A stretch of DNA of 63,492 nt, the filler included, from Elsinoe ampelina (Eukaryota): assembly GCA_010093995.1 (NCBI GenBank). It is 3 parts of 3 records of this genome, joined end to end, with 100 filler letters (N's around TTAATTAATTAA, not from the genome) between each part and the next. Parts side by side here need not be neighbours in the genome. Positions count along the whole stretch, not along the records: positions 1 to 26,056 come from ML992559.1; positions 26,157 to 51,237 come from ML992560.1; positions 51,338 to 63,492 come from ML992570.1. The stretch is one strand, 5' to 3'. Within the stretch, counting starts at the first letter, position 1. Each line of letters begins with the position of its first letter. A model generated the notes under the pieces. The model did not search any database. It saw nothing but the letters and a program-made list of their open reading frames with translations, and was not told the origin of the DNA. Shown in pieces: positions 1-63,492 of this stretch. The translations under genes and the position numbers were made by a program.

Positions 1-95
1 TGTGAGAGAGATAGTGTGAGAGAGATAGTGTGAGAGAGATAGTGTGAGAGAGATAGTGTGAGAGAGATAGTGTGAGAGAGATAGTGTGAGAGAGA
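1..95. repeat. Minisatellite, 14-bp unit TGTGAGAGAGATAG x ~6.8 (runs off window start)
   Basis: Perfect units start at 1,15,29,43,57,71, with a partial unit at 85-95. Confidence 0.97.
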
Positions 96-299
96 AGCTC
101 GACAAGAGCGGCGGCCTTGCATGCATCAGCTTCAGCTGCGGACCCCTCCCTTACTCTAGTTCCTGCATACCATCCGCCCTTGACGACTCCGGCTGGACAC
201 GAACGCAAATTCACAGTCAATTTGGCCCTCAAGAAATCTAAAGGAGACATAATCCACAACCACCCGTCGAACATGCAAGCGCATTCATAGACCGAAGGC

Positions 300-2271
300 A
301 TGGACATCTTCCAGACCGTCTCCGGCTACATCACCCGCATGGTGTCAGCCGGAGACGGCAATGCTGGCTCCAATGCTGCAAAGATGAAGATTTTACTACT
401 GGACAGCGAGACAGTACGTGTGCCGATCGGAAGATAGGACTGTTCTGACATGCGCAGGTACAAATCGTTTCCGCGGCCACCACGCAATCAGCCCTCCTTA
501 ATCACGAAGTATACCTCACCGAGTAGGTTGACCGACACCCTCAGACTCGCTGAACTGACGCGGCCACAGTCGCATTGATAATCAGAACCGCGAGAAACTA
601 CGCCATTTGCGCTGTCTCTGCTTCCTCCGCCCCTCCTCCGACTCGATACAGTTCCTCATAGACGAGTTCCGAGAACCACGATACGGAGAATACCACATAT
701 GTAAGAGACACGGGCACGCATACACCACAGGGCTCTGACTGATGCCCAGCTCAGACTTCTCCAACATTATCAAAAAGTCGGCCCTCGAGCGGCTGGCCGA
801 AGCAGACGACCATGAAGTGGTCAAGGCAGTGCAGGAGTACTTTGCTGACTTTCTGATCATAAACCCGGATCTGATGGACTTGTCACTACAGACGCGGTTA
901 TGGAGCAACAGTCCGGACATGTGGAACCAGGACTCGCTCACACGGTCGACGGAGGGCGTGATTGCTTTGCTTCTGGCGTTGAAGAAGAAGCCGCTTATTC
1001 GATATCAGAAGAATAGCTTCTTGGCTAAGAAGTTGGCGACGGAGACGAGGTATCAGATGACGCAGGAAGATCAGCTGTTTGACTTCAGGAAGACGGATAC
1101 GCCGCCGATACTGCTGATTGTGGATCGAAGAGATGATCCTGTCACACCATTGTTGACGCAATGGACCTATCAAGCCATGGTGCATGAGCTCATGGGTATA
1201 CAGAATGGCAAAGTCAACCTGTCGGAAGTCCCGGATGTGAGACCGGAGTACAAAGTCAGTAGATGCACCGGAGTGTATGATGTAGAAGCTGACATTCTCA
1301 CGTAGGAGGTCTTACTCAATCAAGATCAAGATCCGTTCTTCAAGAAGAATATGTACCTGAACTTTGGTGATCTCGGGCAGAATGCTAAAGAATACGTTGA
1401 GCAATTCGCGTCGAAACAGCAATCTGGACACAAGCTCGAATCGATTGAGGACATGAAGCGCTTTGTCGAGGAGTATCCAGAATTTCGAAGACTATCTGGC
1501 AATGTCACGAAGCACGTCACCCTCGTGACAGAGCTGAGCAGACGAGTCGGCGACGAAAATCTTCTTGACATCAGCGAGCTTGAGCAGAGTCTGGCATGTA
1601 ATGACAACCACTCGGCAGACCTGAAGAGTCTTCAGCAGCTTATCCAGAATCCGAAAGTTCCGGCAAACAACAAGCTGCGATTGGTGGCGATATATGCCTT
1701 ACGGTATGCATCCCATCCATCAAACTCAACGCCCGCCTTGATGGACCTGCTTGCAGTGGCAGGGAACATTTCTCGACATCGCATCAATCTCATCCCCAAG
1801 CTCATCACATACGCACATTCGCTGCAATCAGTGCCACAGAGTGGGGCGATACCAGACCTCTTCCAGCCGGCGTCGATCTTCTCGGGCGCGCGCGATAGGT
1901 TTAATCGCGGTCTTCGTGGAGTCGAGAATGTCTACACTCAGCATTCGCCACGCTTGGAGACGACCTTGCAGGACCTGATTAAGGGTCGGCTACGGGACGC
2001 TCAGTATCCATTCGTGGAAGGCGGCGGAGCCACAAAGGACAAGCCGCAAGACATTGTGGTGTTCATGATTGGAGGAACCACCTACGAAGAGGCCAAGATG
2101 GTGGCACAGGTGAATGCCAGCAGTCCAGGGATCAGAGTGGTATTGGGGGGCACATTTGTTCACAATAGTTCGACGTTCCTAGATGAGGTCGAGGAAGCGG
2201 TCGACAGCTGGCCTGAACCACCACCGAACAGCGCAGGAGGACGACTAAGGAAAGAAGTAGGCAGAGCATAA
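300..2271 (+). CDS. VPS45: Sec1/Munc18-family vacuolar protein sorting protein Vps45
   Basis: ATG 300 (MDIFQTVSGYITRMV..KMKILLLDSET). Introns 414-457, 523-569, 701-754 and 1255-1305 join the ORFs into a Sec1 protein with ILLIVDRRDDPVTPLLTQWTYQAMVHEL, NVTKHVTLVTELS and IVVFMIGGTTYEEA. Confidence 0.95.
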
Positions 2272-3546
2272 GTCCAAGTCAATGACGAACCAACAATCTG
2301 TCAGCGGAAACATGAATCGCGGCACAGGCGGCGGTCGCTAACCTTGACCCGAAGCCTAAACACCGCCTTGGCCCAAGCATAGCGTATCCCATAGGGCTGA
2401 CAACCTCACTTCATGCTCGTGCTTGATATATGCATCCATGACATTAGCCTGGGTCAGAAATGAGCTCCAACTCACCGGGTAGATGTCAATCCGACATCCC
2501 GCGCTGTTCAAGAGCCGTCGCGTCTTTCATTTCGGAGCACCCACCCATCACCTCTTGTCATCATGCGGGAAGCTCGTTCCCGGCCAATCATACCTTCAGA
2601 TCGACCATTATCCGTTTTGGAAACGTCCCCCTACCATGTGGCAGCCACATGCACCTGCTTCTATCAGATTTGTCGATCGTTCGCTTGCGCACTCATCTCC
2701 GATGAAAGTTCGCTGATGGGAGATGAGTTTGTTTGCTTTGTCCTCGGCAAGGGGAGATGCGTCACGCGGCGACGTCGACCTGCGCGACATCTCTGTCGAT
2801 AAGAGATTTGATACGATGATTTAAACATAGGCGCAATGGCAGTAGCTCGGGCTCGACAGCTACATCACTAGCTCTGCAGCCTTCCAGGCTCTGCAGACCG
2901 TCGGGACGGACCACTCCAAACGACACCTCCCCGATCCCACACTCGTTTCAAAAGTCTGGTAAGTACCCCTGTATAGTCCGCGCACTGACCCGATGCCACG
3001 ACCCCCAAAAATCTCCTTCGATTCTCGTGGGGGGGACGCTTCTCTAGCCAAAGCCAGATCACCAGCTTGTCTACTTAGCACGCCGGCAACCCGAATGCTT
3101 GAGATTTTTTCTGCATCCCACCACACCTTTCCACGCCTGGCTGGCCTGAACCTATCAGCTCTCTATTCCGAGCTAACAACTAGTCAAGTCTGAGACGAAC
3201 AAGGTCGTCCTACTGGTCGAATAGGCAGATTGCGGCTCCATCGACCTGACCAGAGCTTGTTTGGGCCTTCAGAGATAGGCAGATGACCTTTTCCGTGAAC
3301 ACGGGTGAGGGCCACGATTTGCCTACTTGGATGTACACACTTTTCTGGGCAACATGGAGTACTTTTGACTGCACTCGCTGCCTGAAAAATGGTTGGGGAG
3401 AGGAATCGTTACCTATGGATTTGCTCGTCTTTTTTACCTTGCTATCAACTCACAGCCAGGAAAAGACATTTGTCACTACTGCAATTCGCCGAGCAATACA
3501 GTCTGCTCCCACAGACTTTGACTCCTGACGGTCCAACCCAGCAGCA

Positions 3547-3939
3547 ATGTGTATACGCGTCACCGAAGTCTACGCAGGCTGCAAATGCGTCTACTACGTC
3601 CACGGCGTCGACGCATGCGCTCAATACGGACGACACGCCGTCGAAGAACGGGTGGTCTATGTCGGTCTCAACTGTCCTCGACATACAAGGAGACGTGAGC
3701 TTCTCTCTTCTGTCGACTTGAATGGCACCACACCACAACGTCCAGCGGCAACAACAATTCAGAGCGTGCGGTCTTCCTCACATGATCAGTACTTGCATCA
3801 TTTCAGCAGTAAGACGGATACAACTAGTACGATGACTTGTAGCACGTGCAGGAGCGCGCCGGCAGAGATGACGACGGACGCGATTCGAGGCAGCGCACGA
3901 CACGGTGCCAGATTGGAGGGAGTCAAGAAACCGATCTGA
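3547..3939 (+). CDS. Small Cys/His-rich conserved fungal protein (core ~46 aa, 3547-3684; true 3' end uncertain)
   Basis: MCIRVTEVYAGCKCVYYVHGVDACAQYGRHAVEERVVYVGLNCPRH has good codon usage and resembles a recurring small ascomycete MC..x..CxC..H..D.C...H...VG..CxxH pattern recalled from memory. Possible donor GTGAGC at 3695 and possible 5'UTR intron 2959-3183. Confidence 0.55.
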   Translation: MCIRVTEVYAGCKCVYYVHGVDACAQYGRHAVEERVVYVGLNCPRHTRRRELLSSVDLNGTTPQRPAATTIQSVRSSSHDQYLHHFSSKTDTTSTMTCSTCRSAPAEMTTDAIRGSARHGARLEGVKKPI

Positions 3940-4794
3940 AAAACCGAACAACCTCCAGAGGCGGTACGATACCGCTATTGACATTCGGCTGGCGAAGAGA
4001 GTGCTACGCACGTCTGCCTGTCGCTGTGCTAGCCATGTTCCCAACGACAGTCTTGCGACTACATCACGGGCCGTCGACACGGTCAGTACGAGTGTTGGCA
4101 ACGCGTTTCGTCACACAAATACAATGCTACGCATACTTGTTCAGACGAACGGAGGCGGTCTGTTACACATACCGGCTAAACGCCTTGCAAGGTCAAGCTA
4201 TGGAGGGTGGTTGCGGTCATCGCATGACGCGAGAAAACCAGGCCGAGAGAGTAAGACCGAATTCAACTGGAGCTTGGATCGATCATGGCAGGCCATACAC
4301 CATCTCGGATGTCGTTAATTCGAGCAAGGTCTATCATTTAAGAGTCAGGCAGGAATAAAGACGGCTCATCGGCGAGCTCATTCAGCGGCTCGTCTAGGAG
4401 TACGCGCTGTCTATCATCTGCTCCGATCAACTACCAAATTGACAACTTTGGTCGCACGAACAATCCGCAACAACCATAGATGATAGTCCCTAAGAGTGGG
4501 CCTTATATAGGTGTCTCGAACTCAGGATTACTTGTAGCTCCGATCTATTTCGAGTGTTCGCGGTGAGTACGTCAGCACACCAGTTAGGTCCAGTGCTCCA
4601 GGATATTGAACCCTCGCACACGGATCACAGATTCTGTAGAGTGTGTGTTGAAATACCACAGCTCGTACACCGCCACATGGCAAGGAGTTACACCATCAAA
4701 CCAAACGGCATCATCACATTGCCGGACAAACCAACACCAAGAAGACACTCCACATGGCAGAAACAATCTATACATTTATCCTCCTCTATCCCAT

Positions 4795-5364
4795 CTACTT
4801 TTGCAAATCCCCCGTCTGCCCCTGCTCAGCCCCATTCGTATCCTCCTCCAATTTCTTCCCATTGACAACCGCCGCCTCAGCCCCAATAACAACATACAAC
4901 ATCCGACACCACTCCTTATCACTCGCGTTCCTCCACGCATGGTTCGTCCCCCTCTGCACACTCGTATCCCCCCTCTTCATCAACCTCGTCTCCCCACTAT
5001 CCAACACAAGCTCACACGCCCCCTCCAACACAACCCCATAATCCAAACTACTCGTCCTATGCATCGGACTCACATGCCCCGGCGCCATAGTCACGACCCG
5101 CATGACGGTACCAGTGGGGACCGCGATGCCGGGACCGGTCTTGAGATGGCCCCCGTAGGCGGACAGGTCGGCGTCGTCGGCGAAGGAGACGGGGAAGGAG
5201 GACGTGGTGAAGCCGAGGCCGAAGTCGACTTCGCCCCCTTTGATCACGGTGATGGGCATTTCTTCGCCGTAGCGGGCGTCGATGATGGCTTTGCCTGAGG
5301 CGTCGTGGGTGGTGATGAAGCGTTTGGGGGCCGGGAAGGGGTTGGTGTATTTTTGGGAGGACAT
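4795..5364 (-). CDS. Cupin-2 domain protein
   Basis: RFITTHDASGKAI and SPMHRTSSLDYGVVLEG..LVLDSGE..GDTSVQRGTNHAWRN are cupin motifs; intronless, 189 aa. Confidence 0.92.
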   Translation of the reverse strand: MSSQKYTNPFPAPKRFITTHDASGKAIIDARYGEEMPITVIKGGEVDFGLGFTTSSFPVSFADDADLSAYGGHLKTGPGIAVPTGTVMRVVTMAPGHVSPMHRTSSLDYGVVLEGACELVLDSGETRLMKRGDTSVQRGTNHAWRNASDKEWCRMLYVVIGAEAAVVNGKKLEEDTNGAEQGQTGDLQK

Positions 5365-6253
5365 GGTGGGTTGTGGGAGGGGGGAGTGTGGATGCTGGGT
5401 TGTTGGGTTTGGATGGAGAGGATGAAGGTGATGGTGGTAATGGGTTTGGCTGGTATGGTATGGGGGATTCTGGGTGAGAGAGGGAGATTGGGATTAGTAC
5501 AGGGGTTTGGCTTAAAGGTTGTGTATATACTGCAGCTGCACATGCTCAAAGCTCCCCCGCGGTGGTCCCCCACACTTTTTGCTTCCGATGTGGAGGGAGG
5601 GGGGAAACGGTTTTGCCCACACCCGCGTCGGGCCATTGGGGGCCGATTGCATGTGGGCGCATTGGGAGGTTGCGACTTCATCATACCCAACACTGTCTTC
5701 ATGGGTGTCTTGTACACTGAAGAAGTGGTCGTTTCTCTATTGATACGTATAGGATTGATCTACATTTGATGAGAGGCGCGACGAGGAGTCCGTGAAGGCT
5801 GGATTGACCTCGGTACTGTCATCGTCGGTTCGTCCTACAATTCTGCCCGACTTTTCGACTTGAGGCCAGCGTGCCATCCTGCAAGGCTATTTGAACCTAT
5901 CCTCAAGGCATCATTTTCTCACGTTGTCGCAGGCGTGTCTGGTATGCTTCCAAATCCTATCAACAGGCGCTTTGACCGCTGCGAAAGCTCTCGCCGGAGA
6001 AATCAGGCTAAGCGACGTCAAATTTTCGATATCTTCCGCCTTGGACCTGCGGCGCAGCATAATTGACTTTGCAGACACCGCTCTTTGACTCTATCTTCTG
6101 GCTTGATTCGCTGATGGCTGATTAGTGACCATCTGGTATTCCAGACAATGCCACATTCCTAAAGAAAAAACTCGAACACACAATACTCTCAAGGCCGAGC
6201 CGCGCTAGCCCTCAACTCTGTCATTCCCCATCCAGTCCATGCCGAAGCTGAGA

Positions 6254-6571
6254 TCAAAGAAGGACAGCTCCTCCGATCAATGTGACTATGGCCAGCGTCT
6301 GGTACCATCGGACTCGACTATGCGCGGCTCCTCCAATGAAGCATTGCGGAACAGCGAATCCAGATTGATTGAACCGCTGAATCAAGTCGGTCTGATTAGG
6401 GCGCGAGCAGAAAGCGTACCCGCGGGCATCGCAGGTTGAATTCCTCGAGAGTTGACCACCAGATCCTGAGCAGTACTCGATGGAGACGTCGGCGAGCGAA
6501 AAATTCCCGGAAGAAGTACTATTGAATTGTACGATGCAGCCTGGACCGGTATGACATGGGGCGAGAGACAT
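6254..6571 (-). CDS. Small Cys-rich, N-glycosylation-rich protein with C-terminal hydrophobic tail (GPI- or tail-anchored candidate)
   Basis: From ATG 6571: six Cys, five N-x-S/T sequons, small residues GGAAHS followed by WYQTLAIVTLIGGAVLL-stop. Confidence 0.5.
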   Translation of the reverse strand: MSLAPCHTGPGCIVQFNSTSSGNFSLADVSIEYCSGSGGQLSRNSTCDARGYAFCSRPNQTDLIQRFNQSGFAVPQCFIGGAAHSRVRWYQTLAIVTLIGGAVLL

Positions 6572-7729
6572 GTTTGATGGTTGAGACAAGGTAGGCCTGG
6601 GTGGTGACCTGCGAAGAGAGACGAGGAATTGAAGTCCTTGAGCACACCGAGAGGCTTCAATTTAATGTCCCATTGATAAGCGCTGAACTGTGCCGTCGCT
6701 TAAATACAAGGTATACGCCACCATACGCTAGTACGGCACTTGAGCATGAGCCGTATAGGGCCCGAGCGGAGCCAACCAGCACACAAGGTTCGCAAGTACT
6801 CCATGTCAGGGCCGATATAACGCTTCACTAGCCACGACGCAGGCTACCAATGTAAAGCAAACAAACAAAGTTCAATCAGAACTTTTGATACCTACGCCAC
6901 GCCACCTACCAACCAACGATTCAGCTCTGCATTTGTGGCGCAGCACCGCCTACGATACTCTCTCCAACCTAAATCTTCATACCGCTAAGCTTGCTGATCG
7001 TGTCCGACGTCTCAAGTAAGTACTCCAACCGAACCAACTCCCCTCTCCTATTCCTCATACCAATCCTCTACCGTCAACCATCCTTAACTTCCACGCCGGG
7101 ACCCTTCACCCTCCGACCACTCCTCACCCACCTCCCCACCATCTCTCGACCACCTCATCACCATCACCCCATCCCCTCCAATCTCTCCTCTACAACCGCC
7201 CAACCGACTCCCGTCCCATCCTCAGCCTCTTGGCCCTCTCTCCCACGGCTGTCCTCCCAGAAGGCGAGGTATGAGAAGCTGAAGTGTTTAAAGAATGGTA
7301 GTAAGGGGGGAAGTGGGGGTGGTGCAGTGAGGAGTGCTGGGTCGAGGACTGGGGAGGGGGGGAAGAAGGGGTTGGTGGAGGGTTGTTGGGGCGGGGTGCT
7401 GGTTGGGGTTTGATCAGGGGGAAAATGGGGACTGGTTGCGTGAGGGATGGGAAGTGTGACGTGAGGAGGCTCGTTGGGAAGACCTTGATGCCACATGAAG
7501 TTGTGGCAGGTGGATAGGGGAGCAACAAAATCGTTCATTCCACTGGTCTTCGAGGAGCACAATGAGGTTGGAAGGCCGTGGCTAGGACAGACGACAGAAC
7601 ATGGGGGATCACGGCAGCGAGCACTCGGATGTACAGTGGTGGTGATGTCGACTGACATACCTGAGCTCGTACTAGGCCTACCACAGCTCTGCATCGATCC
7701 CTCCGCCTCTTTCTCTTCCCTTGTAATAT

Positions 7730-9412
7730 CTATGATAGGATCCTAAAGATGGGGTACTCATCCCCCCTTTCCAACGGAATAATATTAAACGCCACAAAAC
7801 TATCAATATTCTCCGGCTCCAACGCGATGAACGCCAATCCCGCATTCTTCTGCCTCGTACTCACCAAAAAACTCCCACTGGGCAGACTCACATCCCGCTC
7901 AAACGAACTCGTCGTGACCCCATTCAAGACCGTCCCCTCGTAGATCACGTCTTCAAGCACACTGCTCGTGATATTCAACGCCTCCACCGTGCCTCTATAC
8001 TCGTAGTCCAATTCCTGTACCTCGAGCCCGAAGTTGCGCAGTTTCGCTACCACGTCGATCCACGTGCGGGGGATGAGGTAGGCTTCCGGCCTCGCACGCG
8101 TGAGGTTCGCCACCGAAGGGGTCGTCTCGAAGAAATCCACCGGGACCTGCTCGATGTTGCCTGTCTGGCGGTTGACCAAGGTGAAGGTGCGGTTGGTGCG
8201 GGTGTAGTAGTCCGTCACGACAATGTCGGCGTCGGAGGAGATGAAGTCGGCTCGCGCGGACTCGATGGTGGAGAGGACGGTGTCGAAGTTGGCGCGGGCG
8301 TATTCGAGTGCGGCTTCGATCTTGATCAGACCGGTGGCGACGCGGCGTTGGAAGTGTTGGTCCGCGAGGCGGATGCCGCGGAGTTCGAAGAGGAAGGAGA
8401 CGGTTTGGGTCAGGCCGTAGGCGTTGCGGCCTGTGCGGGCTTCGGTGACGGCTTCTTCGAGGACGATGCGGGAGCCGGGGGTGGAGTTGCTGGTGCCGGT
8501 CACATAGGGCTCCCAGCGCAGACCGTTGGCGACGAGGTTGGAGCCGATGAAGGGGATGAAGCCGTCGAGGAGAAGATCGCGGATGTCGGGATGGATGTTG
8601 GGGTTGATACCACCTGAGATGAGAGCATCAGCCCCTGGTTGGTAGTTGCCGCCGTAAATGGTGGGCGCAGTGAATTCGTGCATGTCGATGGAGATGTGCG
8701 GGTTATAGTCCATGAAGACCTGCTTGATGTCTCGAGATTGCTGTCGAGCGAGCTTGATGTGCTCGCGGTTACCATCGAGGTTGCATGCTAGAGCACGCTG
8801 GAAATATGAGACTCCATCTGGATTGTATCGAGGCAGTATTTTGATATCCAGACGCTCAAGCAAGGCGGCTGTGAACGTCTGGTTGCGGTCGAGCTTGCCC
8901 AGGAGAGCAGCAACAGATTGATCTGCAGCCGGCTCGTTGCCATGGATGGCTGCCTGAATGTAGACCTTGAGCTTGGTGGCATTCCGAGCTGTTGAGTCTG
9001 CGTCGGATAGGAACAAATATGGAATTGAGCGTCCTTCTTCTGATCGGAAGTCGGCGGCCTGATATGTCAACCAATCATTGCGATCGGCCAGAGTTCGATA
9101 GAAGTAGTCTGAGGGAGTCAGTAACTTTAATGACGCCAGATGATTCAAGGTCGTCTTACCAAGCTCCGTGTCGCTTGTTGGACCTTCCGTACCATTCCGC
9201 CAGCCTGCTGGGAGGGTATCCGGATTGGTAAAGGCGGGAGATAGAAGTTCGATGTCCTCAAGCTCGGGGAAAGCTCTGGACACGATCTCGCTGTCTCGAG
9301 AGACTGAGAGGTAGTTCTCGCCATATGTAGCCTGCCCACGTACGAAAGGAAGACTCAAAAGCAAAGCCTGCACAAGGCTCGAGGGAGAAGAGAGGCGCAT
9401 TTTGAGTAGCAT
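7730..9412 (-). CDS. Secreted zinc carboxypeptidase, peptidase family M14
   Basis: Signal-peptide-like N-terminus; IHGNEP, NPDG, NREH and DMHE zinc/substrate motifs. An in-frame 51-nt intron at 9109-9159 (GTAAG..CTGAC..CAG) is read through by the ORF track. Confidence 0.9.
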   Translation of the reverse strand: MLLKMRLSSPSSLVQALLLSLPFVRGQATYGENYLSVSRDSEIVSRAFPELEDIELLSPAFTNPDTLPAGWRNGTEGPTSDTELGKTTLNHLASLKLLTPSDYFYRTLADRNDWLTYQAADFRSEEGRSIPYLFLSDADSTARNATKLKVYIQAAIHGNEPAADQSVAALLGKLDRNQTFTAALLERLDIKILPRYNPDGVSYFQRALACNLDGNREHIKLARQQSRDIKQVFMDYNPHISIDMHEFTAPTIYGGNYQPGADALISGGINPNIHPDIRDLLLDGFIPFIGSNLVANGLRWEPYVTGTSNSTPGSRIVLEEAVTEARTGRNAYGLTQTVSFLFELRGIRLADQHFQRRVATGLIKIEAALEYARANFDTVLSTIESARADFISSDADIVVTDYYTRTNRTFTLVNRQTGNIEQVPVDFFETTPSVANLTRARPEAYLIPRTWIDVVAKLRNFGLEVQELDYEYRGTVEALNITSSVLEDVIYEGTVLNGVTTSSFERDVSLPSGSFLVSTRQKNAGLAFIALEPENIDSFVAFNIIPLERGDEYPIFRILS

Positions 9413-10029
9413 GTAGATGCCGGTTTCACTTGAAGAAGACTCTACTTGCCAAAAAAACTTACCCCGAGACCTTTTTGAACATCTCCAGCTGTACCGGATC
9501 TGGCGTCATGGTCGAGCTAAACCATCATGCTATCTTGACAGGTCCTGCATGATAGCAAGATCGACAGGTAGAGTGGTCTTGGTATTGGAGCTCGAATGCG
9601 GACTTTACTGAGTGCAGCATAGCAAAGCGGGGTCCTTTCCATGGTCGCCACGAGGGATAGAGATGAGGATAGCTCGTTGAGGAAGGTGAAGTGCTTGTCG
9701 GGAACCAAGACGCGGTGCCAGAGATGGGCAGGAAGCTTGGCCGTGAGTTGGGAAGAGAGGAAATGGGCGGTGGTGTCATGGGCCAAGAGGTTGATCCGCT
9801 GCGTCCCCCGCTTTGAAGGCTTGAAGGAGAGATGGTCGGAGAACGAGAGTGATAACGTGATGGAGGGGATGCATGAAGCCATCCTCGATATGAGCCAGAT
9901 CCTCCATACAAATGGCTCACCAGCACCAAACTCAATTCGTCTGCCGCGTTCACCCGAGAAACCCGAGCTGCACCCTGACGTCCCATCTCCATCCCAAAAT
10001 AATCTCCAGCTTCACTGTCATGGCCAACC

Positions 10030-10953
10030 ATGCCCCTCCATCGAGCCCGGCCAGCTCTACGCACTCTCGCCACCCCCCGCGGACACCTCACTCGTCCCTT
10101 CCCCCGCCACTACAGCACCACCTCTGAGCCCCTCACCCTCCACCACGACCTCTACCCGCCCCCGACCACCACCTCCTCCCCCCCCGGCAACCCCATCATC
10201 TTCCTCCACGGCCTCTTCGGCTTCTCCAAAAACAACCGCACCATCTCCAAGATCCTCGCCCGCGACCTCTCCCGCCCCGTCTACGCCCTCGACCTCCGCA
10301 ACCATGGCCTCTCCCCCCACTCGCCAACGCACACCTACACCACCATGGCCACGGACGTCGAAGCCTTCCTGCACACCCACTCCCTCGCCTCCCCGACCCT
10401 GATCGGCCACTCCATGGGCGCAAAAGTCGCCATGGCACTCGCTCTCCGCGGCAAGTGTCCCGTCGCGAACCTCATCAGCGTCGACAACGCCCCCGTGGAC
10501 GCCGCGCTCAAGAGCGATTTCGGGACGTACTGCGCGGGGATGCGCGCCGTCGCGGCAGCGGGGGTGAAGACGCTCGGCGAAGCGGATGCTGTGATGGCGG
10601 AGTACGAGCCGGAGGTGGCCGTGAGGCAGTTTTTGCTTATGAATTTGGTGAGGGATAAGGAGACGGGGAGGCAGAGGTGGAGGGTGCCCGTGGATATTTT
10701 GGGGAGGAGTTTGGGGCATATGGCGGATTTTCCGTTCAAGGACGCTGGTCAGGAGGGGGAGAGGTGGGAGGGTCCGGCGTTGTTTGTCAGGGGGACGAGG
10801 AGTAGGTATGTGGCTGATGAGACGTTGCCGGTGATTGGGAATTTTTTCCCGAGGTTTGAGGTGAGGGATATTGAGGCGGGGCATTGGGTTGTTAGTGAGC
10901 AGCCGGAGGAGTTTAGAAGGGTGGTGGTGGAGTGGTTGCAGGATAAGAAGTAG
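10030..10953 (+). CDS. Alpha/beta hydrolase, ABHD11/YbfF-like, probably mitochondrial
   Basis: Arg-rich presequence; LHGLFG, DLRNHG, GHSMG nucleophile elbow, AGHWV. Confidence 0.92.
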   Translation: MPLHRARPALRTLATPRGHLTRPFPRHYSTTSEPLTLHHDLYPPPTTTSSPPGNPIIFLHGLFGFSKNNRTISKILARDLSRPVYALDLRNHGLSPHSPTHTYTTMATDVEAFLHTHSLASPTLIGHSMGAKVAMALALRGKCPVANLISVDNAPVDAALKSDFGTYCAGMRAVAAAGVKTLGEADAVMAEYEPEVAVRQFLLMNLVRDKETGRQRWRVPVDILGRSLGHMADFPFKDAGQEGERWEGPALFVRGTRSRYVADETLPVIGNFFPRFEVRDIEAGHWVVSEQPEEFRRVVVEWLQDKK

Positions 10954-11151
10954 GGGAGGCGGTAATGGTATACACGGATAACAAACATGGTGGAACGAGG
11001 TTTTTGGTGCTACTACTAGTAATCCCTAGCTAGCTAGCCGCAATGCTTTCATGCATATCCTTGAAAAAACGCCGCCGAGCACGGGGCCTTCTCTCTTCAA
11101 AACCCGTGATCCGTTTGGTCTAACATCCGTTACTGCATCGCTCGTCCTTCT

Positions 11152-12034
11152 CTACACGCTCTCCAAGACTGTCTCCTTGAACTCACGCTCCACCTTCTGA
11201 CCGTCGTCGTTGGTGGTGGACTCGCCGTGAAGCTGGAGGAGGGCGCCGAGGTCGAACTTGGGGGACTTGAGGAGCTTGACCTTGCGGACATGGACCTATG
11301 AAACATCAGTATGAAGTCATTGTGTGGTCGAGCAGTGACAACGCACGTTCTGGAGGGGGTAGATGCCCTGAGTGCTCTTCTCAATCTCACGTCCAATCAC
11401 CTCTGGGATGAGCTTGGTGGTGAGCTGAGAAAGAGTGCACGAGCTGGCCTCCCTCTGCATGATATCCGTCATCTTCTTCCTGATGGCGCGGATCTGCGAT
11501 GAACGAGCGTATGTGGTCTTGCGGATCTGGTTGGGCCTCCTCTTGGTGAAGGCAATGCAGAACATGCGGAGGAGGTAGTCGTCGGTGGTCTTGACAACCA
11601 CGTTGGCCTCGATCAATGACTGCCACTTGCGGACAAGCGATCGCAACTTGTCGGATGTGAAGTCGAGACCGTGGAAGTTGGTCAAGCAGTTCCTGCCCTG
11701 GACCTCGTCGACTCGTAGGCGCACCTTGCGGAAAGCGTGGTCCTCATCCTTCTGGAGATCGGCCAGGGAGACTTCGAGGATACGGCCCTTGAGGGCGTCA
11801 TTGGCGTTCTTGAGACCAGTTGTGCGATTTACGAGGGTCTTGCCGACACTGAAAATGAATGTTAATACCCATTTATGCCTTGCTATTCAATTTTTTTCGG
11901 AGGTGGACGCACTCTCGGATGGCGAAGGTCGACGGAGCCTTGATCTGGTACCAATCTTTGCGCTGGAATGGGTCGGTTCGCTTCTTGAGACCTTTCTTGC
12001 CCTTTGACAATCTCTTGTTCTTTCCTACCGCCAT
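11152..12034 (-). CDS. RPS1: 40S ribosomal protein S1 (eS1/S3a)
   Basis: [15 protein letters not shown] start at 12034; introns 11849-11912 and 11296-11346; [22 protein letters not shown]; ends [12 protein letters not shown]. Confidence 0.97.
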
Positions 12035-12398
12035 GTTGTCGGTGGTTGTGCTGACAGGGTATCGTGATCGATGAATTCAAAGTCGAGATTTGGGAGTTCT
12101 GTGTGGTGCCCGCACAGACCGCACATTTTGCATCTCGGTGGGACCGATGTTTTGCCGGCCCGGCACAATTCAGCATCAAGAGTCTCTCGAGCCATGAATA
12201 TGGGGTCCTCGAAAACACAACAATAATTTACACCACAACAATTTGAATGCGGATCGCCATGGCAGATCTGATCGGCTATCATATTGTTGCATCTACGAAC
12301 CTCGTATAGTCCTTCATGGCTATTGATGCTATCCGCGACAGCCTATGCTCGCTCAAGCAAATCTCGTGTCCTCATAATTGCCCACCGGCATATCAAGC

Positions 12399-13891
12399 TC
12401 ATTTCTTCGTCCTATCAGCCACTTGACCCTCAGCTGGCACTTTCGGTGCAGGGGTCTTTGTGCCCTTTCCCTCTGCCTGACCCTTCGCTTTGAGACTGGT
12501 AGAATCCTTTGGCAGCTCCTTCGTGTACGGTAGAAACTCTGGCTGGCCAGGAATGTACTTCCTCAAAACCTCTGGTACCTCGATGCCATCCTCCCTCTGG
12601 TAGTTCTCCAACACACAGCAAAGAGCTCTCTCAGTAGCGCAAAGCGTGCAGTTGAGGGCGTGGGTGTAGGTCTTCTGGTAGCTGGCATCTGTCTGCTTCT
12701 TTGGTCCGTACCGCACTTCGAGCTCGCGGGTCTGGTAGTCTGTGCAATTCGAGCAGGAAACGAGTTCTTTGTACTCGCCTTGGTACGGGAACCAAGCTTC
12801 CAGATCGTACTTCTTCGAGGCGGCGTTGTTGAGTGCGCCAGAGACGATGGCAACCACTCGATAGGGAATCTTGAGGGACTGGTAGAACTTTTCCGAGGTG
12901 TTGATCATGCTCTCAAAGTGTGACCATGAATCTTCCGGTTTGCAGTAGATAAATTGTTCAATCTGAGCCACGTTAGTGTCGTGTGACTAATGCTAGGAGC
13001 TGCTTCACTGACCTTCTCGAATTGATGCACCCTGAAGATGCCCCATGCGTCCTTGCCGTGCGAACCAGCCTCCTTCCTGAAACACGTGCTGTACCCTGCG
13101 TACTTGATCGGCAGGTCCTTGTCGGTCAACCACTCTCCATCATGCAGCGCCGATAGAGGCTGTTCTGAAGTCGCAATGAGATACTTGTCATCCTTTGGGT
13201 CGCCCGAGTCCGAGACCTTGTACAGCTCCTCATCGAATTGCTCCAGCTGCGCTGTCTTGGCCATCTGCTCCCTCAGCATGAAGAATGGCGGCTGGTTCGG
13301 CGAGTAGCCCTCGTTGAACAAGAATTCCAGTCCATAGTTGATGAGAGCCAGGTTGAGGAAGACGCCATATTTTGTGAGACAGTACCCTCGGTGTCCTACA
13401 ATCTTCACACCTCTGTCTGGGTCGTAGCCATCCAACCTCGTCAACACCTCGTGGTGACTCAAACAGTCCTTCTTTGTCGGCTCGACTCCCTCGGGCGCCC
13501 AGGTCTTAATCAGCTCATTGTTGTCCTCGTTATCGCTGACTGGCACACTCTCGTGGACGTAATTGCCAATCGTCTTGGTCTTCTTGTTCAGCAATACCAA
13601 TTTCTCGTCTGCTTCCTGCTGTTGTGCCTTCATCTGCTTCTCGAGCTCGATTTTCTGCTTCAGCTGCTCTGATGCGTCACCCTTTGCCTTTTTGATTGAT
13701 CCAATCTCTTTTTGTACACCGTTGATCTGCGCTCGAATCTGTGTGACTTTGTATTGTGTTTCTCGGTGGTCTTCGAACATGGCGATAACTTCGTCCACCA
13801 CAGCTTCTGGAGCATGGCGGCGGCGCTGCGACTCTCGAATCTTCTCCGGGTTGCCGCCACGGTCCTTGATGAAGTCGTTGACGTCGAGCAT
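12399..13891 (-). CDS. SES1: Cytosolic seryl-tRNA synthetase
   Basis: YLIATSEQP, motif 2 FRKEAG..GIFRVHQFEK, ELVSCSNCTDYQ, motif 3 ATER; intron 12963-13012. Confidence 0.97.
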
Positions 13892-14362
13892 GGTGCAATT
13901 GGGTATGTGTGAATGCTGGCGTGGCGGTTCGAAGAAAGTGTTTGGCGAGGTGTGAAGTTGAAGTGGGAGTGGAAATTTGAGTCATGGAGGGGCAACAACT
14001 TTAGGGTATATTATGGTGGGATGACTTGTCTGACCATTTCCTTTCGTTTGGGTAGACGACTAGCTTATAATACATGAATGGTATCTCCCGAAACTCAATA
14101 CGCCTGTCGCCGTCTAGAGATCCGCAAAAAGATCCGCAAATGCAAAAGGTGCTTGCGCCTCTGCTATGCTGTGAAGCAGTCCCTAGTACCCCGCCTGCGC
14201 TGCGTAGGTCTACCATTCGTGGAGCGTCCGCGACACTTGTTTCTTGTGCGCCCTCGTCCCATCTTGCTGTTGGTGTTGTACAAGTCATAATGTGACTCTG
14301 TCGACCTTACCGCCCATGCTCCTTGAGCTGTTGTGCCTGTGGTGTCTGTGTCGCGACAGGCT

Positions 14363-15074
14363 TCACATGACGGCGCACTTGGAGCCCTCCTTGGGGTCGC
14401 CATTCTCCTGGCCCTTCTCGATCTCAGCGATCATGCCCTCAAAGGCCTTCTCGATGTTCTCCTTGAACTTGGCCGAGGTCTCAATGAATCCACATCCAAG
14501 CTCTTGGGTCAACTTCTTGGCTTCCTCGACCGAAACCTGACGCTGCTCGGCACGAAGGTCGGACTTGTTACCAACGACCATGAGGGGGACGGAGTCGGCG
14601 CCCTGCGTTTGTTAGTATGATGAAGCTCAATCAAGTATGGAGAGGGAACTCACGAGGTGGTTGAGGATCTTCTCACGGATGATGCGAACCATGTCGAAGC
14701 TCTGCTTGCTACCAACGCTGTAGACGATCATGTAGCCGTGGATCCCGATAAAGTGCTTGCTGTTGAGGATGGTGTATTCATCCTGTAGGGTCAGTAAGGG
14801 TATGAGAGACCAATTGCATTCGGCTCACCTGTCCTGCAGTGTCGATAATCTCGGTCGCAAAGTCCTGGTTCTTGTAACGGATGGTCTTGGAAAAGGTGTT
14901 CTCGATGGTGGGGTAGTAGGAGTCGACAAAGTGGCCGTCAACGAACTGAACGGTGAGGGAGCTCTTGCCTGTGTGGCTATTAAGCAGATTAGAAAACTTC
15001 GCTATGGCTGGAGACTTACCAACAGACCGGCTGCCAACTATGGCCATCTTACGCTGACGCTGCTGAGGAGACAT
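14363..15074 (-). CDS. RHB1: Rheb small GTPase
   Basis: GSRSVGKS P-loop with the Rheb-specific Arg, YYPTIENTF, DTAGQDEY, NKSD, ETSAK, CAAX box CAVM; introns 14969-15019, 14783-14828, 14603-14653. Confidence 0.95.
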
Positions 15075-16492
15075 GATGCTGTCCAAGTGCTCGTGATTGC
15101 GGTCCGCCTGGAAAAGTTTAGAGGTGTCCAAGTGTCAGAGTCGAGTGAATCGGTCGCGAGAAATGTGCGACGGTGCCAGTAGTTCCAGTATATCCAGTGA
15201 GTTATCGTGAGTCGCGCAATGACCAGCCAGTCCAGAAACCGATTGTCGAGTGCCAGACCAGTGTGAGAGTTGCTGAATTCACCGTCGAGAGAGGTCGCGA
15301 GAGAGTTTCACCAGCGGCAGCGGCATACGGGATTCACGTCACGTTTATTTGCGAGGTATTACCATTTGAAGAACCCTTGTACGTAGAGCGAACGAGTGTG
15401 TGTGGTGCTGTGGAATCTTCTTGTATGTGTGGAAATGTTGCGTGAGTTGTTGTATAGTATGGTTGCGCGGGGTGAGAAATAAAACTGCCGGATCAGCAGG
15501 TATGGGAGTTTGGAAGAAGTGGCAGGGTGTGGAGACGATTTGGCATATGAAATGAATAATGACGGCAGGACGAGCTTCTACTTCACTCTGATCACTTTGT
15601 GGTGCTATCGGGTAAGGTCCCGCGGGCCATCCAGTCCCGCTCCTCCGTACCACAAATGCTGATGATGCTCTCCCAAGATCTTCTCGAGGACATGAATCGA
15701 TCTGCGCAACTGGCGGTGTAGATGGTCCAGGGGCACCAATCGGAACAAGGCCTTCATTACCAGGTTCGAGTGACCCGCCTGCTTGTCACGGGAGGGAGGA
15801 CATGACCGTACGAAATCATCACCTCAGGCTGTAACGTTATATCCCGGTCAAATCCAAGGAGGGCGTTTTTGCTTTTCGATTTGGCATGTGATGGTCCCCT
15901 GGACCTTGCTTGCGGGACAAAAAAGGTCGGTACTCTCCTGTTGTTCCTCTTCCCGCCTGCATGGCACACGACACGAGTCGTAATGTGTCAGGTAGCAATA
16001 TTGTCGTTGTCAATGAGCATTGCCGGTCTCAGATGTGTTGTCAGTGATGAGGCGAGGTCGCACAAGATGGGGCTGTCATTATGCCCTAGTGGGTTCTTCA
16101 TCACTCGTCTGAGCCACGTGCGACAAAACTGCACGGCCTAGCCAAGCTTCTAAATATGCATATTGACGGCACGGGGACAGGTATTCTTGTACTGTATCCA
16201 TGTCACTCGTAGAGACATGACACGAACAAGATTTGCAATGCTTGTGGACAGCGCGCTCGGACTGTTCGGGTTCCAGCAGGGGCGTCGTAGATTGCGTTCA
16301 AAATGTAAGTTATTCGAATAGGTTCATTTGCGTAATAGTGAGCATGGTCGGGGACCCTTGGATATGCTACCGCCCACCGAACCTCGGCCAATGTCTTGGC
16401 ACGAACAGGCTCCCAGACTGTCCTTCGTTGTTACCACCACATGATCGTGCCCCGACGTTCATCGTCTTTCATTCTTTCCTCGTGTCGCGATT

Positions 16493-17561
16493 ATGAGTGC
16501 GGGCTCGTCCTTCGCCACGACCTTCGTCACAAATGTGCAAAGTAAGTCCCTGGTCTGATCCATGCCTTCAAAGCTGACCCAGCGAGGCATCGAAGAGTGC
16601 TTAAGACGATCCGGCACTCTTCAGCCCGACACATTCAATGGTCTGGCTGCTGTGTACGAGGAGCTTAGGACACTTGATCACTCGTACAACCTGGTGAAAT
16701 CCGACTTACCTGAACAGGAGAGAGGTATTTGCGCCAAAGTATGAGCAATGGCTGTTGTCTATCAGGGTTATCTAACATGCAAAGACCATCACAGGCCTTT
16801 GGAGACAGCTGGAATGCTTTAAGAACGTCCGGCCGCCACAGCCAGAGGTGCATCCGGAGCAACGTCTGTCAGAGCAACCTCTGCCATATTATCCGATGAT
16901 GAAGTGCATGACACCAGCATCGGGCGCCGAATATCCAAAGTTGAGATGTTCGTCGTCAACGCTACATCGCATCGAGACTGGCGGTATACCACAGAGCATC
17001 TCGCATAAGATATCCCAGCACATAAAACTCACTCCAGACTTGTTCGGCCCACGCCCACCTCAGCCGGTGACGCTTTCTGACATCGCCTTTTCTTTGATTG
17101 ACATCCGACACCCTTTCGAAGCTGCTTCGGTCACGGCTCACGATATACGATATTCCTTGCTGCTCTTAGGCCATGTGTTTGGAGATGTCCATCTCGAATC
17201 CCTTCGTGGTTGCGTCGTGGTGCTGTCAGCGGAAAATATCCGTATCAGCGCGTCTACAAACTCGATTGTGTGCTTGCTGAGCAACTCTCCTCCCACTATA
17301 GAGAACAGTACAGGTATACGCTTTTGTGAAGCGGCCCCCTCACTCATCACCAAGAACGGATCAAGAAGCACCAGAGGAGAGTGTGGCAATCAGGTCATTG
17401 ATATTTCATGGGACGGGCACGGTGCAAGTCCCAATTGGTCGGCATTAGATCCAACATCCAGACCATCGGATGCCGATTGGGAGCGAGCCCTGCAGGTTCG
17501 ATCGGGCGAAGGGCTTGATGTGCTGCTGCAACGAGTTGGTGTGGGTGCTCCTGGTGTCTAG
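16493..17561 (+). CDS. Divergent tubulin-specific chaperone C (TBCC/Cin2)-like protein
   Basis: C-terminal beta-helix-type sequence LLLGHVFGDVHLESLRGCVVVL..IRI..PTIENSTGIRF..VIDISW..SPNW. Upstream exons (ATG 16493; introns ~16542-16586 and 16739-16784) give a helical N-domain ..LPEQERGICAKTITGL.. in frame with the main ORF. Confidence 0.7.
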
Positions 17562-17752
17562 CTCTTGTCAGCCACAGGTGCTGCTTCTTGACAGATCAGC
17601 GTAGCGCACGTTGATGATATTGCAAGAATGGTGCAAGCGGATCGGGGAAGACGTTGGTTGTGTAATGAGGGATTGTTTGCGCACCACAATCGCTTTCGCC
17701 TGGAAAATGCGACGGACGGAATACAATGTCTCGATAACATTCGTCAGATTTC

Positions 17753-20739
17753 CTACTTCTGCTCTGTCGCTCTATTTTCTTCTGCCACCGCTCTGGAAGA
17801 CGTCGCAATCTTCGTCGCCAACGCTGTGACGGGAATATTGCTCAATAAGTCAAACACCGACACATCCGCCTGATCTCGGTTCGGATCCAACTGCGAAGCT
17901 CGACTGCCAGCAGACTGTCCACTCCGTAAGTGCTGACCGGATTGCTCTTTTCGATGTCCTCCACGGAGATCTTCAAACTCTTCGCCAGCTTCTTGACTAG
18001 CGCATCGCAGACAATATCTGCAGCATCTTCGAGTCCGGTCGCTTGGGCTAAGAGACCACTGATCGCCACACCCTCTACACCTTCATTCTGCAGGATTGTG
18101 TGAGTATCGACAGTGATGAGATGAGAGAGTTTGACGTCTTCAAACCACCAAGGAGCTTCTGCTGCTCTGGCCATCATGCCTCCAGTGCCGAGACCAGTGA
18201 TCAGCTGAGGTGGTAGAGGAACGCCAGGTAGTGATTCGCCTCGTATAGCGGCGTCGAGGATGTTGAGGAACTCTCTCTCGCCAATACCCAGGGAACTCCA
18301 ACCTCGAACATTGTCGTGGACACGATCGTCGGTGCTGTCCCTTGCAAGGAAGCCAACACCTTGAATCATGCCCACGTCAATACAGCAAGCTGCCAGTCCC
18401 TTCGATTTGCGATGGTGGGCGAGTGCGTCTTGATAGGTATTACCTGCGGCATAGTTGCCTTGTCCTCGAGATCCAGCAATGTCAAACAGTGATGACAGCA
18501 GGACAAAGAAGTCCATGTCGTCGGGCAGATGGGCGTGGAGGTTCCAGCTGCCGTGCACCTTTGGTCTGATGGCAGCGTTGAAATGAGAATGGGTCATGTT
18601 CTCGTAAGTCTGTGACTTGTCAGTGATACTTTCCAATCGCTCGTGCTTGGAGACATACCGCTTCCTGAAGCTGCATCGCTCCTTGAACAACACCTTTCAC
18701 TGCGGGCCAACCTTCTGCCTTCAACTTATCCATAACGCTAATCAGCTGTTGCTCGTCGCTGACATCGCAGCTCCAAGCATCGACCCTTGCGCCATCAACG
18801 CTCAACCTGGCCATGAGATCTCTTGCCGATGCCTTTTTCGAACCACTTCTGGACAACAGAAGAATGTTCTTCGCACCTTGCTTCATCATCCATGCAGCAA
18901 TTGCCCTTCCAAGTCCACCACCTCCGCCAGCAATCAGATACGTCGCGTCCTCCCTCAATCTTGTCGTCTTGACCGCTCTCGGTAGCATAGGCAATAAGTC
19001 CTCGTCGATCGCCTCGAGCACAATCTTGCCCGTATGCTTGCCCGTCTGCATCAACCTGAATGCTTCTTCCATCTTGCTGAACGGCATAACCGTGGTAGGC
19101 GCAATCGGCTTTGCAATATCTCTCCTCAACAACTCCACCACCTCGGCAAAAGCCTTTGCTGCCCCAGCTAGATCGTAATGCAGCAGATCCAGCATATTGA
19201 CCGAATGGTACGAGACATTCCTCAAGAACGGCTCCATGTCCAACCCAGTGTTTCCGACGATGTCCTTTTGGCCCAGCTCCACAAATCTGCCGAACCGCTT
19301 GATACACCTCCACGACCTCCTCAACGCCTCCCCAGACAGCGAATTGAGTACAACATCCACCCCCTCGCCCCCGGTCAACCTCTGCACCGCCAGATTAAAA
19401 TCATCCTCATCCCTCGAATTGAAAATATTCCCCTCGGGAATCCCATACTTTTCCACCAACAACCCCCTCTTCGCCTCCGACGACACCGTACAGAAAATCT
19501 CCGCCCCAATATTCTGCGCCAACACAATCGCCGCCTGGCCCACCCCTCCCGCGGCCCCATGGATCAGCACCGACTCCCCCAACCGCAACCTCGCCACCGT
19601 CGACAAGCTGTAATGCGCAGTGGTATACACCCCCGGCAACGCCGCAGCAGCAGCCAAGTCCATCCCTTCCGGCACAGGCTACACCATCGCCGCCGGCGCA
19701 CGGGTCAGGTTCCCAAACGTACCCAGCTTCCACGTCATAACAGCCTGGCCAGGCGCGATGCCCTCCACCCGACTGCCGGCGCGGCGTACCACGCCAGCGC
19801 AATCCACCCCCAACGCGGGCTGGGAGAGCTGCCCCATAGCGACCATGAATGTCCAGAGTGCGGCTCGGACCAGTACTTTCCCGTATGGTTCCAAGCATAT
19901 GGTGGCAGATCGACAAGGAAGTCATCCCTCCCGCTTCGATCTTGGAGAATGGCAGAGATATCGATAGGATACCCAAACTGGAATAGCTTGCCTGCGACGA
20001 TCAATGCTGTCTCGGAAGCGTTCTTGTCACGCTCTAGTGCGGTGTGATAGTTGACCTCGACATTCTTGCTCAAGATTCAAGATGCCAGCACCTGATTTGT
20101 GGGGCCCTTGAGCGCTGCGTGTGGACCAATCTCGATCAAGTGATCCACCAATACCTTCCTCGCACGACGGCCAGACGTCTCTTCCGTATATTGCAGCAGG
20201 GACGAAAGGGCATCTGAGAAGCGGACAGGATTGACGATGTTTGATACCCAGTAGTCAGTACCGCGAGCAGCGTTGTCTACAATTCTCTTGCCTGTTAAGG
20301 AGGAGAACATGTGGACAGAGCTATCACCCTGGGCTAGGCTCTGGATGTCTCCAAGCGCAGCCTGATAGTCACCTGCGATTACTTTCATCTGTGGCGAATG
20401 GTAAGCGACGTTGACGAGGAGCTTCCTGGAAAAGTGGCCGTCGGCCTTGATCGCCGTTTCGAGTGAAGAAATTGTCTGAGAGTCATCGGAAATAGTCGTG
20501 CTCGAAGGGCTGTTGATACAGGCAAGTGTAACTTTGCCATTTTGCAAACGCTCAAGGTATGGTTGGACAGCCTCTTCACCTAGCGAAGTCGCAAGCATAG
20601 CGCCTTGGCCACTCGATGACAGCAGCGAGACTGTGCTGGAAAGACGTCCTCGATGGTAGGCGATCTTCCAAGCATGTTCGCGGGAGAGTGCGCCTTTCGC
20701 GTATGCAGCCGCAATTTCACCACTGGAGTGACCAACCCA
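17753..20739 (-). pseudogene. Highly reducing polyketide synthase relic (partial AT, ER, KR, ACP; KS and DH region deleted)
   Basis: AT GHSSGEIAAAY and AYHS; post-AT LPPYAWNH..YW; ER VLIHGAAGGVGQAA; KR GGGGGLG and GQGNYAAGN (intron 18610-18658); ACP GVDSLLAVELR. Lesions: TGA 20077-20079, out-of-frame deletion at ~19855, TAG 19679-19681, frameshift at ~17870. Confidence 0.92.
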
Positions 20740-21075
20740 GTCTTGCAGCCAATTCACTCTTCATCGCCCTCTTCGCCATTGCTGGCGTCACACACTTATA
20801 CCTGGGCTGGAGATAGAAGTCATGGTTCTTCATGTGGTGCATGATCGTTGGTTGCATTAGTGGAATCGTGGGCTACGCGGGCAGGATCTTGTTGCACTAC
20901 AATCCGTTCAGCTTCCGGGCTTTCCTAGTCCAGACGAGTGAGTTGATTGATGTCAAACGTAGCGTCGTTGGATATCTGACCTTGTTTCAGCCTGCGTGAC
21001 CACAGCTCCGATCGCCTTCTGCGCTGCCATCTATGTTACACTCGCTCTCACCGTTAAGCAGGAAGCACCTGTGAC
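20733..21075 (+). pseudogene. RTA1-like (lipid-translocating exporter family) membrane protein fragment
   Basis: QPSLAANSLFIALF..HLYLGWR*KSWFFMWCMIVGCISGIVGYAGRILLHYNPF, then intron GTGAGT ~20938-20990, then CVTTAPIAFCAAIYVTL. No start codon, internal TAG 20814-20816, 3' truncated. Confidence 0.8.
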
Positions 21076-21335
21076 TTGATGGCACTCGCCTCGACTCAAG
21101 AGAACGATGTTGTAATCGTGTCAGAAAGTATGTTGCAATAGTGAGAACGAATGAAGGACAAGGTGGTTGCCGATCTCGCTCCCGATATCGGTCGTGTTGG
21201 CTATACCGTGATTAAGGTTCGGCTAGCTTCATATTCAGAGAACTACTACATGCGGGGAAACCAATTCCATCTCCCTTTATCTTTACAGCGCTAATGTAAA
21301 TCAGAGAGCCAGGTTCCTGTGCTGTGTCAATAATC

Positions 21336-22568
21336 ATGAGGGGCTTGCGTACAATACACAGAAATGTAGTCACGTTGGCTCACACAGCAAGACGATGGCA
21401 ATCTTCTTATGCTCATCTCGAGCCAGAGATGCAAGCACGCAAGATCAAGCCCATCTTTGACGATCTGACGCCTCTCAATTCCTATCGATTAGACGTCTCG
21501 TTAGCAGACTTCATACCAGGAGCCAAGTAAGTACTCAGATGCCCTCTGGTGTATCGTTCCCTTGATGCTTCCCAATCGTCCCTTTCCCACTTCCCACCAT
21601 ACCACAAGCATAACTGCATCGACCTCGATCAAGATCACCTACTAACCCTCCCCAGACCCCCAGAACTCCTCCAACCACCCTCCTCCACACCCCTCCCCAT
21701 CCCCCACCACCTCCTCTACTTCGAACCCACCCTCCCCGCCCCCCAACTCCTCCCCGACGGCACCAACCCCGCCCACTCCCCCGGCGCCCCCTTCCACCGC
21801 CGCATGTGGGCCGGCGGCTCAGTAACCTACTCCCCGACCGCCCCTCTCCTGCTCAACGGCGCCCGCGCAGTCTGCATCGAAGGCATCCGCTCCGCCACCG
21901 TCAAAGGCCTCCCCCCGCAAGAAAAAGTCTTCGTCAGCATCGAACGACGGCTCGCCCCTCTCCTCCCAGCCGAAACCCAAGCCCTCGCCGCACTCCCCCC
22001 CTCGGCCTCGGACTCCACCATCGCACAAATCGAAGACGACATCCGCGGCCGCATATGGCGGGACGACGACACCGACCTCGGCCCCGCGGGCGTGCTTGAG
22101 CGACGCAACATTGTCTTCCTGCAGGAGAGCAAACCCGCTGCTTCATCACCCAACGGCGCAGGCGACACACCGCCGAAACCCAAGATCCTCAAGCCGAACC
22201 GCGAGGCAACCCTCTTCCGGCATACGATCCTCCCTGACTCCCGCTTGCTGTTCCGCTTCTCGGCGCTGACGTTCAATGCGCACGCTATCCATCTCGATCC
22301 GTTGTTTTGCAGGGAGCAAGAAGGGCATAGGGATCTGCTGTTCCATGGGCCGTTGAGTTTTACGTTTATGATGGTTTTGTTGCGGCGGAGTTTGAAGAGG
22401 GGAGAAGAAGTGGGGTTTGTGGAGTATAGGAATTTGGCGCCTTTGTACTGTAATGAGGAGGTGACGTTTTGTGGGGCGGAGGATGGGGAGGGGAGGTATG
22501 AGGTTTGGGCCGAGGGGAGGGATGGGGGGGTGAAGGTCAAGGGGAGTGTGAGGACGAGGAGGGAGTAA
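21336..22568 (+). CDS. HTD2: Mitochondrial hydroxyacyl-thioester dehydratase type 2-like (hot-dog fold)
   Basis: Presequence MRGLRTIHR; intron 21527-21655; LLPDGT, RRMWAGGSV, LFRFSALTFNAHAIHLD, LLFHGPL. Confidence 0.85.
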
Positions 22569-22675
22569 ATCATGGTTGGCATTTGAGGGGTATCGAATGT
22601 GCTATGCTATCTTTGTCATGCCTGGTTGGTGTCATACAGTGGATTTGATGTGGCGGAAGCAAGGTATAGCTCTGC

Positions 22676-25330
22676 TCATACTCTGAGCTTGGTCAAGACA
22701 GCTCCAAGTCTGTCCGTGAAACCTTCCCATCCTTCTTGTCCCTCATCTATTCGTCTGTGGTAGCCAAGGAACTCTTCGACTGCTCCAATCAGACCTTCCA
22801 AGCCGCCCATCTGTTTCGAGATTACTGCCTTGGCCTTGTTATTCAGACACAAGTTACCAAGCAGGACTGCAAGGTAGCCGTAGGCCACATTCCCCCGACT
22901 TTCCTCCATCGAATCTGCCTGGCTTGAAGCTTCTCGTCCCTTCAGGAAGCTCTGCACAAGCGGCCCGAGAGGATCACTCTCCTTTCCTGGCAGACTTGCT
23001 CGGCGAACTGTGTCGGAGTGTTCAGCCAGATTGATGGCCAGCCCAAGGGACAGTAAGAGACCATCCAGTGTCGCATTATCGACACTTGCGAGGCTCGATT
23101 GCAATGTGAAGACGGATCCAATGTGTTGGAGCAGGCGATTTGACCCACAATCCGTGGTTGCAAAGAGTGAGCAATTTGCCGGCTGATTGTTGGTCAGGTT
23201 GAGAAGCAGACGAAGGGTGAGCGTAAGGTCAGACGCTTGTGGTGCCAGAAGACGACCGAAGAACCCGATCAAGACTTTGAGGATTGAAGACGTCCAGCTC
23301 TTCGCGGCAGACACGGAATAGACTGTAATCGAGATTGATTCGGCTTCCAAAGTCGATAGCGCAAGACTTCGCTTCAGTAGCTGGTCGGGATCATCAATCT
23401 TCTCGGACACATGAGCTACCACAGCTTGAAGCTTGGAGGCACTTGGAAGAAGAGACTGGCGCTGGCCGTTCTTTCGAGCTTTGAGAACGATTGCTTCCAG
23501 CGCTCTGAGCGCAAGAACATCCATGGTGATAGTCTTTGGTTTCGATGATCTCCAGAATGACGATTCACTCAGAGACCCCATGAAGTCAATGTACGAATCA
23601 CGAGACATGCGAGCCATATTGCTCTCACGGTCCTTTGCTATGCTGGTGATAGAGCGCCTGTTGGATATGCTCCCACTCTCCGATAGCCAATTCGTCGAAG
23701 ATGTCAATTCCTCAACAGTATGCCGTGGCAAGTCTAGATCAGCGAGCCGAGCGAGAATCACGAGCAGGATAGAATCGCTGACAACGTCCGCAGGCTTGCT
23801 TGGTCCACAAGTCTGAACCACAGTACTTATAAATCCGTGATCAGCAAAGCGTGTTGCAAAGTCGAGGTCCTCCAGCTTGCTGGACAGATCCATCAAGGCA
23901 CTTCGGCGTTTGGACCAGCCAGATCGAGATGTGTCTTTGACATCGTCCAGCAGTATCTCTACGTCGTCAAGGAAACGCTTCTTAGTGCCTGCAGCGCGTA
24001 GCTCATGTATGCTGCGGATGCCCTGCGAGGGTTCATCGTCTGATTCCAGATCCATCTCGTCCCGAGCAGGGGCATTCTTGGTAGGTCTGGGCGGGAGGTC
24101 GGCCAGTGGTATGAGAAGACTGTCTTCGAGGCTGACCTCCTGCAGATATGATCGCGTCTGCGCATAGGTTGTTCTCTGACCAGCAGTCCCTTGACTATTC
24201 GCAGGCCCACCCTGACTGGCGTTCACCGCTACCGGTACTTCTGCTTCAAGATCCTCTTCTTCGGACGAGCTCATCTCTTCGTCGTCTTCTACTTGACTGT
24301 CTTGCTTCAATCGATCGGCTAGTCTCATACCTTTCGATTTGAGTGGTGGAGAATGGAGTTGCGGATGTGTCGACTTTTTGTCCTTGGGATCTTTAGAGTC
24401 AGAGCGCGATCTTGCCTTGTCCTCTGCATGCTGGAGAGCTGCTGCTGTCGTTCCTACATCGGTCGGTCCAGGCTCCAGTAACTGGTCCCACAATTTTGTC
24501 TGCTTTGGCGTGATCGAGGATGAAGCTTTGAGAAGTGGCGGTCGAGCTTGACTTCGCGGTGGTGTTTGAGTATTGTTTGGCTGAGGGCGTCTGCGGACTG
24601 GGATCTGAGGACTCTCCACAAGTGTATCTTCTTCCAGGATAGTTTCGTCGACCATGTGTGCGAGTCGCGCCGGAGCCGAGACACCCTCCTGAAGTGATCT
24701 TCTGGTCGAGGATGGCTTTTGCGATGTTGATGCTGCGGTATTGACGGCAAAAGCACGAGGTCTCTCTGAACTTGCAGACCCATTGGTTCTAACGTAAGTC
24801 TTTGGTGCCACTTCTTTGGTCTGTGACCCATGGCTCCCGGCTCTCTTCCTCTTCTTAGAAGGCTGTTCTTCGCTCGCTTGTTCCACTGTGGCTGTGGATT
24901 TTGCCTGCCTTATCTGTGGTTCCTTTGATGCAGCTCTGGTTCTCAAGTACCTGGTATCCTTCTGCTTTGCGATATCGGCCATGCCCTTCGCTGGCTCCTG
25001 CTCTCTTACCCCTGTTGGAAGGGTGTTGGCCTCATTACGAACTTTTCTGGAAACAGCCACCGGTTGCTTGACAGGAGTATGGTCGGAGTCAGAAGAAGGT
25101 ACGTCGAAGTCGTCCAATTGTTCGTGCTTGTTGGTTGAGCGAGGATCGGCAAGTGAGGACGGCTTGGGGGTCTTGTGCAATGTGTTGTGTCGTACGAGTG
25201 AGGTCTGTGGGCGCTCTACAGTGAGTGTCTTCTGCTTCGGCTGCTTGGGCAATCTTGATTGTCGCCCGTATGTCACCATCTTCTTTCTACCTTCGACCGG
25301 CGGCGGCGCGCCGAAAATTGCTGCAACCAT
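22676..25330 (-). CDS. WPL1: Wings apart-like (WAPL) cohesin release factor
   Basis: Disordered N-half with a TYGR motif; C-terminal helical domain with SIHELRAAG..RFLDDVE, RRSALMDL, LRLLLNLTNN, GYLAVLLGNLC. Confidence 0.85.
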   Translation of the reverse strand: MVAAIFGAPPPVEGRKKMVTYGRQSRLPKQPKQKTLTVERPQTSLVRHNTLHKTPKPSSLADPRSTNKHEQLDDFDVPSSDSDHTPVKQPVAVSRKVRNEANTLPTGVREQEPAKGMADIAKQKDTRYLRTRAASKEPQIRQAKSTATVEQASEEQPSKKRKRAGSHGSQTKEVAPKTYVRTNGSASSERPRAFAVNTAASTSQKPSSTRRSLQEGVSAPARLAHMVDETILEEDTLVESPQIPVRRRPQPNNTQTPPRSQARPPLLKASSSITPKQTKLWDQLLEPGPTDVGTTAAALQHAEDKARSRSDSKDPKDKKSTHPQLHSPPLKSKGMRLADRLKQDSQVEDDEEMSSSEEEDLEAEVPVAVNASQGGPANSQGTAGQRTTYAQTRSYLQEVSLEDSLLIPLADLPPRPTKNAPARDEMDLESDDEPSQGIRSIHELRAAGTKKRFLDDVEILLDDVKDTSRSGWSKRRSALMDLSSKLEDLDFATRFADHGFISTVVQTCGPSKPADVVSDSILLVILARLADLDLPRHTVEELTSSTNWLSESGSISNRRSITSIAKDRESNMARMSRDSYIDFMGSLSESSFWRSSKPKTITMDVLALRALEAIVLKARKNGQRQSLLPSASKLQAVVAHVSEKIDDPDQLLKRSLALSTLEAESISITVYSVSAAKSWTSSILKVLIGFFGRLLAPQASDLTLTLRLLLNLTNNQPANCSLFATTDCGSNRLLQHIGSVFTLQSSLASVDNATLDGLLLSLGLAINLAEHSDTVRRASLPGKESDPLGPLVQSFLKGREASSQADSMEESRGNVAYGYLAVLLGNLCLNNKAKAVISKQMGGLEGLIGAVEEFLGYHRRIDEGQEGWEGFTDRLGAVLTKLRV

Positions 25331-25710
25331 CTTCGACTGATTGGAGGAGTCGCTCAGAATATCATTGCAGAGATGTGACGTTTCCAGGCTTGCAATCTAT
25401 GTACCCTCGTCTGTTTGTCGAATCGCGTTTGTGCTTCCAAGAGGGTTGCACCGTTAAACGAGAGCGCGTCGGGCATTAAGTTGTGATGCGGTAATCGCGC
25501 TGGAGATGTAGTGTTGCCCAAACAGCAGGTTTATTCCTTCAGGAGCGTCGTTTGTATGCACATGCTCCGTTCTGACAGCGGAGCGAGCGTTTGGTGAAGC
25601 AGTAGCATTCCCTCGTGGTGAGGTGAGGGCGGATTGATCTTTGGGAATTCCACATTGATTCCACATTGCTCTCGCCGCAAACAGAGGCGCAAACCCCGAT
25701 GCAAGCCACA

Positions 25711-26056
25711 TGTTGACTTGTGTGTGGGGAGGGAAAGAGATTTATTACTGCCTGATCCACCAAGGTTAGGTGGATTCTCACTATATAAATACTCAACCTG
25801 ATAAACTAAGAGATAACTGAATTGACAGAACTCCTAAGTTTCAACAGAATAAGACAATAACTGTCTAAATTAATCATGAATTAGTGTAACCGTTAATAAG
25901 TGCTTAGTTCAGCCTTAGGTGTACTAAATTAGGGTCCTTCTTAGCACTATAGCTCTTACCGAGGTTGACACACCCCTTTACTAAATAGCTATAAGTCTAT
26001 TATAGCTAGTTAGTGGACTACTAACTCGAGGGATAGCTATTGTAAGAAGGCCTTAT
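25711..26056 (-). mobile_element. Copia-type LTR retrotransposon 3' end: 260-bp LTR (25711-25970), polypurine tract and RIPed pol tail
   Basis: The minus strand reads TGTCAACC...GTCAACA, preceded by TAAAGGGGTG (PPT). The LTR has TATA-like and AATAAA signals. The adjacent sequence de-RIPs to HKAFLQQLSL, resembling a Copia RNase H end. A second copy lies at 50872-51129. Confidence 0.85.
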
Positions 26057-26156
26057 NNNNNNNNNNNNNNNNNNNNNNNNNNNNNNNNNNNNNNNNNNNN
26101 TTAATTAATTAANNNNNNNNNNNNNNNNNNNNNNNNNNNNNNNNNNNNNNNNNNNN
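26057..26156. other. Artificial assembly spacer N44-TTAATTAATTAA-N44
   Basis: Ns flank a 12-mer that carries stop codons in all six frames; identical to the spacer at 51238-51337. Confidence 0.97.
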
Positions 26157-27059
26157 GCATTAGAAATAGACCTAGAGGTTTTTTTACTTAGAAGTACTTA
26201 GAAGTGAATTAGAACTACGTTTTTCTACTTTCCTGCTTTCAATTTAGAGTTTCTTAGCACATATTATATATTATAATAAACTAGAAAAAATTCTACGTTT
26301 TTTGATATATAATTTGCTTATGTAATATAGCTAGATTATTTTTAGAATTGGACTTAAAGTTTAAACCCTTATCTACTAGTACTTAGAGTAGTATTATATA
26401 AGCAAACTATATATTAAAAAATGCAGAATTTTTTCTAGTTTATAGTAACATATAGGGAAAGTAAATTTACTCTAAATAGACACGTAAAATCGCGAAAAAC
26501 GCGAAAATAGTACGAAAAATAATAAGGTAATATAACTCTTTTAGGATTTTCTAACGTAATCCTAAGTAACAAACTTAATTCCCTAACTCCCTACGAAAAG
26601 TATTTTTGTAACGGAGTAAGTTAAGCGCTAGTATAAATTATAGACTACTCTTTTATATATATTTATAAAGTATAAAGAAAGAGGTAAGGTTTTTAGAGAA
26701 GGTAGTTCTAATAGATAGAGAATAAATTTACGCTATCTTAGTAGTTAATTAGCCTCGCTTATACCTGCGCCTAATTCGGTAATTATATAGATCTAGCTTA
26801 TAATCTAGGTTGCTATAGATAAAGCTAATAGTAGTTACATTTTAAGAGCTAATATACCTACCTTATATAGAGGTTACTAGTATAATTTATATATTAAATA
26901 ATAGAGGCGATAAAGCTATATCAATTAATATAAGAATTAATATATAAATATTTATATAGAATATAAAGTTATCTATAATTACTACCTCTTTAGTCTTTAT
27001 AACCTAGTTATAAAGAAGCCTTAGGCTTAGTACTAACCTTAGCAAATTTATTCTTCTAC
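26157..27059. mobile_element. AT-rich RIP-mutated repeat DNA, unclassified
   Basis: Strong TpA excess and CpA/TpG depletion; no ORFs in the track. Confidence 0.75.
26265..26454. repeat. Imperfect inverted repeat, ~63-bp arms with ~60-bp loop
   Basis: ATAAACTAGAAAAAATTCTACGTTTTTTGATATATAATTTGCTTATGTAATA (left) pairs with TATTATATAAGCAAACTATATATTAAAAAATGCAGAATTTTTTCTAGTTTAT (right). Confidence 0.85.
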
Positions 27060-28412
27060 CTCTATAAACTCTTTAACACCTAAATATTCTTCTACCGATA
27101 GTAGTTAGTAGTTAAATCGTAGCGAAATTAAGTTATACCTCTTTATATAGGTATATATATTAGTTAGAAGCACTATAACTTAATATATTAAAGCGACTAG
27201 CTACTTACCTTTATATAGGCCTTTATTAAAAGCTATATATATCTAATTCTATTAAACCTTACTAAAGCTATTCTTAACTACTATATAGAGTAATAATATT
27301 ATATAGTTAAAATCTAGCTTACTATTACTAAGAAACTACTAGCTAGTCTTATAAGTATAAGGAGCTATAATAGAGGCGCCGAGGTAATAGGTAGCGTTAC
27401 TATAGAGGTATAAGCGCTTACTACTAAGAAGGTATCTAGTATTAATATAGTATAGCTTCTCCTTTATAATCGAGTAATTCTATATAGTCTAGTTATTCTC
27501 TTTACTAACGAAAGAACTAACTAGTAAACTAACTAATCTATTAGGTATTACTATCTCTTAGTACTTAAGGCTATAGCTACTATAATAACTACTATATACC
27601 TCCTACTAATTTACTATTAGCCTCTAGAAGCCTTAGAAGGTACTATCGATAAAGCTCTATATTTAAGAGTAGCTACTAGCGTCCTTAACTACTTTAGTAA
27701 ATTCTTTAATTATGCCTTAGTTATCTAGCCTTAGGTACTATACTATCTTATCTCGAAAGAGCTTATCTATATAGTAAATAACGTTAGTAAAGATACTTAA
27801 TAACTAGCCTTAGTATTAACTAAAGGTATTATAGATATTAGTCTACTAGTTTAGAAAGGTAAGGTAGTATAAGGTAAGGGTTATTACTAGCTCTAGAGGA
27901 GGCTAATTATAGTTACTAAATATAATATTATTTATCTAGAGGAGCTTAGTAAGGCGAGGTATCTAGTTCTTATCGAACCTTATATTATTATAGAAGGTAG
28001 CTATAAACTATATCTCTATACTCTAGTCGAATTAGTAGTAAGGATAAGGCTTATAATATTAATATTTAATTAGCCTCTTCTTCTTTTTACCTTAGCGCCG
28101 AGGGTAGCGACGTACTTAGCGTATATAGTAGCGGTAGAGGTATAGCTAGAAGAGAAGTATCTCTTTCTCTTTCTCTTTTTCTTTTTCTTCTTTATCTATA
28201 ATAGCTATAGTACTAACACCTTTTTAGACAATTTTACGCTCTATACTAACAACGAACTCTTTATAGTGTAGCAATATCAAATTTTAGCTAAGGCCGCTTA
28301 AAAGGTACATCGGCCGCTAGCTATTTTAGTAAGGCTAAAGTATAACTAAGGCGGCTACTAAAAACGCCTGCCGATCCTTGGCTGAACAAACTGAACAGCT
28401 GCTAAAACCACC
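27060..28412 (-). mobile_element. PIF/Harbinger DNA transposon with RIP-inactivated DDE_Tnp_4-type transposase
   Basis: Reversing TpA to CpA/TpG on the minus strand gives RFDKNQIPRLAKLL, IWGFIDGT (27639-27663), HGLKYQGIV, RLYLYGDAAY (27387-27417), AVENSFGK and VLLTNIYTC..PPSVEEYL. Candidate terminus GCTAAAACCACC followed by TAA at 28413-28415. Confidence 0.85.
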
Positions 28413-28701
28413 TAATATATGAATCTACATTTGCCATACCCGAGAAATTCTCGACAGCTAAATGCTGTGCCGAAACAAGTTGCATTGTGTTTAAAAGGTT
28501 GCGCAAAGACCCCGACACGAGGTGTGCCCTGTGCTCCGCAATGCCCAGACCCAACCAATCGGGAGCTTGGGTAAAAGATGCAGTGCTTGATCACTTGCAT
28601 GTACCCTTCTAGGCTTCAATTCATCGAGCTCGTATGGCAGCAACCTAGGCAAATTAATGTCCTTGTACACGAAAGCTCGATCGACATCAGCGTCCATCAA
28701 T

Positions 28702-29871
28702 ATGGAGGTTGTCTTGAGACCCTCGATACACCGCTGGCAGAGGCTCTGTGTCAATGCCTCGAGGCAGCATACATATCAAAAATATCTCCACAGTGGTAGT
28801 ACAAAGTACGCCACGCCTGTCAAGTATCCAAACGTTGCTGGACCGCCACCACAGCCCCCACAAGTACCCGCTGGAGAACCCGAAGATACAACAGCACGAA
28901 AGCAAAAGCAGGCGGAGCTTCTGCGGAAAGGTCAAGCCTTGAAACCCAACCCGGCCAAACCCGCCTCAGTACTTCAGAAGCGATTCTGGAAGGATGTCGG
29001 AGTTGTAGAATCGGAAGGTGAGTATCCGTCACTCAAGTCAAGATCCATTCCATTCTCATGGTGCTAATGTTGTGCAGATGGATTACAGATACTGCTGGAC
29101 AATCGACCGGTCAGGACTGCATCAAAGCAGATTTTGACGCTACCCAAGGGCAAAAGGGGTCTCGCCACTGCTATTGCTTTGGAATGGGATCTACTAGTAT
29201 CAGCCCAACAAGCTCTCAAGCAGAACTACATATTCTTGACGAGTCTGACTTCAAGGGCTGTGGATATTCAGCAGGCAGATGGTCAAGGCGAGACCAAGAT
29301 ACGAGAGGACATCATCAAGATGATGATGCGTTATCTGTCAACAGACACCCTTCTCTGCTGGGCTCCGGAGATCGACGTCAACGACGCCACGGGCATGCAC
29401 GCCAGTCATCAAGGCGAACAACCCACAGCTACCTTACGAGAGAAGCAAATCGCTATTGCGGAGCCTATCATCGCACATCTAAAATCCCACGTCTTTCCAG
29501 GCATCGAGATTGAGCCGATCCTGGAGGAGAACAGCATCATGCCAAGATCACAATCAGAGACTACGTTGCAAGTCATCAAAGGCTGGCTGCACGGTCTGCC
29601 ACCCTTTGAGCTTGCAGCACTGGAGAGAGGTGTGCTCGCTACCAAAAGCTTGCTCATCGCAGTGCGGCTCCTGGTTGACTGGAGTGGGCAATTCAAGCAT
29701 CTGCAGCCGGAGGATCATGCTAGAAAATTCGGTATCGCGCAAGCAGCGGAGGCAAGTACGGTAGAAGTTACCTGGCAGACGAGCATGTGGGGTGAGGTTG
29801 AAGATACGCATGATGTTGATAAAGAGGACGTCGCCAGGCAGTTGGGCAGTGTGATCTTGTTGGTCACTTGA
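28702..29871 (+). CDS. ATP12: Mitochondrial F1-ATPase assembly chaperone Atp12
   Basis: KRFWKDV, intron 29018-29077, ILLDNRPVRT, AIALEWD, YLSTDTLLCW, QTSMWGEVEDTHDVD. Confidence 0.95.
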
Positions 29872-30354
29872 AAAGCATATGAGGCGAATACCTCACACCA
29901 TGTATAGAGCCATGTACGAATACGCGGAAGGGGCAGCATATGCTTACCCAAACATGGATCCTTGCGGATCATCTCTTTTCTCTTCCCGGGCCGTAAACCT
30001 GGAACTGCCCCGAGGTGATAGAACCCTCACAATCTGATGACATTGTCTGGTCCGCCTGAACGCCGCTTGCGTGGGTCGTGGGTCTCGAAAGTGCTCGGTG
30101 AAATTGCCCCGCTCCAAGCGAATCGACCGAACTCGTTCCCTGCATGAACATGATTCCATTGTTGATCGACAACTTGCTTGCGCATCAATTGCTTGCTCCC
30201 ACGTGTTCTCAATTCGTTTATCCTTTACCAATTTCCGGGAATATTTGCTGAGGCTACATCGCTTCTGAAACAAGTCAACGACCTTGATAATGCCACGCAA
30301 CTGCTAGCCTTACCCCAAGCTCCTCCTTCTGCGCAGCATCACAAGACTCATATC

Positions 30355-33300
30355 ATGGCCGACAGGTAAGCATCCCTTCATTGTAGCGCGACTGATCATG
30401 CAGAATCACAATGTTCCTCAGCACAGAGCTAATCTAGATAGTCCGAACAGGCGTTCCAAGTCCCAGATCGCAAAGTCGCTAATACACCGCGTTGCCAGCA
30501 AGCATGAGGTACAGACACTGAACCCTCCTGACGATGGGTTCGGAGATCCCCTACATCACAAAGGGTCGTCCAGCAACCTCTCGGTCACAACATCCATTTC
30601 AGCTTCACGCACCTCGACTGCTGGGAAACGTCCCCATCTTGCGACTACGATGAATCCAGCCGACGAAAGGGTGCAGGACTCTGCACTTCCCGACCCAGAT
30701 GCTACCGAGTCAATGCAGACTGTCCCTGCCGGTGCTTCGATCGAGCAATCTGTCAAGCTATTCAAGGTCTTCGAAGCCCTCAGAAATGCCGACTGGGACA
30801 CCTTGTCTGCGACCGTGGCCGCCGACAACAAAGCAGGGACCGGAGGCAGCCTGGATGGCACTTCGGTCTTACATCTGGCAGTTCAGATTGCCGAGTTGTC
30901 GATGGTTGAGAAGGTGCTAAAGATCAGTAAAGATAAGGAGATCAACGGGATAGACAAAGAGGGTAACACTCCTCTACATATTGCAGCTCAGCTTGGTAGG
31001 ACCCAGGTTGTCAAGCTACTGCTCGATCAGCCTGAGATCAACGAGAGCATCACGAACTTTCAAGGCAAGACACCTCTCGATCTTGCTCGCAACCCAGAAG
31101 TCTTCCAGCATCTCCAGCTGGCCCGGTCATACTACGTGGATTCGCAGTCCAAGAAGATACATGAGCTGATTCAGAATGGCTCTTATGAGGAGCTGGAGGA
31201 TCTCCTCAATGATCAACGCATTCGTACCACACTGGACGTCAATGGCACCGAGTTGGTGACCGATCCTTTGATCATCGAGTCCGGGGGCAGCCTCTTGCAC
31301 GAAGCCGCAAAGAAGAAGGACACAAAGCTCATCCAGCTACTCCTGATGAACGGTGCGGACCCGTTCAGAAGAGATCGGAAAGGCAAACTTCCACAGGACA
31401 TCACAAAGGATGACAAGACAAAGGCAATCCTGAAGAAGAGTCCAGCTGCTGCAGCTGCTCAGCGGGGCATACAAGAGAAGGCCATCCTCGGCTCAGCACA
31501 GAACACGGCACCAGGAGAGGTCTCAATCGGGGCCAAAGAGTCTAGAGAAATGAAGGGTTACTTGAAGAAATGGACAAATTACACCTCTGGCTACAAGTTG
31601 CGCTGGTTCGTTCTCGAGGATGGCGTCCTGAGCTACTACAAACATCAAGACGATGCTGGCTCGGCCTGTCGCGGTGCCATCAACATGCGAGTTGCTAAAC
31701 TCTCTCTGGACCCGAGAGACAAGGAGAGACTTGGATTCGAGATCACGGGCAAGTCATCTGTCAAATACACATTGAAAGGTATGTCATATTCAATGAAGCG
31801 GCCAGGAGCATTCTGACCATCTCCCAGCCAACCACCCAGTCGAAGCGAAGAAGTGGTACTGGCATCTAACAAATGCGATCCAGTACGCCAAGGATGAGGC
31901 ACGCGAAGAGCAGCGACGAGTGAAGGGAGAAGGCGATACTGTTCGAGCACGATCCGTCCAGCTCGATAAGCTGTCCACCAATATTGACGACGGCTCGCTT
32001 GCCCCTCGCGGAGCCAGTGTTGTGCATCTCTCGAGCCCGCTCAGTGCTGCTGGTAGTGTGTCAAACCTCGGCGATGACGAGCGAAGTGCCTATGCGCACA
32101 GTGCCATGGGTGATGAGGCACATCATACCATCAGCAGAGTTGACACAGCCGACAACCTGGACGATGATGATGACTACGGTGACGACGCTAGCAGCAACGA
32201 GGCTCGACCTGCAAGCAAGGACGCCTTCAACATCACTGCTCAGTCAGCAAGGCTTCAGCTTGATCTTCTCGCTCAAGTCTCTACAGCTCTGAACACGACT
32301 AGGAGTGAACAGCCAGACCTCCCCATCTCGGATCCTGCCGTCGACAACGCTTTGACCTCGTACGAAAACGCTGTGCGTAATTTGCGCGAGCTCATCATAT
32401 CCCTGTTGAAAATCTCGAAAGACCACGAGGCCTACTGGCAGTATCGTCTTGACCGAGAAGCGAATGTCAGACGACTTTGGGAAGAGAGTATGACCCGTGT
32501 GGCAAAGGAACAGGAAGAACTTCAAGGCAAGATCGGCGAGTCAGAAGACAAGAGACGCAAGACCAAACGAGCTCTTCGAGAAGTACTAGAAGCACAAGCT
32601 ACGGCAAGTGCAGATACTCGCTCGCGTGGCCAGCCATCAGCCGATGCTTCGAAGATTCAAGAAGCCGTTGAGAGCATTGAGCTTAACGATGAAGGTAAGG
32701 CAGCGGAGATACCAGGGCTCAAGAAGCGCTTGACCATTGCCGACTACACGAACAACGAGATCTCAGATGACGAATCGGAAATCGAGGACGAGTTCTTTGA
32801 TGCCGTCGATGCTGGAGAAGTGGATGTCGTAGAGGACATGCCGGCATCGGCAGTTTCAGCAGGTCCTAAAGACGATGCCACTGCCGAAAAACAAGCTGTA
32901 AGAGAGAAGGAGATTGCCAAATCATATGCTGGATATGAAAACGGTATACGTAAGAGGTTGAAGCTTGATGCTGATAACAGACCCCGAGTCAGCCTTTGGG
33001 TAAGGATAATCTTGCTCACGCATGGTAAGACGTAATCTAACAATTACTAGGCGGTGCTGAAGTCCATGATCGGCAAGGACATGACAAAGATGACTCTACC
33101 CGTCACCTTCAACGAGCCAACCTCTCTGCTTTACCGAGTCGTAGAAGACATGGAGTTTACGAATCTGCTCAACATCGCCGCAGAACGTGCTGACCCGACT
33201 GAGCGCATGGTATATGTGGCAGCCTTCGCTGCGTCTTCGTACGCTAGTACGATCGGACGAGTGGCCAAGCCCTTCAATCCACTTCTGGGAGAGACGTACG

Positions 33301-34300
33301 AATATGTCCGACCAGACCAAGGTTACCGCTTCTTCATCGAGCAAGTCTCGCATCATCCACCTGTCGGTGCCGCCTATGCGGAAGCCCCAAAGTGGGACTA
33401 TTATGTATGTATCGTAAGATGTTCTCTCGGTATCTCGGGTCTGACCAGTAATAGGGCGAGTCATCAGTCAAGTCGAAATTCTACGGCAAGTCTTTCGAAT
33501 TCAACCCCCTTGGTACCTGGTTCCTGCACCTGCGCCCGGACACAGGCAGTCCCAAACAAGAACTCTACACCTGGAAAAAGATCACTTCGTCCGTAGTCGG
33601 CATTATCACCGGCAACCCAGTAGTCGACAACTACGGCCCCATGGAGATCAAGAACCACACCACAGGCGAGACCTGCATCCTTGACTTCAAAGCCCGCGGC
33701 TGGAAAGCCAGCAGCGCCTACATCGTAACCGGCCGCGTTCTCGACGCCTCAGGCAACGTCAAATTCTCCATCGGCGGGCGCTGGAACGACAAGATCTACG
33801 CCCGCTCCACACCCGGACAAGAAGAACCCGTCGGCCCACCGCCCGACTCCTCGTCGTTCGCCGCGCCAGGCATCTCGTCCCCCACCGCCGCCGCCCACCG
33901 CGACACCGCCTTCCTCGTATGGGAAGCCAGTCCGCGCCCCTCGGGCGTACCCTTCAACCTCACCCCCTTCGCCATCACGCTCAACGCCATCGACGAGCAA
34001 CTCAAGCCCCATTTGGCGCCGACGGACACGCGCCTGCGCCCGGACCAGCGCGCGATGGAGGACGGCGAGTATGATTTCGCCGCGACGGAGAAGTTGAGGT
34101 TGGAGGAGGCGCAGAGGGCGAGGAGGCGGGAGAGGGAGCAGAAGGGGGAGGAGTTTGTGCCGAGGTGGTTCAAGGAGGATAGGCATGAGGTTACGGGGGA
34201 GAAGTTTTGGAGGTGGAAGGGGGAGTATTGGGATGTGAGGGATAGGGTGGGGAGGGGAGAGGGGGCGTGGGAGAGGGAGAGGTTGGAGGAGATATTTTAG
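30355..34300 (+). CDS. OSH1: Oxysterol-binding protein with ankyrin repeats, PH domain, FFAT motif and ORD domain (Osh1/Swh1 type)
   Basis: Ankyrin [55 protein letters not shown] and [12 protein letters not shown]. Introns 30366-30441, 31779-31827, 33000-33050, 33405-33454. Confidence 0.93.
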
Positions 34301-34727
34301 TGAGCAGGAGGGGGGCAAGGGTGGAGGAGACGAAAGAGTGGGGGGTAAGGTAGATGAAGTGATGAATGATTATGGTTCCATGTGTTTGCAGCTGCCGAGT
34401 TTGTGATCTGTACATGTCTTTCGAGGCGCGTGTCCCTGTACGTCACCCTCGCCTACTGGTATTTTCACGTGCGCCGTTGTCTCGAAGCTCGGAGTGGGAA
34501 AGACCACACGCGAGCCGGGCCTGTCTTGCCCACTCGTGGCCCATTCGAGCACTGCAGGCGGATCCAATCGGCGCCCGTGGCCCACGACGCAGCATCGTTT
34601 TTTCACGTGGGAGTCGTCTTTTGGATCTGGGATGCCCCAGAGAAAAATGACCAGAAGACCTCACAACCCTGGCCCTCCAACCTCTGCACCTCCATCGGCA
34701 CGCTCTTCGCGTCCCTTGACAAGTCTA

Positions 34728-35730
34728 CTACTCCTCCTCCAACTCCAACTCCATCTCCTCATCAGAAGGACTCATCACCTTCTCGATCAACTGCAGAGTG
34801 CTCTTGATCGGCAGTCCGACCACGTTGTAAAAGTCTCCGTCGATGCCGTCGATCAGGATCGCGCCGAGGCCTTGGATGCCGTAGCCGCCTGCTAGTTGGG
34901 AGCCTTCGCGGGTTTTGACGTAAGCGAGGATGAGGTCGTCGGTTACTGCCTCGTGTCAGAGAAGGGAGGGTGGGGGAGGTATGAGGGGGAGATGGGGGAG
35001 CGAAGGGGAAGGTTTGGGAGGGGAGGGGGAGGACAGGGAAGGAGAAGGGGGAAGATGTACTTGAGGAGTCGAAGCGGACTGTGGTTTCCTGGAGGGCTGT
35101 TAGATACGTGAATTATCGGTTCGGAAGGATTGGCTTGCCTCGACGTGGGTCTCGATCCTGTAGCCTGGCGAGACTGCGTCGTCTCGAGGAGACATGCATA
35201 CCACTGCTGTGTAGACTTTGTGTGTGCCGGCGTTCCGCAGGCCTTGGAGCATATCGATGTGATGTTTCTCTGACCGAGGCTTTTCTAGTATGGTGCTGCC
35301 AATCGGTGACAGGACTATGGTATCGGCGGAAATCAAGATGGACATGGCGCCCTTGGGTGAATCAATCTCCTTCTCGTACACTGCCATTGCTTTGCTCTCT
35401 GCGGTTCTCAAGACATATTCAAAGGGCGATAGTGACTTGGGAAAGTCCTCCGGTGCTCCCGAGGGTATAATCTCGACATCTGTGAGACCAATCTATTTCT
35501 AATCAGCCTCGTGCTCCCATGGCTGTTCTGGTAGACCGTGCCTGTGCCAGAAGTTGTTTCCGTCGAGGTGAAGCCGAAGCCAGGATGACTCTTTTGCCTT
35601 TCAACGAATCCAGTGCTGGAAGCTTGAAAGGAAGAGGACCTCGTGGTCGTGACCCAGGGGCGGATTGTCCGGACTTCTCCGTTGCTGCCTCATAGTCGGG
35701 CGGGGGTTCTAAAGGTACCTTCTCGTCCAT
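34728..35730 (-). CDS. Maf-family nucleoside triphosphate pyrophosphatase
   Basis: VILASASPRR, ISADTIV, ILEKP, AGGYGIQG, NVVGLP; introns 35493-35541 (GC-AG), 35089-35138 (GC-AG), 34946-35060. Confidence 0.9.
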
Positions 35731-36225
35731 GATCAGGAATGTGCTGGGATAGGTTGGAGGATGTGAAAGTTATCAGTCTGAAATGACGAAAGAGGTTCAG
35801 GAACACCGCCCAAGTCCCCACAAAAATCCGGAGGAAGAGTGCGGACCTGCAGTGGAGCTTGAGCTTCGATGGAGCTCGAAGACAGAGCAATATTTGAGGG
35901 ACGATCTGCTATCTGATTCTTTCCCATCGCCTGATCTTTCCTCCTGCCCGCTTCAACTACCAGCAAGTTTGCTGTTCATGGCTGCGACGAGACGCACAAT
36001 GAGCTGCATTCTTGGACGGCGATAGCGGTGGTGCCCCCAGGAGTAGGGTCGTTCGGAACCTTCTTGCCCGCGATAGGTGTTGGGCTCTCTCCTCATCTCG
36101 TCTTCATGTTTACGTCTCTGTATCTGTATTCGACGGTCACATTCTTTACTGCCCTATATTTCCTAGCTTTACGACATCGCTATTCTTTTCATTCGACCAC
36201 AGTCTCACTACATTCCTCGATCGAC

Positions 36226-38205
36226 ATGGATACTCTTCCCGACGAGTTGTTGATCCACATTCTTTCTTATCTCGAACAACATGACCTCGTCAATACACAG
36301 CTTCTATCCAAGCGGCTTCTGAAACTTGGTCGCGATGATAAGATCTGGAAAGAGCGCTGTTTCCGGCAGTCACCTGCTGAGAATCTTCGGCGTAAGCAAC
36401 AGGATCATGTTGAGGGCAATTCGCACCTTAGCGCTCTTCGACAAGCTTTTACCACGCTGGAGGACCAGAGCCGCGCTCGAGCCCGAGGAACGAATGCGAA
36501 TCGAGAGACTGCGCCAGAGCGCAACCGGTATTTGACGAGCTGGGATCCTCGGTACCCGGGAGAAGAGCTGGACTATTATCAGGAGTATATTCACAGGCAT
36601 GCACCAATTGCACCTCTCACATGGCTGAATATTCCACGAGACCGGATCAATGGAGCCGCCTGGGATCATGAGGCGACTGGGATGGGCATGCTAAGAGATG
36701 TGGACGGCCAAATCCAGCAAATAGTCACTCCCCTGGACGATGGCAGCATAGCCATGTGGACCGTGGATACACGAACAGATGCGGAAGCGCAGGCCGAAGT
36801 CCGCCTAACGGCAAGGAGCTCTTCAGGGCTCTTGACTGGCCTCGCGGAGGGTATGGATCGTGCCAGCGTTGCTACCGACAGCAAGACCATTATGACCGAG
36901 GTCGGAGCTGTCGAATGTGTCGCAATCGATTCGACCAACAAGCGCGGTCTCTTTGCGGTACAGCAAAGCCTACAGGAAGTTGACCTCAGCACTATGCAAG
37001 TCATATCCTCGCAAGCGTATCCGTTTGCAATCACTGCTCTTTCTGAAGTCTGTGGTAGTACTCCGTTAACCGTGGGGACGACCTCGACAGTCCATCTTTA
37101 CGATTCCAGAGTCGCAAAGGCATACCAGCCAAGAGACGATAGTATCAAGACTGAGCTGATTGGTGGACTGACGGCAAAACACGCCGTATTGACACAGCCT
37201 GGCCCCATGTCAATCCTGCATCAACAAGATGACTCGATCTGGGTGGCCGGCCGCTTCACGCACATGCTGAACTATGATCGACGTTTCTTCCCGAAGCTGC
37301 TTGGGACGATTCATTCTGGTGCACGTATCTCATCGCTTGCTGCGCTTCCACATCCCCATATATCTCGTGACCTGGACACTTTGAGCAACCCAACTACCAC
37401 AATGGCATCGTTGAGGTCGGCCAAATCTGCCACCGGCACGACCTTTGTCGCCGCCGGAGTCTACAAAGGTAAGGGGAGTCTTGAGTTGTATGGCTTGTCC
37501 CCTTCAGACTCTGGAGGGAGTATCCTCTCTTCCAAGTATCACAATCGTCAGACTGCGTCCACCTCAAAGTTACTATCAGCGATCCCCACTGGTGGCCATA
37601 TCGTCATGTCCGACTCTGATGGGAACGTCAAGTGGTTCGAGCGCAATGCTCACCACCGCATCAGGTCGTTCAACATTAACCAAATAGACTCCGCAACCAC
37701 AGTCCCAGAATACGCAATGACTACTGGGGCTGAAGTCCCTAGCTTTAACCAAGCCTCGACTCAAGCCCAATCCGATGGAATCTTTGGCGCACCAAACATG
37801 GACGCTCCAGGCCAAGGCGACATCGTACAGAAGCTCATTCCCTTCCAGACCCACTCTTCCTCGACAGGTACACAGAACCCGTTGTTCATGTGGACAGGCG
37901 ACGGTCGAGTCGGCATTCTCTCCTTCGGTCACCGGTCAGCCTTTGTTCAACGTCGAACTGCAGCAGACGGGTATGGTAGTGAGGAGGAAGAGGATGAAGG
38001 GTACGTGAGTGGTTATTCCAGTCGTGGTGAGAAGCGTAGTGACGAGCTGAGCGACGAGGAGGAGAAGATGAGAGTAAATGCGAGGCGAGCAGAGAGGAGA
38101 GCGAGGGAGGACGCGGAACGGCAGTTTGCTGGACGCATGAGAAGAGCTCTCGAAGGCCAGGCAAGGGAAGTCAGATGGATGAGAGGGCTGGGGTTGGGTG
38201 ATTGA
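36226..38205 (+). CDS. F-box protein with a beta-propeller-like C-terminal region
   Basis: MDTLPDELLIHILSYL F-box at the first good ATG; long intronless ORF. Confidence 0.85.
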   Translation: MDTLPDELLIHILSYLEQHDLVNTQLLSKRLLKLGRDDKIWKERCFRQSPAENLRRKQQDHVEGNSHLSALRQAFTTLEDQSRARARGTNANRETAPERNRYLTSWDPRYPGEELDYYQEYIHRHAPIAPLTWLNIPRDRINGAAWDHEATGMGMLRDVDGQIQQIVTPLDDGSIAMWTVDTRTDAEAQAEVRLTARSSSGLLTGLAEGMDRASVATDSKTIMTEVGAVECVAIDSTNKRGLFAVQQSLQEVDLSTMQVISSQAYPFAITALSEVCGSTPLTVGTTSTVHLYDSRVAKAYQPRDDSIKTELIGGLTAKHAVLTQPGPMSILHQQDDSIWVAGRFTHMLNYDRRFFPKLLGTIHSGARISSLAALPHPHISRDLDTLSNPTTTMASLRSAKSATGTTFVAAGVYKGKGSLELYGLSPSDSGGSILSSKYHNRQTASTSKLLSAIPTGGHIVMSDSDGNVKWFERNAHHRIRSFNINQIDSATTVPEYAMTTGAEVPSFNQASTQAQSDGIFGAPNMDAPGQGDIVQKLIPFQTHSSSTGTQNPLFMWTGDGRVGILSFGHRSAFVQRRTAADGYGSEEEEDEGYVSGYSSRGEKRSDELSDEEEKMRVNARRAERRAREDAERQFAGRMRRALEGQAREVRWMRGLGLGD

Positions 38206-38499
38206 GCCTCATAGGGAGGAGCACATTTGAATTCATGGCAGCCCCTATCGACCCGCTGGAAACGGGGCATCACTGAATACTGGAGCTATCATCCAGTCTG
38301 CGCCCCGAAGCGTCTGGTAGGTCTTGGGATGTTCCGACGGCCTGTCAGCGGTACTGAAGTCTTTACTGCTGGCCTTCCACACTGACCACGCTGGTCACAC
38401 GATAGTCGACTTCATGAGGTGAGATGCAAGAGTCTCCTCAGGAGTGACGGCCGAAGTAAGCCATGGAGTCTCGCACAGTATCAAAGTCAGTCTTCTGCA

Positions 38500-38900
38500 G
38501 CGACAGGGACTGCTGGCTAGAGGGGCCTCCACCTCAAGACAAGCATTACTGAGTTTGTCGCAGCGTGAGGGGAAGAGGCGGTACTATCGTAGACTATTGT
38601 GTTCGAATGAAGAAGGAGACGAGGGTTTACTTCATCTCTGCTACAAACCCTTGTATGATATGTGATTGCGAGGAGTTGCTCAGCATGCAGATTGTGGAGG
38701 CTGTGTAGTCTTGAAAGTGTGGAAGGTCTCTGCTTGAAGTTCGAGACCGATCCGACATGCGTGAACCATGCTATTCGCGACGCACTACAGGTGTCGAAGA
38801 CGCATGACGTGCATCGGAACACGAGCGAGGCTGTGCACACGATGTTCTGGTCAAATGGTTGCGAGGATATTCAAGGGGTACAGTTTGAAACAGGAACCGT
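38500..38900 (+). pseudogene. Possible decayed fungal F-box-like orphan gene relic
   Basis: ALLSLSQRE..RRYYRRLL and DALQVSK..EAVHTMFWSN lie in different frames and loosely resemble the LLSLP.EIR..IY / ALL.TC..I..EA motifs of a large fungal family. Confidence 0.25.
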
Positions 38901-39102
38901 ATAGACATGCAGATAGACTTTCGGCTGCACTTTGTGAACGTCAGACAGATCTTCTATAACTCTATCGTTCTATATGTATCATGCAATCTTGGTCTCGTGT
39001 CATCTACTGGTAAGTTTTCGTAATCTGTACCGGCTGTGTCGGAGTCAAGCTTCTATCATATCTGCTCGGACAGGTGATACTTTCCGTCACTTCCCTCCGT
39101 GA

Positions 39103-41037
39103 CTACGTCTTCTGTCCCTCTACACCACCTGCTAGCCCTTCCTCTGCTATCCCCGCTCCGCTTCCTGTCCGCCTCCTATTCTCTTCCTGCCTCTGCCTCT
39201 CCTCCTCCCTCATCACCTCCAGTTCCCTGCAGAACTTGCTCCTCTCCCTCAACCACCCCCCGTACCTGAGAAATACGAATGGGATGACGCAGAGTGCCAG
39301 ACTCAACCCTCCGAGTAACGTGCAAGCCCACTGTACCCCCAATGCCTCATACATCGGCCTCGCCGCAAAGGGTAGTACCGCCCCGAATAGGCTCCGACTG
39401 CACGCCGCTGCCGCGGTGGCTGATGCAGCGAAGACATCGTAAGCGTCCACCAGGTAGTTCAACAGTGCCATGAACAGCAGCAAAAAGCCTGTCCCGAACG
39501 GCAGCGCAGACAAGACCGGCACGATCCAATGCACGTCCTCCCTCGCTGACCAGCCCAGCCAAAAGAGCGAGATGACAAACAAGGGCCCCCCAATACAAGC
39601 CAGCGGTAGCCTTCTGTACTCCTCGACCTTACTCCACGGCGCATCGCGGTCCTTCGCGCGCTGCAGCAGCACATCCCAGTAGAGATAGATGCCACAGGCG
39701 ACGATACTCCCCACACCCACCGGTAGGAACGCCAGCCCCGTCTGCCCATAATTAAACCCATAAATCTGCGGATAGATAATCGGGTAAGCCTGAAAGAACA
39801 TATAGAACACGGCATACGCGAAAGCCAGATAAAGGCAAGAGCACAAGACCAACGCCTCAAAGATGAACATCCTCACCGGCCTGGTCAGCACCACGGTCAA
39901 CAAATTCGCGACCGTCCGCGGCTCCAAATCCATCGGCGCCACGATCCTCTCATCCCCCGTCCTGGCCCTCAACGCCGCCGCCCGTCGCTTCAGTATCACA
40001 GGCCCGTACGTCTCTGGCGAAAACAGCAGGAGAGGCCACGACGCCCCCGCGAAGATGAGCGCGAGCCAGTACACCCACCTCCACCCCAGGGCGGGGGAGG
40101 CGAACCCGGACGCGATGGGGCCGATGAGCGGGCCCCAGGTCGTGGCGGCCATGAAGATGGACATGGCGCGTCCCCTCGTGACGGGGTCCGGGTAGATGTC
40201 GGCGTAGATGCCGCCTACGACGGAGATGGGGGCTGAGGCGCCGACGCCGGCGAGGAAGCGGAAGGTGATGTACGCTGCGAAGGTGGGGGCGAGGGCGCAG
40301 GCGAGGGTGAAGAGGGTGAAGATGGCCTGGAGGAAAGAAGGGGGGGTTAGTTGTGGTTCTCTCTCGGGGTGGGGATGGAGGTGGAACTCCGGGTGTGGGT
40401 GGTGTGTTCTTTTGACACGCTGGTCGGATGAGTGTTTGACGTTTTGTCGGTGCTTTCTCGACTGATCTGGCAGGTGTGCAGTGCGTGGTACAAGACTCAT
40501 TGAAGTCTTCAATGCGCGCGATCGTTGATGCTAGACCCTCAGGCAACGAGAATAAAAATGTAAATCACTTACAAACGTGGCAATCATCACCCACTTTCGA
40601 CCATAGTTCTCGGAGAGAGGGCCGAAAGCGAGTGGACCCAAGACGTAGCCTACCAGGTAGATGGATATGGGCAAGACCAGCTGGTACTGGTTGTCATTCT
40701 GAAAGTATTCAGACACCTGCACCGGGGTCCCACTGGCGATGGAAGACCCGATGGTCGAATTAGTCACCAGCACTACACCGAGGATGACAATGTAGATTTT
40801 CTTTGCCTTTGACCAGTTGTAGGGATTCTCCGGGTCGCCGTCTGGAAATGAGATGACGTTCCTCTGGTCGGACTGACTCTCGATTCCGGAAGGTGAAGAG
40901 GTGGTGCCAGACGAGATGGAATGCCCACGGACGCTCTGGATGTCTGTGTCATTTTTTCTAGAAGCCCCGTGGCCTTCCTTGGAATGCAGTGATGGTTCCT
41001 TGGGGACTGCTTCTGGATCGGATGACGAGTGGGACAT
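39103..41037 (-). CDS. MFS multidrug transporter, DHA1-like
   Basis: FPDGDPENPYNWS, GPLSENYGRK, GGIYADIY, PETYGPVIL, EEYRRLP; intron 40327-40572. Confidence 0.92.
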
Positions 41038-42602
41038 GGGTCTGGAGTGGGAGCCTCAAATTGCCATCGACATATTTGAACACGAACCGTCTGGGTGGGA
41101 GAGGTCTTTTGGTAGCTTCTGACTCGTCGATTTACGCGACCCACCGCGGATCGTGGATTGGTGAAATTGCGGACGAGGGCTTACCGGCGGGAAAGGCGCT
41201 CGATATGGAAGCAGGATAGAGTGAAGCTGACCTGAGAATTGCTACCACCGGGAGAAATGAATGAGAAGGATACAGTTTTCAGTCCACCTCAAAGGGCGCA
41301 GATAAGTCATCATTGCCATCGACCCCTCAATGATCAAAAGTCGGGTATTCGGCTCAAGAAGACCGCACACGGCGATCAGCATGAACTAACGTTATGCAGC
41401 ACGGCAGCAGCAACCGTCTTGTCCTTTTGACGACATGCTCTGGTCCATTGGCAGACGTGATCGGTGGTTGCCAACGGAGAAGAAGAAGAAGGAATGCGAG
41501 ACACAGAATGGTTTGGCGGCCGTTGTTCCCGAGGCCTTGCCCAACCGTCCATCGTCACCGCAATCAAAGCATACTGTAAGTTACATGGAGAATAATGAGA
41601 AGGAAATCATAAGCTCGTGGCTGCAGCAATTATCAACGGTACAGGCGAGCCTCTGCGGTTCCCGCTAAACTCGTCCGAGGCATGGCGCCTGCTTCGCCTC
41701 CAGAAAAGCGTCGAGGCACCCAAGCTGTTGGATATGATTGGATTTGAGCATAAGCAGCCAGGATCCAGTTAGACGCTGTCGTCCCCTGGCGCCGTCCGGC
41801 GATCTCTCCGGGGTCTTTCTGAGGACCTTTGGCTCTGGGAAGCAGACTTGCAGAGCATCCCGTTTTACTTGCACTAGGGCCTGTCACTGGTCAGACGCCC
41901 ATCGTCAGTCCTGTGACAGGATGCGAGATGTACCCCGATCATGTTTCGGGCGCAGCAGTCTCATGCAGGCACCGGCGAGAAATGAAAGTGTCAAGAGCAA
42001 AGTCGAGACGATCGAGATCTGGGTGCGGCTCGCTCGTGAGCATGTCATTGGACGTATCATCTTGAGACTATGGATGAAATGCGTGGCTTTCCCGCACATG
42101 CAACCAGACTCTAAAGTTGGCAGTGAACCACAGGACAGGACCACCAGTGCGCAGCAGGCAGGCAGGCTCGCAGTTCACACTGATCAGACGGACAGGGCTG
42201 GCCTCGTCTCGCTCGTCTCGCTCTCAAGCATCGGGGGTCCTTCCTCAGGGGAGTTGAACGTTGTCGAGATTGTTGCTGGACCGGTTGGAGGGAGCCCACT
42301 GGCATGCAAGGGACGTGCTGCCCGGGCCCCCAATGGACTATCTTTGTACCTGGTCAATCGATTCCCGACTACTAATGACATGTTATGCCGCCCATGCCCT
42401 ACTGTTTCGTCCAAGTTTTTGTCCCTCCTTTGTGACCTTTTGACGACCTTCCTTTTTGGCCTCGCGAATACAGCCGCCTGATGAAATGTATATGAAGAAA
42501 AAACACTGAAAACGGGATAAACAATACTCGGACACACTCCCTCTGCGGAGAAATGGATAATTCACACATGTTCGTCTGCGTGAGAAGCATTTCAGCTGGG
42601 CC

Positions 42603-44939
42603 ATGGTACTGACTCGAGTTTCTTTGCCTAGGAATTGGATGCTCACTCCTTCAACCACACCCACCGACGCTACCTTTTCTCCCCCTTCCCTCCAGACTCC
42701 CAGGACCAGCGCACACTTTAGCGATGCCTTTTCGCCCTTCATACTACCAAGCGCAACATCTACCCCTTACATCAGCTCGGAGCACGTGGACCGGACCATG
42801 TTCAGCTCGGAGAATCCGGCCATGAATGCCTCCTCTTTCGACGACAATACTGCGGCACAGTCGCAACCACAGCAGCAACATCACTTCGGACAATTCGGCA
42901 TGACCGCTCAGGGTATCAGTCACGCTCATAAACATTCAGGACGGGCTGCATTTCACGCGGTACAGCCGTCTGTGGCCATCCACACGCCCCCACCGACTCG
43001 AAATCCGTCAGAAAAGAGAAGGCAACCAAGGCCCCACAGCATCATGTTTGGCACTCCTACCTCAATGGATCAGTCCATGAATGGCCAGTCGTTGATCGAC
43101 CATGGCCAGATTGGCATGCTACAACAGTCGGCAAGCCAGCCACTACTGCCAATGGCTATGGACTTTTCACAGAATGGGAGTATGATGGGCACAACCTCGG
43201 CCATGACTGATGATGAATTCTGGAACCTCTCAACGTCGATGAGCATGAACAATCTATCGCAAAACAGTGTAGGCACCATGCTGGCTGATCCTTTCACCTA
43301 TCAGGCGCAAGCAAATCACATGGCTAGCACGATGCCAACAAACGAGCAGATACAATTTCTGGCCACGACACCACAATTGTTCACTCCGGTCCAGCCCTCG
43401 CCGCTACAGAGAGCACCCGTAGTCCCGAGTAATGCTGAGAAGCCATTACCTCCAGTACCAACAGATAATGTTCCAAACATGGTTCGCAGCGCTGGCGTTG
43501 ACCCGAATCTTCTATGGAGCTCTCCTAATCGTATGGCGCCTCCAGCACTTCCTCGCCCTGTTGTACCGTCGAGTCAACCTTGTCAAAACGACTCATTGTC
43601 GCCGGAAAGAATTCCTCAGATGCCGTTTCCAAGCAGCGCGGCTAGTCTTGCAACTACCCAACTGAGCATGCAACCAGATCGAAACTCAATAGCAGTGGCA
43701 CCAGGGGGTCTCAAGCCAGGTCTGCGGAGAAGCAACACTACCGAAACGCGACGACCACACAGCATGTATGGGTCGATCGAGTCGTTGAGCCGCAGCAACA
43801 CCACTGCAAGCATCTCACGCCGGGCATCACCACTCAAGCGCTACAACCGCAACTCGACTACCTCTCTTGCATCCATCTCCGAGTCCACGCCCAGCCTTCC
43901 TCGTTCAAGGACGTCCGTCGTCTTGACTGTCGATAGCAAAGGACGCGCTCGCGCTGAGACCCGACCAATGGACATCAGCCCAACCAAGTCATCGTCAATG
44001 ATGGCCAGATACCCAAATCTGTGGGATTCGGACGATGACAGCGACTCTGATGACACTACTGGAAGAGATAAGAGCACTCGCGCAGCCAAGATTGATTCCA
44101 CACTGGCCAGTCTCGAGGGACTTCATCTACCTCGATCAACGTCATCTGCATCCAACCGCGCGACGCCATCAAAGGCCGCCATCGCAGCCGCCATCTCGCT
44201 TCGTCGCCAGAGCAGCGTCAAAAAGTCACAGTCTTCACGGCGTAATACCATGGCGTCAAGCGGGTCTCACATGGACGTCGATGCCATGGATGTAGAATCG
44301 GACAATGATAGCTCCAACGGCGATGCCGGCGCAGCCCTGCGCAAAGCCATGGCGGAACGACGGGAACAGCGTGAGCAGCGCAAGTCGGCTGCAGAGCAAC
44401 AGCGCGCGCGATCGAGGCCGCCCAGCCAGACAAGACCAGCGTCAATGTATCCTCCACGATCATCGTCACTAGCAAACGGCCTCGGCGCAGTCATGCAGCA
44501 ACAACAACAGCAACAGCTGCCTCACGTCACGCAATCATTCGATAGCGCCCCGATGCATCTACCCCAGCATTCGCACTCGCACTCACACTCGCACTCTCAC
44601 TCCTTCTCCCAGCCTCAATCACTATCCTTCTCCCACGGCCACAGCCACAGCCACTCCTTCTCCCACTCACACGCCTTCAGCCCCCAGGCATCCAGCCCCA
44701 TCAAACCATCCGGCACCTTCGCCGACGCCATGAGCAGCATCACCCGCTGCATCTGCAACCTCCCCATCGCAGAAGGCCAACTCATGATACAATGCAACAG
44801 CTGCCAACTGTGGCTGCACACGGCCTGTCTCGGGATCTCGCCGGCCGAGCTCCCATCGACGTACATGTGCACGTTCTGCATGGTGCCCCCGGCGCCAGGA
44901 CAGCGGATGATGGGGTGGGAGACCACGGCCGCTTTCTGA
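42603..44939 (+). CDS. Low-complexity protein with C-terminal PHD finger (start uncertain)
   Basis: [28 protein letters not shown] is a C4HC3 PHD finger; the body is Ser/Pro/Gln-rich. Confidence 0.85.
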
Positions 44940-45720
44940 AGCTCTGGTGGTCATAACGCCACCCATGCATCTCAGGACACGATTCACATCATCCTTGCAG
45001 GGTCGTCTACATGCAGACTCTCCACCTCACATCACCAGAAAAACATTTCCTATGTCTGACACGGATTTCCTTGGCCACGCAACGGGAAACGGGAAATGGA
45101 GTCACGCGGAACATGAGTACAATAATAATTTTCACACCCCCGACACACAGGCACAATAGCAAAGATTATTTCACGCGCTTAATATACCACCACCGAGAGC
45201 GGGGGAGACGGGAGACAGGGGGGCATACATGATGAGCCTAATCTTTCACCCTCTGGATGTGGATCAGAGGGGAAGGGGTTACAGGGTTGGGTGCGATGGG
45301 TGGTTGGTTAGAGGAACAGAGGAGGGGGCAAAGGATACCCATAATGTCAGTAGTACTTGCATCTCCCCTTGGGCTGGGGATGAGGGCTGGGGGGGTAATG
45401 GAACTATTCTTGCATGCACTTGTCTCTACGTAGTCATTTCGGATTGTGACGTCGTATGATGTTGGTGTATTGGAGATGTGTCTTTGTGCACTGACGGCTT
45501 GGCTTGTGGTGTAGTTGTTTGTGCCCTAATGCTCTGGCTGTAGGGCTGCACATGTTGCTATATTAGGCTGAGATGGGTCGGCCCTTTAGCCTTTTGCCGA
45601 TCTGACTTGTTGTGTGTGATGAAAAGTGCCCGGGTACTGGAGTGGATCATGAGGCAGATTGGATTGAAAAGGGGGATATTCTGCCGTCTACCGCTGCCGC
45701 ACCATCTCCTCCAAAGCACT

Positions 45721-46434
45721 CTACAGCTGGTTCACGAGCTTGTTCCCGCTCTTGATGAAGAACGTGAAGATGATGCCGATGCCTGTTAGGTAGACTCCGG
45801 ATCGAGCAGTGGCTGTGGCAGGTCAGTATCAATCGCGACACTCGATACATATCCTCATTATTCGCTGCATGTGAAAGATCACGCGGTTGAGAGCGCAGAG
45901 ACACGGACGGGAAGACTCACCCTTGACTTCACTGGTGCCGCTGATGTACAAGTAGTTGTACACGACTCGGCTGGCGAGGTAGGCACCGCTGAGGGCGTTG
46001 AGGGTCCAGTTGTCGAGCTTGGCTACGTTGCCGATGGTGAGGGCAGCGGCGAAGAGACCTGCATTGTGTCAGCGATGGTCACCGAGGGAGGAGGACTGGA
46101 GCATACCGAGGTTCTCAAAGCCGTTCGACTGGGCGGCTTCGGCGCGGGCGATCTTGGCCTTGGTCGCTGGAGGGAGGTTAGTGACGCGGGACAGAGATGA
46201 CAGGTCTTGCTGTACCTTTGTCGATGCTCTGGTCGTTCTCCGTGTCACGGACGTAGGTTCTTGGGCACTTGTTGTCGAACTTGCCCATGCTGGCGGCGTA
46301 GAAGTGAGGGACAATGCTCAAGACCCATGCTGCTGGGAGAGTGTAGAGCGACTTGGGAGCTTGTCAGATGGGCTGCTTTGAGATTGTGGATCACCTACCA
46401 AGTTGCGCGTGGTGTCCAAGATGTTGGCGGCCAT
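45721..46434 (-). CDS. MAPEG-family small membrane protein (5 exons)
   Basis: Splicing gives MAANILDTTRNL|SLYTLPAAWVLSIVPHFYA..KIARAEAAQSNGFENLGLFAAA..YLASRVVYNYLYI..GIGIIFTFFIKSGNKLVNQL-TAG, containing the MAPEG RA..N..E and R..Y motifs. Not shown as one ORF in the track. Confidence 0.85.
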
Positions 46435-47164
46435 TCTGCTAGTGATGGAGCGGTATGCAGGTCTGGAAGGAGGGATGCAACGTTGGACGGGAGAGAGGAG
46501 CTGGAGCTACTTGACCTATGTGTATCAACCGCGGCATGGAAATGCATAAAAATATGGCCGTTGCTAGTGCATGACGTATAGCGCAAGATTCTGAAAAGCA
46601 TCATTCCAAATCACCCGATGAACCGAGATTATCGTCCCTCAGGGAAAAGCAGTCTAAACAGATCGACGTGTAGTCTTTATTTTGATCTGATCGAAGCTGC
46701 ATAAGTAGGTCGGATCAGATACCTATTACGATTCATGATCATAAGCCATCAGCGGCCATCTCTCGGAGCCGGCGTCCTCGATACTCGTGTAGATCTAGCA
46801 GATCGAACGCATATAGCGAGTGACGCATCAAGCTTAGACGGTGATTCCGGAGATCCTGCAGTGGGCACCAGTGATTGAGCGTCTCGAGATGCATAATAGT
46901 AAGAGAGTCGTGCTGGCAGTAAGGAGAGGAGTAAGTAATGAATGATGAAGCCATGTGGCCGGGCCGGTCCCACGTGATGGAGCCGCCTGCGCGACGTCAT
47001 TCTGGGCTCATGTTTAATCCCCCCACTTGCACATGCCATTGGACTTGATCTTTCACAATTTCGCCAATTTGTCCATGTTGGAGAAACCAAAAGAGAAGAT
47101 CAAATTTTTCTTCGCCGACAAAGTAGATCCACGGCATGCCAGAGCACTAGGTGACACCCACAAA

Positions 47165-50100
47165 ATGCCGGGTCTCGTCCGCAAGCTCCTCATGTAGCAA
47201 TTCCTGAGCCGACCAAGCGTAGCAATATACTGATCTTCACTAGCTGTGCCACAGCCAAAGGTCTTCTTCTTGTCCCTTTGAACTCCTCCCGCCAGCCCTC
47301 GACCTCGCCACCAACTCTGATCGAGTATAATACCCACAACATCTCCCCCTCTCTCACCTCGTCGACCCGCAATGAAGATGGCCTCGAGTCTCACGGTCTC
47401 CTCGGGCTTCTCTCACTCGCTTCACAATCCTATCTTGTCTCGATCACCAAGCGAGAACAAGTCGCCCAGATCCGTGGTCGGCCTATTTACATCGTCACGG
47501 ATGTGACCTTCATTCCACTTTCATCTCAGTCCGATGCGCAGGGAAGCATAGATGCAACACGGAGAACAAAGGCAAACCGCAAGAGCAAGACTAGTGCAGA
47601 TGGAAACGAGAGCGAGACAGATACTGAAACAGACGAAGGCTCGACAGTAGGCACAGAGGATGAGCATGCTTCACTTCCAGAGACCCCAGCAGGTGAAGTG
47701 AGCAGTGCGAAAGGTCTAGGGCCAGCCGCGAAAGGGACAAGTGTTGCCGAAGATGTCATCAAGGACAAAGGCAGATATGGCCGCTTCGCAGAACGGTGGT
47801 TCAGTAGAGCAGGTTGGACAGCGACGGGCCGGGAGAAGCAGGGCATGAGCCGCGAGGACGACACAAGTGCGGAAGAGGACTTGACAAGAGAGCAGAAGAG
47901 GCAGGGTTTGAGTGATCTACCTGATGGTAACACGGACGAAGTGCCGGCAGAGCTTAGGGAGGGTGACACAGCAGTCAAGCAGAAGAAGGAGGAGGAAATA
48001 CAACCGACCGCCGCCGACAAGGCGGTGGAGCAAGTAGAAGAATCCGTATCAGGTGGGATCGTCAAGACTCTGACACCGAGAATACTGCGAACTATGAAGA
48101 TATTCCTCAGCAGCAGGAACTTCTACTTTGCTTACGACCACGATCTGTCGCGCCGACTGGCAACACAAGAGCCGAATAATTCCACGTTACCATTATTCAA
48201 GCGTTTCGATCCTCTCGTAAGCATTCGACTATAACAGAAAGGCTTGGTAGCTGACATGTGGTAGTACTTTTGGAATCAACATCTAATTGAGCCCTTGATC
48301 GAAGCAGGACAGTACGCTTTTGTGCTGCCTGTAATCCAAGGCTTTGTAGGTCAACGGGCTTTCACAGTCGGCAAGACCCCGAAAGGAGAGGATGACAAGA
48401 TTGTGGATGCAGTGGAAGACCCTGGCGAGGTCATCGAGCTCTGGGAGCGAGCTATACCCCGACCTGAATCATCCAATTCCCAAAGTCCCGTCACGGAGAC
48501 GCCCAAGAACGACGACAAGGATGACTCGAAGGATTTCCTGATTACATTGATCTCACGACGCTCGACCCAACGAGCCGGTCTGCGATACTTGCGTAGAGGT
48601 GTCGACGATCAAGGCAACGTTGCTAACAATGTCGAGACGGAGCAGCTACTATCAAGTCCGACTTGGCATGACCAAAACAAGATCTTCTCGCTCGTACAGG
48701 TCCGCGGCTCGATACCTCTCTTCTTCTCGCAGTCTCCTTATAGTTTCAAACCCATCCCAATCACCTACGGATCTGAGGCCACTAACCACCTTGCCTTCAA
48801 CAAGCACTTCAGAAATATGCTGTCTACGTACGGTCGGGTACAAATAGCATCTCTGGTCGACAAGCACGGTACTGAGAAAGCCATTGGATCTCTCTACCAA
48901 GACCATGTTGAAATGACAAATGAAGGGAAGCTACCTTCTCATGGTTTCCCTGGACCAAGCGACTCCACCAGCAAGCCTTTCACTTCGTCCTCCCACAAAG
49001 ACACTAAACCTCTGGCATTTACTTGGTTTGACTTTCACCACGAGTGCCGAGCATTCAACTTTCAGAACGTATCTTACCTCTTGGACGTGCTCGCACCGTC
49101 TCTCAATGCTTACGCCTGGACGGAGAGTCTTTCTTCCCGGCTCCTGAAGACGCAAGCAGGCGTTGTGCGGACAAATTGTATGGACTGTCTCGATCGCACA
49201 AATGTTGTACAGTCAGCCATCGGTGGCCAGGTGCTGACGAATCAACTCTCATCGGAATATGGTCTTTGCATCGACTTGACCTCAGATCCAAAGACGCAAT
49301 GGTTCAATACTTTGTGGGCTGACAACGGAGACGGTATAAGCAAGCAGTATGCAGGGACCGCTGCGCTGAAAGGCGACTACACTCGCACCCGCAAAAGGAC
49401 CTGGACGGGAGCCATCAACGATTTCTCGCACACCCTTGGACGATACTACAACAACATCTTTGGAGACTACTTCCTCCAGACTACGATCGATTTCATGCTC
49501 GGCAACGGCAACGAGAGTATGTGGGAAGAATTCGAGTCGGATCTTATGACCGGCGATTATGCCCTTGACATGAACCGCGTCCGAGAAAGTGCCGTTGAAC
49601 GCTGCGTCAAAGTCGTCCTCGGGCGAAGTGCTTCTCCTTCAGGATCCGCTAGCTCGGTGCAAGAATCTCAAGAGCATCCCGAAAGCAGTGGTCACGATGA
49701 CGAGGATCTTGTGAGCGGCTACACTTTGCATACTCCTGGCGCTAGTAATACGCTCAAGACGCAGCCCTTCGAAGAGTGTGTTCTTCTCCTCACTAACCGT
49801 GCGCTGTATGCGGTACGATTCGATTGGAATACAGAGAAGGTCGGCTCGTATGAGCGAGTGGAGCTAGTCGACGTGACTGGGCTTCGACGTGGTGCCTACG
49901 TCACTTCCACGTTAGGTGCGAAGAATCTGGATGAAGATCGAAATGTAGGGTTTGTTGTAACTTACCGCGAAGGTCGGAGAGGTATCAAAAGAGTGAACAC
50001 AAGGAGCTTGAGCACAGAGGTGAGCAAGGCGACCTTGAGGGAGAAAGATGCAGAGAACGAGAGGGGCAAGGCAGCGGGATCTTCAGCCGGCGAGCAGCCC

Positions 50101-50694
50101 AAAGCAGATACAGAGGAGAGAGACTTTGCTGCTCAGCAACCAAAAGAAGAAGAGGAGATCAAGAAGCAGTCGTCACCGCAGGATTCGCAAGGCGAGGCAG
50201 AAACACGCCTGCTGGCATTCAAGGCTCTCACGCCTCGACAAACGGCAGTAGCATCAGACGCCTCAAGCAGATCGAGTAAAGGCAAACAGAAGACTGGAGC
50301 AGTTCAAGACATGTCGGAGCGTGATATGGTAGCTTTGATCACAGATGAGATTCATCGATTGGTGCGGACAGCAATAGAGAGGGAAGAAGGGGAGCGTATC
50401 GGCGTGAAGAAGCGAGCAACCTTGAAGCTCTCGAGTAGCGTTGGCTCATTGAAAGAAGGTATCGACAAAGCAGTGGACGGCGCCAAAGAAGCTGTCGGGA
50501 CTCCTGCTGGAAATGATGCAGTCAAGGACAGCAGCACAAAAGAGCCCGGCGTAGACAAGCAAGAGGAGGATCAAGGCACCAAGAAGATGTGGGATGTACA
50601 AGATGAACCAATAATTTCTTTGGCTGAGGCTAGGAGGAGTACGGGCTACTTGGAAAGCATTGGATATTCATTGAGGAGGCTCGTTTGGGCATAA
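47165..50694 (+). CDS. SAC-domain phosphoinositide phosphatase with hSac2-like C-terminal domain
   Basis: MPGLVRKLL start; introns ~47194-47243 and 48217-48264; ISRRSTQRAGLRYLRRG, VRGSIPLFF, catalytic RTNCMDCLDRTN, LWADNGD. Confidence 0.92.
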
Positions 50695-50871
50695 GCACCT
50701 GCATGCATGGAACTGCACAATCACAGATACATACATGAATCATGACAGAATGGCATGCAATCAATACTTCTACGGCACAACAATTTTCTTCAGATGTGCA
50801 AGTCGTGATAAATCAAGAATCCTATTGCTGTTCATGAGGCAGGTATGTTCGCTCACGTGACGTGCCGTGAT

Positions 50872-51237
50872 TGTCAACCTCGGCAAGAGCTGTGGTGCCA
50901 AGAAGGACCCTGATTCAGTGCAACCAAGGTTGAACTGAGCACTCATCAACAGTTACACCAGTTCATGATCAATTTAGACGGTTATTGTCTTATTCTGTTA
51001 CTATCAAGGAGTTCTTCTAATTTAGCTATCTCTCAGTTCATCAGGTTAAGTATATATGTAGTTATAATCCACCTAATTTGGGTGGATTAGGCAGTAATTA
51101 ATCTCTTTCTCTCCCTATACAAGTTAACAGTTATAAGCCCGGTATAACTACCCCTGCACAAGTAGAGTATTCAGTTGTCTTCCTATTCTATCTATTGGTT
51201 TATTCTCTATCATCTCGCTTTTCAAGCACCAGAATCT
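50872..51237 (+). mobile_element. Copia-type LTR retrotransposon 5' end: 258-bp LTR (50872-51129) plus primer-binding site
   Basis: TGTCAACC...GTTAACA is the reverse-complement homolog of 25711-25970. It is followed by GTTATAAGCCC, a RIPed form of the Copia GGTTATG(G/A)GCCC half-tRNAiMet PBS. Confidence 0.85.
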
Positions 51238-51337
51238 NNNNNNNNNNNNNNNNNNNNNNNNNNNNNNNNNNNNNNNNNNNNTTAATTAATTAANNNNNNN
51301 NNNNNNNNNNNNNNNNNNNNNNNNNNNNNNNNNNNNN
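51238..51337. other. Artificial assembly spacer N44-TTAATTAATTAA-N44
   Basis: Same linker as 26057-26156. Confidence 0.97.
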
Positions 51338-51376
51338 GAGCGCTATAAAGAGCGCTATAAAGAGCGCTATAAAGAG
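51338..51376. repeat. 12-bp tandem repeat GAGCGCTATAAA x3+ at contig edge
   Basis: Units at 51338, 51350, 51362. Confidence 0.9.
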
Positions 51377-52751
51377 TACTAACTATAACTACGAAGAAGA
51401 GCTAATATCTTAAGCTAGCTACGTTTAATACTATCTAACCGAGACTCTAAGGCTATAAGGCGTAAAGCCTTAGCCGGAGGTATACCTCTAGCTAGCTAAG
51501 TAATTAAGTCTACTAACTGGATTATAGACTATATAGTTAAGGACGCTAGAATAGGCCGATTTTGCTACTAAACTATCTACTCTACTATTACTATTATTGC
51601 TAATCGAACTTAAGCAGATCTTATACTTAACTACGAGGCTTAACTAGCATTTACTCTACCGAGTATAGTCTCCCTTATACGCTTTATAGTAGTAGCACGT
51701 TTACGCTTCTAGCGTACCTTATTAGCTATCGCTTACTTAGCGTCTATTTTTAGCTTCTAGTACTTATTAATAAAGTAGTTAAGAAGTATAGTATAGTCGG
51801 TTTTACGCTCTATACTAGAGTAGTTATATAAGATAGTAGAGCGCTAGATTAAGCACTAAGTATAGATAGGCTCTAGTATATAATAGAGGTTCTTATACTA
51901 ACGACTATAGTTACTAAACTAAGTATTATAAAGTAGCTAGTTAAATCGATAAAGAGTTACGCCTCTTAGTTTATAACTAATTAATAGAGCAACCTTAAGC
52001 AACTCCTTACGTTGCTTCTCTAGCTACTACCTTATCTTAGTCTTAGCCTTAGCCTCTCTCTTCTTCTCCTCTACCTTTTCCTTTACTACCTCTAGCTACT
52101 TAATATTCTCCTTAGCCTCTTCCGTAGCTTTAACCTTATAAGCCTCTACTACTAGTAAAGGTTATAAAATTTATAAAGGCTATAAGAATTAAGTAGCTCC
52201 TCTACCTTAGCCTCTTTCTTAGCTATAAGTACCTCGAGTATACTCTCTTCTACCTCCTCTTCTTCTACAAACTAGCTCTTAGCTAGTAGCTAGTAACGCT
52301 AGCGGAGTTGCTTATCGCTAGTACTAGTGTTAGAAGGCTTATATAAACTAGATAAGGGCCTCTAGCAAGAGGCTTACTACTAGAGGCTATAATAGTTAAG
52401 GGGGGAGAGAGAGTTAAGGAGTTAGCTAAGGAGGTACTTAAGGAGGTAGTATAATTAGATAATAAGGTAATCTATAAGAGCTTAGAGGTTAATTTATCTT
52501 AAAGGCCTTAAAGGGTAATAGATAGAGGTATACTATACTACTAAGCTTAAGGTTAAGTACCTTGTCTATTTGTACTAACACGGCAATTTAGACGAGCAAA
52601 ACTCAACTAAAGCACCCTCTTAGTTAACTAATGGAGTGCTTTAGTCGGCTAATTTATCTGTTATAGTTCACGCTAAAAGCTTGTTAAATTGGCCTATCTC
52701 CACTAAGATCGACAAACTGAAAGGCGGTGAGGAGTCAGCTAAAACCGCCTA
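51338..52751. mobile_element. RIP-mutated DNA transposon relic, probably Harbinger-related
   Basis: TpA-rich; a Glu/Lys-rich coding relic on the minus strand at ~52030-52270; ends in CAAACTGAA..GCTAAAACCGCCTA, matching the end of the Harbinger element at 28387-28414. Confidence 0.65.
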
Positions 52752-54009
52752 TTAAGAACAGATTATAGTAAAATAAGCTTTTACCTTAGGCAAGGTCATA
52801 TTTTACCTTCGCCGAAGTTGCTCCGCCTCAGCCGAGCTGGAAATTCACCTCACGCGAGTTGCGCCCTCCAAGGATTCCGGCGGGGTGCATGAATAAAGTA
52901 AAGTCTATCTCACTGCTAAATGTTCCTGTAACCTCTGCGGGGGCGGGGATAGAGTTGCTGGACCTGCGTACGGAAAACAAATTGCTTGGTCATTTGGAAA
53001 GGTCTCTTGCCTGTTTGGTATCGGACGGCGCCAGGCACGGTGGAGCTAAATTTCGATCGCGGGGTGATGGCGCGATGGGTACGTGTACCGTGTATTGGCC
53101 GGAGGTTGTTTACGAGTCCTGGGAGATGCGCGTGTGACTGCTCGCTAGACAAAAGTACGTGCTCGCATACGAGATCTTCCGAGGAAATGATCAAGACATA
53201 TCAACGTTGATGGGATGTGGGGGCGGGGGATCAGCAAACCAGATGGAGAAAATAACTTCACTAGGATTGCTGCCGGTCACCAATTTCCAAAAAGAACAAG
53301 TGCCTGTGACCCAGACCAAGGTGTCTGTACCATGAGTACAGCAGACATTAGTTCGAGGCGGAATGCTGAATCCCAATCCCAAGATTCACAAAGCAGTTTC
53401 GTCTTCGCTATCAAATACGTCGGATGTCGACAGGTATTGCCTAAGTAGACAGTGATTATCGAGTCGTCCTGTTGACAGGTCGTAGGCCCACGTGGCGGGC
53501 AACAATTTTCATGGCGCTAGCGTGTAGAGCTCAACCGTATATAGCTCAGGATTAGGTTGTCTGTCCCTGTCCAGCTTCTCAGAAGACGTCGCCATGCGAT
53601 CAAGATCGCCACGATGCTTGCTAGTGGCAGCATGGTCTTCGATATCGGGCCGTCCTCTCAGGTGTCGAGCATTGGGAACTGCTTAAAGTAATCAAATAAC
53701 TTCCACAGGATCGATCCCAAGATTCTCAAGGTAGACTGGCGCAGAATGATTGCTTGCTGATGGAGACAAAGATGTGAGGTTTTGGTCAAGCTTTCCATGT
53801 GGATACCAATTCTTGGCGCCGCGGATCTTTGTGAGAGCGCGTTTGCAGAGAGCTTCGACGTGATTATCCTTGAGCTCTCACACTTTCGTCATCGCGGTGG
53901 TCGCTACATTTCAGCTGCTCGCGATGGCTTCTTGGTGTTACCGCTAATCTAGAGAGCTTCATATCGACAGCCAAAATCGCTCACATCTCGTCAGCGCAAA
54001 GCTGTAATC

Positions 54010-57000
54010 ATGTTCCAAGTACCATCAACACCGGACTCACGACGGAATGATAACGATTTCCCTTCTACCACTCCTGCTGGACCTCCCCCGACTAGCTTCA
54101 CCCATCAGTCCTTCACTCCTGCAGGACAGCCACCTTCTTCGGTACTTGGAAGCTCATACGGAGCCGGCAAGGAATTCAATGGCAAATCAACCTTCTCTTT
54201 CTCACAATATCTGAAGAGTCCGTCCAACGATGCACCGGCTGTACCAAACCGCGTCCCTTCAAACGGATTCAATGTGCCCAGCAGTAGCCCACCGCGGCGG
54301 TCGGACAATGACTTCACCAGTGAAGCTGCGCAAATCCTTGCTGGCTTTGGAGGTGGTCTGAAGGACAACATCAACTTCGGCGCGAGCAACGCTGATGACA
54401 TGCTGGACTTTGGCGCGTCACCTAGGGGAGCTAAGAGATCAAGGAACGGCGATGTAATGGCACAATCAATGCGCTCGTCGCGAATGCTGGCCAGAGGGTT
54501 TGATAGAGATCCAACGACGCCAAAGGTTGCGAACGGACTTGCTGCTGGTCTTCCTCAACCCAGCTCGATAGAAGAGAAGGATGAAGTCGTGTTACAAACA
54601 GAGGAGATACTGGAAACGCTTGACTTGGCCGTCAAGTCGAAATCCAACGAGGAGCTAGAATCGATTCTGCAGCAGTCGGTGATACGGTTACAACAGGAAT
54701 GGTCGAAGCACAAGTCTCACGAGTCGATAAGTTCAAGCATCGGACCAGTAGACGCATCAAATTTTTCACGCGCCGCGTACATTGCGACACTGCTGTTCCA
54801 GCTCCATGCACCCACTTCCCTGAACTCATCGACAAATTCAGCGGGGTCAAAAGCGTTCACATCCCTCGTTCGCGCGCCGAGCACTGTTCCATACCCTTCA
54901 GCCTTACTATTATGGTTGAACAAGAACCACAATCCCTTTCCGGAGGACCTGTCAGAGGTTCAGAATGCTCGACCCACACCATGTGCACATGAACGGTTCT
55001 GGGATACCATCTTCCAAACGCTGCTTCGCGGACACATATCGACTGTCATCAAGATGCTGTCAACAACCAATTGGGGTCATGCGGACTGCGCACTTGAAGA
55101 TGGCTATGAGGAGCCTGGCTACACAGGATCGCAGCTGGAGGCTGTCCAGCACGTTGTGTCAGACTGTGTCGGGCTCTTAAACACCTGCCCGGCCCTGACT
55201 GATGATGACTGGGAGGTCACTGGCACGAGCTGGGTGCTCTTCCGGACCCGCGCTCGTCGTGCGCTCGAAGATCTGGAAGACTATGCAGAGTCGGAGAATG
55301 CGGACAGGGACTATGGGGGGACCAATGTCTTCTCAGCTTCAAAATCATTCGCAGCTGGAAGCAGGAGGGCAGAGTCTCGCGTACCGTGGACCGTCTACGA
55401 GCAGCTCAAGGCCATCTATGGTCAACTGCTTGGCTACAAGGAGGAAATTCTACTTTCAGCGCAAGACTGGTTGGAAGCTGTCATTTACCTCGCTGTATGG
55501 TGGGATGGGGAAGACGAGCAGAACTTGGGTGCTAGCCGCCGTGGTGGCGGTCGAGGACAACGGGAACGACTTGTTGATGTTGAGCCCGGTCTTGCCTACC
55601 GACGGAGGCTGTTAGGTGCATTTGCCGCAGTAACAGATTCTCCTGAAGATGCAGTTCTCGGCGTTAACACCGTCGATCCTCTGCAAGTCGCCATAGGAGC
55701 CGTGTTCGAGGGCGAAATCGAGAGCGTTCTGAAGATTGTCATGAGATTGAGTCCTCTGGTCGCGGCTTCGATCGTCGATGTTGCAAGTGTTGGCGGATGG
55801 CTACCAGACTCAAGACCTCGGACTGGCGATGTCATGGATGGGTTCGATGCGGAAGATCTGATGGTGCTCTCACACGGCAATCTGGCCAAACCTACATCCA
55901 CTCTTGATCGCGACAGCATTCTTACCACATTCTCATCACTTCTAGCCAGTAAGCAGACTTTACATTCACCGGCACAAGACATCGAGGGCTGGGTTTTGTC
56001 TGTACGTGTGCTTTCTCGCTTGGACAGCGCCACAAAAGCACAAGACGAGATATCACGATTGTTCTCCACACTCCCTCTCGACTCGGCCACACAAGTTGAT
56101 AAAGCTCTATCCGTCTGCGCTTCTCTTGGGCTGGATGCACAAGTTCGCGCCATATCTGCTCGGTATGCCGCAAAGCTTAGCCAAGGAGGTCAGAGCTACG
56201 GCGAGGCGCTGCTGTACTACGCCCGAGCCCACGATGAGAAGGAGCTACAGGCTACCCTGGACGTGCTGCTCGCCACTTCATTGGTCGGCTCGTCGGCTTG
56301 GCCCGCTCGTGGTGAAATGGACCCCAAGCTTGAAGAGCTTGTGGGAGACCAGGTTCGGGCTGTCGGAAGGCTAGCAGGCGTGGACCGCGAGGCAGGTAGA
56401 TTGCTAGCGTCGGGATTAAGCGGCTATGCCAGTCTGCGGCGCTTCTATGATCTGAGAGATGAGGACGTTGAGGACGACGGAGATGAAAATATGGGAGATG
56501 CCGAAGACGCCAGTGTACTCGTTGCAAAGAAGAAGAGCGGCCTCAAGCCTAAAGAACGGAAGAAGGAAATGGTCAGATCCATCGTCGCGCTCGTCGACAG
56601 CGCCGCCATGAGTATCAGAGGCGGTCTCTACGATGCCGAAGCTCGAGGTGTTGTACAAGTCGACGCACTCATCGCGCTTCTGGGGGAAGCACTGGGCCTT
56701 CTCCACCGTAAGCGGCATCCCAACGTCACACAAACACAATTACTAACCCTCGCAGAACCCCAAACCACCTTCTCCAAACGCCAACTCATGACCCTCCTCC
56801 GCGCCATCGAAGACCTCCAAACCGTCTCATCCCGCATCTACGACCAAGCCGACTCCCTCTTCAAAGCCTGCATGGGCGCCTACTCTGGCGCGCTCGCCAC
56901 AAGCCAACAGGATCTCGCCAAGTCGATTTCGCTGCAGAAGAGCACGTCGAATTTGTCGACCAGCACGTATGGGATGGTGAATAGTCGGGGCAGTATTGAG

Positions 57001-57177
57001 TCAGAGAAGACGGGGACGAGGGAGACGATCGGTGAGGATAAGGTCAAAAGGGCGTGGGATTGGAGGAGGGGCGTGGCCATGAGTGTGGGCGCCAAGTATA
57101 CGGGCCAGGATGTACTGAGGATACTGAGAGTGGGGATTGCGAAGGAGGTGGGTAGGGAATGGGTTGAGGGGAGGTGA
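54010..57177 (+). CDS. NUP85: Nucleoporin Nup85-like protein
   Basis: FWDTIFQTLLRG, WVLFRTRA, DWLEAVIYLAVWWDG, YGEALLYYARA and RAWDWRRG are typical of fungal Nup85. In-frame 48-nt intron at 56708-56755. Confidence 0.8.
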   Translation: MFQVPSTPDSRRNDNDFPSTTPAGPPPTSFTHQSFTPAGQPPSSVLGSSYGAGKEFNGKSTFSFSQYLKSPSNDAPAVPNRVPSNGFNVPSSSPPRRSDNDFTSEAAQILAGFGGGLKDNINFGASNADDMLDFGASPRGAKRSRNGDVMAQSMRSSRMLARGFDRDPTTPKVANGLAAGLPQPSSIEEKDEVVLQTEEILETLDLAVKSKSNEELESILQQSVIRLQQEWSKHKSHESISSSIGPVDASNFSRAAYIATLLFQLHAPTSLNSSTNSAGSKAFTSLVRAPSTVPYPSALLLWLNKNHNPFPEDLSEVQNARPTPCAHERFWDTIFQTLLRGHISTVIKMLSTTNWGHADCALEDGYEEPGYTGSQLEAVQHVVSDCVGLLNTCPALTDDDWEVTGTSWVLFRTRARRALEDLEDYAESENADRDYGGTNVFSASKSFAAGSRRAESRVPWTVYEQLKAIYGQLLGYKEEILLSAQDWLEAVIYLAVWWDGEDEQNLGASRRGGGRGQRERLVDVEPGLAYRRRLLGAFAAVTDSPEDAVLGVNTVDPLQVAIGAVFEGEIESVLKIVMRLSPLVAASIVDVASVGGWLPDSRPRTGDVMDGFDAEDLMVLSHGNLAKPTSTLDRDSILTTFSSLLASKQTLHSPAQDIEGWVLSVRVLSRLDSATKAQDEISRLFSTLPLDSATQVDKALSVCASLGLDAQVRAISARYAAKLSQGGQSYGEALLYYARAHDEKELQATLDVLLATSLVGSSAWPARGEMDPKLEELVGDQVRAVGRLAGVDREAGRLLASGLSGYASLRRFYDLRDEDVEDDGDENMGDAEDASVLVAKKKSGLKPKERKKEMVRSIVALVDSAAMSIRGGLYDAEARGVVQVDALIALLGEALGLLHRKRHPNVTQTQLLTLAEPQTTFSKRQLMTLLRAIEDLQTVSSRIYDQADSLFKACMGAYSGALATSQQDLAKSISLQKSTSNLSTSTYGMVNSRGSIESEKTGTRETIGEDKVKRAWDWRRGVAMSVGAKYTGQDVLRILRVGIAKEVGREWVEGR

Positions 57178-57496
57178 TATAATAGCTTGGGAAGCTTGAT
57201 CAAATAGTGAATTTGGTCGGATGACAACGGCGCAGACGTCTGGTAGCACAGATGAGAGGCCGATTGAGTATTCATGCCAATATCTGCTGTGACATACCTG
57301 CAGGTGACAAATGACATGTCACTGAGATGGAAGAGACTGGAAAGAATGAGCACAATGAGAGTCTAAAGCACTGATGTGTGGCGAACGGTCACCAAGACTG
57401 AAGCCGTTCGAGGTTAGCAAGCCTACTACTCACAATACAGTCACTATCATAATGACCACGCACCAAAGTCAACGAATCCCATACATTGGCAAGCTA

Positions 57497-58165
57497 CTAC
57501 GGAATCGTCGCCACCCCGGCATGCTTGGTCCTTATATGCCGGTTCAGATTGTCCTTCCTCGGACACAGTGACCCGCCTCCCTGGGCAAACCTGCATCCAG
57601 CGACCGGACAGTAGTACAATGTCGTCGATGTTGTCGTGCGGGGATGCACAGATCGGATGTGGCGACGAAGGTCTGCTTTGAGCGACGCTGCGAAGGTGCA
57701 GTCGTCGTTGTTGCATTTGAAAGGGCGGGTGTGGGTGTTGATGTGCTTGCTTGAAATGGTCAGGGTGAGCTCGGAGTGTCTGGATAAGGAAACATACTTG
57801 AGGAGGTACCGTTTTGGGAACGTCTGAGGGCATTTATCGCAGTGGAAGGCTGGTAGGGTAGTGGCTGTTGCGTGGGGCGAGAGCTCGTTGTTGTTGGCCG
57901 GTGGATTTGTTTGGTCAGGTAAGGAGCGTTGTGGCTGCTGTTGAGCACTTGTTTGTGTTGCATATGGTGCGTGACACGGCTGTTGGGCGTCGTTGGTATC
58001 CTCTGGTCCAGCAGAAGAGTTGCTTGATTCTTGTACACTCCAATCGTAAGGCGGCAAGGGCCCGTCAGGTCCGGACAACCAGTTCGGATTAACTGTCAGA
58101 AAAGACTTGAAAGGTGATGGTGATGATGATCTAAGATCTGCTTTACGTCCGGTTGATGCCGACAA
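57497..58165 (-). CDS. C2H2 zinc-finger protein, three fingers (start uncertain)
   Basis: CDKC..KH..H (intron 57750-57797), RPFKCNNDDC..LRRHIRSVH, YCPVAGC..RKDNLNRHIRTKH. Confidence 0.8.
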   Translation of the reverse strand: MSASTGRKADLRSSSPSPFKSFLTVNPNWLSGPDGPLPPYDWSVQESSNSSAGPEDTNDAQQPCHAPYATQTSAQQQPQRSLPDQTNPPANNNELSPHATATTLPAFHCDKCPQTFPKRYLLKYVSLSRHSELTLTISSKHINTHTRPFKCNNDDCTFAASLKADLRRHIRSVHPRTTTSTTLYYCPVAGCRFAQGGGSLCPRKDNLNRHIRTKHAGVATIP

Positions 58166-58752
58166 AGACTGACTAGAGATGGACGAGACCTTGTTTGGAC
58201 GCGAGTGTGAACAAAATGCGACTGGTCAAAGGGTTCACAGCGACTAAAAGTTGCAACAGCCGAAGCAAAAGAAACAACACAAATGAGAAATGAGTGGACG
58301 GAGTCGCACCACAAAAACGACTGGAGAAAAGAAAGGCAAGATTCGACGGAGGGGAAGTGGCGTATATACTGTAGAGTTGCTCTGGCTCTGTCGTCACCGC
58401 ATCGGCTTGGCAAATTGTATGCCTCCAAACGCTAGGACTTGTGAAGGGTCCTGGTGCCGCGACTGCTTGCTTCGATCCCTGCAAACGATCTGGCGCAATG
58501 CAACAGACGATTCACACTACAGATGTAGCTAGCGTTGTGAGGCATACCATCCACTATCGTCTCGGAACTACCACCCTCGGGTCGCTCGTGCAATTCCCAG
58601 CAGAGTGCAAGGGACATGCGAGGCATGATCTTGGTGCGGGCCAGTATGCAAGCAGAGGTATAAAGGCAGCCGAAACGTCTTAGGAAATACCTTTGTCTGA
58701 TCACTCTTGTCTAGCTTCGACAATTAACTTCAGACGTTAGCACTTGATCACA

Positions 58753-59880
58753 ATGCAGACTTACTTTATCGATTCTACTACTGCCCTTGCCCAATTCCTG
58801 GATGGCCTCGGAGAGTGTGATGGCCAACCTCCAAGATTCTACATGGACTGTGAAGGCAACAATTTGTCCCGTCAAGGGACTCTGTCGTTGCTCACGATCC
58901 TGCTTGAACCCGAGAACGAGGTACACCTCATCGACGTGACCACCCTTGGTCGGCTCGCCTTCACCACGCCAGGCAAGGACGGCCGTACTCTTCAGGCAAT
59001 CCTCGAGTCTAGCAAGATTGTCAAGGTCTTCTTTGACATCCGCAATGACTCGGATGCTCTTTACAGTCTTCATGGCATCCGTGTCCAGGGCATCGAGGAT
59101 ATCCAGCTGATGGAGCTTGCCTCTCGGAGTGGTGCAAAGCGAACGGTGAACGGATTGGCTCGATGCATTCAGCAGGCGACATCCATTGGTTGGAAGGAGA
59201 GATCGGATTGGAAGTTGGTCAAGGAGAAAGGGCAGAAGCTGTTCGATCCTGCCCGAGGTGGTGGCTACCATGTCTTTGACAAGCGACCATTGTCCGAGGA
59301 GATCACAAGCTACTGCACTCAAGATGTTGCCTTCATGCCTATTCTTCGCCGGGCTTATCGGCGGGACCTTTGCGACGCATGGTGGAGAGAAATCGAGAGG
59401 GAGACGCAGGCCCGAGTGCAACTTTCCCAGAGTCGCTCGTACCAGGGCAAAGGTCGCCATATGGCTGAAGGTCCACCAAGATGGCGGTACTGGAGCCCCG
59501 ATGCGACTGAGCGAAGGCAGCGAACGCTGCTCGACGAGGCACCTCCCCGCCCATCTCAACGCCGCTCTCATCCAGTATCGCCAGATGTTGATAGCTCCAC
59601 GTCGAAGGACCACCAAGTCAATGCGCCGAAAGGCGTTGATGAGGGCAATCCGAAGGGCGTTGATGAGGCCGCGACAAAGGACATTGATACGACCAGGGCG
59701 CAGACGTTCCAGGAAGCGCTCGAGCGCGTGCGACGGCTCAATCTGGCGGATGTTGACACCTTGGCCGACTACGAGATCGATTACGAGAGGTGTGGTTACG
59801 CCAACAGTGATGGCAGCCAGGGTGACGATTATACCGCGTGCGACAAAGAATGCGGGTACTGCGGCCGTTGTCCCTACTAG
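58753..59880 (+). CDS. DEDDy 3'-5' exonuclease (EXD1/DnaQ-like) with C-terminal Cys cluster
   Basis: ExoI MDCEG, ExoII KVFFDIRNDSDALY, DIQLMELA, ExoIII YCTQDV; tail ACDKECGYCGRCPY. Confidence 0.9.
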   Translation: MQTYFIDSTTALAQFLDGLGECDGQPPRFYMDCEGNNLSRQGTLSLLTILLEPENEVHLIDVTTLGRLAFTTPGKDGRTLQAILESSKIVKVFFDIRNDSDALYSLHGIRVQGIEDIQLMELASRSGAKRTVNGLARCIQQATSIGWKERSDWKLVKEKGQKLFDPARGGGYHVFDKRPLSEEITSYCTQDVAFMPILRRAYRRDLCDAWWREIERETQARVQLSQSRSYQGKGRHMAEGPPRWRYWSPDATERRQRTLLDEAPPRPSQRRSHPVSPDVDSSTSKDHQVNAPKGVDEGNPKGVDEAATKDIDTTRAQTFQEALERVRRLNLADVDTLADYEIDYERCGYANSDGSQGDDYTACDKECGYCGRCPY

Positions 59881-60320
59881 TGTAGCCAAATTCGAGGCAC
59901 GACTGGCATCTACTGTTCAGTAGCGCTGCTCGAGTCTCCAATTAATGTACCACGCATTTTGTGTCTTTCGCGTTCGGCGTCAATGACAATCTGCATGAAC
60001 AAGTTGATGAAGAAAGAGTCCCAAAATACGTACCTCGTCTCTTCCAGGACCCAGGCACCACGTCCACTATCTCTGGTAGACGTCAAAGCCACGCCCCTCC
60101 GTCGCGTCCCCAGTTCCCTTGCCACGTGAGATTGAGACTGACGAACCGATCTCATGACGAAGCCCTGAACGTGACAGAGTTTTGGGCATGCACGAGTGGT
60201 TCGAGGGCGTCCGTCGGCCCCGCAAAAAGCTGTCAGGTGCGTCGAACTTTGGGCCGAAACGAGCCAGACCAAGCCAATGCGAGCCCAAACAAGCCTCCGG
60301 TTCGGGGGCCCAAAGGGCTG

Positions 60321-60857
60321 GACTGTGGGGATGCTTTCTCCGGAGCCGGCGTGTTTGCAGGCGGTGTCATGAGTCTGGAGCAACAGGTGATGGTCATGCT
60401 GCGTTGTCAGTGGATTCATTACTCGTATATATGGCCAGTATCCATTGTAAGTCCCCTCTCGTAGATTTGCTAGGACCATCGCTACAAAGAGACACAAGAC
60501 GTGAGCCCTGCCCACGTCACACCGAGCTGAGCTACCAAGGGTACTCTACCCCGCTGTACCACAACTCAGGCAACAAGATATCCACCACCATTGCTCGCTC
60601 TTGCCTTTCTCTGTCAAACACATCCCTCAATTGCACATCATTCCCGTCACTTCCTCAAAAGATTCACAGACAGCACCGTTTGTCACTGCTCGGAGCAGGA
60701 ACCAACCCCGCACACCCACATTCCAACGTCTAACCTGCAGCAAACCCCTGGCCCATCTGCATTCCTGCCAGGCACCGGTCAGACACGCGAGCACTTCGTG
60801 CCTGCAGTGACTGCCACGCTTCTTCCTTCATTCTCATAGCGGAGACACATACCACCT
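60321..60857 (+). pseudogene. Decayed C5 cytosine DNA methyltransferase, RID/Masc1-like
   Basis: Collinear remnants across frames: motif I GDAFSGAG (60327-60350), motif IV region VDLL..KT(W)SPAH (60461-60515), motif VIII LNC..LPQ..RLSLLGAG (60626-60700), RLTCS..H..TRE/SCLQ (60727-60807), motif X-like I-G-D-T-x-P-P (60836-60857). Confidence 0.55.
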
Positions 60858-62031
60858 GAGTATCACGTCCAAGACAGAACAAGCCACACCGCAACACCGA
60901 ATTATCTGAGAGATCTTGTACCTCAGAGCCAATCTGCGACTTTGCCATTTAGGCAACCATAGGCGACACGAGCTCGACAGTCAGATCGAACAACGTCAAA
61001 CAACGACCGCGACAGGCACCGAGGGAATATCATGGAGCCAATAGTACTCTCAGCGATGATCTCGCTATTTGTGGTCAAAGGCTTCGCACTCGGCGCAGTA
61101 TTGGCCTTCATGTGGTCGCCTTACACCTGAGGTCGAGATGGTGACAGCGGAGGAGACGAAGAAGGCCACGAAAAGGGCGGACGGGAGTTGAGCAAATCAC
61201 GAAAAGAGACATATACAAAGACCCACGGGCAGAGCAGGTGGAGGGATTGAAGACAACTATCGGATTCCACGACGGCACACCACGAGATGACCGTGTAAAG
61301 TACTTGGACCCGGACCCTGCAGCAAGACTGACACCAGCGTGCTTGGAGCAGTCACAAGGAGGCATGACACTTGCGACCAGCATGGCAAAAGCACCACGAA
61401 CGAGCATGACTGGAAGCATGAATCCGTCCAGGCGGTCCCGTTTGAAGCTCTGTACGAAAAGCCGGCAGAATTGACGGGATGTATTGAAGGATCCCAGCAG
61501 GATCCTCAATGGCCGACAAAAGCCAAAGGAGTCTTTCCAGGCACCCGGAAGGAGAGACGAATTGACGAAAACATGCAGTGTACGACTTGTACGACTGACG
61601 ACCAATGACACCAACGGCCGAAGCGCCCAAATTAATACATGTAATTTCATCAATCAACATCTTTCTCTCTGTCCACTGATTGCACAGACTGTCTTGTTAC
61701 AGGCGGCAGGGCGCAAGTCTCAGCGGACAGCTTCCATGGTCCAGCCGTGATATACATTGCATCTACTTCAGGACATGATGGCTATGTTACAATAGACAAG
61801 ATCTTTCCCAGTGACGTTGAAGTCAAACAGGGTCGTCCTTTGTGCGATCTACTGTACAGAATCACCTCAAAACCTCAACGCCTGTCCCGCGCCAGCAAAA
61901 TCACCCAGCAAAAAGAGGGTATACCATTCCCGAACAAGTCAATGAACGTATGTCTATAGTCACATCCCTTACTTTCACCTCTTCCAATTCCCTTCTTCCC
62001 TCTCTTCTCCCGCATCTGGTCCACCCTTGGC

Positions 62032-63492
62032 TTACGCATTCTTCCTAGCAATATACCCTCTCCACCTTGGGTTGTAGTAATACACCGGAATGCCCAAAGC
62101 AAAGATGAAGCAATAGAAAGCCAACAGCGTCATGTACGCCCGCAGGTAGTTCCACTGCACAACCATAGGGATGATGCCGTAGGAAGCGCCGAAGCTGACA
62201 ATGTTCTTGACGCCGATGACGATGGTGAGTGCCGGACCTGGGTTCTTGGGGTAGGCTTCGGCGGCGAATTGGGTCGTGTTGATGAGGATGACGGTGTTGG
62301 CTATTTGGTAGAACGTCCAGCCTGAGAGATATTAGCCACGCCGCATTGACAGGAGAAGAGACTTACCCATAACAATTCCCCACCAGCTGTATGTCGCTGG
62401 CGAATTGGCCGTGACACCATAGATGATGATCCCAATCAAGCCGACGAAGAAGACCGGAATGAGCTGCACCAGCGTATTCTCAGGCAGATGCACCCCTCCC
62501 CTCCTCCTCGCCAACCACAAGTTCAACTTGTCCCCAAACCACCCAGTGTAGACCGTGGCAATGATACTCCCCGGGAACACACCAATATTGATCAACCCCA
62601 CCGAAGCATAACTCCAGTTATACAACTCGGTCAAGACCACCGAATACGTCAACCCCATCGCAATCCCCGTCCCCAACCCAATCGCCGCCAGCAAAATCGC
62701 AAAAACAATCGCCGGGCTCGAGAAACACTCCAACATCTTCTTATTCGCATCCACAAAAACCCTCAACGGCTGGGGACTCGGCTTCGACCAAGGCTTGAGC
62801 TCACTCACATAGCTCTTCTTCTCAGGCACATTCTGACTCTCCGCACTCCCGTAAACCACCCCAAACGTCCTCCTCGCCTCCTCCTGACTCATGATCTTCG
62901 TCACCCCCCACTCGTCCGTATGCACCACTTGCTCCCCGACCTGCACCGGCACACGGATATACTTGGTCTCCGTGAGCGCGAAGAAACCAATCCCCAACCC
63001 AGCGGACGTCAGGATGCCGAGCAGCCAGTAGAACCATCGCCACCCCAGCGCTTCCACGAGGTAGGAATTCCCGATCAGGAACCCCGTGTTGACCAGCGCC
63101 TGACTCCCCCAGTAAACCCCGTAGAACAACCCTCGTTCGTCCAGGAACGCGATATCCGTCACGATGAGGGGGAGGACGCTCTCCGTCGCGCCCGCGGCCA
63201 GGCCTTGGAGGATGCGACACGCGAGGTGCGTGTTGAAGTCCGGGGCGGCGGCGGCGCCGAACGTGGATCCCATGAGGAACAGGCAGCAGGCGAGGAAGGT
63301 GGGGCGGCGGCCGTAGATGATGGCTGCCGGGAGGATGATGAAGGCCCCGCCTGCCATGGCGAGGGATGGGTAGTTGGAGAGTTCGCCGACTTGGGCGTAG
63401 CCTTTGCCTTCGGAGGCGTAGACCATGAGGAAGGTGGTGAGGATGGGGCCGAGGCCGCCGACGAGGACGAGGGAGAAGATGGCTGGGGGGGG
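62032..63492 (-). CDS. MFS transporter (5' end outside the window)
   Basis: AIIYGRRPTFL, CRILQGLAAGATES, DIAFLDERG, LGWRWFYW; intron ~62322-62366; last exon ends YYYNPRWRGYIARKNA-TAA. Confidence 0.9.

Follow-up and report, generated by a model that had tools for sequence, protein, structure and literature searches.

In 64 fungi, many filamentous ascomycetes among them, GC skew is known from a 2011 study to change sign along genes, with an excess of C on the coding strand near the 5' end and an excess of G near the 3' end, both at fourfold-degenerate sites and into the UTRs (PMC3315797). In closely packed human genes, terminal G skew has been tied to R-loops and termination (PMC3787257), and around human meiotic breaks, C>N and A>N changes are found on the forward strand left of the break (PMC7615360). 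In a 63,492-nucleotide stretch of Elsinoe ampelina DNA (the window), the flips from C/A-rich to G/T-rich sequence have the polarity of the published fungal pattern and likewise involve silent sites and UTRs. Against a full match, A/T composition along genes is nearly flat in PMC3315797, whereas a strong flip at twofold sites was found in the window. The flips are very probably a gene-anchored member of the fungal gene-composition pattern.

Compositional switches in the window

The sharp flips from C/A-rich to G/T-rich plus strand were confirmed as real. Ten of the 11 switch points listed in a first-pass annotation were recovered with an offset of at most about 80 nt: 5123-5142 (listed as 5120), 7259 (7260), 8070-8097 (8100), 10494-10543 (10520), 22214-22300 (22290), 34014-34053 (34050), 34823-34850 (34900), 40088-40091 (40100), 56906-56966 (56920), and 63157-63168 (63180). 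The remaining one, called weak at 44880, is present but lies at 45062-45194, about 200-300 nt off. Switches occur about once per 5 kb, with arms of 0.13-0.73 kb, and GC content peaks at them (0.60-0.68).

A scan requiring an absolute GC skew of at least 0.3 over 300 nt on both sides, gave nine C-to-G and two G-to-C switches, and both G-to-C calls (7676 and 9869) are junctions of adjacent units. A three-state HMM assigned 10,505 nt (16.5% of the window) to 34 skewed segments, with 10 direct C-to-G adjacencies and one G-to-C adjacency (binomial P = 0.012). When the window was shuffled within 2-kb blocks (n = 15), the HMM found a mean of 304 nt skewed and a maximum of 1001 nt. Shuffling of 100-nt blocks (n = 200) gave a mean of 1.15 C-to-G switches (maximum, 4) and that of 300-nt blocks a mean of 2.72 (maximum, 9), indicating that at the larger block size the asymmetry, rather than the count, is unusual. 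One of the nine C-to-G calls of the scan, at 52278, lies in an AT-rich block in which G+C is scarce.

Relation of the switches to gene ends

A change from C/A to G/T is its own reverse complement, so its plus-strand appearance is identical for genes of either orientation, and the arm that borders the stop codon is what discriminates. HMM segments within 160 nt of a stop codon and assigned to an identified gene were taken as stop-abutting. On the coding strand, 9 of 10 such segments were G/T-rich; after segment 22301-22669, initially attributed to WAPL, had been reassigned by hand to the HTD2-like gene, whose open reading frame (ORF) contains it, the count was 10 of 11 (binomial P = 0.012). After this reassignment, all five plus-gene ends were G-rich and five of the six minus-gene ends C-rich on the plus strand. 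Stop-abutting segments made up 10 of the 12 G/T segments versus 1 of the 14 C/A segments (Fisher P = 1.7e-4). In 8 of 10 units the G/T arm ended between -156 and +107 nt from the stop codon (rough binomial P = 1e-8). Nine of the 10 HMM units switch within recognized coding sequence, their outer edges track stop codons, and the reverse transitions fall between genes. Polarity in this window therefore follows gene strand, contrary to the initial view that the switches are independent of gene orientation and that transcription direction cannot explain them.

Table 1. Positions of compositional units and skewed segments in the window
Feature	Position	Strand	Basis	Arms (mRNA sense unless stated)	Stop codon
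Cupin gene unit	4691-5523	-	Pfam Cupin_2; HMM segments	C/A 5523 to 5114 (5'UTR side and first ~250 nt of CDS; ATG 5364); G/T 5113 to 4691 (remaining CDS and ~107 nt)	4798
Strongest flip, DNA without recognizable protein gene	6891-7522	.	Scan; HMM
M14 carboxypeptidase 3' unit	7757-8606	-	Pfam Peptidase_M14; HMM; K3	C/A 8606 to 8180; G/T 8029 to 7757 (24 nt short of stop)	7733
Segment upstream of M14	9652-9878	-	HMM	Plus strand G-rich (C-rich on M14 strand)
Alpha/beta-hydrolase (ABHD) unit	9879-10968	+	Pfam Abhydrolase_1, residues 63-299; HMM	C/A 9879-10511; G/T 10512-10968	10950
Lone segment, polyketide synthase (PKS)-like gene	19272-19814	-	HMM	Plus strand C-rich (G/T-rich in mRNA sense)
HTD2-like gene unit	21568-22669	+	HMM; K3; ORF translation motifs	C/A 21568-22300, from intron 21527-21655; G/T 22301-22669	22565
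OSH1 (oxysterol-binding protein) 3'-terminal unit, last exon	33605-34375	+	Pfam Oxysterol_BP; HMM; K3	C/A from ~33605; switch 34029-34053; G/T to 34375	34297
Maf-like gene unit, convergent with OSH1	34659-35133	-	Pfam Maf; scan; HMM	C/A 35133 to 34910; switch near 34830; G/T 34784 to 34659
F-box gene terminal G/T arm	37969-38221	+	HMM; K3	Weaker C/A dip before G/T arm	38202
First MFS transporter unit	39080-40452	-	Pfam MFS_1; HMM	C/A 40452 to 40089; step-like switch 40088-40091; G/T-rich to stop, peaks 40088 to 39842 and 39266 to 39080	39106
Weak unit, PHD-finger gene end	44499-45401	+	HMM; tentative gene model	C/A 44499-44768; plus strand G-rich 45255-45401, beyond stop	44936 (long ORF)
Nup85 3'-terminal unit	56697-57194	+	Pfam Nucleopor_Nup85; HMM; K3	C/A 56697-56966; G/T 56967-57194	57174
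Segment in C2H2 zinc-finger gene	57627-57996	-	HMM	C/A-rich, ends 127 nt before stop
Second MFS transporter unit	62491-63492	-	Pfam MFS_1; HMM	C/A from window end to 63163; midpoint 63168; G/T 63162 to 62491	62335

K3, the G/T fraction at third codon positions, was compared between the last 80 codons and codons -200 to -80. Of 20 genes, 8 showed a rise toward the stop codon at P < 0.01 and 1 a fall; K3 did not rise over the last 80 codons in Sec1, RPS1, TBCC, WAPL, the Sac1-like gene, the exonuclease gene, or the PHD gene. The pattern is present in only about half of the genes in the window. The unit spans the whole gene in the short cupin, hydrolase, HTD2-like, and Maf genes and is confined to the last ~1 kb in the long OSH1, Nup85, M14, and F-box genes. 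K3 was 0.91 versus 0.21 in OSH1 (P = 6e-23), with neutral upstream exons, and 0.77 versus 0.22 in Nup85 (0.48 upstream; P = 4e-14), where the remainder of the 1,074-codon ORF is neutral. Corresponding values were 0.76 versus 0.35 in M14 (P = 1e-8), 0.91 versus 0.34 in the HTD2-like gene, and 0.63 versus 0.34 in the F-box gene (0.53 upstream; P = 1e-4). K3 changed from 0.14 to 0.94 in the hydrolase and from 0.07 to 0.94 in the cupin gene, where the midpoint was 5123 and the 10-90% width about 82 nt; the fitted width was below 10 nt in the first MFS gene and Nup85.

The units are contained in transcripts, although the RNA contigs are unstranded and give neither the strand nor the end of any RNA. 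The hydrolase unit lies within an unspliced contig (9568-11000), and contigs 4864-5472 and 4924-5454 correspond to the cupin gene. An RNA joint placed an M14 intron at 9109-9159, and the HTD2-like intron has a GT..AG plus-strand splice joint in two RNA runs. The translation of the latter gene, previously labeled HTD2, had no Pfam match; motifs in it resembling those of HTD2 make this a putative HTD2-like gene.

The strongest flip in the window, with 200-nt skews of -0.74 and +0.81 at 7258-7259, is covered by RNA contigs (5932-7150 and 7408-9300), and none of its five ORF pieces had a Pfam match. Strain differences are dense there: among the 40 letter differences listed, 38 fall in 7006-7741. 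The segment upstream of M14 and the C arm of the hydrolase form the sole direct G-to-C junction of the HMM (9878), at a divergent promoter. ORFs downstream of the PHD-finger gene gave no Pfam matches. The PKS-like segment lies mid-gene, 1.4 kb from the stop codon, and breaks the 3'-end rule, and the zinc-finger segment is the sole C/A segment counted as stop-abutting.

Composition of silent sites and noncoding flanks

The flip was strongest at silent codon positions, where the third-position G/T fraction went from 0.07-0.18 to 0.76-0.95 at the switch. Fourfold sites and NNR and NNY codons all flipped between arms, in agreement with the earlier proposal that synonymous sites carry the skew. In the C/A arms (1,079 codons, eight genes), fourfold sites had C493, G91, A63, and T27 and NNY codons C187/T17; in the G/T arms (891 codons), fourfold sites had G272, C51, T40, and A12, NNR codons G128/A15, and NNY codons T101/C44. 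Control coding sequence (4,023 codons) had C539, G531, A498, and T460, and fourfold G+C was 86-87% inside units versus 53% in controls. Synonymous first positions shifted as well: Arg CGN/AGR was 62/3 in C/A arms versus 14/64 in G/T arms, and Leu CTN/TTR was 107/4 versus 29/50. Codon positions 1 and 2 followed, their GC skew changing from -0.52 to +0.49 in the hydrolase and reaching +0.93 at the OSH1 end.

The skew persisted at fourfold sites and in UTR-like flanks. Noncoding DNA took part, as had been noted before, on the 5'UTR side of the cupin gene (C 0.50/G 0.03), downstream of the OSH1 stop codon (G 0.49/C 0.04), and, at the edge of an arm, in one intron (C 0.38/G 0.13). NNR codons in C/A arms favored A-ending Gln, Lys, and Glu (A65/G30) versus G52/A3 in RPS1, which is highly expressed, with by far the deepest RNA contigs, yet has no flip; codon preference is thereby excluded as the cause. 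Because silent sites and UTRs are involved and translational codon preference fails, a strand-asymmetric mutational or repair cause is the likeliest class of explanation.

OSH1 in other fungi

The OSH1 flip is conserved across fungi. Among 77 distinct fungal metagenome loci containing the last OSH1 exon, a phylogenetically nonindependent sample of one gene family, 70 showed elevated K3 over the last 80 codons (37 at P < 0.01) and none a significant decrease, and the rise correlated with GC3 (Spearman 0.68). With fourfold sites alone, mean GC skew rose from -0.31 upstream to +0.15 over the last 80 codons, and the increase was seen in 66 of the 77 loci. The switch lay 233-296 nt upstream of the stop codon in the eight strongest loci and 256 nt upstream of it in the window. 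From the stop codon outward, mean K3 in 62 loci was 0.63 (0-240 nt), 0.41, 0.43, 0.49, and then about 0.5, compared with 0.91, 0.21, 0.28, and 0.49 in the window.

In the orthologous loci, G-to-C switches gathered at +26 to +242 from the OSH1 stop codon, which is the 3'-3' junction, and C-to-G switches at +376 to +650, matching the Maf-like unit. C-to-G and G-to-C switches were near parity over all 78 metagenome loci (23 versus 20), a sample centered on one convergent junction.

Possible causes of the switches

An upward skew jump is the polarity seen at replication origins, and the sharp, recurrent switches had been read as foci of a gene-independent bidirectional process such as fixed origins or break sites. 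This is very improbable and is largely refuted by the gene anchoring, the short arms, and the orthologous position. Nearly all HMM units switch inside coding sequence with edges following stop codons; the arms are bounded by transcript ends rather than replicon-sized, recur every few kilobases, and fall within conserved coding exons. GC content is high at the switch points, no hexamer was common to at least 5 of 10 switch windows, and the OSH1 switch occupies the orthologous codon region in distant fungi. For break repair at the switch itself, human meiotic break flanks have the opposite polarity (PMC7615360). Long inverted repeats or hairpins with C-rich and G-rich arms, or one-strand RIP, can be given almost no credence. 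The arms are indeed complementary in composition, and RIP is active in the genome, as its AT-rich blocks show (TpA/ApT, 1.8-2.4; (CpA+TpG)/(ApC+GpT), 0.27-0.31). The longest inverted match in 4500-11200, however, was 29 nt at 76%, folding energy equaled that of arm-wise shuffles, Pfam domains continue across switches, and the arms are GC-rich with RIP indices like those of normal DNA (TpA/ApT, 0.33-0.67, and 1.1-1.35 for the second ratio); hairpins and RIP were rejected on these grounds.

A polar footprint of meiotic recombination, with breaks in nucleosome-free regions flanking genes, is unlikely as well. Lesions in the single strands exposed by resection, mismatch correction specific to G.T, or both would leave the plus strand G/T-rich to the left of a break and C/A-rich to the right, making 5' gene parts C/A-rich and 3' parts G/T-rich, and GC-biased gene conversion would lift GC at the same places. 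Hot spots would then sit at the G-to-C junctions, and C-to-G switches would be where two influences meet. The intergenic junctions fit (9878, within 34375-34659, and those beyond the OSH1 stop codon in orthologous loci), as do the GC enrichment of the units and the correlation of flip size with GC3. Resection and conversion tracts are of about the same order as the 0.13- to 0.7-kb arms, and in a single case, the Sac1-like gene, a 3' end adjoining an AT-rich RIP block lacks a unit. The polarity itself is predicted by the human break data of PMC7615360. Against this, the C/A arms of long genes start mid-gene (OSH1, ~33600; Nup85, ~56700), where there is no intergenic region, nor a G/T arm on the left; the step-like switches of the first MFS gene and Nup85 contrast with the smooth crossover expected of two gradients unless both are saturating; and the G.T repair step is presumed. 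Selection on the transcript or on transcription is quite improbable. G-rich terminal arms would aid pausing and R-loop-assisted termination at tightly packed convergent genes, and C/A-rich arms upstream would either leave the RNA without structure, A and C being unable to base pair, or slow early elongation; for the latter arms, the CTP limitation hypothesis of McLean and Tirosh, discussed in PMC3315797, offers an adaptive route. The flip is kept in most orthologous OSH1 loci, G/T arms terminate in the 3' flank, close to the stop codon, and a convergent neighbor lies within a few hundred nucleotides at hydrolase/RPS1, HTD2-like/WAPL, OSH1/Maf, and Nup85/zinc finger; in humans, genes whose ends show G skew are closely arranged and carry 3' R-loops (PMC3787257). 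The pattern is nevertheless often absent from convergent partners (RPS1, WAPL, and TBCC with the PKS-like gene), the hydrolase RNA has no extra stability (-433 versus -425 ± 9 kcal/mol for arm-wise shuffles; z = -0.97), and codon positions 1 and 2 are dragged along, which looks like mutation pressure against protein constraint.

On balance, we consider it probable that the switches belong to gene- and transcript-bound compositional units of the published pattern with a transcription-coupled cause. Each switch is very probably the midpoint of a unit whose coding strand is C/A-rich over the upstream 0.2-0.7 kb and G/T-rich over the final 0.13-0.7 kb, ending at or just past the stop codon. The transcription-coupled cause itself is proposed tentatively: strand-asymmetric mutation or repair may follow one regime in the early or middle part of a ~1-kb transcription unit and another in its terminal part. 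Close to termination, an exposed nontemplate strand would favor C-to-T and A-to-G changes on the coding strand, and R-loops are possibly involved at the G-rich 3' arms. The effect would show up where GC pressure on silent sites is strong. Expression level argues against such a cause, being no predictor of the flip, as RPS1 illustrates. A simple contrast of initiation and termination is opposed by the long genes, in which the C/A arm adjoins the G/T arm and not the 5' end; hypothetical antisense units are therefore invoked, and the upstream mirror bias could stem from antisense transcription out of the 3' nucleosome-free region. Exceptions are the internal G/T segments of the PKS-like gene and the first MFS gene (39842-40088) and the C/A segment near the zinc-finger stop codon.

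The suggestion of an undescribed chromosomal element or process did not hold, as the pattern had already been reported, as an average, in 2011 (PMC3315797). The window is a strong local view of that average pattern, at the level of single genes and near saturation. What is newer here are the near-saturated, step-like flips, the involvement of A/T, and, in long genes, a two-part module within the final ~1 kb.

Detection of the switches

The window has a GC content of about 52% and contains about 22 recognisable eukaryotic genes (Pfam), and its features are those of a scaffold from a filamentous ascomycete. Its introns are short, roughly 50 to 130 nt as judged from RNA contig joints. These contigs, from runs X1, X2, X6 and X7, carry GT..AG or CT..AC joints and so look like spliced RNA, from which neither strand nor transcript starts, ends or levels can be read.

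The first-pass annotation listed 11 points at which the plus strand flips from C/A-rich to G/T-rich. These switches are real, since 10 of the 11 coordinates were refound within about 80 nt, and the one listed as weak lay 200 to 300 nt off. A scan that required skews of opposite sign, each at least 0.3, in the two 300-nt flanks of a point detected nine C-to-G switches and two G-to-C switches. One of the nine was in an AT-rich block, and both G-to-C switches were junctions of adjacent units (a unit being a C/A arm followed by a G/T arm on the coding strand). A three-state HMM called 34 skewed segments covering 10,505 nt, or 16.5% of the window, compared with a mean of 304 nt in a control shuffled inside 2-kb blocks. 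Segments adjoined directly in the order C to G 10 times and G to C once (p = 0.012). In block-shuffled controls for the scan, the mean number of C-to-G switches was 1.15 for 100-nt blocks and 2.72 for 300-nt blocks. The sole direct G-to-C junction, at 9878, is the divergent promoter of the M14 and hydrolase genes, each with a C-rich 5' end, as is typical in fungi. A single polarity was seen in the first pass because the skew switches from C to G within genes and returns to C in intergenic spacers.

Coordinates of individual features in the window
Feature	Position	Strand	Remarks
Unit with the strongest flip	6891-7522		Transcribed DNA, no recognisable protein gene
Hydrolase unit	9879-10968	plus	Inside unspliced RNA contig 9568-11000
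PKS-like gene	17845-20980	minus	Introns 18610-18658 and 20924-20979; RNA contig 18659-20923
AT-rich block	25700-28300		GC 0.28; TpA/ApT 1.83; (CpA+TpG)/(ApC+GpT) 0.27
N stretch	26057-26156		44 N + TTAATTAATTAA + 44 N
MFS1 unit	39080-40452	minus
AT-rich block	51000-52800		GC 0.34; TpA/ApT 2.37; (CpA+TpG)/(ApC+GpT) 0.31
N stretch	51238-51337		44 N + TTAATTAATTAA + 44 N
MFS2 unit	62491-63492	minus

Both AT-rich blocks have RIP-type dinucleotide indices, and they have in common one 220-nt stretch with 83% identity in inverted orientation. RIP was ruled out as the source of the arms, which have a GC content of 0.52 to 0.65, a TpA/ApT ratio of 0.33 to 0.67 and an index of 1.1 to 1.35; the last two values are 1.8 to 2.4 and 0.27 to 0.31 in the AT-rich blocks. 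The two N stretches have the same make-up, which we take to be that of a 100-nt scaffold linker with stop codons in all six frames. If they are linkers rather than masking, the window looks like three contigs joined inside AT-rich blocks.

Position of the arms relative to genes

Carrier genes on either strand read C/A and then G/T because this order reverse-complements to itself, and the effect of gene strand was assessed by which arm type reaches the gene 3' end. The switches had been described as independent of gene orientation, which proved incorrect: the arm type at stop codons tracks the gene strand. An HMM segment was scored as stop-abutting when it lay no more than 160 nt from the stop codon of its assigned gene, and 10 of 11 such segments were G/T-rich on the coding strand (p = 0.012). 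This count assigns the segment 22301-22669 by hand to the HTD2-like gene (plus strand, RNA-supported), whose ORF holds it; automatic assignment with a 200-nt margin placed the segment in WAPL, and the count was then 9 of 10. A stop codon was abutted by 10 of the 12 G/T segments versus 1 of the 14 C/A segments (Fisher p = 1.7e-4). All five plus-gene ends were rich in plus-strand G (hydrolase, HTD2-like, OSH1, F-box and Nup85), and five of the six minus-gene ends in plus-strand C (cupin, M14, Maf and the two MFS genes), the zinc-finger gene being the exception. In 8 of 10 units the G/T arm ended between -156 and +107 nt relative to the stop codon.

Short genes were filled entirely by the unit, and long genes carried it only in the last ~1 kb. 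This geometry was followed with K3, a purely synonymous measure defined as the fraction of degenerate codons that end in G or T. For OSH1, K3 stood at 0.91 over the final 240 nt, fell to 0.21 and 0.28 across the 760 nt before them and lay between 0.44 and 0.49 farther upstream. The terminal, preceding and upstream values were 0.77, 0.22 and 0.48 for Nup85 and 0.63, 0.34 and 0.53 for the F-box gene. Over the last 80 codons, K3 was raised in 8 of 20 genes (p < 0.01) and lowered in 1. About half of the genes had no unit in the K3 comparison, among them Sec1, RPS1, TBCC, WAPL, the Sac1-like gene, the exonuclease gene and PHD. A start of the C/A arm at the last intron was rejected as a general rule; it fits HTD2-like, holds to within about 50 to 150 nt for MFS1 and OSH1, and fails for M14 (about 450 nt) and for Nup85, which has no intron.

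For the unit with the strongest flip, the HTD2-like ORF and the ORFs after the PHD gene, Pfam returned no family. Among the differences listed between the window and the X2 and X6 RNA contigs, 38 of 40 letter differences and 8 of 8 indels lie in the stretch 7006-7741, which overlaps the strongest unit; another ten differences are outside this listing, and covered stretches elsewhere have zero or one difference. Two low-complexity G- or C-rich stretches in skewed arms, 5356-5388 and 7102-7137, drew pieces of unrelated RNA contigs (X1, X2), visible as loose ends on both sides, indicating that skewed arms yield spurious short matches. The arms also yield long spurious ORFs on both strands. One X2 contig leaves the hydrolase gene and enters RPS1, its convergent neighbour, over the RPS1 intron joint (11000-11300), and the transcript 3' ends therefore overlap or abut.

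The PKS-like gene has AT, ER, KR and ACP domains, and no KS domain was detected with Pfam. The gene is spliced and transcribed. The ORFs of its unspliced stretch are broken by an in-frame stop (20077-20079) and by a change of frame close to 19700, and the gene may be decaying or truncated.

Silent sites and flanking DNA

The first-pass annotation placed the signal at synonymous positions, in agreement with the codon-bin and fourfold tallies, in which silent sites carry the strongest flip. Binned by 50 codons, third positions changed from C 0.7 to 0.92, with almost no T or G, to G 0.62 to 0.78 plus T 0.12 to 0.32, with almost no A or C. Pooled over eight genes, fourfold sites were 73% C in the upstream arms (C493/G91) and 73% G in the terminal arms (G272/C51), compared with 25 to 27% of each base in control coding sequence (C/G, 539/531). 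Twofold codons obeyed the same amino/keto rule (NNY, C187/T17 changing to C44/T101; NNR, A65/G30 changing to A15/G128), and Ser, Arg and Leu did so in their synonymous choice of first base. Compared with this twofold-site A/T flip, all-site AT skew was weaker and inconsistent. Logistic fits gave a rise in K3 from 0.07-0.18 to 0.76-0.95 in six of eight genes, the fitted ends for HTD2-like and MFS2 being at their bounds, and the 10-90% widths of the switch ranged from less than 10 nt (MFS1, Nup85) up to about 480 nt. First and second codon positions were dragged the same way, in the hydrolase from -0.52 to +0.49.

The skew was also shared by non-coding DNA, as had been noticed, in flanks beyond the ORFs and in one intron at an arm edge. 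In these UTR-like flanks, the tallies were C 0.50/G 0.03 on the cupin 5' side, G 0.49/C 0.04 in the 75 nt past the OSH1 stop codon and G 0.33/C 0.13 in the 101 nt past that of HTD2-like. The statement that codon preference does not explain the flip was borne out by the highly expressed RPS1, which favours C- and G-ending codons (NNR G52/A3) and has no flip. The C/A arms favour A-ending NNR codons, contrary to RPS1, and translational codon optimisation was ruled out.

OSH1 orthologues in other fungi

A metagenome scan with the OSH1 last exon gave 80 loci with 60 to 71% amino-acid identity, 77 of them distinct. Raw third-position GC skew is confounded in this gene because the C-terminus is Glu/Lys/Arg-rich, and fourfold sites and K3 were used instead. 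Fourfold skew averaged -0.31 in the upstream part and +0.15 over the final 80 codons, with an increase in 66 of 77 loci. K3 was higher in the last 80 codons in 70 of 77 loci, 37 of them at p < 0.01, and no fall was significant; these loci represent one gene family and are phylogenetically non-independent. Six loci match the extremeness of the window (for example, K3 of 0.14 rising to 0.96 in L076). The size of the flip correlated with GC3 (Spearman 0.68). In the eight strongest loci the switch lay 233 to 296 nt ahead of the stop codon, compared with 256 nt in the window. Averaged over 62 loci by distance from the stop codon, K3 was 0.63, 0.41, 0.43, 0.49 and then about 0.5, which mirrors the window geometry.

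C-to-G switches concentrated within OSH1 and within its convergent neighbour, and G-to-C switches at the 3'-3' junction. A plain switch count over 78 metagenome loci had no C-to-G excess (23 versus 20), which is no general test because the loci sample a single convergent junction. Two loci, L073 and L080, had a whole last exon that was G/T-rich at silent sites, unlike the other 75, with upstream fourfold skew of +0.33 and +0.57 and K3 of 0.64 to 0.88.

Discussion

The units are very probably anchored to genes or transcripts and members of a published fungal pattern. McLean and Tirosh (2011) surveyed 64 fungi, with filamentous ascomycetes well represented, and in most of them, including Neurospora, Magnaporthe, Chaetomium, Fusarium and Aspergillus, the coding strand was C-biased at the 5' end and G-biased at the 3' end (PMC3315797). 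In their data the bias shows at fourfold sites, extends to promoters and 3' UTRs and shifts amino-acid use, and its correlation with expression is very weak. The units in the window are likewise C-biased upstream and G-biased 3', at fourfold sites and into UTR-like flanks, and the pattern recurs across fungi (70 of 77 OSH1-orthologue loci, from one family and non-independent). The first-pass suggestion of an undescribed element or process therefore fails, as the average pattern is already in that paper. The window differs in that single genes are near-saturated and sometimes flip in less than 100 nt, whereas the published data are genome averages with gradual ramps, and in that A/T choices flip at twofold sites, whereas A and T were nearly flat. 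In long genes of the window, moreover, a C/A dip immediately precedes the G/T arm and the sequence ahead of the dip is neutral, and the scaling of the effect with GC3 also departs from the published account. A literature search, largely without subscription-journal papers, returned nothing for filamentous fungi on abrupt flips within single genes or on a two-part module at the 3' end, and no later nuclear-gene work settling the cause of the fungal 5'/3' skew.

Related asymmetries have been described at gene ends. The excerpted text of Fujimori et al. (2005) reports an excess of C over G near the transcription start sites of plant and fungal genes (PMC555766), and the cupin and hydrolase arms and the M14/hydrolase divergent promoter have a similarly C-rich coding strand at the 5' end. 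As excerpted, that work concerns the start site only, and the terminal G/T arm and the sharp intragenic switch are outside its scope. Terminal GC skew and R-loops at the 3' ends of closely packed human genes are reported in the excerpts of Ginno et al. (2013) (PMC3787257), and gene 3' ends in the window resemble these in their G-rich non-template strand; the mechanism put forward there, R-loops and termination, may extend to the G/T arms. The 5' ends of human genes are G-skewed whereas fungal ones are C-skewed, and a C/A dip is not described in those excerpts.

Replication origins show an upward jump of G-over-C and T-over-A skew, and the skew spans whole replicons. The window switches have this upward jump, and fixed origins were among the causes proposed in the first pass. 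Unlike origin skew, the arms are gene-bounded, measure 126 to 733 nt and end near stop codons, with the switches in GC-rich coding DNA, and on these grounds the fixed-origin reading was rejected. No hexamer was common to at least 5 of the 10 switch windows (±60 nt), giving no common origin element. An inverted repeat or hairpin was ruled out, the longest match being 29 nt at 76% and folding equal to that of arm-wise shuffles.

McLean and Tirosh proposed phase-specific transcription-coupled mutation or an adaptive response to CTP limitation, and the cause has been left open since their description (PMC3315797). For the units in the window, transcription-coupled mutation or repair may well be the cause, a reading that we hold tentatively. 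The interpretation in the first pass stands in part: the skew is probably mutational and not codon preference, while independence from genes and novelty do not hold. Under the favoured explanation, GC pressure on silent sites would heighten a transcription-coupled strand asymmetry. The terminal zone could reflect R-loop-type exposure of the coding strand, by analogy with the human terminal GC skew in the excerpts of PMC3787257, and the C/A dip may trace back to antisense units from the 3' gaps.

A serious rival is recombination, with initiating breaks in the gaps flanking genes. The excerpts of Hinch et al. (2023) describe a forward strand that loses C and A left of human meiotic breaks, which leaves G/T on the left and C/A on the right (PMC7615360). 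The window resembles such break flanks in its kilobase-scale mirror-image asymmetry on two sides of a point. Its C-to-G switches, with C/A left and G/T right, have the reverse of the polarity in those excerpts, and a break-site focus at the switch points, as first suggested, is not supported; the intergenic G-to-C junctions would fit that polarity. The GC enrichment of the units also suits biased gene conversion, but the C/A arm starts mid-gene in long genes, which argues against recombination from the gaps. A third possibility is selection, either for termination or for RNA that stays unstructured. Transcription-coupled asymmetry is still the explanation that we favour.

A broader claim, which we regard as rather unlikely, is that composition alone marks discrete ~1-kb strand-polarised modules, C/A and then G/T, in filamentous ascomycetes (whole short genes, or the last ~1 kb of long ones), with the OSH1 module kept in place across distant fungi. 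If true, such modules would be traces left by a process associated with the nucleosome-free regions of gene ends, and the known fungal 5'/3' skew would be their blurred average. One candidate process would be pervasive antisense transcription units mirroring the sense unit, and another would be polar mutation and GC-biased conversion from recombination begun at these regions.

In practice, the skew drags amino-acid composition, gives rise to long spurious ORFs in either strand and imitates the skew jump of an origin, and such flips should be expected by fungal genome annotators and by skew-based origin predictors. The window adds a strong new case to a known but unexplained pattern, and some of its features sharpen the open question. 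Silent sites flip near-completely within tens to a few hundred nucleotides, and in the same place in many fungi. With loci of this kind, the competing causes can be tested gene by gene instead of on weak genome-wide averages; the candidates are transcription-coupled mutation, R-loops, antisense units, biased repair linked to recombination, and selection favouring termination.
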